Virus record (IMG/VR): IMGVR_UViG_2667527381_000001
Coordinates: 138 to 64,137 of that record
Direction: 5' to 3' (one strand)
DNA length: 64,000 nucleotides
Origin: a virus
Lineage: Duplodnaviria > Caudoviricetes
Numbering within the stretch: position 1 is the first letter of the stretch; each line of letters begins with the position of its first letter. A program made the position numbers and the translations under genes. The notes below the pieces were generated by a model. That model searched no databases and was not told the origin of the DNA. It saw nothing but the letters and a program-made list of their open reading frames with translations. Shown here one piece after another: positions 1 through 64,000 of this stretch.

Positions 1-434
1 CAGGAGGGTGCTTTTTGAAGCTGAAGAGACGTGAATAACTTTGAAAGAGAGAGGGATTGACGTTGAAAGTGAAGGATAAAGCAGAGAGGTTCAGCGGCTA
101 CTGGTAATAGCCGCTGAAGTGTTCTGCGAGTGCAGAAGCAAAAACCTAAATACAAGTAGGTTTTGTATCTCCTGCCCCGCCTTCCAAAGCAAGAAAAATC
201 TAAGAGCAATAGAAGCCGTTCTTCCGATGCGGCAGGCAAACGTCTGTCGTCTCAATGGATTGGCGCGCGAAGAAAATGTTTTCACGGAACAGAGATTCGC
301 AGCGTTGAGTTCACAGAACACCTTTCATATGGGACTCTGGCTTTGGCAATACTCCCTTCTGGCACTTTTACGGATGCTAAACTCCTCCTGAGCTGCACTT
401 CATCGCGCAGCTGCAATGGTCTGGAGGTGACTCC

Positions 435-3400
435 GTGAGCCATATTCTATCTGAACACTCTTCCGAGCTCGCAGCACTCGCTGCCGAATGCGGTATCGAC
501 TGGCACCAGGTCATAGACCTTCGGCCCGGTATCCATAAACGCCTGCCGGTCATTGCCAGCAAATACAAAGGCAAGTGTGTCATGTGGATCGATGAAGGAA
601 CATCGGCCACTGGCGGCACCTTCATACGTATCACCTTTCACACGCAAAAGCATGGCGGGGTTTCCCGGACCTGGGTTTCGCATGGCCGCGGAAGAGGCCC
701 AAGGCTTGCCGCGATTTCCTCGAAAACGAAGAATCCGGAGGATGGTGCGAAACGCCGGATCGAGCTTTTCAACGCCTTTAAAACGGCCTTCGCCGCAGCG
801 CCGCGTGCTGATGCCGCACATCCCTATCTGAAACGCAAAGGCATTGCGGATCTTGTCACCTCCTTTGATATTCGCGTGCTCAGTGACTATAAGGTATTTG
901 GTCGTGGATCGGTCGAGCCGTGGCTGGCTTTCGCGCTGCAAAGTCCAAACGGGGAATATGTCGGCATCCAGCGGATCTGGGCAAACGGGTCCAAAAAGCT
1001 TTCGACCAGCGCCTGGGATGGACAGTACAAAGGCGCTCACGCCATCATTGGCGATCCCGAGGCCTCGGCCGTCATCCATATAGCTGAAGGCTTTGCAACC
1101 GCCGCCAGCGTTCACCTGGCTACGGGATCGGCAGTGGTCTTTGCCATCAGCGCCGGGAACCTGGAGCCGGTCGCCTGTCATATCCGGGAAAGGTTTGAAG
1201 GAAAGCGCATCGTGATCGTGGCGGATAACGACGTCCGCCCGACTGGCGAGGAGCACAAGGGGAACCCGGGCGTTTTCAAGGCGCTCGAGGCTGCCCGCAG
1301 AAGCCGGACGTCCATTATCGTGCCGCCGGCCAATGGAGGCCACCCAACCGATGCGAATGACATCCACCTCAACGAAGGTCTCGAGCGGCTGGCGGAAGTT
1401 CTCAAGTCTCCCAAATGCCGGCTGAAACCGGCAGGGAATCGATCCGCCTTTCTATTGCAGCTCCTTCGATATGCCAGAACCCAGGACCATGACGCCCTTG
1501 TTGGAAAGCTCGCCAACGCTGCGAAAGCGGGCTGGAAGTTTTCGAAGGATGAGCTTGTGAAGGCGGTCAGCGAAGCCACCGAAGGCCGCGCTAGTCCTGG
1601 CATGGTTGCCAGGAAAATAGCGGGCGTGATCTGGGCCGGCGAGAAGGCGGCAAGGGATCTCATGAGTATCCGGACCGCAGACAGGCGCCTGAGCTTTAAA
1701 ACGGTCCGGCATCCGGCAGGGCATTATATCATCCCTCAAGAAGCGACAGAGGCAGTTCTGGAGCATTTGGCGAAAGGAGCCATGGTGGTCCTGGTATCAC
1801 CAATGGGAACCGGGAAAACCGAGATTGTGATTAAGGAGGCCATGGCACGAGTTCAGCGGGCGGCACTCGTGCTGCCGCGGGTATCCGTTGTGGATGATGC
1901 ATCGACCCGTCTCTCGAAGGTGAAATACAGTGAAGTGGGGAAGCGGGACGTGGTTTGGCAGAATCAGCTCATCACCTGCGTCAATTCCCTGGATGCTCCA
2001 CGGTTCAACTCGAACGGTGTGAACTTTTTTGAAAGGCTCGACCTTCTTTGCCTTGATGAAGCAGCCCAGACGATCTCCCAGATGGTCCAGCTCGGCGAAA
2101 TCGAGCGGCGCAAGGGCAATACTCGTGCCATGATCAAGGCCGTGAGCACAGCCAAGGCCGTGCTGGTCGCGGATGCTTATGCAAGCGAGTACACAGTCAA
2201 TGCGCTAAGGAACATGGATCATGGAAGGGAGGTTGTAGTCGTTGAGGTAAGGCACCCGCCCGAAGTCGAGAAGCATTGGGACATCGATGTTACAGAGTCG
2301 CCCGAAGAGGTCTGCAAGGAACTCCTTCGTTGCCTTGAGTCCGGGGAGAAGTGCCTGCTTGCAACCGATAACAAAAAAATGGCCATGAAGATCGAGCGAC
2401 TTATCCGCCAGCGCCTCCCGCAGGTTCGCCTATTGAACGCGCACCGGGATCCGAATCCTGATCAGAAGCGCCTCATGGCCACGGCGTTCTCAAATCCAAA
2501 CCGGGAATGCGTGAAATACGATGCTCTGATTTATACGCCAGTGATCACGGCCGGGGTATCGATTACGGCGCCGCACTTCACAAGGCACTTTGGAATTTTT
2601 TGCGGTGCCGTGAAGGTGACCGACATTCTTCAGATGATGGCACGTGACCGGACAGCCCGGCGCTGGCTGATCTCGGTGCGCGGCTCATCGGTCCGCATGC
2701 GGCAGCTGGCGGCCGAGGCAGAGAGAAAACTTATCGAAGGAGCCACGCTTTATTCTGACCTCAAAATGGCGACCGCTCGGCACGAGGTCGAGTCACGGGA
2801 CAACCTCCTGCTTTTGACGCTGAACCTTTTGAAGCTCGGATGTCACAAGGTCAGGATGAAGAAGGATCCTGAGAAACCGGCAAAGGAAATCAGGACGGCC
2901 CTCACTGAATTCGGAAAAAAGATCGACGATGAGCGCATGGACCGGATACTTATGCAGCCCGGGATCAGCGAGAGTGAATACGAAGGGCTCAGACGGGAGT
3001 GGCTCCCGACGGACGAGCAAGCCGCAGCCATGACCGCCTTTCAGGTGAGAAACCGGCTTTGTGTTGATCTGACCCGGGAAAATATTGAATTCCTCGACAA
3101 CGGTGGACTCGGGAAAGTGAAGCTCATGGAGGTTGTCACCTCATCGGATCGCGATGTCGAGCGTTTTGAGTGGAGCCAGGAGGGCGAGGACCCGACAGAG
3201 CGCTACCGGGCGGCAGAAAAAAAGGCCGTCCTCGGCCGGATGTTCCGTGACCTGGGTATCACCCCCTCGTTTGATGGCGAATTTACGCAGGCTGACTCAC
3301 GTAAAGTGCTTCAGTGGTCCATCGAGAATGCTGATCATCTGAACCACCTCTTCAAAGGCGTTATTGATCCTGCACGCCCGCCGCGTGGAGCCACGCAGTT

Positions 3401-3581
3401 TGTTCAAAAAATTCTGTCATTGCTCGGGCTCGAACTGGGCAAGAGAAAATCCAACGGCCGGATGATCAGGTTTATTGACAAGGCTTCACTCGATAAAATG
3501 CTCGAGGTCGTAAACGCCCGCCGCAGTCATGGGCAGGAATTCATAAAACAATCACCGAAGGCGGTGGCGACTCCACCTTAG
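435..3581 (+). CDS. Toprim primase fused to SF2 (origin-binding-type) helicase; phage replication protein
   Basis: Toprim motifs IAEGFATAAS...IVIVADND; Walker A SPMGTGKT; Walker B LCLDEAA. Confidence 0.8.
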   Translation: MSHILSEHSSELAALAAECGIDWHQVIDLRPGIHKRLPVIASKYKGKCVMWIDEGTSATGGTFIRITFHTQKHGGVSRTWVSHGRGRGPRLAAISSKTKNPEDGAKRRIELFNAFKTAFAAAPRADAAHPYLKRKGIADLVTSFDIRVLSDYKVFGRGSVEPWLAFALQSPNGEYVGIQRIWANGSKKLSTSAWDGQYKGAHAIIGDPEASAVIHIAEGFATAASVHLATGSAVVFAISAGNLEPVACHIRERFEGKRIVIVADNDVRPTGEEHKGNPGVFKALEAARRSRTSIIVPPANGGHPTDANDIHLNEGLERLAEVLKSPKCRLKPAGNRSAFLLQLLRYARTQDHDALVGKLANAAKAGWKFSKDELVKAVSEATEGRASPGMVARKIAGVIWAGEKAARDLMSIRTADRRLSFKTVRHPAGHYIIPQEATEAVLEHLAKGAMVVLVSPMGTGKTEIVIKEAMARVQRAALVLPRVSVVDDASTRLSKVKYSEVGKRDVVWQNQLITCVNSLDAPRFNSNGVNFFERLDLLCLDEAAQTISQMVQLGEIERRKGNTRAMIKAVSTAKAVLVADAYASEYTVNALRNMDHGREVVVVEVRHPPEVEKHWDIDVTESPEEVCKELLRCLESGEKCLLATDNKKMAMKIERLIRQRLPQVRLLNAHRDPNPDQKRLMATAFSNPNRECVKYDALIYTPVITAGVSITAPHFTRHFGIFCGAVKVTDILQMMARDRTARRWLISVRGSSVRMRQLAAEAERKLIEGATLYSDLKMATARHEVESRDNLLLLTLNLLKLGCHKVRMKKDPEKPAKEIRTALTEFGKKIDDERMDRILMQPGISESEYEGLRREWLPTDEQAAAMTAFQVRNRLCVDLTRENIEFLDNGGLGKVKLMEVVTSSDRDVERFEWSQEGEDPTERYRAAEKKAVLGRMFRDLGITPSFDGEFTQADSRKVLQWSIENADHLNHLFKGVIDPARPPRGATQFVQKILSLLGLELGKRKSNGRMIRFIDKASLDKMLEVVNARRSHGQEFIKQSPKAVATPP

Positions 3582-3605
3582 CCAGCGATTTGATCCTCTC
3601 CTTCT

Positions 3606-3637
3606 TCCAGGGTCCAATACAAGGGCCCTGGATTTTT
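3606..3637 (+). terminator. Probable rho-independent terminator after the primase-helicase
   Basis: TCCAGGGTCC-aatacaa-GGGCCCTGGA hairpin followed by TTTTT. Confidence 0.6.
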
Positions 3638-3970
3638 GCGTTCAAAATTCGGAAAGTCACCCGCTGGACCGGGAAAATCATAAACCTTCAGCCACAGCCT
3701 GCGAAGCTGATCACTAAGCACAGGAATTTTTTACCAATTTCAAAGAAGAGGTTCTCCGAAATCGGGTGAATCGCTCATCAGAACTGAGATGCATGCACCA
3801 AACCTCCCTCATTCAGGGATATCCTGGCAATTGTTGTTTTAATAAAAGAGCGTAAATATCCCTGATAATTCTCATAGAAAGCTAATTGCCATGATGTTGA
3901 TTATTTCTTTGATGAGGAGTATTTTCGGATTGCCTATATTCCTCGAATCCACTGATCAGTAAGTCCTTGA

Positions 3971-4273
3971 GTGAATCAAATCATGACTGAAGCGAAGCAG
4001 GCGAAAATCATAATTACCCGATCAGCTGATGATGTGATCGACGAGGCCTGCTCAAGAATAACCGCTCTGATCAAGGAATACCGGATCGCGTCCGAGGAGT
4101 GGCCGATTATGGAAAAGGAAAGCCCAGGGATATGGAAAAGAATTCAGGAGCTGGAATGGCTTGGTCCTCAATCCTTTGAAGAGACCGAGAGGGGCTGCGA
4201 GGCTCTCGTGCTCAACCATGAGCTGATGTTCAAGCGCAAAGTTTTGAGGCGGACAGCCAGCCACGCTGCATGA
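3971..4273 (+). CDS. Hypothetical phage protein
   Basis: 100-aa ORF co-oriented in the early region. Confidence 0.5.
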   Translation: MNQIMTEAKQAKIIITRSADDVIDEACSRITALIKEYRIASEEWPIMEKESPGIWKRIQELEWLGPQSFEETERGCEALVLNHELMFKRKVLRRTASHAA

Positions 4274-4294
4274 CGAAGATCATAGGATATAAGT

Positions 4295-4504
4295 ATGAAT
4301 GATCAGAAACATCACATCTCAAAGGGCGATTTGGTCGAGATCAATGGTCGCAGGGGAGTCGTCTGTCATGTGACGTCCCAACGCTGCTGGGTCCTCCACG
4401 ATGAAGATCGGGTCGCCACCGGCTACTCGATGGCGCGCATCAGGCGATCCTTCCTGAGGTTCGGCATTTATGAAGACCAACTGGTCAAGGCATTTACTGC
4501 ATAG
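4295..4504 (+). CDS. Hypothetical phage protein
   Basis: 69-aa ORF with AGGA upstream, in the operon context. Confidence 0.45.
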   Translation: MNDQKHHISKGDLVEINGRRGVVCHVTSQRCWVLHDEDRVATGYSMARIRRSFLRFGIYEDQLVKAFTA

Positions 4505-4529
4505 GCCTTCTCTCATATGAGGATAACCC

Positions 4530-4781
4530 ATGTCGTTTGCTGATCTGATTAAGAACTGGCTTGATGCGCATCCGTCCAGAACGTCAGCGCGCCTTGCCAA
4601 GCTGACGGAAGTTTCTCCGGCAGAGATCTCTGCAATCCTTCGCGGACACACACCATCATTGGATGTTGCTGCCCGCTTAGGATCAGTACTTCCGGTCGAA
4701 GCCATAGTCGAGATCGTGTCCCGCTCCAATAGAGCGCATCAAAAATTTTTTGACAGAATTCTATCAGGAAATGCCATTTAG
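4530..4781 (+). CDS. XRE-family HTH protein (Cro-like candidate)
   Basis: SARLAKLTEVSPAEISAILRGHTPSLDVAARL is an HTH_3-like pattern; GAGGA RBS. Confidence 0.7.
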   Translation: MSFADLIKNWLDAHPSRTSARLAKLTEVSPAEISAILRGHTPSLDVAARLGSVLPVEAIVEIVSRSNRAHQKFFDRILSGNAI

Positions 4782-5545
4782 GTTTTGGAGAATGATGGCA
4801 GTACCTTTTCCAATATTTCCGGCAGAGTTCGCTTGATCAGATTTGATACCCTGTAGTAGTCGCCCAGGTAAAGACCACCCTCTGCCCAGCGAGATACCAA
4901 GTGACCAGCTGTCTCGGATTCGGAAGAAATCTTTTTGACCAGATCATCATAATTGTAAAACCCGCTGGGTGTTTTTATGCCAACGTAACCATCGTCGAGA
5001 CGTCCGGCTGTAGTTAGGATGAGTTCGATATCCCCTTTTTTAAAAACATATTTTTTGGCGACATCATAAGCCGAAACCTCTGAGCCGGAAAATCCAAGGT
5101 TTTGCAGGAACGGTTGCAGCTTCAATTCGGCGATTTTTTTTAGATCGATGCATGAGGGAATGTTAGGAAGCTGTCTTGTTCCGATTGCGTGCAAAATGTT
5201 TTCGTCGAAAAGGCCAAGTGCTGTAGTGACGCCATCCTCCAATTTCTGGGACCTTAATATGTGAGACGGATCAATCGAGGGATCATTCGAATGAAATGCG
5301 AGATAGTCGGTTAGGAAAAAAGTTATCTTGCCATCTGAAAATCGAACATTATTTGATTCCATCTTTTGATTATGAGTAAAGCAGATTTCCAGTTCATCAG
5401 CCCTATAAGGCAGGAAAATTGTCTCGAAACCTTTGAAAATGTAGGCCGGCTCGGCTGTAAGTCCTTTTGCACTCATTTGTTCAGATAACCATATTCGAAA
5501 TTGTTCATGGAGTGGATCGGAGATAACTATCTTATCAACTGACAT
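4778..5545 (-). CDS. Hypothetical protein, counter-oriented AT-rich moron-like gene
   Basis: 255-aa ORF opposite to flanking phage genes; GGAGG RBS on the minus strand. Confidence 0.65.
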   Translation of the reverse strand: MSVDKIVISDPLHEQFRIWLSEQMSAKGLTAEPAYIFKGFETIFLPYRADELEICFTHNQKMESNNVRFSDGKITFFLTDYLAFHSNDPSIDPSHILRSQKLEDGVTTALGLFDENILHAIGTRQLPNIPSCIDLKKIAELKLQPFLQNLGFSGSEVSAYDVAKKYVFKKGDIELILTTAGRLDDGYVGIKTPSGFYNYDDLVKKISSESETAGHLVSRWAEGGLYLGDYYRVSNLIKRTLPEILEKVLPSFSKT

Positions 5546-5572
5546 GCGGCCTCCGTTTCAGGTTATGTTTTA

Positions 5573-5598
5573 CATCTTATCATCTTATCATCTTATCA
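5573..5598. repeat. 8-bp tandem repeat (CATCTTAT x3) in a divergent intergenic region
   Basis: catcttatcatcttatcatcttatca read directly. Confidence 0.8.
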
Positions 5599-5996
5599 AA
5601 ATGTGTCTCGCACGTTTTTGTGGTAAATAGATTTTTCAATCGAAACTTCAGGAGGTGAGAAAATATCGTTCAATCTATGAATGAAAAGTAACTATACCCC
5701 TAAGATCACTTTGAACCTGACTCATTGTCGACTGTATATTCACTCTGTAGCGACGCAAGCCGACCTGAGCCGCCGCTACCCGGGCCTCCCCTTTGCCGAT
5801 CCGTTTGGGGAAGGCCCTCAACTACTGAAAGGAAAGCGATATGACTTTAATCAATGCAATCAAAGTTCCCATCAAGGGATGCCTTTCAGTAGTTCGCATC
5901 CCGGGGTCCGTCCCCGGGATCGCTTTTTCATCCGAGGACAAATGCTTCTGAATCCTATCATCAGCGCATTGCTCGCCTCGGGTATGAGGATGACCA

Positions 5997-6890
5997 TTGC
6001 GATCCGACCAAGAATTTCAAGCCGAGCCCGGGGTCTATCCGAACCTTCCCATCAAAAAATATCATCTGTCGGATGGTCTATCGAAGACCGGAGCCTGCAG
6101 GCTGAGCCGTTCGGCCCGGACTTTTCGGGATTTTATCGATAATCCCCGCGTGTCCAAACCAACAAAATCCCTTCAGACTGGCAGCATCTTTCATATTGCC
6201 ATGGAAGGTGCGTTTGATGACGAGTGCCGTGTTGGTCCAGCGGTGAAGGACAAGCGGCAGAAAGAGTGGAAGGAATTTGTCAAAGCTCATCCCGGAAAAA
6301 TCTGCATGGCCCTGGAAGAAGCAGCAGAGATTCAGTCCATGCGGCAGGCACTCCTTGAGTATGGGCCTGCGCGTGACCTTCTCTCGGAGCCGGGTCGCTT
6401 TGAGGTATCCTACTATTGGATTGATCAGGCCACAGGGATTCTTTGCAAATGCCGACCTGACTGGATTTCCTCCAATCAACTTACCATAATCGATTTCAAA
6501 ACTGCTGCGGACGCTACCGAAGACGAGTTTCGGAGATCAGCGAGGCGCTATCACTATTACGTCTCGGCCGCGATGACTATTGACGGAGTTCACGCCGTAA
6601 CCGGGATCAAGCCTGAGCGCTATATTTTCCTCGCCATTGAGCCTCAATCACCCTACCTCACAGCCGCCTATGAGGCGACGGAGGATGACATCGAGCTTGG
6701 ACGCGAGTTCATCCGCCGAAGCCTCTCCACCCTCAAACGCTGCCAGGAGAATGGCACATGGCCAGGACTGCCCGAGGAGATTCGAGCTCTCGATGTCCAG
6801 CGTTATGCGCGGCGGCACGCAGAGGAAGAAAACAGCTCAGATGCTCAGGATGAAATTTCAAATGAATCAGCCGGCGAATGGTGGGAATAA
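5997..6890 (+). CDS. PD-(D/E)xK exonuclease, RecE/ExoVIII C-terminal (DUF3799)-like
   Basis: GVYPNLPIKKYH, GSIFH, LCKCRPDW, IIDFKT, YHYYVSAA motifs; TTG start with GAGGA RBS. Confidence 0.85.
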   Translation: MRSDQEFQAEPGVYPNLPIKKYHLSDGLSKTGACRLSRSARTFRDFIDNPRVSKPTKSLQTGSIFHIAMEGAFDDECRVGPAVKDKRQKEWKEFVKAHPGKICMALEEAAEIQSMRQALLEYGPARDLLSEPGRFEVSYYWIDQATGILCKCRPDWISSNQLTIIDFKTAADATEDEFRRSARRYHYYVSAAMTIDGVHAVTGIKPERYIFLAIEPQSPYLTAAYEATEDDIELGREFIRRSLSTLKRCQENGTWPGLPEEIRALDVQRYARRHAEEENSSDAQDEISNESAGEWWE

Positions 6891-6893
6891 TCG

Positions 6894-7823
6894 ATGAAAC
6901 TTCGCAAAGCGGAACGAAAAAAAGTCCACGTAAAAATCGGTATTACTGCCCCCAGTGGCCATGGAAAGACTTTTTCAAGCCTCCGAATCGCCCGAGGCCT
7001 CGCCAGCTCCTGGGAAAAGGTCTGTCTGATTGATACCGAAGGGTCGGGTGACAAATATGCTGGTCACAAGGCTCTGGGCCCATTTCAGGTGATCAACCTT
7101 TTCGAAAGTGATGACGAGTACCACTTCTCCCCTGCGCGCTGGATTGAGGCCATGAAGTTGGCCGCTGATGCCGGGATGGAGGTTGTAATCCTCGATTCAG
7201 CGAGCCACGAGTGGCAGTGGTGTCTTGAGCAAAAAGAGCGAATCAATAAGTCGATCCACGATTGGAAGCAGATCACGCCGCACCACAACAAGTTCATCCG
7301 GGCCATTCTCCAATGCCCGATGCACACTATCGTCTGCACAAGGCGCAAGGTCGAATACGCCTTGAATGAATCCGGAGGGCGAAAAACCGTAGAGAAGGTC
7401 GGCATGAAGTCCGAGATGCGCGAGGGCTTTGAATATGAGCTGGACGTGAACATCGGACTCAATCGAAACCACATGGCGACCATTGAAAAGGATCGCGCCG
7501 GCATCTTCCACGGCCGCCCCGAGTTCGTCCCTTCCGAGGCAATTGGACGGGAGTTGCTCGCTTGGTCGCGGGCCGAGGAGCTGAAGCCGGAAGCCGAGCG
7601 GCAATCTGTATCGAACGATTCACCGGTATCGGTGGCAGATCCACGTATCAAGGCCTGGATCGAAAAGCGCCTCCAGCAGCTCGAGATCGACGAAGGACTT
7701 TGGCCGGCTATTATGAAGACGCTCGATGGTTGTCCGCGCGGTGAGTTGCGAGCCAGGGTTGATGAGGCCGCTGCCGCTGCTCAAAACGCATTAAACGTCG
7801 ATTTCGGAGGAGAGGCTGGATGA
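6894..7823 (+). CDS. AAA-family ATPase, Sak4-like recombination protein
   Basis: Walker A GITAPSGHGKT, LIDTE, VVILDSASHEW, FEYELD; lies between the exonuclease and SSB. Confidence 0.8.
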   Translation: MKLRKAERKKVHVKIGITAPSGHGKTFSSLRIARGLASSWEKVCLIDTEGSGDKYAGHKALGPFQVINLFESDDEYHFSPARWIEAMKLAADAGMEVVILDSASHEWQWCLEQKERINKSIHDWKQITPHHNKFIRAILQCPMHTIVCTRRKVEYALNESGGRKTVEKVGMKSEMREGFEYELDVNIGLNRNHMATIEKDRAGIFHGRPEFVPSEAIGRELLAWSRAEELKPEAERQSVSNDSPVSVADPRIKAWIEKRLQQLEIDEGLWPAIMKTLDGCPRGELRARVDEAAAAAQNALNVDFGGEAG

Positions 7824-7921
7824 TTGCGACGCTCATTTTTCTATTCCTTATCCCATTCGCCGTTTTTGCGAGTGGATTTGTGATTGGGTATTTCAGCGGG
7901 AAGGCGGCACGAAACGCATGA
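7820..7921 (+). CDS. Small (33 aa) single-TM protein not in the ORF track
   Basis: MIATLIFLFLIPFAVFASGFVIGYFSGKAARNA; ATGA overlaps with both neighbours. Confidence 0.55.
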   Translation: MIATLIFLFLIPFAVFASGFVIGYFSGKAARNA

Positions 7922-8355
7922 GCAGTGTCAATAAAGTCATACTGGTCGGAAATCTCGGCAAAGCTCCTGAGCTGAAATACACGCAAAGCGGAACTGCCTT
8001 CTGTCGGCTGAGCCTTGCGACCAAGGAGCAGTGGACTGACCAAAAGGGACAAAAGCAGGAGAAGGTTGAATGGCACAATGTCACTGTTTGGAAAAAGCTT
8101 GCTGAAAATACCGCTAAATATTGCGGAAAGGGCTCCTCCATTTATGTGGAAGGTCGGCTGGAAACCCGCTCCTGGGAAGAGAACGGACAGAAGCGGTATG
8201 CGACAGATGTTGTCGCCGAGACAGTGAAATTTCTGGGAGGAGGTCGGCAGGGGCGCGAAGAAAGTCCGCCGGCAGAATCCCGTAGCCGGGCACGGCGACC
8301 TCTCAACGTTCCGGATAAGATGGGCGACGGCGATCTTGGAGACATCCCGTATTGA
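7918..8355 (+). CDS. ssb: Single-stranded DNA-binding protein
   Basis: VNKVILVGNLG...EWHNVTVW...GSSIYVEGRLETRSWE; acidic tail ending DIPY. Confidence 0.95.
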   Translation: MSSVNKVILVGNLGKAPELKYTQSGTAFCRLSLATKEQWTDQKGQKQEKVEWHNVTVWKKLAENTAKYCGKGSSIYVEGRLETRSWEENGQKRYATDVVAETVKFLGGGRQGREESPPAESRSRARRPLNVPDKMGDGDLGDIPY

Positions 8356-8413
8356 AATCGCCCGCCCCGTGCGATTGGTCGGGCGCTGCTTCAGTCAAGA
8401 GACAGGATATAGA

Positions 8414-8812
8414 GTGCCATTGAAGTTTATCATACCGATTGAACCGCAAGGGAAAAAAGAAGCTCGGCGGACCCGCTTTGGAGTCCACAAGGATCCGGGA
8501 ACCCGGGCTGCAATGGAAGCGATTGCCGACTCAGTTCGTCTCCAATACCAGGACGCGCCACTGGACTGTCCCTTGCGGCTTCTTATCACCGCATGGCGGA
8601 CAAGACCCAAGACGAAAAAGCATGAGGTCTGGGCGGATACCAAGCCCGACTATGACAATATTGAAAAGCTGATCGGCGATGCCCTCGAAGGCATCCTCTG
8701 GGTGAACGATAGTCGGATCGTGGACGGGCAATGCATCAAAAAATATGCGCCAGCAGGAGTGCCGGGATGGATTGAGCTTGAAGTTCTGCCGTGTGTTGAG
8801 GCGGTCGGATAA
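8414..8812 (+). CDS. rusA: RusA-family Holliday junction resolvase
   Basis: KPDYDNIEKLIGDALEGILWVNDSRIV motif; GTG start inferred from AGGA RBS (track ORF starts 8336). Confidence 0.85.
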   Translation: MPLKFIIPIEPQGKKEARRTRFGVHKDPGTRAAMEAIADSVRLQYQDAPLDCPLRLLITAWRTRPKTKKHEVWADTKPDYDNIEKLIGDALEGILWVNDSRIVDGQCIKKYAPAGVPGWIELEVLPCVEAVG

Positions 8813-8830
8813 CAATATTTCTTTGAGAGA

Positions 8831-9748
8831 TTGAATATGAGTGACTTTGCTCTGGAGACCCCTCCAAAGGTCGAGGAAAGAAAGATCCTGGTCAATGGCG
8901 AAACCAGACTTGCCCGGATCATCTGGCTAGGGGAAGAGGAGGGTTTGATCACGACCCAGATCGCCGAATTATTGAATGTTGCTGAAAGTACTGTCCGGAG
9001 CCATATTAAGAAGCATGCCGTATGTGCGCGCACACTGTCTGCGCACATAAAGCATAGCCTCAAGGATTCAAATGTCATCCCTATCAAGTCTCACGGAGGC
9101 CTTTTCGTCTCAAGGGAAGGAATCGAAGTTCTTGTAAAGGTCATCGACACCGACGAAGCCTGGGAAGTATACCGGCAGCTTTGGAATGATGCCCGGGAGC
9201 TTGCGGTCCTGAAGCCAAAATATATTGAACTGCAAGCCAAACACGAAATCACCATCGCGGAATTGAGTTTGGCCCTAAAGGAAAATGAGAGCCTTGCCGG
9301 TGTGAACACAGCCCTGATCCAGGAACTAAGGTCAAAAGACGAGGAGCTGATCAAAGCTCAGGCGAAACTCCAGGCCTCAATCGACTTCATCGAAAACAAA
9401 GGCAAGGGCAGACGCAAGTGCCGGCACAGCGTTGTGGAATTCGAATTTGCTGGCGTGAACATCTTCGAAGGCCCTCAGTATATAGCCAGGGTGAAAAAGC
9501 TGGAGAGGGCAGAGATGAACGAGCGCGAGCAGGACGTCTTTGGTCTCCAGAAGGGGATCTCCTCAATTCGGGGAATCGCCGGCTCAATGGAGCAAAGATC
9601 TGAGCGGCTGGGGATCAACAATCCTGAGGTCAGGGAAGCTCTGAAGCAGCTTTCAGCTGCAAGTGATGAAGCCTATCACAGGCTGATCCCGGAAGCCGGG
9701 AGGGTGCTCGGACTAAAGGATGGAGAGAGTATCTCGTACCTGAATTGA
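8831..9748 (+). CDS. Antirepressor-like DNA-binding protein (ORF6N-like N-terminus plus coiled coil)
   Basis: LITTQIAELLNVAESTVRSHIKKH and DTDEAWEVYRQL resemble ORF6N-type antirepressors. Confidence 0.6.
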   Translation: MNMSDFALETPPKVEERKILVNGETRLARIIWLGEEEGLITTQIAELLNVAESTVRSHIKKHAVCARTLSAHIKHSLKDSNVIPIKSHGGLFVSREGIEVLVKVIDTDEAWEVYRQLWNDARELAVLKPKYIELQAKHEITIAELSLALKENESLAGVNTALIQELRSKDEELIKAQAKLQASIDFIENKGKGRRKCRHSVVEFEFAGVNIFEGPQYIARVKKLERAEMNEREQDVFGLQKGISSIRGIAGSMEQRSERLGINNPEVREALKQLSAASDEAYHRLIPEAGRVLGLKDGESISYLN

Positions 9749-9792
9749 ATCAATAGCCCTGCGGGACAAACTTCAATGCATGAAAGGATGGG

Positions 9793-10053
9793 ATGGAATT
9801 TAACGCAGACGCATTGCAATCACTGGCAATAGGAGCATCAGGAGGTGTGCCGCTGACGCTCTTTCTACTGAACTCAATGAAATCGCTCAGAGACAGCTTC
9901 GACGCATTCAAGGGGCAGCTTGAAAACCTATCAGCTCGTCTCCAGAAGCTTGAGGTTGTCTTTGAGCTGACCTACCAGGGCGAAATCAAAACCCTTCAGG
10001 CAAGAATCACAAAACTTGAAAACCAAATGACCGGGAAAGGTGGAAACCAATGA
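9793..10053 (+). CDS. Hypothetical protein (N-terminal hydrophobic segment, coiled coil); holin-region candidate
   Basis: AAGGA RBS; lies upstream of the endolysin. Confidence 0.55.
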   Translation: MEFNADALQSLAIGASGGVPLTLFLLNSMKSLRDSFDAFKGQLENLSARLQKLEVVFELTYQGEIKTLQARITKLENQMTGKGGNQ

Positions 10054-10352
10054 CAGCATTTGAACAGATCGAGCGCGAGTCCCATGAATACACAAACGTT
10101 ACGTCGGATGAACTTTATGAAATGAGCATTGATGACCTTCAGACGCGTATGTCCCGTGCGCTTGTCCAGCTCGAGGAGGCCGAGGACAACCGCAAGGCAT
10201 TCAGCAACGCATTTGGCAGCCTTATCAAAAAGATCAAGGCCGACATCCGCACGATGAACCGGGAGATCCGGGATCGTCCTGGCCGAGATGCAGAGCAAAC
10301 AATGACCGTGGAAAATATCCAGGCAAGGCTTGCCAGTGGTTTGGCAGGCTGA
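10050..10352 (+). CDS. Hypothetical phage protein
   Basis: ATGA overlap with the previous gene. Confidence 0.6.
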   Translation: MTAFEQIERESHEYTNVTSDELYEMSIDDLQTRMSRALVQLEEAEDNRKAFSNAFGSLIKKIKADIRTMNREIRDRPGRDAEQTMTVENIQARLASGLAG

Positions 10353-10386
10353 ATCTGGTCAGTCTCTCGAAAGATGGGAAACAATT

Positions 10387-10674
10387 ATGTCTGAGAAAAA
10401 AGGAACACAGGAAACGATCGAGGTTCTTCAGCTCGTGCTCACCCTGGTCGAGCTGCTGGCGGCCGAAATCAAGGGCGATGGGCTTCAGTGGACGGATGCC
10501 GTCAAAGTGGTGATGTCGCCGGAATTCCAGGAGAAGCTTGCCAGGGCCCTGGCTGGCTTCACCGCGATCCCAGGCGAAGTGGAGGACCTGTCCGGAATTG
10601 AGATGATTGACCTCGCAGAATTTGCACTTCGCGCGACGAAGTCAGTTCTCTTGAACATCGGGCGGGCCGCCTGA
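10387..10674 (+). CDS. Hypothetical phage protein upstream of the lysin
   Basis: ATG 10387 in the frame of track ORF 10330; stop overlaps the lysin start. Confidence 0.6.
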   Translation: MSEKKGTQETIEVLQLVLTLVELLAAEIKGDGLQWTDAVKVVMSPEFQEKLARALAGFTAIPGEVEDLSGIEMIDLAEFALRATKSVLLNIGRAA

Positions 10675-11171
10675 TGGATTTCCAGAACGCGGTCCGCTTC
10701 GTTCTGGAGATGGAGGGTGGGGGGCAGATCGTCTCCCACCCCAATGATCCGGGCGGCTTGACCAAGTATGGAATCTCCCTGGGTGCTCATCCGGAGCTGG
10801 GGCCCGTTGGAATCCGAAATCTCACCGAGGAGCAGGCCATCGGGATCTACCGGTCCAAATACTGGATCCCGCTGAAGCTCAGCCGGTTCTCTCCGCGGCT
10901 GGCGCTGCCGCTCTTTGATGCCGCCGTAAACCATGGTCCAAGGAAGGCAGGGGAACTTTTGCAGATGGCTCTGAACAGACTTGGGGCGGGTCTGGTTGTG
11001 GACGGGATCATTGGCGGGAAGACGGTGGCGGTTGCAAAGTCCTATGCTCCTCGTCGTGTTCTCGTGGCTTTCCTGACTGAGAGGCTCCGATTCTATCAGG
11101 GACTTGAGAACTTCAACGTTTTTGGCCTTGGCTGGCAGAAACGTATAATAGAAATCGCCATTTCAGCCTGA
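10674..11171 (+). CDS. Glycoside hydrolase family 108 endolysin with peptidoglycan-binding domain
   Basis: EGGG...HPNDPGGLTKYGI, FDAAVNHG, LQMALN...VDGIIGGKT, FGLGWQKR. Confidence 0.92.
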   Translation: MDFQNAVRFVLEMEGGGQIVSHPNDPGGLTKYGISLGAHPELGPVGIRNLTEEQAIGIYRSKYWIPLKLSRFSPRLALPLFDAAVNHGPRKAGELLQMALNRLGAGLVVDGIIGGKTVAVAKSYAPRRVLVAFLTERLRFYQGLENFNVFGLGWQKRIIEIAISA

Positions 11172-11179
11172 GGGAAGAT

Positions 11180-11368
11180 ATGAACCGTGATTTAAAGACG
11201 AAACTTTTTGCCAATGTCCTTTTGAGTTCCGAGAGCCAGCCTTTGATTTTCAAGGATCGAGGACGGGCTCTGGTTCCGCCTCGCCCTCTGTTGTCCACAG
11301 CCCTTGCCGTAGTGGCTGCAATAGGGCTTTTGATGCTGATCCTATCCAAAGTTAAACCTCTCTTTTGA
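11180..11368 (+). CDS. Small membrane protein, possible lysis accessory
   Basis: C-terminal hydrophobic helix LSTALAVVAAIGLLMLIL; directly after the lysin. Confidence 0.45.
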   Translation: MNRDLKTKLFANVLLSSESQPLIFKDRGRALVPPRPLLSTALAVVAAIGLLMLILSKVKPLF

Positions 11369-11375
11369 GGCTTGT

Positions 11376-11651
11376 ATGCACCCAGGTACCTTGCTTAAAT
11401 CGGTTCGCGAGGATCGTGGATATTCGCTGCGTAAACTTGCTCGAAAGTCTGGATATTCGCCTGGCTACATAGCCGATATAGAGTCCGGAAGGCGGCTGCC
11501 ACGAGTCTTTGCTCTTGAGTGCATCCTTGTGGCCCTTGCGGCGCATGAAAAAAGGCAGGAATTCTTTGAGATTTATTATTTATACAAGAGCAATTTGCTA
11601 TTCGAGAATCTAGCGCTGCTTAATAGAAAAGTGGGTGAGTGTTCCTTCTGA
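11376..11651 (+). CDS. XRE-family HTH transcriptional regulator
   Basis: LKSVREDRGYSLRKLARKSGYSPGYIADIESGRRLP. Confidence 0.85.
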   Translation: MHPGTLLKSVREDRGYSLRKLARKSGYSPGYIADIESGRRLPRVFALECILVALAAHEKRQEFFEIYYLYKSNLLFENLALLNRKVGECSF

Positions 11652-11731
11652 CTTGGCGGATTTGTGATGCACTCATCGAAGCCATTTGCGATGATGCGAA
11701 AAAATGATGACGATCCGATGGGAGTTCTTTA

Positions 11732-12073
11732 ATGAACACTATAAAGTTCCCCAAATATTACCTTCGAGGTCAAATGGTGCTTTTTGATCCAGATGAAGCA
11801 ATTGCCGTATTGAAGCATTTGAAAGATGGGCGTGAGAGGCTTCTTGGGTTTGACGCATTCAAGCTCATTGGGGAAGACTATAAGTACATTCAACCCTACT
11901 CGGAACATAGCGTTGATTATACATCCAGTTCCTATCATTCAACAAAAGATAACTATGAAGACGCGATAGAACGCATCGAGGCTTTGAAAAATCAAGGTTT
12001 TGTGTTTGAAATCGTTCATCAGAAGGTTGATTCTCGGACAATGGAGACTTTGGTTAAAAGCGTGTTTGGCTGA
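11732..12073 (+). CDS. Hypothetical protein (possible orphan immunity protein)
   Basis: 113-aa AT-rich ORF with GGAG RBS; function not recognised. Confidence 0.5.
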   Translation: MNTIKFPKYYLRGQMVLFDPDEAIAVLKHLKDGRERLLGFDAFKLIGEDYKYIQPYSEHSVDYTSSSYHSTKDNYEDAIERIEALKNQGFVFEIVHQKVDSRTMETLVKSVFG

Positions 12074-12198
12074 AGCAAGTGTTTTCGGCTTAATTGGACG
12101 TTCGCTTGTTTTGCGAATATCCGCCTGCTTTTCCTATCCACTACTTGGAGCTATCCTTCCGAAAGCCTGATGTCGGGCTCTCTAAGAAGGATAATAGC

Positions 12199-12948
12199 AT
12201 GAGCAAACGCAAAAACCTGGGCTGGCTGCCCGATGAATTTGATGAACGAGATTTCGTATACAAGTCAAAGAAAACTTCGGCGCAATTCCCAAGCGTGGTA
12301 GACCATAGAAAGCGCTACTTCAGGGCATGGGACCAGGGCGATCTTGGATCATGCACAGCCCATGCTGCCAGCGCCGCCTGCATGTTCCTTGATGTCTATG
12401 ACAGGGACATGCCGGTAGTCGTGCCCTCAAGGATTTTTGTCTATTATGCAACCCGGACTCTTGAAGGAACGAAGCACTCAGATTCCGGTGCAACTCTTCG
12501 CAATACGATCAAGGCCATTGCCACCTGGGGCTACCCGCCTGAGGATAAATGGCCCTACGATATCCGAAAGTTCACGATCCGTCCTCCGGAGGAGGTTATC
12601 AGCCTTGCTGCGAAGGAAAGAATCAAATCGTATGAGCGACTCGGCCGGGATCTCGATCATTTCCGGGAAGTCATAGCCGAAGGCCACCCCATTATTCTCG
12701 GCTTTGCGGTCTACCCTTCAATTTATGACCGGAACGTGAAGAAGACCGGACATATCCCGGTGCCCAAGGCTGGCGAAAAGCGTGAGGGTGGTCATGCTGT
12801 TCTCGTGTGCGGCTATGACGACGCGAAGGAAGCACTGATCATCAGAAACAGCTGGGGTGAGGACTGGGGCGAAGAAGGCTATGGTTACCTCCCATACCGC
12901 TATATCGAGGAGCCGAAGCTTTCCGGGGATTTCTGGACGATCCGCTGA
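12199..12948 (+). CDS. C1A (papain-like) cysteine peptidase
   Basis: DQGDLGSCTAHA (Cys), GGHAVLVCGY (His), IIRNSWG (Asn); AAGGA RBS before ATG 12199. Confidence 0.92.
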   Translation: MSKRKNLGWLPDEFDERDFVYKSKKTSAQFPSVVDHRKRYFRAWDQGDLGSCTAHAASAACMFLDVYDRDMPVVVPSRIFVYYATRTLEGTKHSDSGATLRNTIKAIATWGYPPEDKWPYDIRKFTIRPPEEVISLAAKERIKSYERLGRDLDHFREVIAEGHPIILGFAVYPSIYDRNVKKTGHIPVPKAGEKREGGHAVLVCGYDDAKEALIIRNSWGEDWGEEGYGYLPYRYIEEPKLSGDFWTIR

Positions 12949-13530
12949 ATTGAGACCATATGCTGATCATTGATGTGATTGACGACGATCGTTCTGCCAA
13001 CTGGTCGGTGGCTGAGATGACCTTGGAGGTCAAGCGCCTGCAAAAGGCGCTGAACCGGACCGCTGACAAGGCGGCATCCGCAGTGAAAGCCGACCTTTCT
13101 CAGCGGTTCACGATGCGGAACCAGTGGACGAGAAAAGGCATACGAGTGGATCAGGCGTCAGGCGATGACCTTGATGCGCGTGTGTATTCAGTGGATGAAT
13201 ACATGGTCAAGCAGCAGGACGGTGAAACGTGGAAGCCCAAGGGCTATGTTGCAATCCCCAGGGGGGCAAGAGCATCAGCCCGGGCTCTTATCCCGCGTGG
13301 GATGTTCCCCAATGCCCTGCGCGGTCGGAAGGATGTGTTCAAGTTTGACTTCTCGCAGAATCCTTCTTGGAAGCCGTATCCCCATGTCGGAATCTTTCAG
13401 CGCGTGATGAACGGAAAGCATCTGAGAATTCTATACCTTCTCAAAGGTGAGAAGAAAACAAAGCCAGCGTGGCATTTTGATAGCCAAGTGGAGGAGGCGA
13501 CTGACGAGTATTTCGAACGATTTTATAAAG
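12772..13530 (+). repeat. Diverged direct repeat, copy A (peptidase 3' end plus gpZ-like gene)
   Basis: Aligns by eye to 34000..34770, offset ~21.2 kb. Confidence 0.9.
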
Positions 13531-13541
13531 GCATTGAGTAA
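12960..13541 (+). CDS. Phage protein, possibly lambda gpZ-like tail completion protein (copy A)
   Basis: KALNRTADKAASAVKADLSQRF resembles gpZ-like N-termini; paralog at 34201. Confidence 0.5.
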   Translation: MLIIDVIDDDRSANWSVAEMTLEVKRLQKALNRTADKAASAVKADLSQRFTMRNQWTRKGIRVDQASGDDLDARVYSVDEYMVKQQDGETWKPKGYVAIPRGARASARALIPRGMFPNALRGRKDVFKFDFSQNPSWKPYPHVGIFQRVMNGKHLRILYLLKGEKKTKPAWHFDSQVEEATDEYFERFYKGIE

Positions 13542-13668
13542 GAGGTTTGAGGAACTGGAGCCACAAACCTCAAGAAATGAACTGAAGCAATCTGAGATAT
13601 CCGATGCTATCACTTTTGATGTCATATGGTAAATTCATGGCAAAAGTGACGTGTTTTTCTAGAACAAA

Positions 13669-13983
13669 TCATTCATTCACTCTCTTGTAATCTATATCAC
13701 CGAAAATATATCCTTCTGACCCGTCTTTAGTCCTGATCTTCAAAACGTGCCAGTCTTTGTTATGATCCTCATCCAAAATTATCGCTGATTCGCCGGCCGA
13801 TATCTTTGCAACAACAATGTTACCAGGGCAGTTTGAACAAAATTCAGGTTGAGGCTCTGACATGACCTTAACTTCATTAATAAAAATAATCCTGGTTTCA
13901 CGCTTGCTCGAATACCAAAAGATAATTGCTACTATAATAGCCAGCGCGATTCCTATGTATATTTTCCTGGTATTATTCACCAT
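13669..13983 (-). CDS. Putative cognate immunity protein of the RHS toxin (N-terminal TM plus SH3-like domain)
   Basis: Start overlaps the RHS stop (TAATG); IYIGIALAIIVAIIFWY anchor; DWHVLKIRTKDGSEGYI is SH3-like. Confidence 0.6.
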   Translation of the reverse strand: MVNNTRKIYIGIALAIIVAIIFWYSSKRETRIIFINEVKVMSEPQPEFCSNCPGNIVVAKISAGESAIILDEDHNKDWHVLKIRTKDGSEGYIFGDIDYKRVNE

Positions 13984-16900
13984 TAATGTCCACCAATACC
14001 GTAAAATTTGACTCCAATGAGAGAAGGTGAATTCAACAAAGTTTCGCCCAGCCCTGCCGGAAACATGTTTAACAAAGAACCACCAATATTCACGCCTGCT
14101 TTCTTTAGGCTCCGTTCAGTAGACTGCGAGCAATTGTTAGTAAAGATATTGTATGTACTTTGAGAGCCAAGGTCGTCAACTAATTGAGACTCTTGTGCAG
14201 GAGTTAGGCCAAGTATAAGGCCAACTGCGTTTCCGCCATTTCCAACTCTTGCATTTATGAACAAGTCAGCAGGATATGTATACATTTTACTAGGGACGAA
14301 GCTATAGACCTTACCGTTGACGTTTACGGTTACATGGCCGAATGCTGACGCAATATCTTTTCCCGGACTCCAAATTTGAACTTCAGTATATAAGCCTGTT
14401 GGGTCAATATTATTCACAGGATCGTTCTCGACGTAGCGATATAAGTTAAGACCACCGTCAAATCGAATTGGATCCTTGTTCAACCATCGTCCTATGGAAG
14501 GATCATAGTCCCTCGCGCCGAACCGGAGAAGACGTGTTGTCGAATCATAAAGACCACCGGCAAACCCAAATGGCTGGAACCCAGGATTAGAATCCGACAG
14601 CACGTTCCCCCATGTGTCGTATTCGATTTCCTGCATGATTTGACCATTGCCAGCCCGGATCACGTATATGGGGCTCCCGAGGTGATCTGAAATAATGCGG
14701 TAGCTTACGCCAGATTTTATCATAAGGTCGGGAACATTTCTCTTTTGACCATATACGAAAATTGCCTTGACCGAACCATTTGGATTCAATTGGGCAACCG
14801 GTCTCAAGCCATCCTGATAAATGAATGCAGCGGTGAACTGATCATTGGTCCTTGTGCGAATTCTTCGGTTCAGACCATCTACGAGATATCTAACCGTTGT
14901 GCCGTTGGAGAAGTTAACCCCCAGCAGGTTTCCAAGTGCATCGTATCGGTATGTAACCCAGCTGCCGTCGATCTTATTGTCTTTTCGCTTGAGATGTCCG
15001 CCCAAATTGTAAGTATAGGTCCAGGTTGCATCTGAAACCAGCCGATCATGGGTATCATATACTTCCTGCCCGCCCCCTGTGAGCCGGTTGCCGGTACTCG
15101 TATAGGAATACGTTTGACTCATGCCATCTTTAACTTCGCTTATGAGCTGACCAATGGCGTCATAGGCATACTGCGTCACAGAGCTTGTTGCATTGGCCAC
15201 GCGTGTTCGTGTTGCGATGCGACCCAATTCGTCATAACTGTACTGAAACCGGAGGAATTCTTTACCCTTGACTTTAAGGACTGATTCCGCCTCAGCACCA
15301 TACGTATCATATATGTGCGTGGTTACGATCCCATTGAGTGCCGACCGACTCAGACGTCCCGTGTTTGGATTTCTGGTGTAAGCGAGATTATTAGCTTGCG
15401 TGAGATCGCCATCTGCGTCGTACATATAAGATATGGTGGATTCGTCGCTTCCGTTTACCCGCAGTTTCGAGAGACGATCGAAGGTGTTCCACTCGTATGA
15501 CAGATTGCCATTAACTGGCCCGAACCAAGTTGTAGAGTTCGGAAGGCGTCCCTGGTCGAAGGAAACCTGAACGTTCGTGCTGGTTGAGATCGATTGCAGT
15601 GCCCCATTGCTCCAGGTATAGCTGCGACTAACGCCGGGACCTGTCAAAGTCTGAAGGTTGCCTTTGTCATCGTAGGTAAGATCAACCGTAGTGTTATTCG
15701 GTCTAGTCATCTGTGTGGGCTGATCATCAAGATTGTATGTCCATGCCCAGGCAAAAGTACGAGAACGGATCATGGGTTCGGTATTTAAAACAAGGTTTCT
15801 GTTGTCATCAAAGCCATAGGAATAGGTGCCGGAGGCGGCAGTGGTTATTCCGCTCCGATCCCCGTTCCCATTGTAGGCAAACTGATAGCTCTGATTATTG
15901 GGCAGCGTAAGTGTCGTCAACTGGCCGGCAGCATCATAGGAGTAATTTGTCACCTCGTTCAGCGGGTTTGTAATGGTCGCCAGAAGACCTTGGGAATTGT
16001 AAGTCATCGAGTAGGAGCGGGTCCCCTGGGTGACCGAAGTAGGCTGACCCTTTGTATTATACTGCAATGCTACCGCCTGAATCCCCGGTGACTTCATTTT
16101 TACCGGCCGGCCTTTGGCGTTCAAAATTTCTTTGTATTGGCGCCCCATGGGTGTTGTCGTCGTGAAAGTGCGAGTGGCCTTGTCAAAGGCTGTGCTGTAT
16201 GTGCCAATCCCGTCAAACGTTTGGTTTTCTATCATCGTTGCAATGTCATAGGGATTGGCTGGATCTGTCACAGTATACTGGCGCTCAAAATTCACAATAC
16301 CGCCACCCTGTCCTTCAATGTACTTCGATTGTTCGACCTGGCGATTGCCAAACAGAGGATGAGACGTGTACTGGGTGGTCGATGAATATCCGTGATTATC
16401 CCGCACTTGCAATTGCGAGCGGTCGCCGTTGAAGGATTCCTGCACCGAGTAGCCAGATGGCAGGAGATTTATGTTCTTTTTCGTTCTGTCCCAGCCATAG
16501 GTCGATTCATAAGTGGTCACAAAACCCATAGGTGATGAAAACGTCGCATATTCAGAATATGACTGGGAAGTTTCGCTTTTTGAAGCCTGAATCCTCTTGT
16601 TATATCCCTTGGCATCAATAGCCTCGGCGAGTTTGCCATGTTCGGTAAAGATGTAGGATTTCGTCTTTCCAAGAGCGTCCGTCATCGATGCCATGAGATG
16701 GGCACGATTGCCATCGTAATAGGTGAAGGTGTTTGTGAAGCCCAAAGGATTTTTTATTTCTGCCAAGTTCCCGTTGCTGTCATAGGCGAGCGCTGTAGTG
16801 ATTCCATATGGACTTCGGATTGCTGAGACATTGCCATCCGGATAGCGCAGGATTCTCGTGATTTGGTTATTCCGATCGACGATACGGCTCAAGAGTCCGT

Positions 16901-18128
16901 CCGTATACTGAAAGCTATAGAGAATCACACCAGTAAGCACGTCAATCGTAGCAACATGTTTCCGATTTGAGTCAAATCTATAGATGCTGCCGCCATCATG
17001 AGAAGGGACAATGAAATAGCCCTGGCTGTCCGGATTTTTTTGGAAAAATGTTGTAGCATCCGTGATGTCGGCCCCATTGCCAAGATATATGGTGCCCGTT
17101 TCGGCGTCATAACTATGGACTTCGCTGATCGTCCAATGGCCCATTTTAGTGTCTGAAGGATAGCCGAAAGGCGCCAGCCGCACGGGATGTTTCTGTATGA
17201 TGGTATTAGGGCTGCCTGCAACCCAGCCGGAAACGTACTGGTAACTAATCGTTACCTCACCTTCTGCATAAGTGGTGACATCATTCCCTAGAGCATCCTT
17301 GCGATCCCATGAAAATTCAAGATCCCAGCTCGTGGCGTCCGGATCCGTAGCTTGCACTGTGATTTGCCGGCCAGCTATTTCGAGGATGCCTGATACACCT
17401 ACAACCTTCCAGCGGTTGTCCTGCTCAAATCCGGTTGGGAACCGGGGGACCTTGAAGTAGAGCTTTTTTGTTGGACGCTTGAACTTGTTGATCCGTAGTG
17501 AGTTATAGCTCAGGTGAAACGGTGTTCCAGAAATTTCAACCTTTTGCGCAAGGCTTTGATCCCTGCAGCCGATGATGGATCCTTTCTGGGTGCTTCCTAT
17601 TCCCCCGCACTCATCCTTGGACGTGTCAGGATCCTGTTGAGCCGCACTTGGGACTGCGAATTCGGAAAGGGCGCGGCAATCGAAATATCCACCAAATGAT
17701 CCCGAATAGGTCCCGGCATCCGGTGGATGATCCCAGTTTCGTGCATTGAGTTCATTGATCGTTTGTTCCACGGCACTTTGCAAATCTGCGAGGGTGACTC
17801 CTGGTCGCGTTATCTGGACCTGGCCGATGCCTGAACAGTAACCAGTACCCTCTGTCCCATCTATTGAGTTCGAGACGCCGCAGTCGGATGTGCCTGTCCC
17901 ATTGCCATCTGGGCTGGAGAAATTCAATTTCCATCCACACGTTAAATGGATGGCAGTGCAGCTCATAGCCTGATCCGAACCCACTGGCATGTAGCCGCTG
18001 CCGCCACTCGCAGGCGACGAACCATTTAGTGCGAATTGCGGACTTAATCCGCATGCGACTGCATTATTACCAAAAGACAGAGACGCGATCAGGAAAATGA
18101 CGGACGTAAGAATGGTTCTCACAGACAT
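13983..18128 (-). CDS. Secreted RHS/YD-repeat, teneurin-like polymorphic toxin with C-terminal permuted papain-like domain
   Basis: Signal peptide; YD repeats; RHS core DHLGSP...PFGFAGGLYD...FGARDYDPSIGRWLNKDP...DPTGL; C-terminal FGHV...NNCS. Confidence 0.9.
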   Translation of the reverse strand: MSVRTILTSVIFLIASLSFGNNAVACGLSPQFALNGSSPASGGSGYMPVGSDQAMSCTAIHLTCGWKLNFSSPDGNGTGTSDCGVSNSIDGTEGTGYCSGIGQVQITRPGVTLADLQSAVEQTINELNARNWDHPPDAGTYSGSFGGYFDCRALSEFAVPSAAQQDPDTSKDECGGIGSTQKGSIIGCRDQSLAQKVEISGTPFHLSYNSLRINKFKRPTKKLYFKVPRFPTGFEQDNRWKVVGVSGILEIAGRQITVQATDPDATSWDLEFSWDRKDALGNDVTTYAEGEVTISYQYVSGWVAGSPNTIIQKHPVRLAPFGYPSDTKMGHWTISEVHSYDAETGTIYLGNGADITDATTFFQKNPDSQGYFIVPSHDGGSIYRFDSNRKHVATIDVLTGVILYSFQYTDGLLSRIVDRNNQITRILRYPDGNVSAIRSPYGITTALAYDSNGNLAEIKNPLGFTNTFTYYDGNRAHLMASMTDALGKTKSYIFTEHGKLAEAIDAKGYNKRIQASKSETSQSYSEYATFSSPMGFVTTYESTYGWDRTKKNINLLPSGYSVQESFNGDRSQLQVRDNHGYSSTTQYTSHPLFGNRQVEQSKYIEGQGGGIVNFERQYTVTDPANPYDIATMIENQTFDGIGTYSTAFDKATRTFTTTTPMGRQYKEILNAKGRPVKMKSPGIQAVALQYNTKGQPTSVTQGTRSYSMTYNSQGLLATITNPLNEVTNYSYDAAGQLTTLTLPNNQSYQFAYNGNGDRSGITTAASGTYSYGFDDNRNLVLNTEPMIRSRTFAWAWTYNLDDQPTQMTRPNNTTVDLTYDDKGNLQTLTGPGVSRSYTWSNGALQSISTSTNVQVSFDQGRLPNSTTWFGPVNGNLSYEWNTFDRLSKLRVNGSDESTISYMYDADGDLTQANNLAYTRNPNTGRLSRSALNGIVTTHIYDTYGAEAESVLKVKGKEFLRFQYSYDELGRIATRTRVANATSSVTQYAYDAIGQLISEVKDGMSQTYSYTSTGNRLTGGGQEVYDTHDRLVSDATWTYTYNLGGHLKRKDNKIDGSWVTYRYDALGNLLGVNFSNGTTVRYLVDGLNRRIRTRTNDQFTAAFIYQDGLRPVAQLNPNGSVKAIFVYGQKRNVPDLMIKSGVSYRIISDHLGSPIYVIRAGNGQIMQEIEYDTWGNVLSDSNPGFQPFGFAGGLYDSTTRLLRFGARDYDPSIGRWLNKDPIRFDGGLNLYRYVENDPVNNIDPTGLYTEVQIWSPGKDIASAFGHVTVNVNGKVYSFVPSKMYTYPADLFINARVGNGGNAVGLILGLTPAQESQLVDDLGSQSTYNIFTNNCSQSTERSLKKAGVNIGGSLLNMFPAGLGETLLNSPSLIGVKFYGIGGH

Positions 18129-18632
18129 CCTCAGGCATTTGATGTGAGCAAATTTAGATGCTTTTCGGATGATGTCTGCCTGGCGTACAAAAGCGCCTAA
18201 AAGCCTTATCGTTTAGGCGGCATATACGATCTTTTAAGATGAAGTGAACCACTCCATCTAATTTAATTGATGCCACTTGTCCGGCTGGGAGTCAGCATTA
18301 CAGTACGCCTCACGCTTGACAAACTTCCAGAAAGTACAGAATGATGTCTGTCTTCGAGGGCAACGGCGTGTTCGAATTTGTATAGTGAGCTGTACCACCA
18401 ATCAAAAGACAGAGGCTGGGACTGCCTCTGTCTGGGGTTCGCGACTTGGGTGGATAGCTCTCTTTCACATAACGTTCAGGACTTTTTAAATACCCCGAAC
18501 ACGGACAGGGTTATCCATGCATTCTGCAATCAGTTGAGACTATGAAGTCTGAACGGAGCCACACGACGCCCGCATTGGCTCTAAAAAAAGGGACCGCGTA
18601 TCCACGATCCCTTCATTTTTAGCGCTTTCAGA

Positions 18633-19127
18633 TCAATCGAATACCTGAGGTTGGAGCATGGCTACAAAATCAGTGAACGACTTTGCTATAAGTGAGCAAT
18701 TTCTCAACGGGTTTTTCGCATCCTCAGGATCGTCAAAGTCCACCTCATTTTCATGATCCCAATAGACCACATATCCAAAGGCCAGATTATTCAAAAGCAT
18801 TGCAATCTGGTTTCCCCCTGCATCGCTTCCAATAGCTATCAGATAATCCGGCATCCTTCTCTGATTAATATGGTAGGTTTGATAGGCTCGTTGAATGTCA
18901 GCCCAGTTTGGTGCTCCAAGCCCGTAAAAGGTTTCTATGCCCTCTTCAATCATCCTGCCTTTGTTGTCGCACTTAAAGACCATCGCGGAATCTAGTGTTC
19001 CACCGTTGGATTCCAGAATAAAGGCCCGATAATCATCAGGGAAACGGAAGCCTATATTTCTCTCAAAGGACTCCAATTCCTGGGGTGTGCACGAACCCCA
19101 TTCCTTACTAAGCTTATTTTTTAGCAT
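18633..19127 (-). CDS. SMI1/KNR4 (SUKH) family immunity protein, copy A
   Basis: LESFERNIGFRFPDDYRAFILESNGG, IAIGSDAGGNQI, VVYWDHE, IAKSFTDF. Confidence 0.92.
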   Translation of the reverse strand: MLKNKLSKEWGSCTPQELESFERNIGFRFPDDYRAFILESNGGTLDSAMVFKCDNKGRMIEEGIETFYGLGAPNWADIQRAYQTYHINQRRMPDYLIAIGSDAGGNQIAMLLNNLAFGYVVYWDHENEVDFDDPEDAKNPLRNCSLIAKSFTDFVAMLQPQVFD

Positions 19128-19596
19128 GTAATTCTACCTCACCAAAGTATAGTGCCATCAGGCAATTCAGGAATACCTTCCAGCAAATGGCAGGTTCAAT
19201 ATGCAAGCCGGGTTCTTTAAAATAAGTTAGTTAAATTAGTGTGTTAATGGGTCTGTGATAGGCTTGAGGTGTCAGAAAAATTGACACCTGTTCTGATCTG
19301 GATTGTTTAAGCCGTTTTCGTGATCTATTACTCAATGTAACGAATTTAAATAGCGACAAGAAGCAGGCGGATTGATAGCCAAAAAAGAAACAATTGAAGG
19401 TCAAGCCAAGAAATGCCGAAAATTCTCCATTCTAAATTTACAACCTTAGCCTAGTCTATCAGACTTCGTCAATGGTGAGCCCAAGTATCGATTGGCCTGC
19501 TGATTGTATGGGTGGTTGTTTCTTGCTCCTGAAATTCTTTTTGAAATACTCGTAAAACATTCAAGGAATAAGTGTAAACGTAAGGAGATGCTTAGA

Positions 19597-21726
19597 ATGA
19601 GAACGCGCTTTGAATCGGTCTATCTGCTTCTTCTCAGCATTATTGCTGTGCTCTGGTCGACCGGACTTCTAGCGCAGGCCCGACCCCGGCCAGTAATTGT
19701 TTTCGTTAATGGATGGCAGGACTGCTGTGCATGGAACTTCTCAACGATTGGAAATGAAGTGGCGGAAACTGCGAGCAACTTAAACATGATTTTTCGCAGA
19801 ACTTCCTGGGATAGCTTTGAGAGTGAAAGTTTGGAGACAGGTATCGGCACCCTTTCTGGCACTTCCATTTTCGTAAATCAAGGGATTCAATTTTTCAATA
19901 GTCTGCCATATGGAACGGACGTTTATCTAATAGGACACAGCTGGGGAGGGGATTCCCTCCTTGACTTGGTGTCTACCTATAATGATCCTCGAATTAATAT
20001 TCGCCTCTTGGCTGTCATAGATCCGGTCTCATCAGCAGGAATGCGAGCGTCTCTTAGTAAGCACACCGTAGGTAATCATGTCGAGTATTTCCACAATATT
20101 TGGCAGTTGAATGCACCTTTCCCAGACGACTTTGACGAAGATGGAACAATCAGTTGCAATGCATACTCCTCCTGCGATCAAAGAGAAAACAACTTCCGTC
20201 GCAATGCCGATGGGACCAACTTGACTGAGAACTGCACATGGGCTGAGTTTGGCTGCCAAGGACGTGTCGAAAATCCCCTTGAAGCGAAACCAGGGTGGAA
20301 GCTCCAAAGAACCACACATCAAGACCTCTTGGATGACGATTATGTTGCTCACCATATTGCGACCATAATAACTGAGTTGGCGGGACACAGACATGCCCAG
20401 GAGCTTACCGTTCTTAGTCAATCTTTCCTTGCAATGTTTGGCAGAAGCCCTTCTATTGGAGAAAAGGATTTTATTAATTCCAGACTGGCAGCCGGCATAA
20501 GCCAGGAAGGGATCCTTGCCATTTTCCAAAGAACAAAAAACTTCTTTGCTTCTTTGAACGGAAACTCTCCAAGTCCTGCGGAGTTTTTGTGGTTTAATTT
20601 TAACATTGGCACCAGATCCGAAACTCTGCTGAGCACTATAATTAGTAGTGCTCTCGCTAATTCGCCAGTTTTCGTTGGCGATGTGACGGATAACTTTGGT
20701 GAGCTCTATGGCAGTTTCAACTCTGAATATGTTCCATTGGGAGGTGCTGGTTGGCGTTCTTGCCCAAATAATTCAACTTTGGCTGGAGAGGAGTCTACAC
20801 CTTCTGGATTTTGGACATGCTTGAATAACCTGTACAGTAATCGAAATATCGTAATCGGTGATGTCGAGCAGAATGTTGCTAGTGAATACATTATCAATAA
20901 GCAATACAAGGTAGCTTACGGATCAACTAGCTGGAACCATTGTCAAGTCGGGACCTTTTCGTTTAGAAAAATGGATCCTGATGGGTTTTGGGTCTGCTTG
21001 AGTGAACCATTGCCATCCTCACCAGAAGCAATAATTGGTGATGTACGAAATAACATTGGCTACCGTTACGTCGTCAGCGGTAGTAAGGGCCTTTTGCTTG
21101 ATACTTCAAGCTGGAACTCTTGCCCTTCAGGTTATTCTTACATCGGCAATAGCATGTCCGTTGATGGCTTTTGGTTGTGTGTCAGAAATGACTTGAGTAA
21201 TCGAAGATTCATAGTTGGGGACGTTGTTAACAATACTGGGTTTGCTTTTCAGCTATACAATGGCAGTGCAACCGGCATGGGTTCTTTGGGTTGGAATAGT
21301 TGCCCGACAGGCGCCCTTGTAGGGAACGATTATCACTCAAATGGCTTTTGGATATGTAAAGGAGATATTGTCTACACTGGCCCTGACGCTTACATAGGCG
21401 ACGTTCGATTTAACACAGGATATTTATATTCGGTTTCAAATGGCTCTGTGGGATTTGCAGGCACTGCCGGCTGGAATTATTGCCCAGCTGGCTATCAGCT
21501 GGTTGGTACGAATTTCCATTCAAACGGGTTTTGGTTGTGTGCACGGCCTGACTTTGTAAATAGCGCCTTTTTTGTGGGCGACGTCACAAATAACAGTGGT
21601 CCTGCATATAAGGTTCAGAGCTATTCCGCTACATATTGGGGTGGATTTTCATGGAACTCTTGCCCGTTCGGCTACCTAATCGGAACTTATATGGATTCGA
21701 ATGGATTTTGGATTTGTAGGCAGTAA
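19597..21726 (+). CDS. Secreted alpha/beta hydrolase with DUF4214-like linker and six Cys/Trp repeats
   Basis: Signal peptide; GHSWGG nucleophile elbow; 6x GDV..N and 6x W..C...GFW.C; AAGGAG RBS before 19597 (track ORF starts 19504). Confidence 0.8.
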   Translation: MRTRFESVYLLLLSIIAVLWSTGLLAQARPRPVIVFVNGWQDCCAWNFSTIGNEVAETASNLNMIFRRTSWDSFESESLETGIGTLSGTSIFVNQGIQFFNSLPYGTDVYLIGHSWGGDSLLDLVSTYNDPRINIRLLAVIDPVSSAGMRASLSKHTVGNHVEYFHNIWQLNAPFPDDFDEDGTISCNAYSSCDQRENNFRRNADGTNLTENCTWAEFGCQGRVENPLEAKPGWKLQRTTHQDLLDDDYVAHHIATIITELAGHRHAQELTVLSQSFLAMFGRSPSIGEKDFINSRLAAGISQEGILAIFQRTKNFFASLNGNSPSPAEFLWFNFNIGTRSETLLSTIISSALANSPVFVGDVTDNFGELYGSFNSEYVPLGGAGWRSCPNNSTLAGEESTPSGFWTCLNNLYSNRNIVIGDVEQNVASEYIINKQYKVAYGSTSWNHCQVGTFSFRKMDPDGFWVCLSEPLPSSPEAIIGDVRNNIGYRYVVSGSKGLLLDTSSWNSCPSGYSYIGNSMSVDGFWLCVRNDLSNRRFIVGDVVNNTGFAFQLYNGSATGMGSLGWNSCPTGALVGNDYHSNGFWICKGDIVYTGPDAYIGDVRFNTGYLYSVSNGSVGFAGTAGWNYCPAGYQLVGTNFHSNGFWLCARPDFVNSAFFVGDVTNNSGPAYKVQSYSATYWGGFSWNSCPFGYLIGTYMDSNGFWICRQ

Positions 21727-21737
21727 CAGTCAAAGTT

Positions 21738-21770
21738 TACAGGCCCCCTGCGATTTTCAAGGGGCTTGTA
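21738..21770. terminator. Hairpin between convergent genes
   Basis: TACAGGCCCC...GGGGCTTGTA stem. Confidence 0.5.
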
Positions 21771-21841
21771 TGCTACTTTGATAAGATTATAGCAGAAAGA
21801 TCCTTTGTATTAGCCATCAGACGAGGCACTTTCATAGGTCT

Positions 21842-22267
21842 CTATTGTCCAGCCGCTGCCCGTGCGACTTCACGGCGGTCTTTCAAAATAATCTCATCCA
21901 GTGTCTTCCCAGCTTCAATTCTATAGCTGGAATTTTCACCATTAATACCGATCGCATCCAAGGCCTTTATTCTGATAGAAAGCAGGGAAAAATCTTCGTC
22001 GGACACCGCGAGGCTGCCAGCGGAAATGCTTCTTGAATGCAAAGACGTTTTGCTGACGGTTAGGGTTGAAAGTAATTCGCCTTTGGCAAGCAATCCAATG
22101 TCACCAGCCCCGTTGTCGAAGAGCCCAGCCCTTCCGGGTTCAGCCATCATTATTTCCTTGCTCAAATCAGACAACGCTGGTGGAGTCCCACCACCCTGGC
22201 TGCCGCCTGCCAATGCCGCTGAGGCAAACGTAAGGAAAGGGATGATACATTTTTTTTGAAACTTCAT
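21842..22267 (-). CDS. Small secreted hypothetical protein
   Basis: Signal peptide then GGSQGGGTPP; ATGA-coupled to the upstream HTH gene. Confidence 0.7.
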   Translation of the reverse strand: MKFQKKCIIPFLTFASAALAGGSQGGGTPPALSDLSKEIMMAEPGRAGLFDNGAGDIGLLAKGELLSTLTVSKTSLHSRSISAGSLAVSDEDFSLLSIRIKALDAIGINGENSSYRIEAGKTLDEIILKDRREVARAAAGQ

Positions 22268-22983
22268 AGAATCTCTCCCGGCCCAGCAATTGCAGACATA
22301 ACCACCAGTCGATTGCCCTTTTTTTCTTTCATGATCTTCAGCGCTTTTTCCCGGAGCTCGACGACAGCTTCGTATAAGTCGCGAATACCTTCATCGCTCA
22401 ATCCTCCCCGGATGTCTTCTATAATCGAACCTGGGACGTTCAGCGGAACCATGTGGAAATGATGAATCGCAGTTTTCTTGATGACATCCTCTGGTGGATA
22501 GGAGCGTCCTTCCATGGTGCTCTTGAAGTTTGAACCTTCTACCAAAATTCCAAGACGCAGCAATTTATCAAGATGCTTCAGGCCTTCGTTACCGAACTGT
22601 TCTTTTATGTGCCAGCGTTCGATCCCTTCCATTTCTGCGAATACATAGACCTTATATAATTGCAGATCTTCGGCAAGAATCGCTGATAATGCGTCGGATT
22701 CAGTCTTGGCGCCCAGCTCCCGCGTTTCTGACGTCTCTCGTGGAAAGTAATCATGCAATATGCTGTCAGCGTTTGCTGGCTCAATAACGTATAGAATTCT
22801 CTTTGCGTTGGTAAATGACAGCCTCTTCTGTTCACCACTGTGCAGGCGGTAAATAGTCGAGTAGTCAGCGCCCGTCTGTTTGCATAGCCAGCGGATACTT
22901 TCGCCTCTTGCTGCAAGAAAGCTCTTTATTCTATCGCGCAAATAATCGCAAATGTTAAGCGTCATTTTGCTTTTCCCGCCCAC
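22264..22983 (-). CDS. HTH DNA-binding protein (XRE-like N-terminus; reminiscent of TIGR02147/DUF4423 regulators)
   Basis: SIRWLCKQTGADYSTIYRLHSGEQKRLS; internal winged-helix-like HLDKLLRLGILVE. Confidence 0.6.
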   Translation of the reverse strand: MGGKSKMTLNICDYLRDRIKSFLAARGESIRWLCKQTGADYSTIYRLHSGEQKRLSFTNAKRILYVIEPANADSILHDYFPRETSETRELGAKTESDALSAILAEDLQLYKVYVFAEMEGIERWHIKEQFGNEGLKHLDKLLRLGILVEGSNFKSTMEGRSYPPEDVIKKTAIHHFHMVPLNVPGSIIEDIRGGLSDEGIRDLYEAVVELREKALKIMKEKKGNRLVVMSAIAGPGEIL

Positions 22984-23679
22984 CTTTGAATATCTTATCA
23001 GGTGAATCTATAGCCAAAACTCTTGATCACCGCGAATGAAAATCAGTGTAGATGGGCGTTCTGCATATAAATATTCCGAATTTTAGTCGATTCAGATTAT
23101 GTGTTTTTGAAACGGCTAGCCTCAAGATGGCGCGGATTGTTTGATTCAATGAATCACCTTATTTTTGGAATCTCATTTTGAAGAAAGTAATCTCGGTCAT
23201 CCTTAATTGCTGATTCATCAATGAATCAATTTCGATCAGACTCCACTGGAAGCTTGGCAGAAAGAATTGACTTCGCTATTCCTCGCTTATCCGCTGTGGT
23301 GAATGTTTTCTGTGATTCAAGAAACTCTGCTAGTCTTTTGATCCTGGAGATTCGTTCTGGTGATCGGGTATCGCTTTATCAAATTCTGAGTTGTACCTGT
23401 TTCACTGAGTGATTCGATTTTGAGTTGTGGAGAAGAGCTGATTTCGGTCTTTCATGTTTTCCCACCAAAACGAATTACAATTCTGTTTGCAGCCCTTCGG
23501 GGCCGCAGCCTTTTACTTAAGCGGACTCTGCATTTCTATGTGGTTTTGATGTAATTGATTATAAGTATTTTCCGCATGGTTGGTACCTATCTGTGGCTGA
23601 GGGATGCTACTTGTTGACGAGGCATTGTGTGGACAATACATTTCAGGTCGAATGCCAGCACAGAAAAGGGAAAGCTGAA

Positions 23680-24396
23680 ATGAAAAAAGATCGCGCCATG
23701 GTATTTATTCTTATTATTGCGAGTATTTACATATTACTTGGTCCCCTCCTCTCGGGCCTTCCTCTCCCGTGGCTGCTCACGATCGACGGAATTGCTGCCA
23801 TAAGCGTTCTGAGTCTCTATAGATACCTGGAGCATGAGCCTGTGAAGTTCAGTCCACCTTGGGCATTCCTCTTTGTTCTTGGGGGCATCACGCTTGCCAC
23901 ACTTCTGGCCGGTGGATGGGCGGAACTCGTAACTGCCGCCCAGCCCGCGCAAAGACAGGTAATGGAGGGCGGAGTCCTGCCGCCTCCAGGCGAACGATCG
24001 TACCTTTTAAATCTGGCTGTCATGGTCACGGGCCCAGCAGTCGAGGAAATCATCTATCGAATGGCCGTGCTCGGAACACTTGCCTACTTCATTGGGAGGG
24101 CTCCGGCACTTTTAATATCGTCGATTGTTTTCGCTGCTGTTCATGCTGATGTCTATCCTCCCGTGATGCTCATGCCAATGTTCATTCTGGGAGTGCTTCA
24201 AGGAATTACGTTCTTACTTCTTGGCCTTCCCTGGGCCATCGCCATGCACATGCTAAATAATTCTCGCCAGCTTATGACAGAAAGCTTTGAGGCAAGTAAC
24301 ATTGTAGCCTTAGTCGTTGCAATTTTCTCGATTTGGGGACTCTGGGTATTCCTCTCACGTACGATTCGTCTTCGAAGAATTGTCTTCGGGGGCTGA
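23680..24396 (+). CDS. CPBP (CAAX/Abi) family intramembrane metalloprotease
   Basis: GPAVEEIIYR, FAAVH, AIAMHMLNN motifs; multiple TM helices. Confidence 0.9.
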   Translation: MKKDRAMVFILIIASIYILLGPLLSGLPLPWLLTIDGIAAISVLSLYRYLEHEPVKFSPPWAFLFVLGGITLATLLAGGWAELVTAAQPAQRQVMEGGVLPPPGERSYLLNLAVMVTGPAVEEIIYRMAVLGTLAYFIGRAPALLISSIVFAAVHADVYPPVMLMPMFILGVLQGITFLLLGLPWAIAMHMLNNSRQLMTESFEASNIVALVVAIFSIWGLWVFLSRTIRLRRIVFGG

Positions 24397-24424
24397 TGTT
24401 TCAATCAGTATTTGGAGATTCTAA

Positions 24425-25096
24425 ATGTGGAACTCAATCGCTTTTGCGCTGCTACTCCTCGCTGCTCCAACGCTTCATGGACAAGAGACATCAAGTGAGA
24501 CAGTGACTGTCACAGGCTCACGTCTTCCCTACACAACCCCTGGTCCCATTGCCGGTAGCACAGGCGGACCAAATCCTGACATGCCATGCGCAGAACCGAA
24601 CTGTGGGCAGCCGCCTGAGGATCCATCGGGGGGCGGAGCCATAACACAGGCTCAAAAGGACCAGCAAAACAAGCAGAACCAGGAAAAGGCAAGGTCAGAC
24701 GGAAGAGTCAAGCAGGCAATTCAGGCAACACAAGATTTAATTGCGGCTGTGAAGAAATGGTTTTCCAAGTCAATTGATATTGGAATTGGGGTTGAAACAT
24801 ACGAGCGATCTTATTATCCCAACAACGGCGGGGTTAAGAATGAAAAGGGCTGGTGTGCATCCGCCCATGGATCCATGGGAACACCGAATCCAAACTATGA
24901 AGATCCATGTGTTGAAGTCGAAGCACAGCCCGAGGTCGTTAAAAGAAATAACGGCGTCTTGGAAAATCAGGTGCGCATGACCTATGTCGTCTACAATGAA
25001 TGCTACTTTGATAAAACGTGTGGGCCGAAATATTATAGTTTCATCGCTGGCTCACAAGGCGAACTTGACCGATTGCTGAATGGCGTCCTGCAATAG
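24425..25096 (+). CDS. Secreted hypothetical protein with TonB-box-like N-terminus
   Basis: Signal peptide followed by ETVTVTGSR, then a Pro/Gly linker; GGAG RBS. Confidence 0.7.
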   Translation: MWNSIAFALLLLAAPTLHGQETSSETVTVTGSRLPYTTPGPIAGSTGGPNPDMPCAEPNCGQPPEDPSGGGAITQAQKDQQNKQNQEKARSDGRVKQAIQATQDLIAAVKKWFSKSIDIGIGVETYERSYYPNNGGVKNEKGWCASAHGSMGTPNPNYEDPCVEVEAQPEVVKRNNGVLENQVRMTYVVYNECYFDKTCGPKYYSFIAGSQGELDRLLNGVLQ

Positions 25097-25129
25097 CAAT
25101 CTTTAAACACAGCACCATTAAAAAATGTT

Positions 25130-25163
25130 GCAGCCAAAGAGGATTCACTGTTGGCTGCTTTTA
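25130..25163 (+). terminator. Probable terminator
   Basis: GCAGCCAA...TTGGCTGC followed by TTTTAT. Confidence 0.55.
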
Positions 25164-25317
25164 TGAATTTAGTCGGAGGTCACGAACCTTCGCAGGAGGT
25201 CTAGATTAAGGGCCTGCAGATTGTGCCTAGCTATAACAGAGAGTGCGTAAGACCTCGGGGCCTGTGCTTCCCCAAATAACCAGCGGAAGTTTCTGCATGA
25301 AGGACGCAACGCTCCAT

Positions 25318-25572
25318 TCAGGCTTGCAGGAGTAAAGTCGCAGTTTCAATCATAACCCAGCATTCCTTTACCAAATCAGCGTTTTCAAAGGATTGGGCTG
25401 GTACACCACAAGCATCCAAAGCCTTCTGTCTATTCAGGTATCTCGCCAGCTCGACATCCAGTTTCTTTTTTGCCTTATGTAACAAGGGGTGGCCGTGATT
25501 CTGTCGCCTAAGTTCGCACTCAAGAGACTCAGCTACGGTGTTTTTAGGTGTATCAGGCGTCGTTTCCGCTCA
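25318..25572 (-). pseudogene. Start-less relic of a small gene (copy 1)
   Basis: Open frame AESLECELRRQNHGHPLLHKAKKKLDVELARYLNRQ...; upstream in-frame stop and no start. Confidence 0.55.
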
Positions 25573-25775
25573 CCATATCATTGCTCAAAAAGAGATGCAA
25601 AGCGGCTTGACACCTGTCTGCGTCAATTGCTTGGTGTGCTAATGCGGTTTGTTGGGTTTAGTATAACTATCTGAAAAGATTAGTAGAATATTGAACCAAA
25701 AATTGGCCTGCAATATGCTTAAGGGATTCGGTTCGTAGATAAAGTTGGATATCAATTAGCTGTCAGAAAGGCCAA

Positions 25776-26648
25776 ATGATGAACATGAATGCCAAAATTT
25801 CCATTTCAGCTGTGGTGTTTTTCTGCGGAGCTTCCATTGTTGTGGGCCTAAGCGTTTCATGCGGAAAAATTGAAAAAGAGAAGTCGACCTTATTCGGAAA
25901 CTCTCCGGCTGGAAGTTACTGCAATGATCAGATAGCAGGAGAAATTCCATGTGGGACTAATACCTTCTATAAGTATATTGCTGGAACCACCGTGGAATCT
26001 TCAGGTCGGAGGGACAAGATTGACGGCTGTTACTACCTTTCAAAAACTGACGCTTTTAACTCTGTTAATGCTACTTGTAATCAAGGTGGTACAGCGAATT
26101 GCGATAATTCATCTCAGTGGCAAGTTGTTTCGAGGACTCACACCAATTCTTGCCCACCTCCCCCTAAAGAAAATCCGCTCCCGCAAGGATCATATCGATC
26201 AAACACTGACGTCTATATCTACACTTATGGTGATGGGAACTATTGTCGATTTGCAGATGAACAGGCTTTCAATAAGTGGGTCGGGAGCGGAATCCTGAAA
26301 GGAATTATTGGTAATTTGCCGTCTAATGTTAGGGGTATATGTAACATTCAGACTTTGCCTGCTCCGAAATACGATCGTTCTGTCTCAAGCAGAGGTATCG
26401 TTGCAAACCCCGTTTGTCATGATAAGCGAGCAACAGCCCATTGCGAATGGCTTCTAGAGAATGTAGAAAAGTTGCCAGGCTGGTGGGGACTGATCAAGGA
26501 CAGTGCCGTTAAAGACGCTAGTGGGTCCACTAGTTCTGACTATTACTATGAGAGGGCTGCTGCTCACTGCAAATATGTCCTCGACCAACGCAATAAGTGG
26601 GCGATATGGTACTCAATCGATTATTCAGCCTACAGAGATTGCTGGTGA
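25776..26648 (+). CDS. Cys-rich putative lipoprotein
   Basis: Hydrophobic leader ending LSVSC; many paired Cys. Confidence 0.7.
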   Translation: MMNMNAKISISAVVFFCGASIVVGLSVSCGKIEKEKSTLFGNSPAGSYCNDQIAGEIPCGTNTFYKYIAGTTVESSGRRDKIDGCYYLSKTDAFNSVNATCNQGGTANCDNSSQWQVVSRTHTNSCPPPPKENPLPQGSYRSNTDVYIYTYGDGNYCRFADEQAFNKWVGSGILKGIIGNLPSNVRGICNIQTLPAPKYDRSVSSRGIVANPVCHDKRATAHCEWLLENVEKLPGWWGLIKDSAVKDASGSTSSDYYYERAAAHCKYVLDQRNKWAIWYSIDYSAYRDCW

Positions 26649-26929
26649 AAGGTAGAACGAACTAAGGTTTAACTAATTGAAACCATATATTTATTCTCCT
26701 TCTAACGCGTCTGCCTTACGGCGGACGCTGCGAACCTTCGCGGAAGGTCTAGATTGAGGGTATGCGGATTGTCTTTGACTATAACGGGTAGGGCAAGGCC
26801 GGAGCCCTGGGTTCCCCCCCAGTTAGCCAGCGGAAGTTTCCGCATGAAGGACGCTATGCTCCAGTCAGGCTTGCAGTAGTAAAGTCACAGTTCAATCATA
26901 ACCCAGCATTCCTTACTAATTCTGCGCCT

Positions 26930-27109
26930 TTAAAAGATTACGCTGGTACACCACTGTCGATTCAGGTATCGCTCCAGCTCGATATCCAGTTTCTTCTTCG
27001 CCTTATGTAGCAATGGATGGGTGTGATTCTGCCGCCTAAGTTCGTGCTCAAGACAATCCGCAGCAGATTTGAGGTGCATTAGGGGTGTCGAGGTCATCTG
27101 AGGATTCAT
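26930..27109 (-). pseudogene. Frameshifted relic of the same small gene (copy 2)
   Basis: MNPQ...CLEHELRRQNHTHPLLHKAKKKLDIELERYLNRQ then a deletion relative to copy 1 shifts the frame; GGAAGG RBS. Confidence 0.55.
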
Positions 27110-27127
27110 TGGCCTTCCAAATCGAGT

Positions 27128-27457
27128 TCATATCTTTAGCCTGACCAGCTTTCCGTTCTTCATCCTATAGCCGTCTTTGGCCAGAGCTTCATCCAGCTTT
27201 TGAGGGAGGCGTATCATGGTATTTGGGGTTTTGCTGTATATAAATTCCAGAGTCGGAATGATAGGCAGAATCGCATCCCGATTGTTCCAGTCTATTTTGG
27301 CATAACTTCGATGCAGAGCCTCGTCAAGGGTGGCGATCCCTGCGAGGTCGCACATTACCTTGTATTTCACCCAGTCTTCGGTAATAAGTCTCGCCCCAAG
27401 TGCAAACAGTTCCCGGGTCTCCCTGCTCAACAATTCCCTTTGTGTCGTAGCATTCAT
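27128..27457 (-). CDS. Hypothetical protein
   Basis: ATG 27457 with AAGGAAGAG upstream (track ORF longer). Confidence 0.55.
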   Translation of the reverse strand: MNATTQRELLSRETRELFALGARLITEDWVKYKVMCDLAGIATLDEALHRSYAKIDWNNRDAILPIIPTLEFIYSKTPNTMIRLPQKLDEALAKDGYRMKNGKLVRLKI

Positions 27458-27923
27458 GGACTCTTCCTTTATCCATACATTTGAATGGATATAAGGCAAA
27501 TTAGATTTTTGGTCAATGTTGTCAACTTTGCATGCTACGCCATTCATGAGGGCTGGTCCGGTAATTTGCAGAACTGGTCTTGTCTTAGTCCGTGTTCCTA
27601 ATTTGGCTGCCACTTCCGAACAGATATTTTGAATTCAGAGCCGTACGGCTAACTTGTAGCAGTTCCTGGATTGCATTCCAGAGCTTGACCCTGCGAGAGT
27701 TCCTCCCGGAGGTAGGTATGGACAAAAACAACATAGATAAGAACGATGCCCCGGTCGATTGCCCAGCAACGCAACTTCTCTTTGAGGATGACAGGGGCTA
27801 CATCGAAATCACTAAGAATGGCGTGATTGGTGTGGGAAGTGGAAAATGGGCGGAGAGCAAGGAAGAGTAGAGCACGGTCGTACCATTCCTTTGCTGGAAT
27901 CAATTTGTGAGACTTTGACGGAG

Positions 27924-28211
27924 ATGCCGTTGAGAATCTTATTGTTACTGCTGTTGGTTGCGTCGTGCTCTACGACAAATTCAGACGCCCCGATATCAGG
28001 CAGGGTAGTTATACTGCTGGATGTCGACAAGTCTGGTGCTACCGATAATATCCGGGTTTTGGAATCAGACCCTCCCGGTTTCTTTGACCAAGAAGCGATA
28101 AAAGCAGCGAAAAAATGGAAATACAAACAAGGTTCTTCGAAGGAAAATCATAGGGTTGTAATTGATTTCAAGCTATCCCCGGAAGAACAAGCTGGAGAAG
28201 TTGCAAAGTAA
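27924..28211 (+). CDS. TonB C-terminal domain-only putative lipoprotein
   Basis: Lipobox-like LVASC; GRVVILLDVDKSG...IRVLESDPPGFFDQEAIKAAKKWKY is the TonB_C pattern. Confidence 0.8.
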   Translation: MPLRILLLLLLVASCSTTNSDAPISGRVVILLDVDKSGATDNIRVLESDPPGFFDQEAIKAAKKWKYKQGSSKENHRVVIDFKLSPEEQAGEVAK

Positions 28212-28405
28212 GCGAACGGAGTTCCTATCAAAAGCCAGAAATGGCACCAGCCTAAGTGATTCAGTTTGCGGACGGGTATATGGAAATTTCCAGCAAGACT
28301 CATATTGCATTTGGGCTGAAAGTCGCCTTGGCCAGCAAAGGAATCTTAAATGTAAACCGGAATTCTCACGCAGGGCCGCTCCATTCTGAATGTTGAGCTT
28401 GGTAT

Positions 28406-28786
28406 TTGTTGCGACTGGGTGACCAACATCAGCAGCCTCTTTGCATCCTTATCGCACTCGTTCGGTTGGTGATACTTTGGGGGCTGCCCATCTCCAGAAC
28501 GGACTGGATAGTTCGAATGTTTGCAACATATAGTGTCTGGGAGGTGCGTGGTGACACATCTGGAAAAGATATTGTTTGTAATCTGCTTAGCTTTTATGCC
28601 TGGGGCTTCATCGACGAGAGCTTTCGGCATTGGGCGATGATTGGTGGGTATACAACCTTCATAGCGTTTATCGTAAACGCGCGTAAAAGGAAGGGCCAGG
28701 CCCTCGTTGATTTCAGCCTTCTCTTGATGATCGCATGTGCAATTCTCCTGCTTTGCTTACGAATCGCAGACTATATAAGGGGCTAG
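28406..28786 (+). CDS. Hypothetical membrane protein
   Basis: Several hydrophobic segments; start uncertain. Confidence 0.4.
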   Translation: MLRLGDQHQQPLCILIALVRLVILWGLPISRTDWIVRMFATYSVWEVRGDTSGKDIVCNLLSFYAWGFIDESFRHWAMIGGYTTFIAFIVNARKRKGQALVDFSLLLMIACAILLLCLRIADYIRG

Positions 28787-28901
28787 AGCAGAAACTGCAT
28801 ACTAAACTCACAAACTTCCTTAAAATGCCGCGGTCCCTATCCCTAACTCGCAGTTGTCAATTCCAATTCGAAAAAGAGCGCGGTTCTAGTCTCGAACGCT
28901 A

Positions 28902-29192
28902 TTACGAGCTCTTAACAAGAAATCGTGAAACAATGAATACAACGATAACGAAGCCATATAAGACACCTACGATAATATAGGCGAGACGCTTTCTCTTTTT
29001 ATCTTCCTCTAGATTGTCGCCACGCATCATTTTCTCTTCAAAATGAGCCTTTCTGATAAAGAAAATGGCGAGAATGAAAAATGCGCACCGGAGCAAGAGG
29101 GCTTCGGCACTATGAAACGCCATCATCAAGACAGAAAAAAACGCTGAAATCAAGCCCACAGTTCGAAGTTTACTGTATGTTTGCATTTGCAT
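28902..29192 (-). CDS. Hypothetical membrane protein
   Basis: Three predicted TM helices. Confidence 0.5.
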   Translation of the reverse strand: MQMQTYSKLRTVGLISAFFSVLMMAFHSAEALLLRCAFFILAIFFIRKAHFEEKMMRGDNLEEDKKRKRLAYIIVGVLYGFVIVVFIVSRFLVKSS

Positions 29193-29842
29193 TCCATTTT
29201 GTTAAGGGTGATCCTCATGTGATAGGAGGTGGCTTAATACTGGCCAGAAACGGAACGATGGCCAGCAGGCGCCCGCGGAGTTCAATTATATCAAGGAGAC
29301 AGTTCATCTCTTGCAGTTCCTTGTAATTGACAACGCAAAGACAGCTTTCCATTCAAAATATTGCATGAGAGAAACTTCTCTTAACTTACAAATTTTATTG
29401 GTAAAAGTTTCTTGAAAACAAAGTTTTAGTGTCAAGATAGCCTATAGACGGACGCCATCGAGACAAGAAATTGTGTTGGAACTTGGATCCGAGCATCAGA
29501 AGGATTGGAGACTGAGGCGTCTAGGTAAATTCAGTTCAGAAGGGGAGGGCTATGTGGAGATTTTCAGCTAAACAATATTGCTTCTGGGGATGGAAAGACG
29601 ACTTGGCCAGTAAAGGAATCTTGATCCTTCATCGGGCTTCCCAAGCCTTTGCCGCACAAATCTGTATGGCGCTAATCTGATGAGGCTGAAATCATTTGCG
29701 ACCGGGGAATTGGATTAATCCGGTTATCGTGGTCAGCCACTTCGCAACCTCGTTCCCTCAACAACGCTAACCGAAACCTAATCGTGATTGATGATGTGTT
29801 ACTGCAGAACAGAGCGGCGCCCCCCCAAAATCGATAGCTAGT

Positions 29843-30520
29843 TTAGGAAGCTTTGCCTTTACGACGTCCTCTAATGACGTTTACCTGAGCGTCCTTTGTG
29901 ATGTCCCTGACTGCAAAGTGTTTGGCTGTTTTCCAAAGTGCGCCCAGTTGTGATAAAAAATAGTCTTTACCCATAAGTAGTCCCAAATTATCGCTCAAGT
30001 CAGAGCAAACAGCATGACCCCGGTCCTTCTTGAAGTTAAATATATGATGAAAAAGCCCTGAGATTGTGTCGAACGAGCCATCTTTTAAAATTGCGTTTAA
30101 GTCGAGGCATAACGCGGTTTTTGTGTAAAGTCTGAAAGTCTTGCCGTCTGAAAACGAGTCAAATAATAGAAGCTCAGACCCCCCGCCATATCTCCATTTT
30201 GTAAGTTTCTCTACTTCATCGACGAAAGATGCAAAATTCTTTGCCGAGAATCCCCACGGCTCGTTGTTTACTGTTGCAACTGGTTCAGCTTCAGGGTCAT
30301 ATGCGGAATATCCAGCACAGAGGAAATAAGCATGAGTCCCTGACGAATGATGGTACTGATCTAGCATCGGAACTATTTCTGATTTTGAAATTTGTTCCTG
30401 CGGTGGTGCAAATAAAAGTCCAACTAAGAAAAAATTCTGATCTTGTCCGAGACGATTCTTGGTCGCTGTCTGCTCTCCTAAATATTCTTGTAGTTTCGAA
30501 AGATTGTTGGCGGGCACCAT
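29843..30520 (-). CDS. Hypothetical protein downstream of the R-M gene
   Basis: 225-aa ORF with AGGAG RBS. Confidence 0.7.
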   Translation of the reverse strand: MVPANNLSKLQEYLGEQTATKNRLGQDQNFFLVGLLFAPPQEQISKSEIVPMLDQYHHSSGTHAYFLCAGYSAYDPEAEPVATVNNEPWGFSAKNFASFVDEVEKLTKWRYGGGSELLLFDSFSDGKTFRLYTKTALCLDLNAILKDGSFDTISGLFHHIFNFKKDRGHAVCSDLSDNLGLLMGKDYFLSQLGALWKTAKHFAVRDITKDAQVNVIRGRRKGKAS

Positions 30521-30704
30521 AGGCGACTCCTTAAATTATGGTATTGGTTAGACTTGCCAAAATGAAAACGATGTAACAGAAATGAACCCGATCAGAAGTC
30601 TGCTCAAGTCCTAATTCGCATGCGGCGCAATAATACTCTGTTCGATGCGAGCGACTCCCAACAGATGCCTGACTCCAAACTTAAGCGCGAGAAAGCAGAT
30701 ATGT

Positions 30705-33452
30705 TCAGGCTGTTTTCGTTTTGTCTTGCTCTTTTTCGATATAGTAAGCATACAAGCTTAGTAAATGACTGATCCTATGGTCATCATCTTTGAATTCCCC
30801 TTTTATGTAACATCTTTCAATTGCTTTATCGAGATTCATGTGGGCCTTGGACAACCTTGGAGGCATTAAGTCTGGGTCGTACAAATTTTCGAAAGTGTTC
30901 TCAGATAGGAGAGTTTTACGGATAGATAGAAGATTATTAACTGCTTCAATGACAGCATCCTTTGTTTTTTGATTGATATTCAAAGGCAGTGGAAAGCTAT
31001 TATAGACTATTTCTATTGAGTACTGGAGTCGGTGTTCAAGGGTGCCACCAATTATTCGAAGCCAAAGAGTGTGCATATATGACGAAAGAATGCCGAATAA
31101 ATATTGGTCATTAGACTGAAGTGCAATGCATGTGTTGTGAAGTATGTCAGATTTTTTCTGAAAGCTAATCGGTACATATTTTCTTCTTTCAGATGAAACC
31201 TTGAATAAAAGCATATAGTCTGATTTCGGTTGGCGAATTTCTGCAAAAAGAGTTGGATTTTCTGCCATTTTTTTTGTTTGGGCCCGATCGCTTTTTAGGC
31301 GCTCGGATCTGACGGCTGCTATCCTTTTCTTCAACTCGGGGATGTCTTTTAGGTCTGAAGGCTTCGCATTTTCCAGCCAGATACACCAAATAGGAATGTT
31401 GCGCAGGTATTCTTTAGTGCTTATGAAACGTCGAATGTACTTTTCAATTCTTTTGTCGGATGCAAGAAGATTTTTCTTTTCTTTATCAGAAAGTATATAT
31501 TGGCCGCCGTCTATCGGTGTATTGCCGTAAATCATCTTTGGAGTGCCGCAAAGTGGTGATTTCCGTTTCTCAACATATATATCGTTGCCTTCTATCAAAT
31601 ATGGGCTGATGCTTTCAACTTCATTTCGAATATGATCATTAGTGGCTTCGTCGAATTTGAACAGTAATTGCGGAGTAAGAACGGTCTTGCTAAATCCGAT
31701 GATTACGACACCAACACCTGCTTTCCCTCGCCCTTCATTTGTCCATTTAAAGCTTTGGTAAGCAAAATTTATCTTAATTTTCTCTTCATTTAGAATGGAC
31801 CATAGGAGACTGACTTGTTCTCCTTTTGATACAGAGTTTGTAGCCACAAAGGCGCATCGGATGTTATGATTTGATTCGATGTATCTAGCTGCTTTAATAA
31901 ACCAGCAGCAAACGTAATCGAGGTTCTTGTGTCCTTCGTTTTTTCCCAGGACTTTATTCATGTCTGCTTGTTGACTCTTACTTCTCTCCTTCTTTCCGAC
32001 AAAAGGAGGGTTTCCAACAATAAAGCTTATTTTGCTTGCAGGTGCAAAAGACTCCCACTCAACATCCAATGCATTGATTACTTTAATGCTCGCTGATTTT
32101 TTTAAAGGAATACGATGTAGAAGTTCGCCCAGTTCTTGCGAAAGATGAATATTCATCTGGTGATCTACGATCCATAGAGCAACTTGCGAGACCTTAGCCG
32201 CAAATTCTAGTATTTCAAATCCAAGCATTGAATCAACGTCAATTCCAGGATAGCCTGAATCCAAAATTACAGTATGTTTTTCACCGAGTGTCTTTTTTAG
32301 TTCAATATGTATGTCAGTTTCTAAGAGTCGAAGCTCCCTATATGTTATGACTAAAAAGTTTCCACATCCGCAAGCGGGGTCAAGGACCTTGATTTTTCGT
32401 ATTTTTTCAAGTAGCTGTTTTAGTTTCTCTTCTTGTCTACGGCATATTTCAAATTCTTTTCGAAAATTCTCAATGATCAAAGGATTGATCACTTTGAGTA
32501 TGTTTCGTTCTGATGTATAGTGGGCTCCGAGATCACGACGGCTTTCCGGGTCTAAGGCTGACTGAAACATAGATCCAAAGATTGCAGGAGAAATTCTTTC
32601 CCAGTTAAATTTGCAGCACTTAAGGAGCAGTTCTCGTGATTCAGACGAAAATGCTGGAATCTTTATGCGATCGCGAAATAGCTCGCCATTAACATAGGGG
32701 AATTTGCAAAGGTCTTCATCAAGATTCAATTGCCTATTGTTCTGAGGCGTATCTAGAGTATCAAAAATGTTGATGATTTGTGACCCGAGATCGGATCCGT
32801 CTTTTCTTGTCTTGGTTTCGAGATAGTAAGTGAAGTGATCTTTTGTTTCAAAAATTCCAGTGTCGTCTGCAAAAAGGCAAAACATCAACCGAGCAAGAAA
32901 GACCTCAAGATCTGTTCCTTTGTAACCACCCTTCCATAGACTGTCGCGAAGCTGGCCCATGAGTTCAGCTGCCTTGATATTTGCCTCTTCAGAGTGCTCA
33001 AAGTTTTGTCTTTTATGTCCGAGTATGAAAGAAAAAAGGTGAATGTGCTTATGTAGATCTTTTAGGTCAAAAAGAATTGGTTCGCTGGAACCTTCCAAAT
33101 CATGAAATGCAAATCTTTTAAAATCAGAGACAAGTATATATTGGGGTAATTCCTCTTCGGTTAAGCCTTCAAAGTATTCGATTGCTTGATCAAAAGCCTT
33201 TTTAAGGTCTCTGCCAGATGACTTTTGCTCAACAAGTAGAGTTCCTGGCCAAAAGAGATCAATGTATCCAGATTTATTGTTTATCTTTTTTACATGGAAT
33301 TCGAAGGTTGCTACTCGTCTTCTCGATATTCCAAATATTGCAAAGAAATCATTCCAAAAGCTTTGTGACTCACCGCGCTCGGCATTACAGTTTTTCCACT
33401 CTTTAGAAAACGCTACTGCTCTTTTACGAATCTCATTCCAGCTAAGCGTCAA
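30705..33452 (-). CDS. MmeI-like type IIL restriction-modification enzyme (fused endonuclease, N6-adenine MTase, TRD)
   Basis: MTLSWNEIRKRAVAFSKEW, GYIDLFWPGTLLVEQKS, LGAHYTS, VLDPACGCGNFL, IVGNPPF, LYDPDLMP. Confidence 0.92.
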   Translation of the reverse strand: MTLSWNEIRKRAVAFSKEWKNCNAERGESQSFWNDFFAIFGISRRRVATFEFHVKKINNKSGYIDLFWPGTLLVEQKSSGRDLKKAFDQAIEYFEGLTEEELPQYILVSDFKRFAFHDLEGSSEPILFDLKDLHKHIHLFSFILGHKRQNFEHSEEANIKAAELMGQLRDSLWKGGYKGTDLEVFLARLMFCLFADDTGIFETKDHFTYYLETKTRKDGSDLGSQIINIFDTLDTPQNNRQLNLDEDLCKFPYVNGELFRDRIKIPAFSSESRELLLKCCKFNWERISPAIFGSMFQSALDPESRRDLGAHYTSERNILKVINPLIIENFRKEFEICRRQEEKLKQLLEKIRKIKVLDPACGCGNFLVITYRELRLLETDIHIELKKTLGEKHTVILDSGYPGIDVDSMLGFEILEFAAKVSQVALWIVDHQMNIHLSQELGELLHRIPLKKSASIKVINALDVEWESFAPASKISFIVGNPPFVGKKERSKSQQADMNKVLGKNEGHKNLDYVCCWFIKAARYIESNHNIRCAFVATNSVSKGEQVSLLWSILNEEKIKINFAYQSFKWTNEGRGKAGVGVVIIGFSKTVLTPQLLFKFDEATNDHIRNEVESISPYLIEGNDIYVEKRKSPLCGTPKMIYGNTPIDGGQYILSDKEKKNLLASDKRIEKYIRRFISTKEYLRNIPIWCIWLENAKPSDLKDIPELKKRIAAVRSERLKSDRAQTKKMAENPTLFAEIRQPKSDYMLLFKVSSERRKYVPISFQKKSDILHNTCIALQSNDQYLFGILSSYMHTLWLRIIGGTLEHRLQYSIEIVYNSFPLPLNINQKTKDAVIEAVNNLLSIRKTLLSENTFENLYDPDLMPPRLSKAHMNLDKAIERCYIKGEFKDDDHRISHLLSLYAYYIEKEQDKTKTA

Positions 33453-33774
33453 AGCACAATCCTCGATAAGAAATTACTTTGATAAGGTGTCGGAACAAGC
33501 TGGATAAATTGAAGGTTTTGTTCTTGGACGGGTATTAATAATTAATGATTATATGAGCCGTATTAAGCAGTTGTATAAAAGCGTCAGGTAATTTCTCTGT
33601 TTTGTCGAGCGCGAGACAAAGGGATAAGATTAACGTCGATTTATTATTGCTAGATAGGCATTCAGAAAAAATTATGAGTTTAGATCATACAGAAGCACTT
33701 TTCCGACGTTGAATAGTTATCCTCGCTAGTAAGTAAGTGCATGGAGCCCTTTTCTGCCAGGGAATAGAAGTTAA

Positions 33775-33930
33775 GGGTCCTTCTAGAGCTCATAGGTTCA
33801 ATGGTTGACGATCAACCACCCCCTCCCGCTCGGTTTGATAAAAATTTTGCGTCACCGGCACCACTTAGATCTGTGAAAAGCGGACCCCATAGGGCCTTCA
33901 TAGAAACCCCTGGTAAATCGATGGACACTG
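33775..33930 (+). other. cos-like packaging-region copy 1 (orphan, no downstream terminase)
   Basis: GGGTCCT at 33775; 63 bp (33804..33866) identical to 43274..43336; CCCTGGTAAAT..TGGACACT shared. Confidence 0.6.
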
Positions 33931-33999
33931 AGTGTAACCATTGGGTGCTCCGAACCCAAAGAGAATGCCCTTTCCCCCTTCCGGCCGAGCATGACGGCA

Positions 34000-34188
34000 G
34001 GCGAAAAGCGCGAGGATGGTCATGCCGTTCTCGTATGCGGCTACGACGACACGAAAGAGGCCCTTATCATCCGCAACAGCTGAGGCGAGGACTGGGGTGA
34101 GGATTGGGGTGAGCAGGGCTATGGCTATCTTCCATACCGCTTTATCGAAGAACCAAAGCTTTCCGGAGATTTCTGGGCGATCCGCTGA
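34000..34188 (+). pseudogene. 3' remnant of the C1A peptidase
   Basis: Homologous to 12772..12948; lacks the catalytic Cys region; in-frame TGA at 34081 in a duplicated WGED unit. Confidence 0.85.
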
Positions 34189-34200
34189 ATTGGGGTCAGC

Positions 34201-34911
34201 ATGCTGATCATAGATGTGATTGACGACGATCGCTCCCCCAACTGGTCAGCGGCTGAGTTGATTGAGGAGGTAAAGCGCCTGCAGAAGGCGCTGAACCAGA
34301 CCGCTGACAAGGCCGCATCCAGGGTGAGAGCCGACCTTCCCCAGCGGTTCACAATGCGAAACCAGTGGACGAGAAAAGGCATCCGGGCGGACCTGGCTTC
34401 GGGCGATGACCTTGAGGCCCGTGTCTTCTCGGTTGACGGCTACATGGTCAAGCAGCAGGACGGCGAAACGTGGAAGCCTGATGGCCATGTCGCAATCCCC
34501 AAGACGGCAAGGCGTTCTGCCAAGTCCCTCATTCCGCGAGGCATGTTCCCCAATGCCCTACGCGGCCGCAAGGATGTTTTCAAGTTTGACTTTTCGCAGA
34601 ACCCTTCCTGGAAGCCTTATCCTCATGTCGGGATTTTCCAGCGGGTAATGAACGGCAAGCATTTTCGCATCCTCTATCTGCTCAAGGACCAGAAGAATAC
34701 GAAACCCCTCTGGCATTTTGATGATCAGGTGGAGGCCACGGTGGATCATTGTTTCGATCGTTATCATGACGAATTGGCATCAACTAGCGATGCACAATTC
34801 TTCTCAACACGCCGGCTGCTTCTGCTGCCTCGTCCATTGAATAGTCATGTTCGAGAATTAGGACAATCGCAGGTTGACTACGATGCTCCAGCTCTTCCGA
34901 TTTGCCTTTAG
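34201..34911 (+). CDS. gpZ-like phage protein copy B with non-homologous C-terminal extension
   Basis: Highly similar to 12960..13541 over ~190 aa, then diverges. Confidence 0.6.
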   Translation: MLIIDVIDDDRSPNWSAAELIEEVKRLQKALNQTADKAASRVRADLPQRFTMRNQWTRKGIRADLASGDDLEARVFSVDGYMVKQQDGETWKPDGHVAIPKTARRSAKSLIPRGMFPNALRGRKDVFKFDFSQNPSWKPYPHVGIFQRVMNGKHFRILYLLKDQKNTKPLWHFDDQVEATVDHCFDRYHDELASTSDAQFFSTRRLLLLPRPLNSHVRELGQSQVDYDAPALPICL

Positions 34912-35400
34912 GTCCTCATTATTCGCCCTCGATCATTGAGGTTGAATCAACTATATATACTTCTTGCGAGAGAAACGCTTTGGGTCATAACTTAATCGAC
35001 GGTAAAAAAATAGGGGCCGCTGCCGCGATTCCCTCATCCGACTCTCTATCTAAGTCAATTACGAATTCATGCTGATATCAGCGTCCCTAGACTCCTTTGA
35101 AGTGTAATCCATTCCTTCGGATCCTGCATGGATTGAATCAGACTTCAAATCGTCATGATCAGCTAAACCGATTTTAGAGGTTGCACTGGATGGCGTTAGG
35201 TAAGCGTGCGAATGCAACATTATTCGCGGTCATTTTTTAATCAAGATCCTATATTTTTGTCTGCACCGTAGAACATACGATTAAAGAAACCGCTAATTTA
35301 ATAAAGGTTTGAATTTTTCAACTCAAGTTTTCTTCACTTCAATATCGATTGATGTCTGCTACAAAACTTGAATCACATTATCTCTATAAAGGAAAATACG

Positions 35401-36144
35401 ATGAAGAAGCTGCTAGTTAGTGCTGCGTTGCTGTTCACATTTTCGAGTTCAATTTTTGCGCAAGGAGAAGAGCTCCGCGGAGGTGGAGTCACCGCTCCCT
35501 CAATAAGCGACAAAGACAATTGGGAGAATTCTTTCAAAGGCGACATCATTCTTGATACCAGTGACAATAACTTCTATGGGCTAGATAACACCGGAACGTG
35601 GAGGAATATTTCTGCAGTTTCGACTGAAGCTAGCCCTAGTACCTCTGGATATGTAACTAATACAGACCAGACATTTGGTGGTAACAAGACATTTAATGGC
35701 TCAATCACTCCTGCTGGCGGAATAGTAGGAAAAACTGATGGTGCGCCCATTGCACAAGGCCTTATTGGAGAGAAAAAGACTGCCACGCTTTCAGATACTA
35801 CATTTGCAGCGACTGGGACTGGGTTCAATGTTACCGGTGGCAGCATTACTCTTACTCCTGGAGTGTGGATGGCATTTCTAAAACTGGGAGCCGCTCCTCC
35901 GTCGTCGACGTGGACCCTATTCCAACAGTCTATCAGCACAATCAGCGCCACGTTACAAACGCCCTCTCTAACAAGGGACCAGTCAACCGGAGTAACCAAT
36001 GCAAGATTCCCTGGAACATCCGTTGCATATTTCAATGTTTCTTCCGATACAACAATTTATGCTGTTGCTAGTGCTGACTATACAGGAACAGCTGGCAATG
36101 TAGCCTCTGCGCACTCCCAGTTCTTTGCAATCCGCATCCAATAA
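35401..36144 (+). CDS. Secreted tail-fibre-like protein, paralog 1
   Basis: Signal peptide; EELRG; QTFGGNKTFNGSITPAGGIVGKTDG; ends FFAIRIQ. Confidence 0.75.
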   Translation: MKKLLVSAALLFTFSSSIFAQGEELRGGGVTAPSISDKDNWENSFKGDIILDTSDNNFYGLDNTGTWRNISAVSTEASPSTSGYVTNTDQTFGGNKTFNGSITPAGGIVGKTDGAPIAQGLIGEKKTATLSDTTFAATGTGFNVTGGSITLTPGVWMAFLKLGAAPPSSTWTLFQQSISTISATLQTPSLTRDQSTGVTNARFPGTSVAYFNVSSDTTIYAVASADYTGTAGNVASAHSQFFAIRIQ

Positions 36145-36225
36145 TGCACAAAATTAGCGACGCAATCCAGCGTCCCCACTGTCTATTATGAAATTTGGAT
36201 CATATTTCTCAATAAAGGAAATACC

Positions 36226-37020
36226 GTGAGAAAGGTGCTGTTTAGTGCTGTGTTGCCATTCATATTTTCCGGTTCAATTTTAGCGCAAGACGAAGAGCTT
36301 CGTGGAACGGGCTTTAATGCTCCCACGGTAACTGATACTGAAGGAGTTGCCAATCCTGCTCAGGGTGAGATCGTCTTTGTACCCTCAGGAGCGAATACGG
36401 GTGCTTTTTATGGATATGCTGGTGCAACTGACCTATGGCATAACCTCTCGGCAGCTTCCACTCCTGCAGGTCCTAGTACTTCAGGGATCGTAACTGACGG
36501 AACAACTGGGGCTCAAACTTTTGGTGGCGACAAGGTATTTAACGGATCAATTACTCCCGCTGGTGGCATCGTGGGTAAGACTGATGGTGTACCTGTAGCG
36601 CAAGGTTATGTGGGTGAAACTCTAGCCGCAACACTCGGATCAGTACAAACTTCGACTTCGAGTAGCCCTGTAGCAATATCCGGTTTGAGCTTAAACCTTA
36701 CGGCAGGTAACTGGCTTGTGTTTGCTATGGGGACTCAGGACTTTACATCATTTAGTACCGGCGGTTCAACACAAGGATACGCGGAGATATATAACTCCAC
36801 AGATGGGGTTACGCTGGCTAATCAATCAAGCCACATTTTTATTGGCGTAAGTCCGGGTTCTGTGGGAGACTCTCAGTACGGCTCTTTTAGTATCATTCAT
36901 CCTCTCATTATCGGCTCGGGTACTAAAACGATTGTTTTGCGTCACGCAGTTGCAGGGTCAGGTTCTAACACCATCCGCACTTACCAGAATACGCGTCTAC
37001 TCGCAGTTCGCATTCAATAA
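36226..37020 (+). CDS. Secreted tail-fibre-like protein, paralog 2
   Basis: Same N-terminal and stalk motifs; ends LLAVRIQ. Confidence 0.75.
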   Translation: MRKVLFSAVLPFIFSGSILAQDEELRGTGFNAPTVTDTEGVANPAQGEIVFVPSGANTGAFYGYAGATDLWHNLSAASTPAGPSTSGIVTDGTTGAQTFGGDKVFNGSITPAGGIVGKTDGVPVAQGYVGETLAATLGSVQTSTSSSPVAISGLSLNLTAGNWLVFAMGTQDFTSFSTGGSTQGYAEIYNSTDGVTLANQSSHIFIGVSPGSVGDSQYGSFSIIHPLIIGSGTKTIVLRHAVAGSGSNTIRTYQNTRLLAVRIQ

Positions 37021-37102
37021 TCCACTCGTAAGCCAATAGGGATCGCGATAGCGCCCCCTCCTCAGTTTGTTACAAGAAAGAGTCACATTATAAGGAAATA
37101 CT

Positions 37103-37846
37103 ATGAAAAATTTGTTATTAAGTGCTGCATTGATGTGTTTCCTGTCGATGACAGGATTTTCTAATGAGCCGTTGCGTGGTGGTGTGTTCAATGCACCAAC
37201 AGTAGATGGAACTTCAAGTGTAGACTGGCCAGTCCTCGGTGATATAATTTTTGATGATTCCGGGTCTGCCTTTTACGGGTATGACGGGACGCAGTGGATT
37301 AACCTTGGGGCGTCTGCGACTCCCGCAAGTCCTACGACCCCTGGTATTGTTACGGCTGGACCTAGCTTGCAAGAGTTTGCAGGTCCGAAATCATTTCTGG
37401 ACACAACCACAGGAACAAAAATCGCTCACTTCGAGCAGAGTTCTGCTTTGGCGACTAGTGATGAAAGAGGGCTGGTTGCTCCAAGAATGGGGCAAGTTAA
37501 CTTCACTGTAACAGGAACAGGTTGGACGACCACGCGTGCAGTTGGCATTTATTACCAAGACCAAGACGGCAACCTTCGCCTAAAATTTAACCTTAGTGGA
37601 ACTATCTCAGGCCAAGCAAACAGCAACGTTGTGGCGCTTACGGTATCCGGCATTACAGGCGTCAACAGCAAGTAGGCTGTAGCTGTACACAACAATAATG
37701 CACAGACGTCCGGAACCTCCATAGCGGCTTTAAGTGCGTCGAGCGGGGTTATCGAAATTCTGCTTAGCTCTGTAGTGTCCATAAACACCACTTGGTCAGT
37801 CTCGGGGGACATTGAACTGGCAAGTAAACCCACGTGGACCCCATAA
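37103..37846 (+). pseudogene. Secreted tail-fibre-like paralog 3 interrupted by an amber stop
   Basis: TAG at 37673..37675; the frame stays open for 56 more codons to ...SGDIELASKPTWTP-TAA. Confidence 0.7.
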
Positions 37847-37883
37847 CCAAATTGAATCACATTATCTCAATAAGGAGAATACG

Positions 37884-38696
37884 ATGAGAAATTTGCTGAT
37901 TAGTACTACGTTGCTGTTCACATTTTCCGGTTCAGTTTTTGCGCAAAGCGAAGAGTTTCGAGGAGCAGGATTTAATGCTCCAACTGTCAGCGGTACGGAA
38001 AGTGTTTTGGATCCTGTCAAAGGTGAGATTATTTTCGATGGATCCCCTGGATCAGAAGCATTCTATGGGTATATAGGGTCAAACACATGGCACAACTTTT
38101 CAGCAGCTACTGTTCCAGCAGGGCCTACCACTTCAGGAATCGTAACTCATGGCGCCGACAGTACTACTCAAACGTTTGGTGGCAATAAGATTTTTAATGG
38201 CTCGATTACCCCAGCAGGTGGCATTGTGGGTAAGAATGACGGTGTTCCTATTGAAGAGGGATACGTAGGACAGAAAATCACGTGGGAAACTCCGCCGTCA
38301 ACGCAATCGTTTGGCACAAGCACTTCTGATTGGGCTAATGCTTCAATCACATTGACTCCTGGTGTATGGCTGGTTATTGCTAATATTGGTGCTCGGGTAT
38401 CAACAGCAGCGGCAACTGGTGCGACTTCTCAAATCAACGTATCTATCACGGATGGTCTAGACAACATCGTACAAGAGCAAGCCAAAGCGCTTTATGTTTA
38501 TAGTCCGTCCGCTGCTGCTGCGGATATTATTAGCTGTTTGTCATTTTCTTTTGTTGCAAATATTCCTTCGAGTTCGCCTTCCACAACATACAAGATAAGG
38601 GCGAATAAGTCTGAGAGTGGAGGTACGGCAAGTGCCAGCATTTACCGTAATGGCGCAAACATCAATAGTGAATTCTTCGCCGTCCGCATTATCTGA
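37884..38696 (+). CDS. Secreted tail-fibre-like protein, paralog 4
   Basis: AAGGAG RBS; same motifs; ends FFAVRII. Confidence 0.75.
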   Translation: MRNLLISTTLLFTFSGSVFAQSEEFRGAGFNAPTVSGTESVLDPVKGEIIFDGSPGSEAFYGYIGSNTWHNFSAATVPAGPTTSGIVTHGADSTTQTFGGNKIFNGSITPAGGIVGKNDGVPIEEGYVGQKITWETPPSTQSFGTSTSDWANASITLTPGVWLVIANIGARVSTAAATGATSQINVSITDGLDNIVQEQAKALYVYSPSAAAADIISCLSFSFVANIPSSSPSTTYKIRANKSESGGTASASIYRNGANINSEFFAVRII

Positions 38697-38711
38697 CTCG
38701 TATCGACAATC

Positions 38712-38733
38712 TGGGACGCAATCAAGCGTCCCA
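38712..38733 (+). terminator. Hairpin after paralog 4 (related hairpin at 36159..36174)
   Basis: TGGGACGC-aatcaa-GCGTCCCA; no U-tract. Confidence 0.4.
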
Positions 38734-38985
38734 CTGCTTCAGAATATGATCCCTCTCTGATCTCCCTATTGTTTAACCGCAAAGTCTAACAAAAATCGTT
38801 CAAACTGAATGGACCGGATTTAAGCCCTGAGCAACGGCGTGGGATCGGTCTAAGTCCGGAAGGCATGCCGCAGGCAAATGAGAGTATGAAGTCTGAACGG
38901 AGTCACACGACGGCTGCGCTGGCACTAAAAATCTAAGATAACAAGTATTTATCTCCGCAAGAAAACCTACCTGCATCAGGATTGA

Positions 38986-39615
38986 TTATGTTTGAGATTG
39001 AAGCATAGCCAAAAATTCACTAAATGATTTCGCTATGAGTGTGCAGTTTCTTACCGGGCTTTTTGCTTCTTCAGGATCGTCAAAGTCCACCTCATTTTCA
39101 TGATCCCAATAGACCACATATCCAAAGGCCAGATTATTCAAAAGCATTGCAATCTGGTTTCCCCCTGCATCGCTTCCAATAGCTATCAGATAGTCCGGCA
39201 TTCGTCTTTGATTGATATGATAGGTTTGATAAGAACTTTGGATATCCGCCCAATTTGGTGCTCCAAATCCGTAAAAGGTCTCTATGCCCTCTTCAACCAT
39301 CTTGCCTTGGTTGTTGCCCTTGAAGACCATCGCGGAATCTAGTGTTCCACCGTTGGATTCCAGAATAAAAGCCCGATAATCATCAGGGAATCGGAAGCCG
39401 ATTTTCCTCTCAAAGGACTCCAATTCCTGGGGTGTGCATGAACCCCACTCTACGCTATTCTTCACGCATTGTACGTCCTCAGCCACCACAGTCCTATCAT
39501 GAACAATCTGGATGGCTGCAGTAATAAACAATGGAACGCCAACTGCCAGGAGCGGCATTAGCGTAGTTAGATATAGCTTGTGCAGGATCGATGAACTTTT
39601 GGCTTTCTCCGTCAA
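38986..39615 (-). CDS. SMI1/KNR4 family immunity protein, copy B (start may be GTG 39465)
   Basis: Near-identical to 18633..19127 from EWGSCTPQE onward. Confidence 0.88.
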   Translation of the reverse strand: MTEKAKSSSILHKLYLTTLMPLLAVGVPLFITAAIQIVHDRTVVAEDVQCVKNSVEWGSCTPQELESFERKIGFRFPDDYRAFILESNGGTLDSAMVFKGNNQGKMVEEGIETFYGFGAPNWADIQSSYQTYHINQRRMPDYLIAIGSDAGGNQIAMLLNNLAFGYVVYWDHENEVDFDDPEEAKSPVRNCTLIAKSFSEFLAMLQSQT

Positions 39616-39696
39616 TTAGACTCCTGATTGCAGGCTGACAATGCCAAGCGGGAAGTAAGAGTGGCTCTTGTCTCTAAGGGAACGGAATAAACAAAA

Positions 39697-40602
39697 TCAA
39701 GCGGCGTGGAATTTTTGCTGTATAGTTTCCCTTTTGTCGTCTTTGACTCCGTCGATCGGCTGAAAGCGATGGACGACTCTCAAAGACCTTTTGTGGATAG
39801 GGTCCAATAGGTAACGAGAGATTTGCTTTTCCCCCTGATAAATTTTAAACTCATGGCGCCTATCCTCAAACGAAGGCTTGCATTGTACATTTACGATCGC
39901 AAATTCAGGGCCAATGGTAATGTGTCCGTCTTTAAAGACTACTAGATTTCGTCTTTCTGAAAGACGCGCGGATTCATATCTTATGCCTTTTATTCCTTTG
40001 GCTAATGAACAAGCTGCTAGTTGCTGACAAATGCTGTAGTCATTGCTCATTGAAAAATTAATTGAATCCTTGTGTCTTTTGTTCTTATCGATATAGCGAT
40101 CATAACCAAGTTCCACCAAACAATTGTAGAGATTTTCCCGATTCGACATATCAGCAATATTTGCTTTAGCGAGATTGCATTCAACGTGAAAGACAACCAA
40201 GTAGAAATCCAGAACTTCAGGCAAACTTCGTTTGAAAGTAAGCTTGGAGTTTTGTTGTGCTTGATTAAAGCTCTTTAGTGTTTTGAAGTTCTTGCTGAAG
40301 ACATGATATGAAACTTCTAATAGAGATGTTTCTGGATCTTCGCTGAGATACAGTGATCGGCAACTTTTAGGAGGGTTAAAGCGCGCGCCCTGATAAGCTG
40401 AGTAGTTGAAGCTGCCTTCAATAAATGCTGATTGCTGTTTTGTAATCACCTTGGATACAAATGATTTTGCATACTCGTAGTTTTCTTTGAGTGTCCACCA
40501 TGGATCCTCAGTTTTAGCCCCAAGTTGTGTCCATTTCTTACTGTCTTTCCGGTCTAGCGAATGGATCAAGTTCTCAAATTTTATGCATCGAAAGAACTTC
40601 AT
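39697..40602 (-). CDS. RES-domain protein (putative NAD+-degrading toxin)
   Basis: GARFNPP...SLYLSEDPETSLLEV...GIRYESAR...RNLVVF. Confidence 0.85.
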   Translation of the reverse strand: MKFFRCIKFENLIHSLDRKDSKKWTQLGAKTEDPWWTLKENYEYAKSFVSKVITKQQSAFIEGSFNYSAYQGARFNPPKSCRSLYLSEDPETSLLEVSYHVFSKNFKTLKSFNQAQQNSKLTFKRSLPEVLDFYLVVFHVECNLAKANIADMSNRENLYNCLVELGYDRYIDKNKRHKDSINFSMSNDYSICQQLAACSLAKGIKGIRYESARLSERRNLVVFKDGHITIGPEFAIVNVQCKPSFEDRRHEFKIYQGEKQISRYLLDPIHKRSLRVVHRFQPIDGVKDDKRETIQQKFHAA

Positions 40603-41069
40603 TGGAAGGCCAACTCCCTCGAAATCTGAATAAGTAGTTCAATAATTCTCTTAAAGTAATCATCTTGGCGATTTGATTTTGATGGCTTCTTGCTCAAATG
40701 TGCGGCGTAAATCCTATTGGAAAGATCGATTATTTCAGACATCCGCAGATGACCGGTACCTATTCGATCTACAACTCCTTCTCGAAGCCAATTCTGCAAA
40801 CCAATCTCATTTTCTTGGGAGGATTTTTTGGCGATTATATGTGCCATGTAGAAGTTAAAATCATTACGATCTTTGGGTGCCATAATTGGTAGTATTTTTT
40901 TTACTTCTTCGGGAAGGAGTGCTTCTGTGTCTGTTTCAGGTAGTGAATTTATCTTTGCAGATAAACGAGAGCTTGCGGTTTCAAATTTAATCACAGTACC
41001 TCCTGCCGAATATAATGCCTTCTCGGCGGGTAACCGAATGAATGAATATGCAATAATTGCCCATGCCAA
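40599..41069 (-). CDS. Putative antitoxin partner of the RES protein
   Basis: ATGA overlap with the RES start; antitoxin-before-toxin order; TTG start uncertain. Confidence 0.5.
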   Translation of the reverse strand: MAWAIIAYSFIRLPAEKALYSAGGTVIKFETASSRLSAKINSLPETDTEALLPEEVKKILPIMAPKDRNDFNFYMAHIIAKKSSQENEIGLQNWLREGVVDRIGTGHLRMSEIIDLSNRIYAAHLSKKPSKSNRQDDYFKRIIELLIQISRELAFQ

Positions 41070-41356
41070 AGCCTTGTAGACCTTCGAGCCATAAGTGCGG
41101 AAACTTAGGTGCTACTCCCATTATTGAGCGGCAGAAAAAATTGAGTGCATTATCGAGAGCGAGGTGTTTGAGTCTGGCAGGCTTGAACTTCGATGACTTG
41201 TTGGAGGACGGAATAGCCGATCATCGTGTCTGTTCCTGTATGCCATGGGGTTCCGTTTGGGGAAAATCCACGATTTCAATAGCTATCCAAAATTGAAGCA
41301 TTGCCTCATTAGCAACTCCACCCTTAGCTAAGAGTCATTCAAAACTACGATATCCT

Positions 41357-42793
41357 TCAAGTTTTCGGAGTAATATCATCCCCTCCATATTCGGAGCTTT
41401 TTAACCCCTTCAAGGGACCAAATGTCCTGTTTGCAAATTCGTCGATTGCTTTGGCAGATGCTTCGTCAAAGACAACGTCCCTCGCCACAAAAAAATCTTC
41501 GGATCTTTGCAGCGATGAAGCAGATTCAATGGCAATTCCGATTACTGCTTTCAACTCCAATCTGCGATATGCAGCGAAACAGGCATTTCGAAGCAAAGCA
41601 GCACGCTGTTGCCGACTAACCTCAGCATCAACTACTGTCAAAATCACTACTGCTATTTCCGAATCATCCAGGTGCTTAATTACTCTGAAAGCAATAGGAA
41701 AGCGCCTTGTCTTCAAGTTTACATCTGCTCGCAATGCACAATCTCTCACAGCTTCTCCAATCGCGCGTCTGGCCAGACGCTTAAGACTGGCCAAATCTGT
41801 CGATAGCTGAAAATGCGCTTCGACGGATCCTGGAGGAGCAACAGCTAACAGCTCTGGGTCATGATTTATTTCATACCCGATTGACCGATGTGATCCTTGC
41901 AAAATCTTGTCTACAATATATGAAGTCAAGTTTAGCTCATTTCTCCGAATGATTGCAGGCGCGAGGTGAGATACATAATAGTCCCAAATTCCTGGCTCCA
42001 ATGCTATTCCATCGATCGGCCCTGCGAATTCCTCTTCAATTTCGGGTAGCTTGGTTTTGTAGAAAGCCAAGAAATCAAGTTCATTAAGATCGCCAATCAT
42101 CTGTCCTTCTAGCATGTCGCGGCGTCGATCAAGATAACTTAGAAGATCCGGCAAAGTATCCAATTCGATTGAAACCTTGTCAAAGTCATTGATATCGAAG
42201 ATATGCACAGGATAGTCTCGAAAAAGTCTAAATCCATTCTGGAGTTCGAACTTTTTCTCTTCAGGAAAATTTTCAACGCCAGGGAAAGCTACGACGGAAA
42301 TGCAGACAAGATTCAGATTTGGAGTCGAAGCAATATCGATCTGATTTCCTCTCAGATTTGTTAGAGGCGGCAGCAAGCGATTTTTCAATAGACGAATAAT
42401 GGTTTCAAATTGACCTATTGCCTTGTCTACTAATCCCCCAGCGCGCCCCAGAATCGTGGCTTCGTCTTTTTCAGGGCTGAGGGTTTTGTGCTTTATCTGA
42501 AAAGCAATCAGAGTAGTACCAAGTAAAACGAGAATGTCAGCCACTTCCTTTTGATTTGGTCCATCCATGAATTTGGGGGTTCGAAACACGAGGTCGGGAA
42601 CGCCAATTCTTTCACAGATTTTTTGAACAATTTCTTCTAGATGGTCTCCATCGTTGATAGACGTACTTACAAAATGTCTTTCGCGCCAACGCTTTAAAGA
42701 TTCAAGGTCTTCGGGATTTCCAACACTCGACCGCTGTTGAGTCATTTTCTTTGCCTTACGCAATTGACGTTTAAGATTTTTTTTTGACATCAT
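41357..42793 (-). CDS. Hypothetical protein with PD-(D/E)xK/NERD-like N-terminal motif
   Basis: KEVADILVLLGTTLIAFQIK resembles a nuclease-fold signature. Confidence 0.6.
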   Translation of the reverse strand: MMSKKNLKRQLRKAKKMTQQRSSVGNPEDLESLKRWRERHFVSTSINDGDHLEEIVQKICERIGVPDLVFRTPKFMDGPNQKEVADILVLLGTTLIAFQIKHKTLSPEKDEATILGRAGGLVDKAIGQFETIIRLLKNRLLPPLTNLRGNQIDIASTPNLNLVCISVVAFPGVENFPEEKKFELQNGFRLFRDYPVHIFDINDFDKVSIELDTLPDLLSYLDRRRDMLEGQMIGDLNELDFLAFYKTKLPEIEEEFAGPIDGIALEPGIWDYYVSHLAPAIIRRNELNLTSYIVDKILQGSHRSIGYEINHDPELLAVAPPGSVEAHFQLSTDLASLKRLARRAIGEAVRDCALRADVNLKTRRFPIAFRVIKHLDDSEIAVVILTVVDAEVSRQQRAALLRNACFAAYRRLELKAVIGIAIESASSLQRSEDFFVARDVVFDEASAKAIDEFANRTFGPLKGLKSSEYGGDDITPKT

Positions 42794-43011
42794 AAGTTGA
42801 GTTCCGAATCATTTTTCGTCGCTTGAACCCGAGTCTATAAGAACAGTTTCAATATTGCAACAATCTGTTACTTAAGAGAATTAATCGAGATATGGGGTTT
42901 ACAATCGGAAGCGAATGGTCCCCATTTCCAGCTTCTAAGTGCGAAACTGGTTCCGCATTCCTTTTCCAAACAAGTCGTTATATAGTCACGCCTGAACTGA
43001 AGGAAAGCTAT

Positions 43012-43200
43012 ATGCGACGTGTATTTGCAGATATTGAAGATAGAGAAACAGACTGCTGGGGATTCCATTGCCCCTTCTGCAAAGTCTACCTGACCGAAGA
43101 TAAACCCGCCAAGAGTTCCATCGACGCTCGATGCGCAGACTGTGATGCAGGTTTCCTTGTCACTTTTTTTGACGAAGAGGGGAACAATGCCGCGATATGA
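43012..43200 (+). CDS. Small zinc-ribbon protein
   Basis: CPFC...CADC; AAGGA RBS. Confidence 0.55.
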   Translation: MRRVFADIEDRETDCWGFHCPFCKVYLTEDKPAKSSIDARCADCDAGFLVTFFDEEGNNAAI

Positions 43201-43246
43201 CTTGATGAAAATTCTTTGCGCGCGAAGTCAACTTCTATGATTGCAT

Positions 43247-43478
43247 GGGTCCTTTCATCAATAAAAACGGTCAGTTGACGATCAACCACCCCCTCCCGCT
43301 CGGTTTGATAAAAATTTTGCGTCACCGGCACCACTTGCCTTCGTGAACATCTTTAGCTGAAAGACTTATAGACCTATCCCTGGTAAATTTGTGGACACTA
43401 CGATGTCTCTTCCTGCCGGGTGAAGCCGGACTTTCAAGGGATTTAAGCATTCCCTGCGTCCGCAAATTTGCGGACACT
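43247..43478 (+). other. cos-like packaging region upstream of terS (copy 2)
   Basis: GGGTCCT (lambda cosQ sequence) at 43247; 63-bp block with GTTGA-CGA-TCAAC symmetry; repeats AAATTTG(T/C)GGACACT at 43385 and 43464. Confidence 0.65.
43458..43475. promoter_or_regulatory. 18-bp perfect palindrome, candidate operator (second copy 47899..47916)
   Basis: GTCCGCAAATTTGCGGAC; GTCCGCAAATTAGCGGAC upstream of the head protease. Confidence 0.55.
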
Positions 43479-43551
43479 CACAAACTTTGTAGTGAATCAG
43501 ATATGAGTTATGACTCGATTGTGCCGGATATGCCGGCTCAGGAGTCATGCT

Positions 43552-44160
43552 TTGGATTTGCCAACAGCTTCGATCAGAGAATTTGCCCGGATAGTTGGGG
43601 TCAATCATTCGGCTGTGCTGAGGGCGATCAAGAATGGGACAAGGCTTGAGGGAGCGGTCATTCAGGATAAGGATGGCACTCGAATCATAATTTCGCTTGG
43701 GTGCCACGCCTGGATTCAGAACAAGGATCATAGAAAGGACAATCGGCCGGCGGATACTCCATCTGACTGGCCCCATGATGAAATGAGCGTGACAGAGGCC
43801 AACCGGGTCAAGCGACACTATGAAGCTCTGCTGGAGAAACTGACGTTTGAGCGGGAGGCTGGGAGGCTGACAAGCATTGAAAAGTTCCGTGCCGAGGCTT
43901 TTACCGTCGCCCGCGGCACAAGGGATAGCCTCTTAAATGTCCCTAATGAAAGTGAATTTGAGTTGAAGCGACTTGTCGTGGAATTTCTCCGAAAAAGGCA
44001 TGGGAACGATTCGGTGACGGCCCTTGCCGGGGACCTTGACGAGATGGGGCTCGCATTCCGCACCTTTCAAAAGGCCACGATCAGAAAAGCACTAAGAGAC
44101 ATGCTCGACGAACGCTTTGGTGCTGCGGTGCTTTCAATGGAGAAGTCCGTTGAAGCGTGA
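43552..44160 (+). CDS. Terminase small subunit (Nu1-like)
   Basis: N-terminal HTH SIREFARIVGVNHSAVLRAIK; EALLEKLTFEREAGRL; precedes terL; TTG start inferred from AGGAG. Confidence 0.75.
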   Translation: MDLPTASIREFARIVGVNHSAVLRAIKNGTRLEGAVIQDKDGTRIIISLGCHAWIQNKDHRKDNRPADTPSDWPHDEMSVTEANRVKRHYEALLEKLTFEREAGRLTSIEKFRAEAFTVARGTRDSLLNVPNESEFELKRLVVEFLRKRHGNDSVTALAGDLDEMGLAFRTFQKATIRKALRDMLDERFGAAVLSMEKSVEA

Positions 44161-46003
44161 CCTGATGACTTCAAGCCTCGGATCGGTGGTGCCTGACTTT
44201 TATTACGGTTTGATGCCGAACCCTGACATCAGTATTGTTGAATATGCCGAAAAAAACCTCTATCTCGTATCCGGCAAAAACCCTTTCCCGGGTCTCGTCG
44301 ATTTTTCTCGAACTCCTTATCTCCACGAGCTCATGGATGCGCTTATGCCCGATAACGGCATCGAGCGTGTTGTTCTGATGAAAGGCTGGCAGACAGGAGG
44401 GACACTCACGATCCTCGCCTGGATGCTCTGGGTGATGGGGGTGGCGCCAGCTCCCATGATCATCGTGCAGCCGACCGATGAGCTGCGGGAGAAATTTTCC
44501 AAGCAGAGGATCAATCCCATTATCGCAAACTGTCGCGATCTTCGTGAGAGGGTAGCCGAATATCAGAAACAGCTGCCCGACAGCAAACGGGAAAAGGACA
44601 CTCTGATTTCAAAGCAGTTTCCTGGTGGCCATATCAACCTTGCAACATCGACCTCGGAACCATCCCTGCGCTCGGAGTCGGCCCAGTATTTGGCGTTCGA
44701 TGAGGTTTCTGCTTACGATGAGGACTGTCAGGGCCATGGCGATCCGTGCGGCCTCGCCCTCGGCCGCACGTCGGCCTATGACGGCCGCAAGAAAATCTTC
44801 TACAACTCCACGCCCACCATCAGAGACTACTGCCGGATAGAGCGGGAATACCTGACTACTGATCAGAGAAAGCTCTTCGTGCCTTGCCTCAGCTGCGGTG
44901 AAATGCAGGTTCTGGTGTGGGCAAATTTTGATCTTACGACGGATGATCCCGCCTATCCTTGCATCCTCTGTGGCTATCGGCATTTCGAGCAGGACAAAAT
45001 CCAGATGCTGACCCGTGCGGAGTGGCGCCCTACTGCCACTTCAGTGGATGGTGGCAGAGGCTATCATCTGCCGGCCCTCTATGCCCCTCCGGGCATGTGG
45101 TCATGGAAAAGCAGCCTGCAGCAGTTTCGAAAAGGTCTGGCCAATCCAGTCGAAATGAAGGTCTTTGTCAACAATTGCCTGGGCGAGCCCTACGAGGACG
45201 ATACGATCACTAGCTGTGATCCAAACGATCTGATGCAACTGAGGGAGGATTACTGGCCGGAGGCAAAGCTTCCGGAGGGAATAGGCGTAATCACCGCGGG
45301 CGTCGATACCCACCCGACTCATGTTGACATTGTGGTCGTGGGCTGGGGCTGCGGGAACGAAAGCTGGGTGCTCGACTATTGGATTGAGCCGGGGGATTCG
45401 AACGCTCCCGAGCTCTGGGCCCGCGTTCAAAGAAGGCTCAGGACTTCCTATCCGCACAGCAATGGCGTATCGAGACTTCGCATTGCGACCACCTGCGTTG
45501 ATACCGGCGGTCATAACACCGGGGCGGTTTACGACTTCTGCAGCCGGCATATAAAGCAAAGAATCCTGCCGATCAAAGGCTCCAAAGGCCCCGCTGCTCC
45601 CTATATCGATCATCCCACAATAAAAAAGGAGGCCAAGGTCTTCCTTTTCCCGGTTGGAAAGCTCGCGACCCATGGCCGCCTTTTTTCGTCCCTGGAGCGC
45701 TCTATGGAGCGAATGAAGGAGTATCGCGAGGCCCTCGGCACCAACCCAAAGGCCCGGTATCGTGATGCGGAGATCATCCACTTTCATAAGAACCTCCCCG
45801 ATTCCTTTTTCAAGGAGCTCGCGGCTCCGAAGAAAATCTGGCGGAAGGTCGAAGGGAAGTTTCAGATGGTCTACGAAACCGTTGCAGGAGTTGCTGATCA
45901 TGCCCATGACTGCCTGAGGTACGCGCACGCAGCACGCGAAAATATGGATGGGATTAATATCGACCAGGTTTGTGAAAACTTTGAGAAAAGGGCAGGGAGA
46001 TGA
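44117..46003 (+). CDS. Terminase large subunit, lambda gpA family
   Basis: RTPYLHE, MKGWQTGGT, FDEVSAY, NSTPT, VPCLSCG, NNCLGEP, ITAGVDT, CVDTGG, DCLRYA; true start may be ~44166. Confidence 0.95.
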   Translation: MVLRCFQWRSPLKRDLMTSSLGSVVPDFYYGLMPNPDISIVEYAEKNLYLVSGKNPFPGLVDFSRTPYLHELMDALMPDNGIERVVLMKGWQTGGTLTILAWMLWVMGVAPAPMIIVQPTDELREKFSKQRINPIIANCRDLRERVAEYQKQLPDSKREKDTLISKQFPGGHINLATSTSEPSLRSESAQYLAFDEVSAYDEDCQGHGDPCGLALGRTSAYDGRKKIFYNSTPTIRDYCRIEREYLTTDQRKLFVPCLSCGEMQVLVWANFDLTTDDPAYPCILCGYRHFEQDKIQMLTRAEWRPTATSVDGGRGYHLPALYAPPGMWSWKSSLQQFRKGLANPVEMKVFVNNCLGEPYEDDTITSCDPNDLMQLREDYWPEAKLPEGIGVITAGVDTHPTHVDIVVVGWGCGNESWVLDYWIEPGDSNAPELWARVQRRLRTSYPHSNGVSRLRIATTCVDTGGHNTGAVYDFCSRHIKQRILPIKGSKGPAAPYIDHPTIKKEAKVFLFPVGKLATHGRLFSSLERSMERMKEYREALGTNPKARYRDAEIIHFHKNLPDSFFKELAAPKKIWRKVEGKFQMVYETVAGVADHAHDCLRYAHAARENMDGINIDQVCENFEKRAGR

Positions 46004-46206
46004 CTCTTGAAGAGCAGCTGAAATCGGTGCAGCAGGCGATAGCCAGGGTCGAGGACGGTGGTCAGGAGATTGATATTGAGGTCAATCAAAATCGACGAAG
46101 GGTTTCCAGGGCGGATCTCCGGGATCTTTATCGGAGGGAGGCTCAGCTGAAGCTGGCTATCACACGCCGAAGGGGAGGAGGAATGGTCGATGCAATCCCC
46201 CGTTAA
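46000..46206 (+). CDS. Head-tail joining protein gpW-like
   Basis: 68 aa between terL and portal; RRVSRADLRDL. Confidence 0.8.
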   Translation: MTLEEQLKSVQQAIARVEDGGQEIDIEVNQNRRRVSRADLRDLYRREAQLKLAITRRRGGGMVDAIPR

Positions 46207-47710
46207 GGCCCAAAAGCCATCACTCGCTGCCCGACTGAAGGGTTGGTTTACCAGGGAGTCCGCCTGGACCGAGCCGACGGCCGATGCTCCGTATCGGTCA
46301 ACGTCGCGGCGCAGTATGGCGTCTTCCGAGTGGTACCCTGCCACTGCAAGCGCTGACGAGGCGCTGCTCGGAGCCATGCCGACCCTTCGTGATCAGTCGC
46401 GCGATCTTGATCGGAACGAGGGCATTGCCCGGGGCGCCGTGGAAAATTTTGTAACCAACGTGGTGTCTGATGGCATCAGGCCCCAGGCCAGGATTGACCA
46501 TGAGCTGATCGGGATTCCTGAGGCCAAAGCGCGGGAGCTTGAGCGCAGGGCCGAGAGAATATTTGAGCTGCATATGAAGTCGGATACAGCGGACTTTCAT
46601 GGAAAGGCGAGCTTTCCAATGATGCAGGCTCAGGTGCTGCGAGCGGCCTTTCTTGATGGGGATTGTGTGGCCATCCGAAGGCATGCGAAACGCCCAGGCG
46701 CAATACTATCGACCACAGTTCAGCTGATCGATGGTGCAAGGCTTCAGAATCCCGACCGGTGCACTGATCCGAATATTGATATACGCGAAGGAGTGGAGCT
46801 GAGGGATGGCTTTCCAATCGCCTATCACATCGTAAAAGCAGGTCCTGATCGTTTTGTGGGCAGGGAAACCGTTCGTGTGCCGCGCTTCGATGATGAAGGA
46901 ATGCCTCTGGCTCTTCACGTCTATCATCAAAGGCTTCTCGGACAGAGTCGTGGCGAGCCTGCCCTGGCTCCGATAATTGAGAAGTTTAAACAGATTTCCC
47001 GGTATTCCGACGCAGAGATCGCGGCGGCTGTGATCAATGCCTATTTCTCGATGTTTGTCACCTCAGAGTCCGACATTTTTGGCAATGATATCGATGCCAT
47101 TGAGGATCGGGATTCTCCTCCTACAGGGCAGGTGGAGCCGAAGCGTCAGATGGTCAAATTCGGTCCAGGAAAGCTGGTTCGGCTCCTGCCTAACGAAAAG
47201 ATCAGTGCCGCCGCTCCAGGCCGCCCCAACTCGAACTATGATCCTTTCGTTCAGGCCGTCATCAAGCAAATTGGGATTGGACTGAGCATCCCCTATGAAG
47301 TGCTGACCCAGCACTTCCAGTCGTCCTACTCTGCCGCAAGAGGCGCAATACTGGAGGCCTGGAAAGCATTCAAAACGCGCAGGGCTTGGCTGGTTTCCGA
47401 ATTCTGTCAGCCGGTGTGGGAATGGGTAATCACTGATGCGATACGCTCAGGCATGCTCGAAGCCCCGGAATTCTTCAAGGACCCACTTAAACGCCGGGCC
47501 TACCTCTGCACCCAGTGGTGCGGAAGCGAGATGGAGTCAATTGATCCCTTGAAGGAGGCCAGGGCAAATGAAGTGGACATTGAAAATGGTGTCAAATCTC
47601 GGCGTATGATTGTTGAGAACCAGGGACGCGACTTTGAAAAGCATATTCGCGAGTATGAAGAGGAGCAGCGAATTTTTTCAAGGCAGGATCAGAAATCGGA
47701 AACGCAATGA
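46190..47710 (+). CDS. Portal protein, lambda family
   Basis: LRDQSRDLDRN, GQSRGEP, IGIGLSIPYEVLT, SSYSAARG, IDPLKE. Confidence 0.95.
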   Translation: MQSPVKAQKPSLAARLKGWFTRESAWTEPTADAPYRSTSRRSMASSEWYPATASADEALLGAMPTLRDQSRDLDRNEGIARGAVENFVTNVVSDGIRPQARIDHELIGIPEAKARELERRAERIFELHMKSDTADFHGKASFPMMQAQVLRAAFLDGDCVAIRRHAKRPGAILSTTVQLIDGARLQNPDRCTDPNIDIREGVELRDGFPIAYHIVKAGPDRFVGRETVRVPRFDDEGMPLALHVYHQRLLGQSRGEPALAPIIEKFKQISRYSDAEIAAAVINAYFSMFVTSESDIFGNDIDAIEDRDSPPTGQVEPKRQMVKFGPGKLVRLLPNEKISAAAPGRPNSNYDPFVQAVIKQIGIGLSIPYEVLTQHFQSSYSAARGAILEAWKAFKTRRAWLVSEFCQPVWEWVITDAIRSGMLEAPEFFKDPLKRRAYLCTQWCGSEMESIDPLKEARANEVDIENGVKSRRMIVENQGRDFEKHIREYEEEQRIFSRQDQKSETQ

Positions 47711-47981
47711 GCAGCTTGTTATTTTCTTAGACAGAAGATCCGGATTCGAAAATTTCGATTCCATCGATAAGGGACCTCTGACGATTCAATCCAACTTTTT
47801 GTAACAATCTATCCCATCCATCAAATGCAGAGAGTTGAACCATAACTGACCGAATTCGGTAGAAGTAAGTCTGTCAATACCTATAGCTGCTCGCAAATGT
47901 CCGCAAATTAGCGGACAATCGAAAACTTCACAACTGTCTCCCATCAATCTATCTTTTCCTCGTGCCAACGCGAGGTGCCTT

Positions 47982-49205
47982 TTGTCTTACGCTCTTAACT
48001 ATCTAATGAAAACCAACTGGGCCATGACTGATGAGGCTTTGCTAAATCTGATCTCGGTAGTCAGGACTCATAAAAGGGGAAAAGCACTTGAAAGGTTTCC
48101 TGGCGAATCGGTGAAAAATGCCCACAGGGCTTACAATCGGGGCGGGGTGGGCATCATCCCGGTCCGTGACTCACTCTTCATGCGTTCAAATCTCATGACT
48201 AGGCACTGCGGAGCCACCGCATACGAAACACTAATGCACGATTTCCATAGACTGATAGAGGACGCTTCGATTCAAAGCATTCTATTTGAAATCGACAGCC
48301 CTGGTGGTGAAGCCGGAGGCTGCTCAGAGCTGTCGGACGCTATTTTTGAGGCCCGGGGCAGAAAACCGATTTTCGCTTACATTTCAGACTATGGCGCGTC
48401 CGCTGCATACTGGATCGCAAGTGCCTGTGATAGGATTTATGCCTCGGATTCCGCCATCGTCGGAAGCATTGGCGTTCAAATAGTGGCTCACTGCGGAATT
48501 TCAGATAATGAAATTCGCGTCGTCGCAAGCCAATCACCAAACAAAAATATCGATCCAGGAACAGAGGCAGGAGAAAAGGCTCTGCAGGAGCGTGCCGACG
48601 CCCTGGCTGAGATTTTTATACAAAAAGTGGCCAGAAATCGCGGCATAAGCCGTGAGATTGTCCTGGAAAAGTACGGCCAGGGCGGGGTCCTGGTGGGCGA
48701 AAAAGCCCGTACGCAGGGACTTGTCGATGGAATTTCAACTTTTGAAAAAATCATATCATTTCTTGGGGAGAAGACTGTGAAGCCAGAAGAAATTACGGCA
48801 GCATATATCGCCGAAGAGTACCCGGATATTGCCCGGTATTTCATGACGGAAGGCGAAAAGGTGACTCTTGCCCGCATTGCTGCTGAGGATCAGCGCAAAT
48901 CCCGAATCCGAGCACTCGGAAAAGGCCAGGTGTCGGATGGGTTTTTAAGCGCCCTGATCGATCGCGGTGTTTCAGTTCAGGATGCCGCGATGCAAATTCT
49001 TGAGGAAGCGCAAAAAAATCCGCTCCGAACTATTTCGAATGCCGCTCAGAAGGAACACGATGCACAGCTGGCTGAACTCAACACCCCCCCAGTGTCAGAA
49101 TCTGCCAGAACTGGGGACGAAAAAGCGATACTTGATCGGCAGCTTGAGGCGGCTCTTCATCTATCGCAAAAAATCGATGAGTTTAAAATCCGGGGGGGCA
49201 AATGA
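47982..49205 (+). CDS. S49 family capsid maturation protease (gpC-like) with scaffold region
   Basis: EIDSPGGE, GASAAYWIASAC, VGSIGV. Confidence 0.92.
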   Translation: MSYALNYLMKTNWAMTDEALLNLISVVRTHKRGKALERFPGESVKNAHRAYNRGGVGIIPVRDSLFMRSNLMTRHCGATAYETLMHDFHRLIEDASIQSILFEIDSPGGEAGGCSELSDAIFEARGRKPIFAYISDYGASAAYWIASACDRIYASDSAIVGSIGVQIVAHCGISDNEIRVVASQSPNKNIDPGTEAGEKALQERADALAEIFIQKVARNRGISREIVLEKYGQGGVLVGEKARTQGLVDGISTFEKIISFLGEKTVKPEEITAAYIAEEYPDIARYFMTEGEKVTLARIAAEDQRKSRIRALGKGQVSDGFLSALIDRGVSVQDAAMQILEEAQKNPLRTISNAAQKEHDAQLAELNTPPVSESARTGDEKAILDRQLEAALHLSQKIDEFKIRGGK

Positions 49206-49600
49206 GTTACGACTATCAGCCGTCCTGGCGAACGGCCGGTGAACATAGACCGGCTTTTATTCATAGAGGCAATTTTCCGGCCCGCCGCGATTCGGTGACG
49301 ATTGAAAAAGGCCAAAAGCTTACGGCCGGTGCAATTCTCGGGCGGAAAACAGCCTCCGGAAAATACGTTTTGTGCTCAAAAACGGCAAAGGACGGAACAG
49401 CCATCGCGGACGGAAGTGAAAAACCGGTCTGCATTCTCCAGCATGAAATTGACGCAACGGATGCCGACAGGAAAGTCCTGGTGTTCAGAACAGGCGCCTT
49501 TCTGGGCCTTGATCTTAACGTGGGGAGCGGTCACACGATTTCGAGCGTGGAGGAGGATCTGATCCCTCGCTGTATTTTCATCGACAAGGGGGAGGACTGA
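49202..49600 (+). CDS. Head decoration protein (gpD-like)
   Basis: GQKLTAGAILG...DGSEKPVCIL; between protease and capsid. Confidence 0.85.
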   Translation: MSYDYQPSWRTAGEHRPAFIHRGNFPARRDSVTIEKGQKLTAGAILGRKTASGKYVLCSKTAKDGTAIADGSEKPVCILQHEIDATDADRKVLVFRTGAFLGLDLNVGSGHTISSVEEDLIPRCIFIDKGED

Positions 49601-49603
49601 TTC

Positions 49604-50632
49604 ATGAATACGCTGCCCATTTACGGCACCTACTATCTGAACCGCCTTATCGAGCGCCTTGTGCCGCGCCCGATGTTTTTTGCGGATAGATTCTTTCCGA
49701 CGGTGGTCCAGTCGCTGCGGGAGGAGGTTTACTTTGATGAGGCTCCTGGCGTCAAAGCCGGTATTGCCCCTTTCGTTCACCCGCTCAACGAAGCCCCGAT
49801 GATCAGAAGCCAGGGCTATCGGACGAAGTCCTTCAAACCAGCCTACATCAAGGAAAAAACGGATCTGACGCCCGACCGTGGCTTCACCCGCCTCGCAGGC
49901 GAGGGTTTTGGTGGGGAGCTGACCCCGATGCAGCGTCTTGAAATCCTTCTGACCCGAGACATCAAGCGCCTTCAGGATAGATGGATGAACAGGATCGAAC
50001 TCATGGCGGCCGAGGTGGTCAAAACAGGAATGCTCACCATCAAAGGCGATGGCCTTGATGCTGTGCTCGACTTTGAGCGCGACAAATCACTCGGCGTCAA
50101 ACTCACAGGTGACAAGTCCTGGGCCAACAAGGCTTTTCCGATGCGCTCCTGGATTCAGAAAAGACAGGCGAACATGGCCCGTCTTAACCTGAGGCAGAGG
50201 CGGCCAGGGATGATGATCATGCACGAGAGCGCCTATGACCTTTTTCTTTCCTGCGATGAAGTGCAAAGGATGCTGCCTGACTATATTCGTGGCGCTGAGC
50301 TTCGACTCCTGCAAACACCCAGTGCCCAGTCCTTTGATAGCCTCGTCTACAAAGGAAATTTTGGAAACGTTGATATCTACGTGTACGACGCCGTTTCCGA
50401 TGACGGAAAGGCCTATATCGATGAAAATCAGGTGCTTTTATGCTGCGATGGGGTGGACGGCATCCGATTCTTTGGGGCAATTCATGATCTTGATGCCAAT
50501 CTGGTTCCGCAAAAAACCTTCCTAAAGTCATGGACCATTGAGGATCCAAGCCAGCGGCTGGTCATGCTGCAGTCGGCGCCGCTGCTTGCGACCTTTGACC
50601 CGAACACTGCAGAACTTGTTACGGTGGCTTGA
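49604..50632 (+). CDS. Major capsid protein E (lambda family)
   Basis: FFADRFFP, APFVHP, FKPAYIKEK, KSWTIEDPS...MLQSAPL. Confidence 0.92.
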   Translation: MNTLPIYGTYYLNRLIERLVPRPMFFADRFFPTVVQSLREEVYFDEAPGVKAGIAPFVHPLNEAPMIRSQGYRTKSFKPAYIKEKTDLTPDRGFTRLAGEGFGGELTPMQRLEILLTRDIKRLQDRWMNRIELMAAEVVKTGMLTIKGDGLDAVLDFERDKSLGVKLTGDKSWANKAFPMRSWIQKRQANMARLNLRQRRPGMMIMHESAYDLFLSCDEVQRMLPDYIRGAELRLLQTPSAQSFDSLVYKGNFGNVDIYVYDAVSDDGKAYIDENQVLLCCDGVDGIRFFGAIHDLDANLVPQKTFLKSWTIEDPSQRLVMLQSAPLLATFDPNTAELVTVA

Positions 50633-50922
50633 TGCCGGCTCCTGAATTTTCCGAAAGCTTCGAGATTGACGGGCATGTGTTTCAGGCAATTTTCACAGAG
50701 TTTGATGAAAAAGCGGAGGGCTTCGAGCCCGGCCGCTTTACGCGGGTGATCCGTATCCTGGTTCTGGATGAGGATGCGGGACTGATGGAGAGCGGCGATG
50801 TTATCAGGCGTCTCAGGACCGGCCAGACCTATTCGCTCAAGCCTAAAAAAATGTCCGGCGCAGGCCTCGTGGAGATTGATCTTCACCCGGTCGACGGACG
50901 CAGCGTGGAAAGAACATTCTGA
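50629..50922 (+). CDS. Head-tail joining protein (gpFII-like)
   Basis: Position after the capsid gene, size. Confidence 0.55.
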   Translation: MMPAPEFSESFEIDGHVFQAIFTEFDEKAEGFEPGRFTRVIRILVLDEDAGLMESGDVIRRLRTGQTYSLKPKKMSGAGLVEIDLHPVDGRSVERTF

Positions 50923-51393
50923 ATGCTGATTGCGATCCGAACCGAAATTGAATGTGTGCTCGGAAAGGCTCTCCCAGACTGGAAACGTTTTTCCGCTCGC
51001 GTGCAAAAGATATCCGAAGCGGATCTGCCTTGCGTGAATATGTTCATTCACAGGGATAGGCTGATCGAGGAAGGCAATGGTCTTGAACGTCGGCAGGTCA
51101 TGATCGAAATCGAAGGCGGCTTTATCGTCAAAGGTGATGCCGAGCAGGAACTCTCTGATCTTCGCGCGCGAATCGAGCATGCGATCGAGTCGAGTGAGGC
51201 TCTCATGCGGAAGGTCCTGAAGCTTCTTTTTATGAATGTCGAATTTTCGCATGACATGGCAGGCAGCCAGCGCGTGGCGGTGCTTACGATGTCGGCGCGA
51301 ATTGATTACGAGCGGCCGTATCCACGTCCAGCAGCTCAATTCATAAGTCCGGTCCTCAGTCCCACCATCAACGGGGAGAAGGCTGATGGATAA
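50923..51393 (+). CDS. Tail terminator-like protein
   Basis: Position; DLPCVNMF and C-terminal strand pattern. Confidence 0.55.
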   Translation: MLIAIRTEIECVLGKALPDWKRFSARVQKISEADLPCVNMFIHRDRLIEEGNGLERRQVMIEIEGGFIVKGDAEQELSDLRARIEHAIESSEALMRKVLKLLFMNVEFSHDMAGSQRVAVLTMSARIDYERPYPRPAAQFISPVLSPTINGEKADG

Positions 51394-51982
51394 TGAGCTG
51401 GCGATCCAGGATCTCTCGCGGCGCATGGATAACCTTCTAAGGCCAGGGAAGATCCTGGCTGTGGATCATGAGCGGGCCAGGGCCAGGGTAAGGCTCGGTG
51501 AGAATCTTTACACGACCTGGCTCCCCTGTTTTGCCCGTCGCGCCGGAAACACGATCGACTGGGATCCGCCTGAACCTGGCGAGCAGTGTCTTGTTCTGGC
51601 CCCGGGCGGGGAGCTGGCCGGAGGCTTTGTCCTGACCGGGCTATATTCATCGACCCATCCGGCTCCCGCGAAGGAAAAAAACCTCACGCTTAGAAAATAT
51701 CCGGACGGCCTTGAGCTTTCCTATGACCATGCGGCCCACACACTCACCATCAGACGGCCGGATGATCTCAGCGTGATTGTGAAGGGGTCGCGGATGGAGT
51801 TCTGGACGGACAAATTCGAGATATTCAGCAGGGCAAAGTTTGGGCTTATGAAGACGATTTCCGACGCTTTGAAGTCGATCAGCAAATCAAAGACTTCAAC
51901 CATGATGGGGCCGCAAAATCTTCTCCCTGCTGCCACGGAGCTACCAGGGCTGATTGAAAAAATTGATTCCTTTGGGGGATGA
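51386..51982 (+). CDS. Baseplate assembly/spike protein V (P2 gpV)
   Basis: TTWLPCFARRAG...WDPPEPGEQCLVLAPGGELAGGFVLTGLYS; YPDG..LSYDH. Confidence 0.92.
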   Translation: MDNELAIQDLSRRMDNLLRPGKILAVDHERARARVRLGENLYTTWLPCFARRAGNTIDWDPPEPGEQCLVLAPGGELAGGFVLTGLYSSTHPAPAKEKNLTLRKYPDGLELSYDHAAHTLTIRRPDDLSVIVKGSRMEFWTDKFEIFSRAKFGLMKTISDALKSISKSKTSTMMGPQNLLPAATELPGLIEKIDSFGG

Positions 51983-51983
51983 T

Positions 51984-52172
51984 GTGCCACTTCAGGGTTC
52001 TGAACAAAGCCTCGCAGCCGCGCTCAAATCGGCAGCGAAGTCCACGGACGGCGATGCGGACGGGGCCTGGGAAAAGGTCGCCGATGCGATTATCCGCCAT
52101 ATCACGGAGAACGCGGTGGTCACAGGCACAACGCCCAATGGCGGTCCGATCATGAAGGGAAAAATCACATGA
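51984..52172 (+). CDS. Small hypothetical baseplate-region protein
   Basis: GTG after the gpV stop; overlaps the next gene. Confidence 0.5.
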   Translation: MPLQGSEQSLAAALKSAAKSTDGDADGAWEKVADAIIRHITENAVVTGTTPNGGPIMKGKIT

Positions 52173-52480
52173 TGGGAATGGACGAAGGGACGGGAAATCT
52201 CATCAGTGGCGAAGCCTGGATCCGGCAGGCGGTCAGGCGGGCGATAAAAACGCAAAAAGGTTCACGGCCGATGCTCCGCTGGTACGGGGTCAATCATCTG
52301 AAATACCTCGGCCGCCAGATCACAGCCGGCTCGGTCCTGGATCTGACGGCTGACCTTTCCGACAGCATCGAGGCCACGATTCCCGGGGCAAGACTCAGAA
52401 CGGTCATCGGCCAGGAAAACGGCGAGCGGATCAAGGTCTCGCTTGAGCTTGAGACAAACAATATTGAAGTGGAAACATAG
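52169..52480 (+). CDS. Baseplate protein W/gp25-like
   Basis: GMD..TG, IRQAVRRAIKTQKGSRPMLRWYG. Confidence 0.85.
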   Translation: MMGMDEGTGNLISGEAWIRQAVRRAIKTQKGSRPMLRWYGVNHLKYLGRQITAGSVLDLTADLSDSIEATIPGARLRTVIGQENGERIKVSLELETNNIEVET

Positions 52481-52482
52481 TC

Positions 52483-53322
52483 ATGCAGCTGCCAAAAATT
52501 ATCGAAACCCCCGACTTTCAAAGAAGCCTCGAGGAGAACCTCGATCGCTTTACGGCTCTCGCCCGGGAGAAAATCCCTGGTTTCACAAGGCCGACCCCTG
52601 CGGATCCCGCGTATCATCTTCTGGTCGAGATCACCCTGCTGCGGGTCATCATTACCGAGAAGACCAACGCAGCGGCATACGCGCAGCTTATAAGGCTGTC
52701 AAACGACCTTGAATTTATCTTCAAGGGTAAACTCCGTCCGGGTGAGGACTATGAAGCCTTCCGGGCGAGGATGCGCGGCACAAGGTATCTCGCCTCGCCG
52801 GCGGGAACCGTGGCCATGTACAAGGCCCTTTCATTTCTTTATGGCGAAGCCACCCTTGGCACAGGGAGGGATGCGCGCTCGGCCGCAGTCAAGGATGCCC
52901 ATGTTCAGGTCTCGGGCGGGGCCATTCTCGTTCATGTGCTCGTGAGCAGCGAGGCAGCTGATCTCAAGGCGGCTGTGGTTTCCGCCCTGACGGAAGCCTT
53001 CAAACTGGAAACGGTCAAACCTGCGCTGGATTCGGTGACATTCCGCGCGGCTCTCACAACGCCCTTTCCGATCGCAGCGACGATTTCCCTCATGCCGGGA
53101 TTTGGCCAGGATCACAAGGCCACGATTGAGAAAAATTTCCGGGAAAGGTTTGAAGCCGAAAAGCGTCTCGGCTGGGTTCCGACCGTAAGCTGGATCATCA
53201 AGGAGCTGCACCATACAGGCGTCCGGTCAGTGGTTCTGCGCTCGCCTGTCAGCAATATTCCGGTTCAGCCTGAGCGCTATGCGGTGATCTCCACTCTTGA
53301 TCTGGCGGTGGAGACAGCATGA
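52483..53322 (+). CDS. Baseplate J-like protein
   Basis: LPKIIETPDF, DPAYHLL, SPAGTVAMYK. Confidence 0.85.
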   Translation: MQLPKIIETPDFQRSLEENLDRFTALAREKIPGFTRPTPADPAYHLLVEITLLRVIITEKTNAAAYAQLIRLSNDLEFIFKGKLRPGEDYEAFRARMRGTRYLASPAGTVAMYKALSFLYGEATLGTGRDARSAAVKDAHVQVSGGAILVHVLVSSEAADLKAAVVSALTEAFKLETVKPALDSVTFRAALTTPFPIAATISLMPGFGQDHKATIEKNFRERFEAEKRLGWVPTVSWIIKELHHTGVRSVVLRSPVSNIPVQPERYAVISTLDLAVETA

Positions 53323-53723
53323 TTGAGCCGATTTTACGAAAGCTTTATCCATCGTTCGATCCGGCACCGATAGAGAACGTCCGGCTTCGCGCGGACCCTG
53401 AAATCAGGGAGGCCATCCTTTGGGAATACAGCCTTGAGCCGCTCCTTCCGTATGCCGTTGACCCCAAAAGGCTCGATGAGGAGATCCAGGAATTCATGCG
53501 GCTCCATGGGACACTTTTTGCAATTCGGACGGCCATGCGCTGGGTTGGATTTTCAAATATCAGGTTCATTCCGCTTTCCCACTTTGAGTATGAGGTCGAT
53601 CCCCGGCACATTCCATCCGAGCGGGAAATTGAGGCGATTCGCGCCGCTCTTTTCGTATCAGTTCAGGCCCGCGGCAAACTTAAACGAATCTTTCATGGAT
53701 CATTCGAGGTCAAATATGAGTGA
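53319..53723 (+). CDS. Tail protein I-like (short)
   Basis: Follows J; LLP...HGTLFAIRTAM. Confidence 0.7.
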   Translation: MIEPILRKLYPSFDPAPIENVRLRADPEIREAILWEYSLEPLLPYAVDPKRLDEEIQEFMRLHGTLFAIRTAMRWVGFSNIRFIPLSHFEYEVDPRHIPSEREIEAIRAALFVSVQARGKLKRIFHGSFEVKYE

Positions 53724-54213
53724 CGCACTTTACGTGCATGGAATCATCATCAGCCAAGCGACTGGCGAAGCCCAGGAAATCCGTTCGCCATCAACCAGCG
53801 TTGTCGGGATTGTGGGAACAGCGCCACAAAGCAAGGAACTTGTCGTCAATTTTCCTGCAGCTTTCCTTGGAAAAAAGGCCGCTCTTGAAGCCATTTATCC
53901 GGAAGGATCAAAGGGGGACAAGGGAACGCTTTACGAGGCCGTGATCGGTGTTCAGGAACAGGGCCTTGCGCGCATGGTCCTTGTGAAGTCAGTATCGGGT
54001 TCCCAGGCCGACATTTTAAAAGCCATCGATGCCTTGCCGATGGCCAAATCGGTGACGGGATACAAACCCAAGATTCTGATTGTGCCCGGCTTTGGCAGCG
54101 AGATCACGCAGGACACGGTGAATCCTGCACCGGCACCAAACCCGACGCCGGCACCCAATCCGACGCCTGCGCCGGAACCCGAAAACAATCGAAACAGACC
54201 ACGGGGGAGCTGA
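53716..54213 (+). CDS. Tail sheath protein, N-terminal part
   Basis: YVHGI...STSVVGIVGTAP...GTLYEAV...KPKILIVPGF; Pro-rich tail; ATG 53716 in the frame of track ORF 53434. Confidence 0.85.
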   Translation: MSDALYVHGIIISQATGEAQEIRSPSTSVVGIVGTAPQSKELVVNFPAAFLGKKAALEAIYPEGSKGDKGTLYEAVIGVQEQGLARMVLVKSVSGSQADILKAIDALPMAKSVTGYKPKILIVPGFGSEITQDTVNPAPAPNPTPAPNPTPAPEPENNRNRPRGS

Positions 54214-54216
54214 TAC

Positions 54217-54975
54217 ATGGCTGATACCGCAAATCCAATTGTGACAAAACTCGTAGCCGTTGCGCGGCGCCTTAAAGCGATTGCGATTGTCGATGGCCCG
54301 GAGGATGAAAAAGAGCTGAAAAAATTCAGGGGCCTCAATGGCAACACGCGGCTTTATGTCGTCTCGCCGAAGGTCAAGGTCGCAGACGGCGACAAGACCA
54401 GTGCTGTCCCGGCCAGCTCCCATGTGGCCGGCGTTTTTGCCAGGATCAACTTCTGGCAGTCGCCATCGAATCAGCCGCTTTATGGAATTCTTGGAACAAA
54501 TGTGGGGGTCTCCTTTGAGATGGATGATCCCGAGTCTACGGCCCAGCAGTATAACGCAATGCAGGTTGCGACCCTTATCCGTGAGGATGGAGGCTTCAGG
54601 GTCTGGGGAGCCAAGGGCACAGGAAGTTCATCGGACTCAAAAACGAGTCAGATACAAAAGGTCCGCATCGCCGATGCCATCGAGGAGGCCATAGCCGCCT
54701 CAACCCGCTGGGCCGTGGCAGCAGGGATCAATCGCGACTTCATAGGAGCGGTTGAAAGAAAAGTGAATAACTTTTTTTCGGATCTGATCCGTGAGGGAGC
54801 CATTGTCGGCGGCGAATGTAGGGGCGATACGGAACGTAACACAGCCGATGCTCTGGCCCGCGGCGATGTCTACTGGAAGTACAGCTTCACGCCAACCGCC
54901 GTGGCCGAGACGCTTCATTTTGAAGGATTCAACACCAATAAATACTACGAAAATTTTGGGGAAGGAGCCCAATGA
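54217..54975 (+). CDS. Tail sheath protein, C-terminal part
   Basis: RLKAIAIVDGP, WQSPSNQ, GFRVWG, VRIADAI; GGGGAG RBS. Confidence 0.9.
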   Translation: MADTANPIVTKLVAVARRLKAIAIVDGPEDEKELKKFRGLNGNTRLYVVSPKVKVADGDKTSAVPASSHVAGVFARINFWQSPSNQPLYGILGTNVGVSFEMDDPESTAQQYNAMQVATLIREDGGFRVWGAKGTGSSSDSKTSQIQKVRIADAIEEAIAASTRWAVAAGINRDFIGAVERKVNNFFSDLIREGAIVGGECRGDTERNTADALARGDVYWKYSFTPTAVAETLHFEGFNTNKYYENFGEGAQ

Positions 54976-56102
54976 ATTCATTTCGCCTGATTTTATTTGC
55001 AGCTATTTTCTGTCTTGGATTTGCCGTGTTCGCGCAGCAAACGGCACCGCTTTTTTCCGATAATGAAAGTCCCACGTTTGAGAACACCTACCTTATCGAC
55101 AATATCGGCACCAACAGCAAGGGAGGGGATCTTACGCTCAGAATTCACAAAACCGCCCCATTCGGTGAGTGCAAAGACAGGGTGAACTGCCCTGCATCAG
55201 TGATTGTTTCCGGGGCCACAGGCAATGTGAACATGCCTGTTGATGTGAATGTCCGCTCGCTTCATGTCGGCAAAAATCCGGTGATTGATGCCACAGGGAA
55301 ATGGGTCGGGTTGCCCACAGGTCTTCAGGGGCCTCAGGGTCCGAAAGGCGAGAAGGGGGAGCCCGGACCTCAGGGGCCACAGGGACCGAAAGGACAAGCC
55401 GGCTCGCAGGGTTTGAAGGGTGATCGAGGCGAGCCAGGACCGGCCGGTCCCAAAGGCGAACCTGGTCCTCAAGGTAATGAAGGAAAACCTGGTTCGGCCG
55501 GTCCTAAGGGAGACAAGGGTAACAAGGGCGAACCTGGTGACCCAGGCAGGGGCTGCTCATACGACAATCAGGCACAAAAAATTGTTTGTGCAGATGGATC
55601 ATCGATTGAAGTCGCAGCGCTCAAAGGCCCAAAGGGTGATCAGGGTCCAAAAGGTGACAAAGGTGACATGGGTGAGCCCGGACAGGGCTGCTGGTATGAC
55701 GACCGGAGGAATCCAAAGATAGTTTGCGCTGATGGAAGCTCGATCAGCATTGAAGAATTGAGAGGACCGCAAGGAGAGAGAGGGCCCATGGGGCCAACTG
55801 GAGCTCAGGGACCAAAAGGCAATACCGGACCTATGGGTCCTCAGGGACCCAAGGGGACGGTCGGCAGCTGCAGGAGCGTCTCGGCAGAAACCACTGTTTT
55901 GCATACGGCGGAAGTTTCCGCTTTTTGTGGCAGTGGCGAAATCCTCGTTGGTGGCGGCTGCCATATAACAAGCGGGAGTGGTGTGCAGCTTCAGACTTCG
56001 ACTCCTGTCATCGAGGATGCCACCTGGTTCTGCGAATGGATCTGGAAATCGGGAGTCAGTCCTCAGATCAAAGGCACTGCTGTTGCCATCTGCTGCAAGT
56101 GA
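54972..56102 (+). CDS. Signal-peptide-bearing collagen-like protein with Cys-rich C-terminal domain
   Basis: [21 protein letters not shown] leader; Gly-X-Y runs interrupted by two GC.YD...[10 protein letters not shown] units. Confidence 0.85.
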
Positions 56103-56112
56103 GGAGGCGTGA

Positions 56113-56634
56113 ATGTCAGTTAAATTTCCCCTGTACCTCAAAAACTTCAACCTGATCCTGGGGCCGACCGACTACGCGGGCGTTGTGGAGGAGGTCACCT
56201 TTCCGAAAATTGCCTACAAGACCGAGGAGGTTTTGAACGCCGGCATGGCGATGCCGATCAAGATGCCGACCGTGCTTGAAGCCATGGACGTGACGTTCAA
56301 GATGTCCGAGCAAACCTTCGAAGGTTATGTTCTGGCCGGTGCTCCGACCGCAGGGCTGGTTGATGCCGTGGTTCACGGGCACATGCAGAATGCACTCGGC
56401 GCGACATCGGAGCTGATCTATGCGATGCGCGGGACCATTCTCAAGATTGACCCGGGATCGGCAAAAAATGGTGATCTCAAGGCGGGCGTGCAGACGCTGG
56501 AGATGAATCTCATGTCGCTCCTTGTCGCGCGCGACAATATCCCCATCTTCGCCGTCGATGCACAAAATGGTGTTGTGAAGCACGGGCCTCTCGATCACTT
56601 CGAGTCGGCAAGAAAGAACCTGAAGCTTGGTTAA
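56113..56634 (+). CDS. Major tail tube protein (P2 FII-like)
   Basis: LKNFNL...YAGVVEEVTFPKI...AGM; DHFESARKNL. Confidence 0.88.
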   Translation: MSVKFPLYLKNFNLILGPTDYAGVVEEVTFPKIAYKTEEVLNAGMAMPIKMPTVLEAMDVTFKMSEQTFEGYVLAGAPTAGLVDAVVHGHMQNALGATSELIYAMRGTILKIDPGSAKNGDLKAGVQTLEMNLMSLLVARDNIPIFAVDAQNGVVKHGPLDHFESARKNLKLG

Positions 56635-56655
56635 TGGCATAGCCATGATTTTAAG

Positions 56656-57066
56656 ATGGGAGAAATCCAAGTGATCCATAAGCTTATTCACCCCTTTGAG
56701 CACAAGGGAGAAACAATTGCCGCCATCAGCCTTCCCGATACCGCAAGGCTCAGGCATCAGGTGGCATCGCTTCGTGTGGCCAGGGATGCCGCAGAGAAAA
56801 GTGCGGGCCTTAAAATGGACCTTTCCCTCTCTGATGATGCTCTTTTAAGTCCGGATCTTGTCCGAATGCTGGAGATCAATCTTGAAAGCGATCGGGCCAT
56901 GATTGAAGCGTTCTGCGAGGATCTTCCGGCTGATGCGCTCGATGAACTTTCGATAGAGGATATGGAAGTGATCAACGCCCATGTCAGGCGGCTCATGCAC
57001 CGCGAAGCCAAAGCGGGCGAGGCGGAGCCTGGAAAAAAGCCGACCCGGCCCGCTCGCTCCGCATGA
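56656..57066 (+). CDS. Tail assembly chaperone (gpE-like)
   Basis: KLIHPFEH, DALDELSIED; between tube and tape measure. Confidence 0.75.
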   Translation: MGEIQVIHKLIHPFEHKGETIAAISLPDTARLRHQVASLRVARDAAEKSAGLKMDLSLSDDALLSPDLVRMLEINLESDRAMIEAFCEDLPADALDELSIEDMEVINAHVRRLMHREAKAGEAEPGKKPTRPARSA

Positions 57067-57284
57067 TCATGCGGGCTGTGTCCGTCATGCGCGAGCGCTA
57101 TGGTTTTACGGCCTTTGAGTGCCTGGATATGACCATGGGCGAATTTGAGGAATGGCTGGGGGCGCTGGATGATTCGAATGAGGGTCCGGGTGATGGAGAG
57201 GTGGCGGTAAATGTCGAGACAGGTCAGTGTATTGATCCGCGCAGCATTAGACAGCGCGTTCAAAAGCACTTTTCAAACGGCTGA
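57063..57284 (+). CDS. gpE'-like extension, probably expressed by -1 frameshift
   Basis: YGFTAFECLDMTMGEFEEW resembles E'; in the -1 frame from A AAA AAG at 57033. Confidence 0.7.
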   Translation: MIMRAVSVMRERYGFTAFECLDMTMGEFEEWLGALDDSNEGPGDGEVAVNVETGQCIDPRSIRQRVQKHFSNG

Positions 57285-60200
57285 TGAAAGGCTCCGCGGG
57301 GTAAACAGTGCGCTGAGGGAAATGAAGCGCACCGCGTCTGAGATGCGGGGGCTCCAGCGGACAAGGGATGACATCGCCGGGCTGACCGGGAAACTCGAGG
57401 CCCAGAAAAAGGCCCTTTCCGATGTTCGGGGGAAGCTTGAGCAGCAGAAGGCCGCCTATGCCGCGCTTGATCAGAGGATGGAATCAGCCCGCGAAAAAGT
57501 TAAACAGGCAACCGAGGCCCATGCACGGCACCGCGAGGAACTCGGCAGGGAGCGTGCCGCGATTGAAGCCTCGCGGCGTCCCACAGAGGAGCAGATCGCA
57601 AGGCTTGAAAGGCTCAGAAATGGCCTGAAGGAGGCCAGGGATGCGAAGGCTGCGGCCGATCGCATGCTTCGTGGCGCCGAGGGAGCGCTTGAAGGCAAAC
57701 GGCAGTTTCTGGCCGTCACGCATTCGAGAATTGGAACCCTTGAAGCGACCCGTAGCGCTGCCATCAAAGGGGGCGCTCCCGAGGCAGAGATCCAGCGGAT
57801 CACCGCGGCTCTGGAGAAGGAAAAGCTCAAGGCCCGGGAACTTTCCGATGCTATGCACATTTATGAAGCTGAAGCCCGGAGAGCCGCAGCCGCTGCAGCG
57901 GAAGCTGCCGCCCGTCTTGATGAAATGAACCGCCAGCTTTCTGAGCAGAAAAAGCTCATGTCAGGCATGCCAACTGAAGAGGAGACTGCCAAACTCGAAG
58001 CCCTTGAAAGGCAGGTCCATGACTCCGGAAGGGCCATGGCCGAGGCCAAAAAGGAGGAAAAGGAGGCCACCGACGCGCATCGCGCACATGCCAAAGCCGC
58101 CTCTCAGGCGGGTGAAAGCCTAGAGCAGCTTGAAAAAAAGGAGCGCGACCATGCGGCCTCCGTGGCAGGGACTGAGCATCATATTGAAAGGGCAAGGGAG
58201 GCATCCAATCGCTACTCATCCTCCCTTCAAAAGCAGGGGCTGAGTGTCGAGGATCTGACCGATGCCCAAAGAAGGCATAATCAGGCCATCGAGCGTCAGC
58301 AGTATCTTGCGCGCCGGCAGGAGGAGCTGAACCGTCTTCGGGATCGCGCCCGGGATCTAAGGTCACAGGCCATGAGCCATCTTTATTTCACACTTGGCAG
58401 CGGCTATCTCTTTACGGCTCCGCTCAGGCATGCCCTGGAATTCGAAAAGGCCATGGTCAGGGTCAAGGCCATGTCGGGTGCCAACTCCGAGGAGTACAGG
58501 CGTCTCAAGGATGAAGCCAGAAGACTTGGCTCTGAGACGATCTTCACAGCAAAGGAGGTGGCTGAAGCCTATAACGAGTTGGCCACTGCTGGGTATCGAA
58601 CCAATGACATGATCGCGATCATGCCTAGCATGCTGGCCCTTTCTGAAAGCTCGATGACATCCCTCGCCCGCACGGCCGAGATTACGAGCGAGGTTCTGCA
58701 GGGATTCAGGATCGATGTTTCGGAAATGGCCCGGGTCGGCGATGCCCTGACGGCCGCCTATTCCTCCTCCGCTTCCAGCCTTGAATCCCTCGGGGAAATG
58801 CTGAAATACGCGGCGGCTCCGGCCGTCGATGTCGGCTCATCCCTTGAGCAGACCCTCGCCGCATCATCGATTCTTCATAACACCGGCATCAAGGGCTCCA
58901 TGGCCGGAACGAGCATGCGCGCCATATTCCTTCGCATGGCCAAGCCGCCCAAGGAGCTGAAGAGGATTCTTGATGCCATGGATATCAGCACCGTGGATAA
59001 GGACAATAACGTTCGGAACTGGATGGATGTTCTTTCGGATATCAATCTCAGGCTCAAGGGAGCCGGGAGCGCAAAACGCGCGGCCGTATCGAAGGCCCTG
59101 GGCGGCGAGGAGCATGCGCCGGCCGCTTCCAATCTTCTGGCTGCCGTGGACAGCGGCGCGCTCCGCTTCATGGAAAGGACCTTGAAACTCGCCGGCCCAT
59201 TCAACCTTATGGCTAAACGGCTCCTCTCCATGCCGGATCAGGATCTGAAAAAGGCTTCTGACAGCCTTGGAGTGAAGCTGAACAAGGCCATGAGTGGCGG
59301 CGGTATGGCCCTGGCTTTTGCGGAGTCCCTCAAAGGGCTCAAGGGCGAGGTATTTGAGCGGCAGATGGGGCGAATATTCAGTGAGTTGAATCTGACACCA
59401 ACGTTGGAGGATATCAGGCCCGATGAATTTGTCGGTACCGGAAAAAAGGTCGATGACGCTTTAAAAAGCCTTCAAATCAGCCGCACCAAGCCTCTCGGGG
59501 GAACAAAGACTAGCGAGGAGCTGACATCTGAAATCAAAACGCGGATTCAGATGCTGCCCATGTCCGAGCAGCTGAGATTCATTGAAATTTTCTTCTTGCG
59601 CACGCGAAGCGGGGTGAGGGAATTATTCATGGAGTTTCAAAAAGGCGGAAAGAATGCGGATCAGCTGATCAAGGCGCTTGACGAAATTCTCAACATGGAA
59701 AAGGCCAAAAAGGGTCTCAGTGAATCGACCATCAATGATCTCAAGAAGGTGGAAAGCGCCTGGGATGACATTAAAATCTCTCTTGGAAATTCCCTGATCC
59801 CTTTGCTGAAGGACCTTCTGGTCACGATTCAGCCCATCATCGATGGACTTGGCAAATGGCTCAGGGAGAATCAGACCATGGCCAAAAACATCATGCTTGG
59901 TGTCGGATCCCTCTTCGCATTCAGCGCGGCCATGGCTGCCGCGAAGTTTGCGCTTTCAGGCTTCGTTGACCTTTGGCGCGTGGGGAAATGGGGCGCTGGA
60001 CTTTTCGGGCCCGGCACCCGTGGTCGCAGAGGTTTTGGATGGCTTCGAACCGGAGCCGGTATTGGAAAAAATTTTCTTGTGGAAGGGCTCGTCAAATCAG
60101 GTTCCCTTGCCCGCTCCTCGCTCGGCGTGATCATGAACGCCGCCCGCGCGGCCGGTGCTGCCCTTCTTGCGATGGGGCCAGCGGGCTGGGCTGTGGCAGC

Positions 60201-60789
60201 GGCCGTTGCAGCTGTCGCGGCAGCCGGGATTTATCTCTGGCGGAACTGGGATGAGATCGGACCAAAGCTGAAGAAAACCTGGGCTGATTTGAAAGCATGG
60301 TTTCAGAATCTTTGGACATCGATCGCCAATACCGCAGGCGCCGCCTGGGGCTGGATCGGGGAAAAGCTCAGCATGGATCCAGTGGCCTGGGTGAAGGAAA
60401 AGTGGGAACGTTTCCTTGATTTTTTCAAAGGGATTTACGCGCGAATCAGGCCCTATATCTCAGGGATCTTTCCGTGGATGGAGAATGTCGGATCCGATAT
60501 CAAAGGCTTTCTCTCAGATGCCGCCACTGCCGGGAAAAGCACCCTTCAAGGCATGTTTGATTACTCAGGATTTAAATATGAGGCGCCGCCGTCCCACGCA
60601 ATTGAGAAGGCGGCCGGAGCCGCTGCACCCATCACCCAACGCAATGTGATCACGGTCAACGCCACGATTCATGTGGAGGCCGGTCCGGCAGCACCGGCCC
60701 AGGTTGCGAGCAGGATCAAGGGCGAGATTCAGTCGGCATTCCGAAACGTACCGAGCTTTTCATTTCTCGATCCGGTTGTGGTGAGCTGA
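57211..60789 (+). CDS. Tail tape measure protein (TP901 family core)
   Basis: EFEKAMVRVKAMSGA, LGSETIFTAKEVAEA, GIKGSMAGT; long coiled coil. Confidence 0.93.
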   Translation: MSRQVSVLIRAALDSAFKSTFQTADERLRGVNSALREMKRTASEMRGLQRTRDDIAGLTGKLEAQKKALSDVRGKLEQQKAAYAALDQRMESAREKVKQATEAHARHREELGRERAAIEASRRPTEEQIARLERLRNGLKEARDAKAAADRMLRGAEGALEGKRQFLAVTHSRIGTLEATRSAAIKGGAPEAEIQRITAALEKEKLKARELSDAMHIYEAEARRAAAAAAEAAARLDEMNRQLSEQKKLMSGMPTEEETAKLEALERQVHDSGRAMAEAKKEEKEATDAHRAHAKAASQAGESLEQLEKKERDHAASVAGTEHHIERAREASNRYSSSLQKQGLSVEDLTDAQRRHNQAIERQQYLARRQEELNRLRDRARDLRSQAMSHLYFTLGSGYLFTAPLRHALEFEKAMVRVKAMSGANSEEYRRLKDEARRLGSETIFTAKEVAEAYNELATAGYRTNDMIAIMPSMLALSESSMTSLARTAEITSEVLQGFRIDVSEMARVGDALTAAYSSSASSLESLGEMLKYAAAPAVDVGSSLEQTLAASSILHNTGIKGSMAGTSMRAIFLRMAKPPKELKRILDAMDISTVDKDNNVRNWMDVLSDINLRLKGAGSAKRAAVSKALGGEEHAPAASNLLAAVDSGALRFMERTLKLAGPFNLMAKRLLSMPDQDLKKASDSLGVKLNKAMSGGGMALAFAESLKGLKGEVFERQMGRIFSELNLTPTLEDIRPDEFVGTGKKVDDALKSLQISRTKPLGGTKTSEELTSEIKTRIQMLPMSEQLRFIEIFFLRTRSGVRELFMEFQKGGKNADQLIKALDEILNMEKAKKGLSESTINDLKKVESAWDDIKISLGNSLIPLLKDLLVTIQPIIDGLGKWLRENQTMAKNIMLGVGSLFAFSAAMAAAKFALSGFVDLWRVGKWGAGLFGPGTRGRRGFGWLRTGAGIGKNFLVEGLVKSGSLARSSLGVIMNAARAAGAALLAMGPAGWAVAAAVAAVAAAGIYLWRNWDEIGPKLKKTWADLKAWFQNLWTSIANTAGAAWGWIGEKLSMDPVAWVKEKWERFLDFFKGIYARIRPYISGIFPWMENVGSDIKGFLSDAATAGKSTLQGMFDYSGFKYEAPPSHAIEKAAGAAAPITQRNVITVNATIHVEAGPAAPAQVASRIKGEIQSAFRNVPSFSFLDPVVVS

Positions 60790-61229
60790 TGGCATTTGAT
60801 CCCATTCCGCTCTTTAAAAAAGAGGTCTTTGCACGTCTCGGGGATTTCAGTTTCGAGCTTCTGACGCTTTCCCCGGAGAAGGTTGAGCGCGAAACGGGCT
60901 ACAGGTGGGTGAAGCAGGAGCCCATCGGTGCTCTTCCTATTTACCAGTACATCGGTGTCATCGGAAAAGCCGCGGGACCGTCCGAGGACAAACTGACTGT
61001 TGCCGGTGTCCTTCATCCGGAATTTTCCGGGCGGATCGATCACCTGAAAAGGCTCCGGGACATGGCAGCCATTGGAAAACCGCAGCGGCTCATCTATGCC
61101 GACACGGAGATTGGTCAGAACCTTGGACTTTGGATCATTCAGAAGATCAAGGAAACGCGCTCCATCTTTTATGGTGACGGTATTCCACGCCGAGTTGAAT
61201 TCAGCATGGAGCTTGAGTTTTATGGCTGA
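60789..61229 (+). CDS. Tail protein U (P2 gpU-like)
   Basis: ARLGDFSF, YRWVKQE, IPRRVEFSMEL. Confidence 0.85.
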   Translation: MAFDPIPLFKKEVFARLGDFSFELLTLSPEKVERETGYRWVKQEPIGALPIYQYIGVIGKAAGPSEDKLTVAGVLHPEFSGRIDHLKRLRDMAAIGKPQRLIYADTEIGQNLGLWIIQKIKETRSIFYGDGIPRRVEFSMELEFYG

Positions 61230-61449
61230 ATGGCAGCTCAAGGACGGCGATGAACTCGACCTCATCTGCTGGAAATACTATGGGGATCTTCCCGGGGCGC
61301 TGGAAGCGGTGCTGAGAGCCAATTGGGAGAAGCTTCATCTATTCGATGACCTTGGAGAGGCAAAGTCCCTCCCAACAGCGGCATTCATAACCCTTCCCGA
61401 TTTAAAACGTCCAACCGCAGTCACAAATTCCATAAGGATTTTTGAATGA
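61222..61449 (+). CDS. Tail protein X (LysM-like)
   Basis: GDELDLICWKYYG...VLRAN; ATG 61222. Confidence 0.88.
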   Translation: MAEWQLKDGDELDLICWKYYGDLPGALEAVLRANWEKLHLFDDLGEAKSLPTAAFITLPDLKRPTAVTNSIRIFE

Positions 61450-62423
61450 TTCCAAACTTCCGTATCGAAACCAATGGCAGGGATTTGACCGAGGCAGTCC
61501 GCTCGCGGCTTTTAAAATTGACGGTGAAGGATGAGGCCTCCTGGAAATCTGATGCGATGACCCTGGAACTGATCGACGATGGCATTGAGTGGCCAAAGGC
61601 TGGCCAAGAGTTTTCCGTGGCCCTTGGCTATGACAACGTCCTGACCAGTGTCGGGCGCTTTGCCACAAAGCATGTCGGTGTTGCCATGGATGGAAAGCGG
61701 ATCGTCAAGATTGAGGCCGCAGCAATGGAGCAGAGCTCGTCGCTTAAAAGCCAGCGGGAGCAGTCCTGGGACGGGACCACGCTTGGCGCCATAGCAGAGG
61801 AGATTGTACGCCGCAACCAGCTCAAGCCGGCGATTTTCGATGAGCTGAAATCCATTGCGATCGAACACGAGGACCAGACTGAGTCCGATCTGGCTTTCCT
61901 TTGCCGTCTTGGGCGGCGTCATGATCTGACGGTCAAAGTCAGCGGTCGCTATCTGATGCTGACTCCTGCCGACAAAAGCGGGGCAAACCCGGATGGCACC
62001 ATTCCAGTCATTCGCATCGAAAAGCCGATCCGCTTTGAATATTCAGGCGATCAAACCCAGCGCTACACCGGAGTCCGAGCCTACTGGTACGACAATGAAG
62101 CTGGCGAAAAGCGCTATGTCATGTATGGCAAGGACGGCGTGGTTCTAGAGCTAGAATACAACAAGATCACGGAAGTGGGCGCGCGCAAAGCGGCTGAGGC
62201 AAAGTTCCGTGAGGTCGTGCGCAAAGGGAAAACCCTCACACTTACAGTTCCTGGCAATGTGCAATTGGCTGCGGAACGAAAAATTGATGTACGCGGCCTG
62301 GGACCTGGGATCGATAGCGAGTGGGTTATTAAGAGCGTCGAGCATTCGATCGACGGCGCCGGTTTTCAGAGCAATCTTGAATGCTCAATAGATGGATCCA
62401 GAGATGAGTTATCGAAATTGTAA
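61446..62423 (+). CDS. Baseplate hub / late control protein D-like
   Basis: PNFRIETNGRD, LGYD, DQTESDLAFLCRLGRR, VKSVEHSI. Confidence 0.9.
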   Translation: MIPNFRIETNGRDLTEAVRSRLLKLTVKDEASWKSDAMTLELIDDGIEWPKAGQEFSVALGYDNVLTSVGRFATKHVGVAMDGKRIVKIEAAAMEQSSSLKSQREQSWDGTTLGAIAEEIVRRNQLKPAIFDELKSIAIEHEDQTESDLAFLCRLGRRHDLTVKVSGRYLMLTPADKSGANPDGTIPVIRIEKPIRFEYSGDQTQRYTGVRAYWYDNEAGEKRYVMYGKDGVVLELEYNKITEVGARKAAEAKFREVVRKGKTLTLTVPGNVQLAAERKIDVRGLGPGIDSEWVIKSVEHSIDGAGFQSNLECSIDGSRDELSKL

Positions 62424-62493
62424 ATATGCACAAAGTATAAATTTTTCTTGAGTAGCAAGATATCAAATTTGTAAACTTGGTGAAGGTTGGATA

Positions 62494-62718
62494 ATGGAAT
62501 CTGGTAAGAAATTTGGTAGAAGAAACACTGTGCTCTTTGAAAATCAAATAGATAATATTTCTTCTCGCTACGTATGCTCTGACGAGCTTGCTAAGATTCT
62601 TGGCGTTTCTGTGCATGCAATTAGGAAGTGGCGTAGCCAAGGGAAGATTGTACCAAAAAAATTTGGACGCTCGGTGAGATATGTCGTCGCAGAAGTTGTT
62701 GCGACGCTTATCAAATGA
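62494..62718 (+). CDS. Excisionase-like HTH protein
   Basis: ELAKILGVSVHAIRKWRSQGKI...FGRSVRY; directly upstream of the integrase. Confidence 0.8.
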   Translation: MESGKKFGRRNTVLFENQIDNISSRYVCSDELAKILGVSVHAIRKWRSQGKIVPKKFGRSVRYVVAEVVATLIK

Positions 62719-62728
62719 AGGAATCATC

Positions 62729-64000
62729 ATGCGAAGCCGAGACGGTAAAGGATCATTTCTAAAGAACCCGAGTGGCACATATAAAGTTCGATTCACTGAC
62801 GAGCAGAATATTCGACGAAGCATCAATATCAAAACGGTAACGGAGCGAGACTTTTTGCTTCGCTGTATTCGCAGGCAGGAAGAACTTGATCAGTGGTTCC
62901 CTGGAGAAGCGTCTGCTCAAACATCAGCGGTAAGTAATTTCAAGGATCTCTCAGAGAAGTTTCTGGATCATCGTGCATCTGTGCGTGAGGTGGCTGAGTC
63001 GACCTTGAAAAACTATAGGGCTCAACTCAATCACCATATTCTTCCACTCATGGGAACAATAAAAGTAAACGATCTGAGTATTCGAGATATTGAGGCGCTC
63101 GCCAAGAAGTTAAAGCAGACGAAGCCAAAAACCCGACCATATTTAAGCATAAGAAAAGGACTTTTTGACGAAGGTGAGTTCTTGAGCAGCGCCTATCGGC
63201 GAGAGATTCTTACTTTAGCATGTACGATCTCAAAGTTTGGATTTTTGAGAGACTACATGAAGGACAATCCTTTTAAGGCTTTCGAGCTGCCTGAGTGCTG
63301 CGATCAGCCATATGATTACTGGCGGCCTGATGAAGAAGATAAGTTTCTCGATTGGCTTGAAAATGGGGGTTCTTATCAAAAGCCACATAGAAACAAATTA
63401 ATGGTCGATTACATTCGAGAATGGCAGGTATGGAATCACAAGAAAGTTTTTGAAGTGGTCCTGTTTGCTCTCCGGACTGGAATGCGAAAAGGGGAAATTA
63501 CATCGCTTTCTATGGATCATGTGAGCTTTTCTGAGAGGTTGATAACAGTTCAGTCAACGTGGAGTTTTAAAGGCAAAAAGCTGAATAACCAAACAAAGAA
63601 TGGCGGATTCAGGCGCATTGAGATGAACGATGATGTGTATGAGATTCTGCTTCAGTACAAAGACAATCCAGGTGACTTCCGACCGTTCTATTCCATCATG
63701 CGCAGCCACACAATCAAAAACTTTTCCAAGTTAACTAAACTGGCTGGGGTACGTGAGATTCATTTCCATGCATTGAGGCATACCTTTCTCACCAATCTGG
63801 CTAACGGAATTGGAATGGATGAACCGGTTGACATCATGAAGGTCAAAGAACTGGCAGGGCATTCGGACATTAAGACAACCATGATCTATGTGCACAGTAT
63901 AGGTGTCAAAAACACAAGCTCTCTGCAGTGGTCTCGAAAGGAAAGAAAAGCCAATTTAGAAAAAGTAATTCCTATAAAAAGAAAGGAGGCCAAGAGATGA
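62729..64000 (+). CDS. Tyrosine recombinase (phage integrase)
   Basis: LRTGMRKGE, HALRHT, LAGHSDIKTTMIYVH catalytic residues; stop at 63998..64000. Confidence 0.95.
   Translation: MRSRDGKGSFLKNPSGTYKVRFTDEQNIRRSINIKTVTERDFLLRCIRRQEELDQWFPGEASAQTSAVSNFKDLSEKFLDHRASVREVAESTLKNYRAQLNHHILPLMGTIKVNDLSIRDIEALAKKLKQTKPKTRPYLSIRKGLFDEGEFLSSAYRREILTLACTISKFGFLRDYMKDNPFKAFELPECCDQPYDYWRPDEEDKFLDWLENGGSYQKPHRNKLMVDYIREWQVWNHKKVFEVVLFALRTGMRKGEITSLSMDHVSFSERLITVQSTWSFKGKKLNNQTKNGGFRRIEMNDDVYEILLQYKDNPGDFRPFYSIMRSHTIKNFSKLTKLAGVREIHFHALRHTFLTNLANGIGMDEPVDIMKVKELAGHSDIKTTMIYVHSIGVKNTSSLQWSRKERKANLEKVIPIKRKEAKR

Follow-up and report, generated by a model that had tools for sequence, protein, structure and literature searches.

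Why should a prophage carry the same set of landmarks twice, in the same order, between its last lysis gene and its terminase genes, with different cargo in between? The question is raised by a viral stretch of 64,000 nucleotides (the window), which belongs to a prophage of 82,740 bp from att to att. As shown by the att repeat and the empty site, the element is seated in the 3' end of a groEL gene, and an unoccupied att site is present in G013:C156. The host is very probably Oligoflexus tunisiensis. The attR core starts at window coordinate 64161, 161 nt past the integrase and just beyond the window. The prophage is built of lambda-type head and packaging genes, with a portal of the lambda family, and of a P2-type contractile tail. 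A sister prophage of 61,248 bp is found in the same genome.

Two cargo modules, head to tail

The gapped self-comparison of the 64-kb window gave three matches, all direct and in conserved order: the peptidase 3' end plus the gpZ-like gene (12768-13494 vs. 33996-34735; 740 columns, 80.5% identity, E = 0), the SMI1 gene (18519-19103 vs. 38863-39450; 593 columns, 83.3% identity, E = 2e-174) and a pre-terminase block (33804-33866 vs. 43274-43336; 63 of 63 positions identical, E = 1e-25). The longest identical run within the first pair is 23 nt, while the SMI1 pair includes an exact match of 122 nt (18724-18845). A second analysis recovered these repeat families as well. This confirms the three landmarks described in the initial annotation, whose coordinates were correct to within a few bases. 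The claim that the cargo between them differs completely also holds, since a tblastx comparison of the unit 1 interior with the unit 2 interior found no similarity other than SMI1. As a whole, the cargo module is present twice in the prophage, head to tail (Table 1).

Table 1. Features of the two cargo modules and of the flanking backbone, in window positions
Feature	Position	Strand	Evidence and remarks
Endolysin, last lysis gene, left anchor of the conserved backbone	10674..11171	+	phrog_315 endolysin, E = 3e-38; syntenic in all relatives compared
Small HTH protein, backbone gene ahead of the module	11376..11651	+	phrog_3 and phrog_8 regulators; follows the endolysin in relatives and sister prophage
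Intact C1 (papain-family) peptidase, unit 1	12094..12948	+	Pfam Peptidase_C1, E = 9e-13
gpZ-like gene 1, core gene opening the cargo module	12960..13541	+	phrog_1924 'minor tail protein', E = 2e-15
Unit 1 slot A: RHS/YD-shell toxin gene and overlapping 104-aa SH3-like gene	13669..18128	-	Pfam RHS_repeat, TEN_YD-shell, SH3_3; RHS/YD-shell gene itself 13983-18128
SMI1/SUKH gene 1 and conserved downstream flank	18519..19127	-	Pfam SMI1_KNR4, E = 1e-20; gene proper 18633-19127
Unit 1 slot B, 14.6 kb	19128..33774	.	Pfam, PADLOC; 740-aa secreted protein, HTH gene, CAAX-protease cassette, TonB_C lipoprotein, MmeI-type IIG restriction-modification gene (30705-33452)
Predicted cos1, internal	33775..33975	+	cosQ 33775-33781, dyad core 33804-33866, R-like site 33922 (+118 from core start)
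Novel joint, cos right flank to mid-peptidase	33976..33995		cos2-flank homology fades at ~33,975; peptidase homology from 33,996
Truncated C1 peptidase pseudogene, last ~63 codons only	33996..34188	+	without the catalytic Cys region
gpZ-like gene 2	34201..34911	+	phrog_1924; 81.5% protein identity to copy 1; native stop lost, ~40 unrelated residues added
Unit 2 slot A: four paralogous secreted proteins	35368..38696	+	common signal peptide and stalk; weak phrog_11393 match (tail fibre)
SMI1/SUKH gene 2 and flank	38863..39615	-	Pfam SMI1_KNR4, E = 9e-22; 87% protein identity to copy 1; gene proper 38986-39615
Unit 2 slot B: RES-domain gene, overlapping upstream 156-aa gene, 478-aa gene	39697..42793	-	Pfam RES, E = 1e-15; no family match for the genes other than RES
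Conserved 102-aa gene	42892..43200	+	homologues directly upstream of terS in G005:C57 and G009:C297; precedes cos in some relatives
Predicted cos2, terminal	43247..43478	+	cosQ 43247-43253, core 43274-43336, R-like repeats 43388-43399 and 43467-43478
terS and gpA-type terL	43510..46003	+	phrog_57 terminase small subunit; Pfam GpA_ATPase, GpA_nuclease
Integrase	62681..64000	+	phrog_1 integrase, E = 2e-42

In slot A of unit 1, the 104-aa SH3-like gene is probably the immunity gene of the RHS toxin, and in slot B of unit 2 the RES gene and the 156-aa gene would form a RES/Xre-like toxin-antitoxin layout. As for the gpZ-like gene, its repetition stands, while its label has behind it only the phrog_1924 match and a weak hhalign comparison with lambda Z (probability 10%, E = 0.003, 46 co-linear columns); the protein has no match in Pfam or NCBIfam and its AlphaFold model has a pLDDT of 52.

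Predicted cos sites and the joint between the units

The pre-terminase block is indeed repeated, and its identity has to be amended: it appears to belong to a lambda-type cos site, predicted from the sequence, so that cos is doubled too and two direct cos sites lie 9,470 bp apart. In each, the cosQ heptamer GGGTCCT stands upstream of the core, at 22 nt in cos1 and 20 nt in cos2, and the predicted cores are marked by GTTGACGATCAAC. The core opens with a partial two-fold symmetry, GTTGA-CGA-TCAAC, whose last 11 bases (TGACGATCAAC) are invariant in seven aligned elements; the aligned relatives and the sister prophage also share cosQ. Exactly three copies of the pattern GGGTCCT + 20-23 nt + TGACGATCAAC are present in 7.57 Mb, each at a predicted cos position, and the same combination of cosQ and TGACGATCAAC is found upstream of terS in five relatives. 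On the plus strand of the window there are three occurrences of [CT]GGACACT. One lies +118 from the core start in each cos site, and the third, at +197, is in cos2 only, the second R-like site being absent from cos1; the R-like sites are putative terS-binding (cosB) candidates.

Compared with lambda cos (cosQ-cosN-cosB), studied by the Feiss laboratory (PMC4669245, PMC9026076), the likeness lies in the spacing of GGGTCCT, which precedes the dyad-symmetric core by 20-23 nt (vs. 23 nt to the right-end nick in lambda), in the location of the site some 170-240 nt ahead of terS, with a gpA-type terL next, and, putatively, in the R-like repeats to the right. However, the core of the predicted site is unrelated in sequence to lambda cosN, and the host here belongs to the Bdellovibrionota/Oligoflexia. 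Between the terminal cos2 and terS there are 174 nt; cos1 is left without a terS/terL context as a result of the splice. The 63-nt core is 100% identical between cos1 and cos2 vs. about 50% for the flanks, for which shared terminase specificity, gene conversion or assembly smoothing are possible reasons.

Concerning the joint, the passage from pre-terS sequence into mid-peptidase that was first described does exist in the sequence and sits about 170 nt right of the cos core. The peptidase fragment beyond it bears an in-frame TGA (34081-34083), which falls in NSWGE, a motif invariant elsewhere, as well as a 12-nt insertion that keeps the frame; with this single nonsense codon and single in-frame insertion, the truncation is recent. 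A 99-aa ORF (33801-34100) that is out of the peptidase frame is probably spurious.

The genome is very probably that of a published assembly obtained from Illumina 2x90-bp reads with SOAPdenovo (PMC5154148). With exact repeats of 122 and 63 nt within the element, the order of the inter-repeat segments therefore rests on paired-end scaffolding, and the doubled module could be an artefact, either a single-module prophage with a misplaced segment or a swap of slot-B segments. We hold this to be unlikely. The joint between the cos flank and the peptidase sits in k-mer-unique sequence, the peptidase/gpZ pair sharing only the 23-nt run mentioned above; no orphan 5' half of the second peptidase gene was found anywhere in the genome; and the nonsense codon in the fragment is what a real remnant would show. 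Moreover, no scaffold gap lies closer than 283 kb, and two tandem units are retained along both linear paths of the repeat graph; the other graph solutions need a circle of 9.5 or 20.3 kb, no replication gene being found in the 9.5-kb one.

Single-module relatives and divergence of the two units

The initial annotation had proposed to look for single-unit versions in related prophages, and one module each was found in three relatives and in the sister prophage. G005:C238, G005:C57 and G009:C297, all contiguous from endolysin to terS, each have a single gpZ-like gene and a single variable cargo block, 2.6-12.5 kb long; the exact cos motif is present once in G005:C238 and in G005:C57, and G009:C297 gave no exact match to the cos pattern. 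In the sister prophage, a single gpZ-like gene and a single cos go with about 14 kb of cargo. The order in these single modules is endolysin, (HTH), (peptidase), gpZ-like gene, 2.6-14 kb of cargo, cos and terS. The relatives' cargo is unrelated and includes Mrr, Schlafen/AlbA_2, trypsin-like and sigma-54 activator genes. The content of this hotspot, between a conserved post-lysis gene (gpZ-like, sometimes after a C1 peptidase) and cos, is hypervariable, and in this phage group we place it at the right end of the virion chromosome.

Since none of the four compared relatives carries both units, the two-unit state is not ancestral. A two-unit architecture that is normal and stably inherited in the lineage, with both gpZ-like copies needed, would agree with the fact that both copies are open and were under purifying selection. 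It is nevertheless very improbable: all four contiguous relatives make do with one gpZ-like gene, the second peptidase gene is broken and gpZ2 has lost its native stop codon.

Between the units, dS amounts to 0.93 in gpZ, 1.02 in the 3' end of the peptidase gene and 0.54 in SMI1, and dN/dS to 0.04-0.13. With six outgroups, and over 59 codons only, the branch of the truncated peptidase shows 10 synonymous and 3 non-synonymous changes and that of the intact copy 8 and 3, so the ratio is the same in both. The 10 of 13 synonymous changes, together with dS values of 0.5-1.0, indicate that the two modules had evolved apart, in separate phages and with functional genes, before a recent joining, which supports two separate parents over an in-place duplication.

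In such a duplication, one module would have been copied in tandem, then have diverged slowly and had all its cargo replaced. Unequal crossing-over would give an identical joint geometry, and gpZ1 and gpZ2 (81% identity to each other vs. at most 66% to others), like the two SMI1 genes, are mutually the nearest known relatives. However, a dS of 0.5-1.0 would mean that initially identical tandem copies of more than 10 kb had stayed uncollapsed for very long, and the truncated peptidase, a pseudogene from the start under this scheme, would hardly show the substitution pattern above with one nonsense codon only. Besides, the cos left flanks are of two lineage types, both seen in other genomes, the cos1 spacer resembling L022-L025 and the cos2 spacer with its 102-aa gene resembling L032. 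All this makes the in-place duplication quite unlikely. As gpZ1 and gpZ2 are each other's closest relatives, the two parents are ones that we infer rather than observe.

Cos-bearing satellites are known (PMC9026076, PMC9122126), and unit 2, from cos1 to cos2, could be such a hitchhiker, placed beside the phage cos for packaging. It is bounded by two cos sites and its cargo includes the RES toxin-antitoxin-like pair, an SMI1 gene and secreted proteins. Against this, the first genes of unit 2 are a truncated peptidase and a second version of the gpZ-like core gene of the phage, arranged as in unit 1, and its 9.5 kb are far below what a phage of ~61 kb packages. This origin is highly improbable. 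No integrase, primase, repressor or capsid-redirecting gene was found between 33.9 and 43.3 kb. The integrase, replication and regulatory genes of a PICI- or P4-like satellite were likewise not found in that interval.

A probable recent splice and its possible consequences

The two copies of the module likely stem from two related but distinct phages that were spliced together recently, the element being caught before tidying up. The stacking of two alleles of the same cargo slots in one chimeric element, as first proposed, is thereby largely supported by the single-module relatives and the dS values. A single non-homologous splice would have fused parent A, at a point ~170 nt right of its cos core, to parent B, midway through its peptidase gene. 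It may have come about through a deletion in a tandem double lysogen, with loss of the late genes, int and att of A and of the early and lysis genes of B, or through illegitimate recombination between co-replicating genomes.

According to the lambda rules for the initiation and termination of packaging (PMC4669245, PMC9026076), the inner cos, with its cosQ, core and first R-like site, could terminate packaging begun at the outer cos, in which case the virions would drop unit 2. Recombination between the repeats would collapse the stack, with a loss of 21.2 kb after a crossover in the peptidase/gpZ repeat, of 20.3 kb after one in SMI1 and of 9.5 kb after one in the cos cores; each of these three outcomes would be a single-module phage with its own combination of cargo. 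The loss of ~21.2 kb had been predicted for the peptidase repeats, along with a lambda-like remainder of ~42 kb. The former figure stands, whereas the latter counted the visible 64 kb alone; from the full 82,740-bp element, 61.5 kb would be expected, close to the 61,248-bp sister prophage rather than to a genome of lambda size. With the presumed cos packaging and this collapse of the repeats, the stack would best be taken for a transient, 'heterozygous' stage in the exchange of cargo.

A further-reaching proposal, for now rather doubtful, is that both cos sites are active and yield more than one kind of packaged chromosome per prophage, that the repeats are sites of ongoing exchange and that stacking is a regular route of cargo shuffling. 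If so, unit 2 would be left out of chromosomes packaged from cos2 to cos1, the 122-nt SMI1 tract and the 63-nt cos core would be among the exchange sites, and the cos-adjacent cargo 'alleles' would be shuffled among the phages of the group and open to selection, rather than being a one-off accident.

Tandem dilysogens and cos duplications of lambda likewise have two cos sites in direct orientation. Those arrangements were engineered, whereas the present one is natural, and the sites here are only 9.5 kb apart and bracket cargo rather than a whole genome. Cos-adjacent hotspots (2022, PMC9122126; PMC13586616) share a hypervariable block beside cos between conserved flanks, with restriction-modification, toxin-antitoxin-like and other defence-type genes that differ in every relative. 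In the present case, however, the head and packaging genes are lambda-type rather than P2-type, the hotspot lies between the post-lysis gene and cos, and the hotspot, its flanking core gene and cos are all doubled in one element.

The joint inside a gene, non-homologous, and the modules bounded by short conserved sequences also resemble lambdoid mosaicism. The C1 peptidase gene is moron-like, the intact copy having homologues of 74-80% identity at four different positions in related phages, and the prophage encodes its own recombination genes (exonuclease, annealing protein, SSB and RusA). Lambdoid mosaics arise by illegitimate recombination, the acquisition of morons and relaxed homologous recombination, as reportedly described by Hendrix, Juhala and co-workers and by De Paepe et al. 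in 2014. Their products are usually tidy, whereas here an untidy intermediate seems to have survived, with a truncated gene and a duplicated core gene and cos.

The prophage and its repeated cargo module

The window corresponds to G000:C1:2033311-2097310, in a genome of 7,569,109 bp (54.3% G+C, 18 runs of N). A 20-nt direct repeat forms the att core (L017:1422 in the left flank, L018:161 in the right flank), the right one forming the 3' end of a groEL paralogue, in its tail of GGM repeats. From att onward, the right flank is matched in 13 of the 13 genomes of the genus, and the left and right att flanks are adjacent in an empty site (G013:C156). Together with the position of the integrase as last prophage gene, these features delimit a prophage of 82,740 bp from att to att. 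Its order is as follows: a replication-initiator-like gene with ~17 kb of bacterial-type cargo; primase-helicase, exonuclease, annealing protein, SSB and RusA; endolysin, HTH and the two-unit region; terS and gpA-type terL; lambda-family portal, S49 protease and gpE capsid protein; and finally sheath, tube and GPD tail genes, then int. A sister prophage at 6.58-6.64 Mb has a matching gene order, a 31-nt bounding repeat and a size of 61,248 bp.

Concerning the left arm, the ORF adjoining attL (L017:1769-3139) was discarded as an integrase, Pfam and PHROGs giving a replication-initiator-like HTH alone. It codes for a 456-aa protein with HTH_36 as sole domain, located at the prophage end opposite the integrase; the sister prophage has its own at G000:C1:6639950-6641143. 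The adjacent cargo (L017:4510-17849), of a kind unusual for a phage early region, includes two histidine kinases, an NtrC-type sigma-54 activator, a radical SAM enzyme, a solute-binding protein and a beta-lactamase-family protein.

When the window was aligned with itself, with gaps allowed, three repeat pairs emerged, all direct and collinear, in agreement with the initial annotation, which had described three landmarks recurring in the same order and orientation. Its view that the cargo between them differs was also confirmed, since SMI1 was the sole tblastx match between the two unit interiors.

Repeated and associated features, in window coordinates (negative values lie left of the window start)
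Feature	First copy or unit 1	Second copy or unit 2	Remarks
att core	-18579	64161	20-nt direct repeat
C1 peptidase gene	12094-12948	33997-34188	Second: frame of the fragment
Repeat pair 1, peptidase 3' end and gpZ-like	12768-13494	33996-34735	740 columns, 80.5% identity, E = 0
gpZ-like gene		34201-34911	Copy 1: 193 aa, next after C1 peptidase, phrog_1924 'minor tail protein' match; copy 2: 81.5% protein identity to copy 1
Repeat pair 2, SMI1	18519-19103	38863-39450	593 columns, 83.3% identity, E = 2e-174
Exact tract in SMI1 pair	18724-18845	39071-39192	122 nt
Cassette	21824-25096		141-aa, HTH, CAAX-protease and 223-aa genes
Direct repeats within unit 1	25183-25560; 28270-28347	26731-27086; 29544-29622	76-78% identity; both copies in unit 1
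290-aa gene	25776-26648		Flanked by the unit 1 direct repeats
Secreted paralogues		35368-38696	Four genes
102-aa gene		42892-43200
Repeat pair 3, putative cos core	33804-33866 (cos1)	43274-43336 (cos2)	63/63 identical
Integrase		62681-64000	Last prophage gene

Besides the two SMI1/SUKH genes, the window cargo includes an RHS gene, an MmeI-type IIG restriction-modification gene and a RES-domain gene. The RHS gene belongs to unit 1 and, as had been noted, four paralogues take its place in unit 2; the label of fibre-like genes was dropped, as a signal peptide opens each of the four, which points to secreted proteins and not to conventional tail fibres. No match was found in PADLOC, NCBIfam or Pfam for the 740-aa, 478-aa, 156-aa, 290-aa and 225-aa cargo genes. 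As for the gpZ-like protein, an AlphaFold2 model built from 9 sequences had a pLDDT of 52 and was judged unusable. The unit 1 cassette appears to be a mobile cargo cassette: a partial copy with 88% identity lies at 1.17 Mb (G000:C1:1172375-1175536), and another, likewise partial but more distant, at 6.87 Mb (G000:C1:6869801-6871142).

A putative cos site and its possible consequences for packaging

The pre-terminase block, until then only a landmark, is a putative cos site; the repeat itself stood, and the further identification comes from a cosQ and dyad signature in relatives. An alignment of the two window copies with five elements from relatives showed GGGTCC(T) to be conserved and, past a variable spacer, TGACGATCAAC to be invariant, the latter within a GTTGA-CGA-TCAAC dyad, with a pyrimidine-rich run and then an AAAAA-TTTGCGTCAC-like motif downstream; the predicted cos cores are GTTGACGATCAAC dyads. 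In the 7.57-Mb genome, the composite pattern GGGTCCT-N10-45-TGACGATCAAC is found exactly three times, twice in the window and once just upstream of the sister prophage terS, against 775 and 19 occurrences of its component words. Five related contigs have the composite pattern ahead of terS as well, and another two contigs carry it close to their ends. In the lambda record, from which the cosQ sequence was read, GGGTCCT lies 23 nt from the nick at the right end, the spacing here being 20-23 nt; the prophage has a gpA-type terminase. On the plus strand of the window, the octamer [CT]GGACACT has three occurrences: one at +118 from the core start in each cos copy, and one at +197 in the terS-proximal copy (cos2) only. 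This arrangement resembles that of the lambda R sites, whose distance from cosN matters (PMC9026076).

Two other readings of the 63-nt block were set aside. A sigma-70 promoter has an unsuitable spacing, and the cosQ plus dyad signature fits; Rfam gave no family across the entire window, so the block is not a known RNA. Ahead of their gpA-type terminases, several Oligoflexus prophages conserve both the lambda cosQ GGGTCCT and the TTCCGG that adjoins it in lambda (G000:C1:6605097 on the minus strand, and the related loci L019, L022, L023, L032 and L035), even where terS is just ~28-35% identical.

In lambda, initiation requires cosN and cosB, whereas termination requires cosQ and cosN and is cosB-independent (PMC4669245). 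The inner site, cos1, retains the cosQ heptamer, the core and the first R-like site. Under the lambda termination rule, cos1 should thus be capable of ending, after 73.3 kb, a round of packaging started at cos2, with unit 2 omitted.

Recombination between the repeats would lead to three different single-module products: a crossover in peptidase/gpZ would remove 21.2 kb and leave 61.5 kb, one in SMI1 would remove 20.3 kb and leave 62.4 kb, and one between the cos cores would remove 9.5 kb and leave 73.3 kb. The 21.2-kb loss had been foreseen in the initial annotation, but its comparison of the remaining ~42 kb of the visible element with a lambda-type genome size was not upheld, as 61.5 and 62.4 kb match the 61.2-kb sister prophage. 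Being 135% as long as its sister, the element in its present form may exceed what can be packaged. In the culturable strain JCM 16864, it can be tested whether an internal cos ends packaging in nature, how cos-adjacent cargo hotspots swap contents and how far a prophage can exceed its packaging size.

Origin of the two-unit stack

Right of the 63-nt core, copy 1 is weakly alignable to copy 2 up to ~33,975, and peptidase homology begins at 33,996. The reported joint of pre-terS sequence to mid-peptidase, at ~33.93-34.0 kb, is therefore real, with the switch located between these two positions. The peptidase fragment comprises the last ~63 codons only, so that the catalytic Cys region is missing, and 12 nt are inserted in frame; a TGA replaces the Trp of NSWGE, a motif invariant in seven homologues. 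The second gpZ-like gene has lost its native stop codon and gained ~40 unrelated residues. A 99-aa ORF (33801-34100), considered as ending at the pseudogene stop codon, was rejected because it lies in another frame.

Divergence between the units is high, with dS values of 0.93 for gpZ, 1.02 for the peptidase 3' end and 0.54 for SMI1 (dN/dS 0.04-0.13). When the peptidase fragment differences were polarised with six outgroups, 10 synonymous and 3 non-synonymous changes fell on the truncated-copy branch, vs. 8 and 3 on the intact-copy branch. Under neutrality, about three quarters of the changes in the truncated copy should be non-synonymous, and the chance of observing at most 3 out of 13 is ~2e-4 (a rough binomial estimate). 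This ratio suggests that the truncated copy diverged mostly as a working gene elsewhere, and that its truncation is recent. It argues against an in-place tandem duplication of one module, whose peptidase copy, truncated ever since, should have drifted neutrally. Such a duplication is also less favoured because the left flanks of cos1 and cos2 are of two types, each found separately in other genomes, and because a long tandem repeat, identical at its start, would be very unstable. Taken with the high dS, these observations favour a splice of two related phages, as proposed by the initial annotation. The simplest routes to this splice would be either a single deletion within a tandem double lysogen, with both prophages at one att site, or an illegitimate crossover of co-replicating genomes that was then resolved through the backbone they share.

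Identity is unevenly distributed among the repeat pairs. In peptidase/gpZ, identical runs reach 23 nt at most, with an even spread of differences; the SMI1 genes are ~83% identical outside the exact 122-nt tract, with a second identical run of 47 nt, and the cos core lies between flanks ~50% identical. The SMI1 tract could be a gene-conversion patch between the units or the product of smoothing by a short-read assembler; as a whole, the identity patches may result from gene conversion between units, shared terminase specificity or assembler smoothing.

The published assembly was obtained with SOAPdenovo from 2x90-bp Illumina reads of 0.48-kb and 6.3-kb libraries (PMC5154148). The 122-nt repeat is longer than these reads, and repeat-graph paths permit a swap of the two slot-B segments (slots A and B being the cargo stretches split by SMI1), or a single-module prophage accompanied by a circle of 9.5 or 20.3 kb; a short-read artefact is nevertheless improbable, as the critical joint lies in unique sequence, the orphan 5' half of the second peptidase gene is absent from the genome, the peptidase fragment is a genuine pseudogene and the nearest assembly gap is 283 kb off.

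Phage mosaicism is modelled mostly as rare illegitimate joins followed by selection, and its raw intermediates are seldom seen. The prophage appears to preserve one, with a gene cut short at the joint, and with a core gene and a putative cos each present twice, the cos copies bracketing 9.5 kb of cargo. This general model of illegitimate recombination is among the closest systems, the difference being that here an untidy intermediate with a duplicated cos survives. Also close are lambda cos with laboratory cos-to-cos packaging (PMC4669245, PMC9026076), and the cos-adjacent defence hotspots of P2-like and P4-like elements (PMC9122126). The surviving untidy intermediate, the duplicated cos and the host class are what is unusual here, no described phage of the class Oligoflexia having been found in the phage and viral collections searched.

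The cargo hotspot in related elements

The architecture of relatives was surveyed by tblastn of window ORFs, the targets being the sister prophage and contigs from three further genomes of the genus. Their common order is endolysin, small HTH, an optional C1 peptidase, gpZ-like, unrelated genes and terS, the latter preceded in some relatives by a homologue of the 102-aa gene. The variable block ranges from 2.6 kb (G005:C57) to ~14 kb (sister prophage), with 8 kb in G009:C297 and 12.5 kb in G005:C238, and its gene content differs from one to the next: G005:C238, for instance, encodes a trypsin-like protein and a sigma-54 activator, and the sister prophage has genes for an Mrr-type nuclease, for a Schlafen/AlbA_2 protein and for a beta-helix protein whose phospholipase A2 match is weak and below cutoff. 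This constant order with a differing block identifies gpZ-like as a core gene and the stretch from gpZ-like to terS as a cargo hotspot. The search for single-unit versions was positive, each of these relatives having one gpZ-like gene, whereas the window holds the entire module twice. The lambda cosQ heptamer and the cos-adjacent cargo hotspot are extended to Oligoflexia phages.

The C1 peptidase gene is found at four positions in related phages (L026, L027, L028 and G000:C1:6611653-6612441), namely before gpZ, after gpZ plus cargo, after the portal, and between tail genes and int; on this distribution, it behaves like a mobile, moron-like gene. Further afield, megablast of the 11-35 kb and 43-64 kb parts of the window against the phage collection gave no match, and no gpZ-like relative was found in viral contigs. 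Genome and metagenome contigs gave one each, on a 3.8-kb Oligoflexus MAG contig and a 1.1-kb contig, respectively, both uninformative on architecture. A decayed similar module lies at G000:C1:4041832-4047476; its HTH gene has 82% protein identity, its gpZ-like gene is frameshifted, and its RHS gene, in divergent orientation, is 37% identical to the window RHS.
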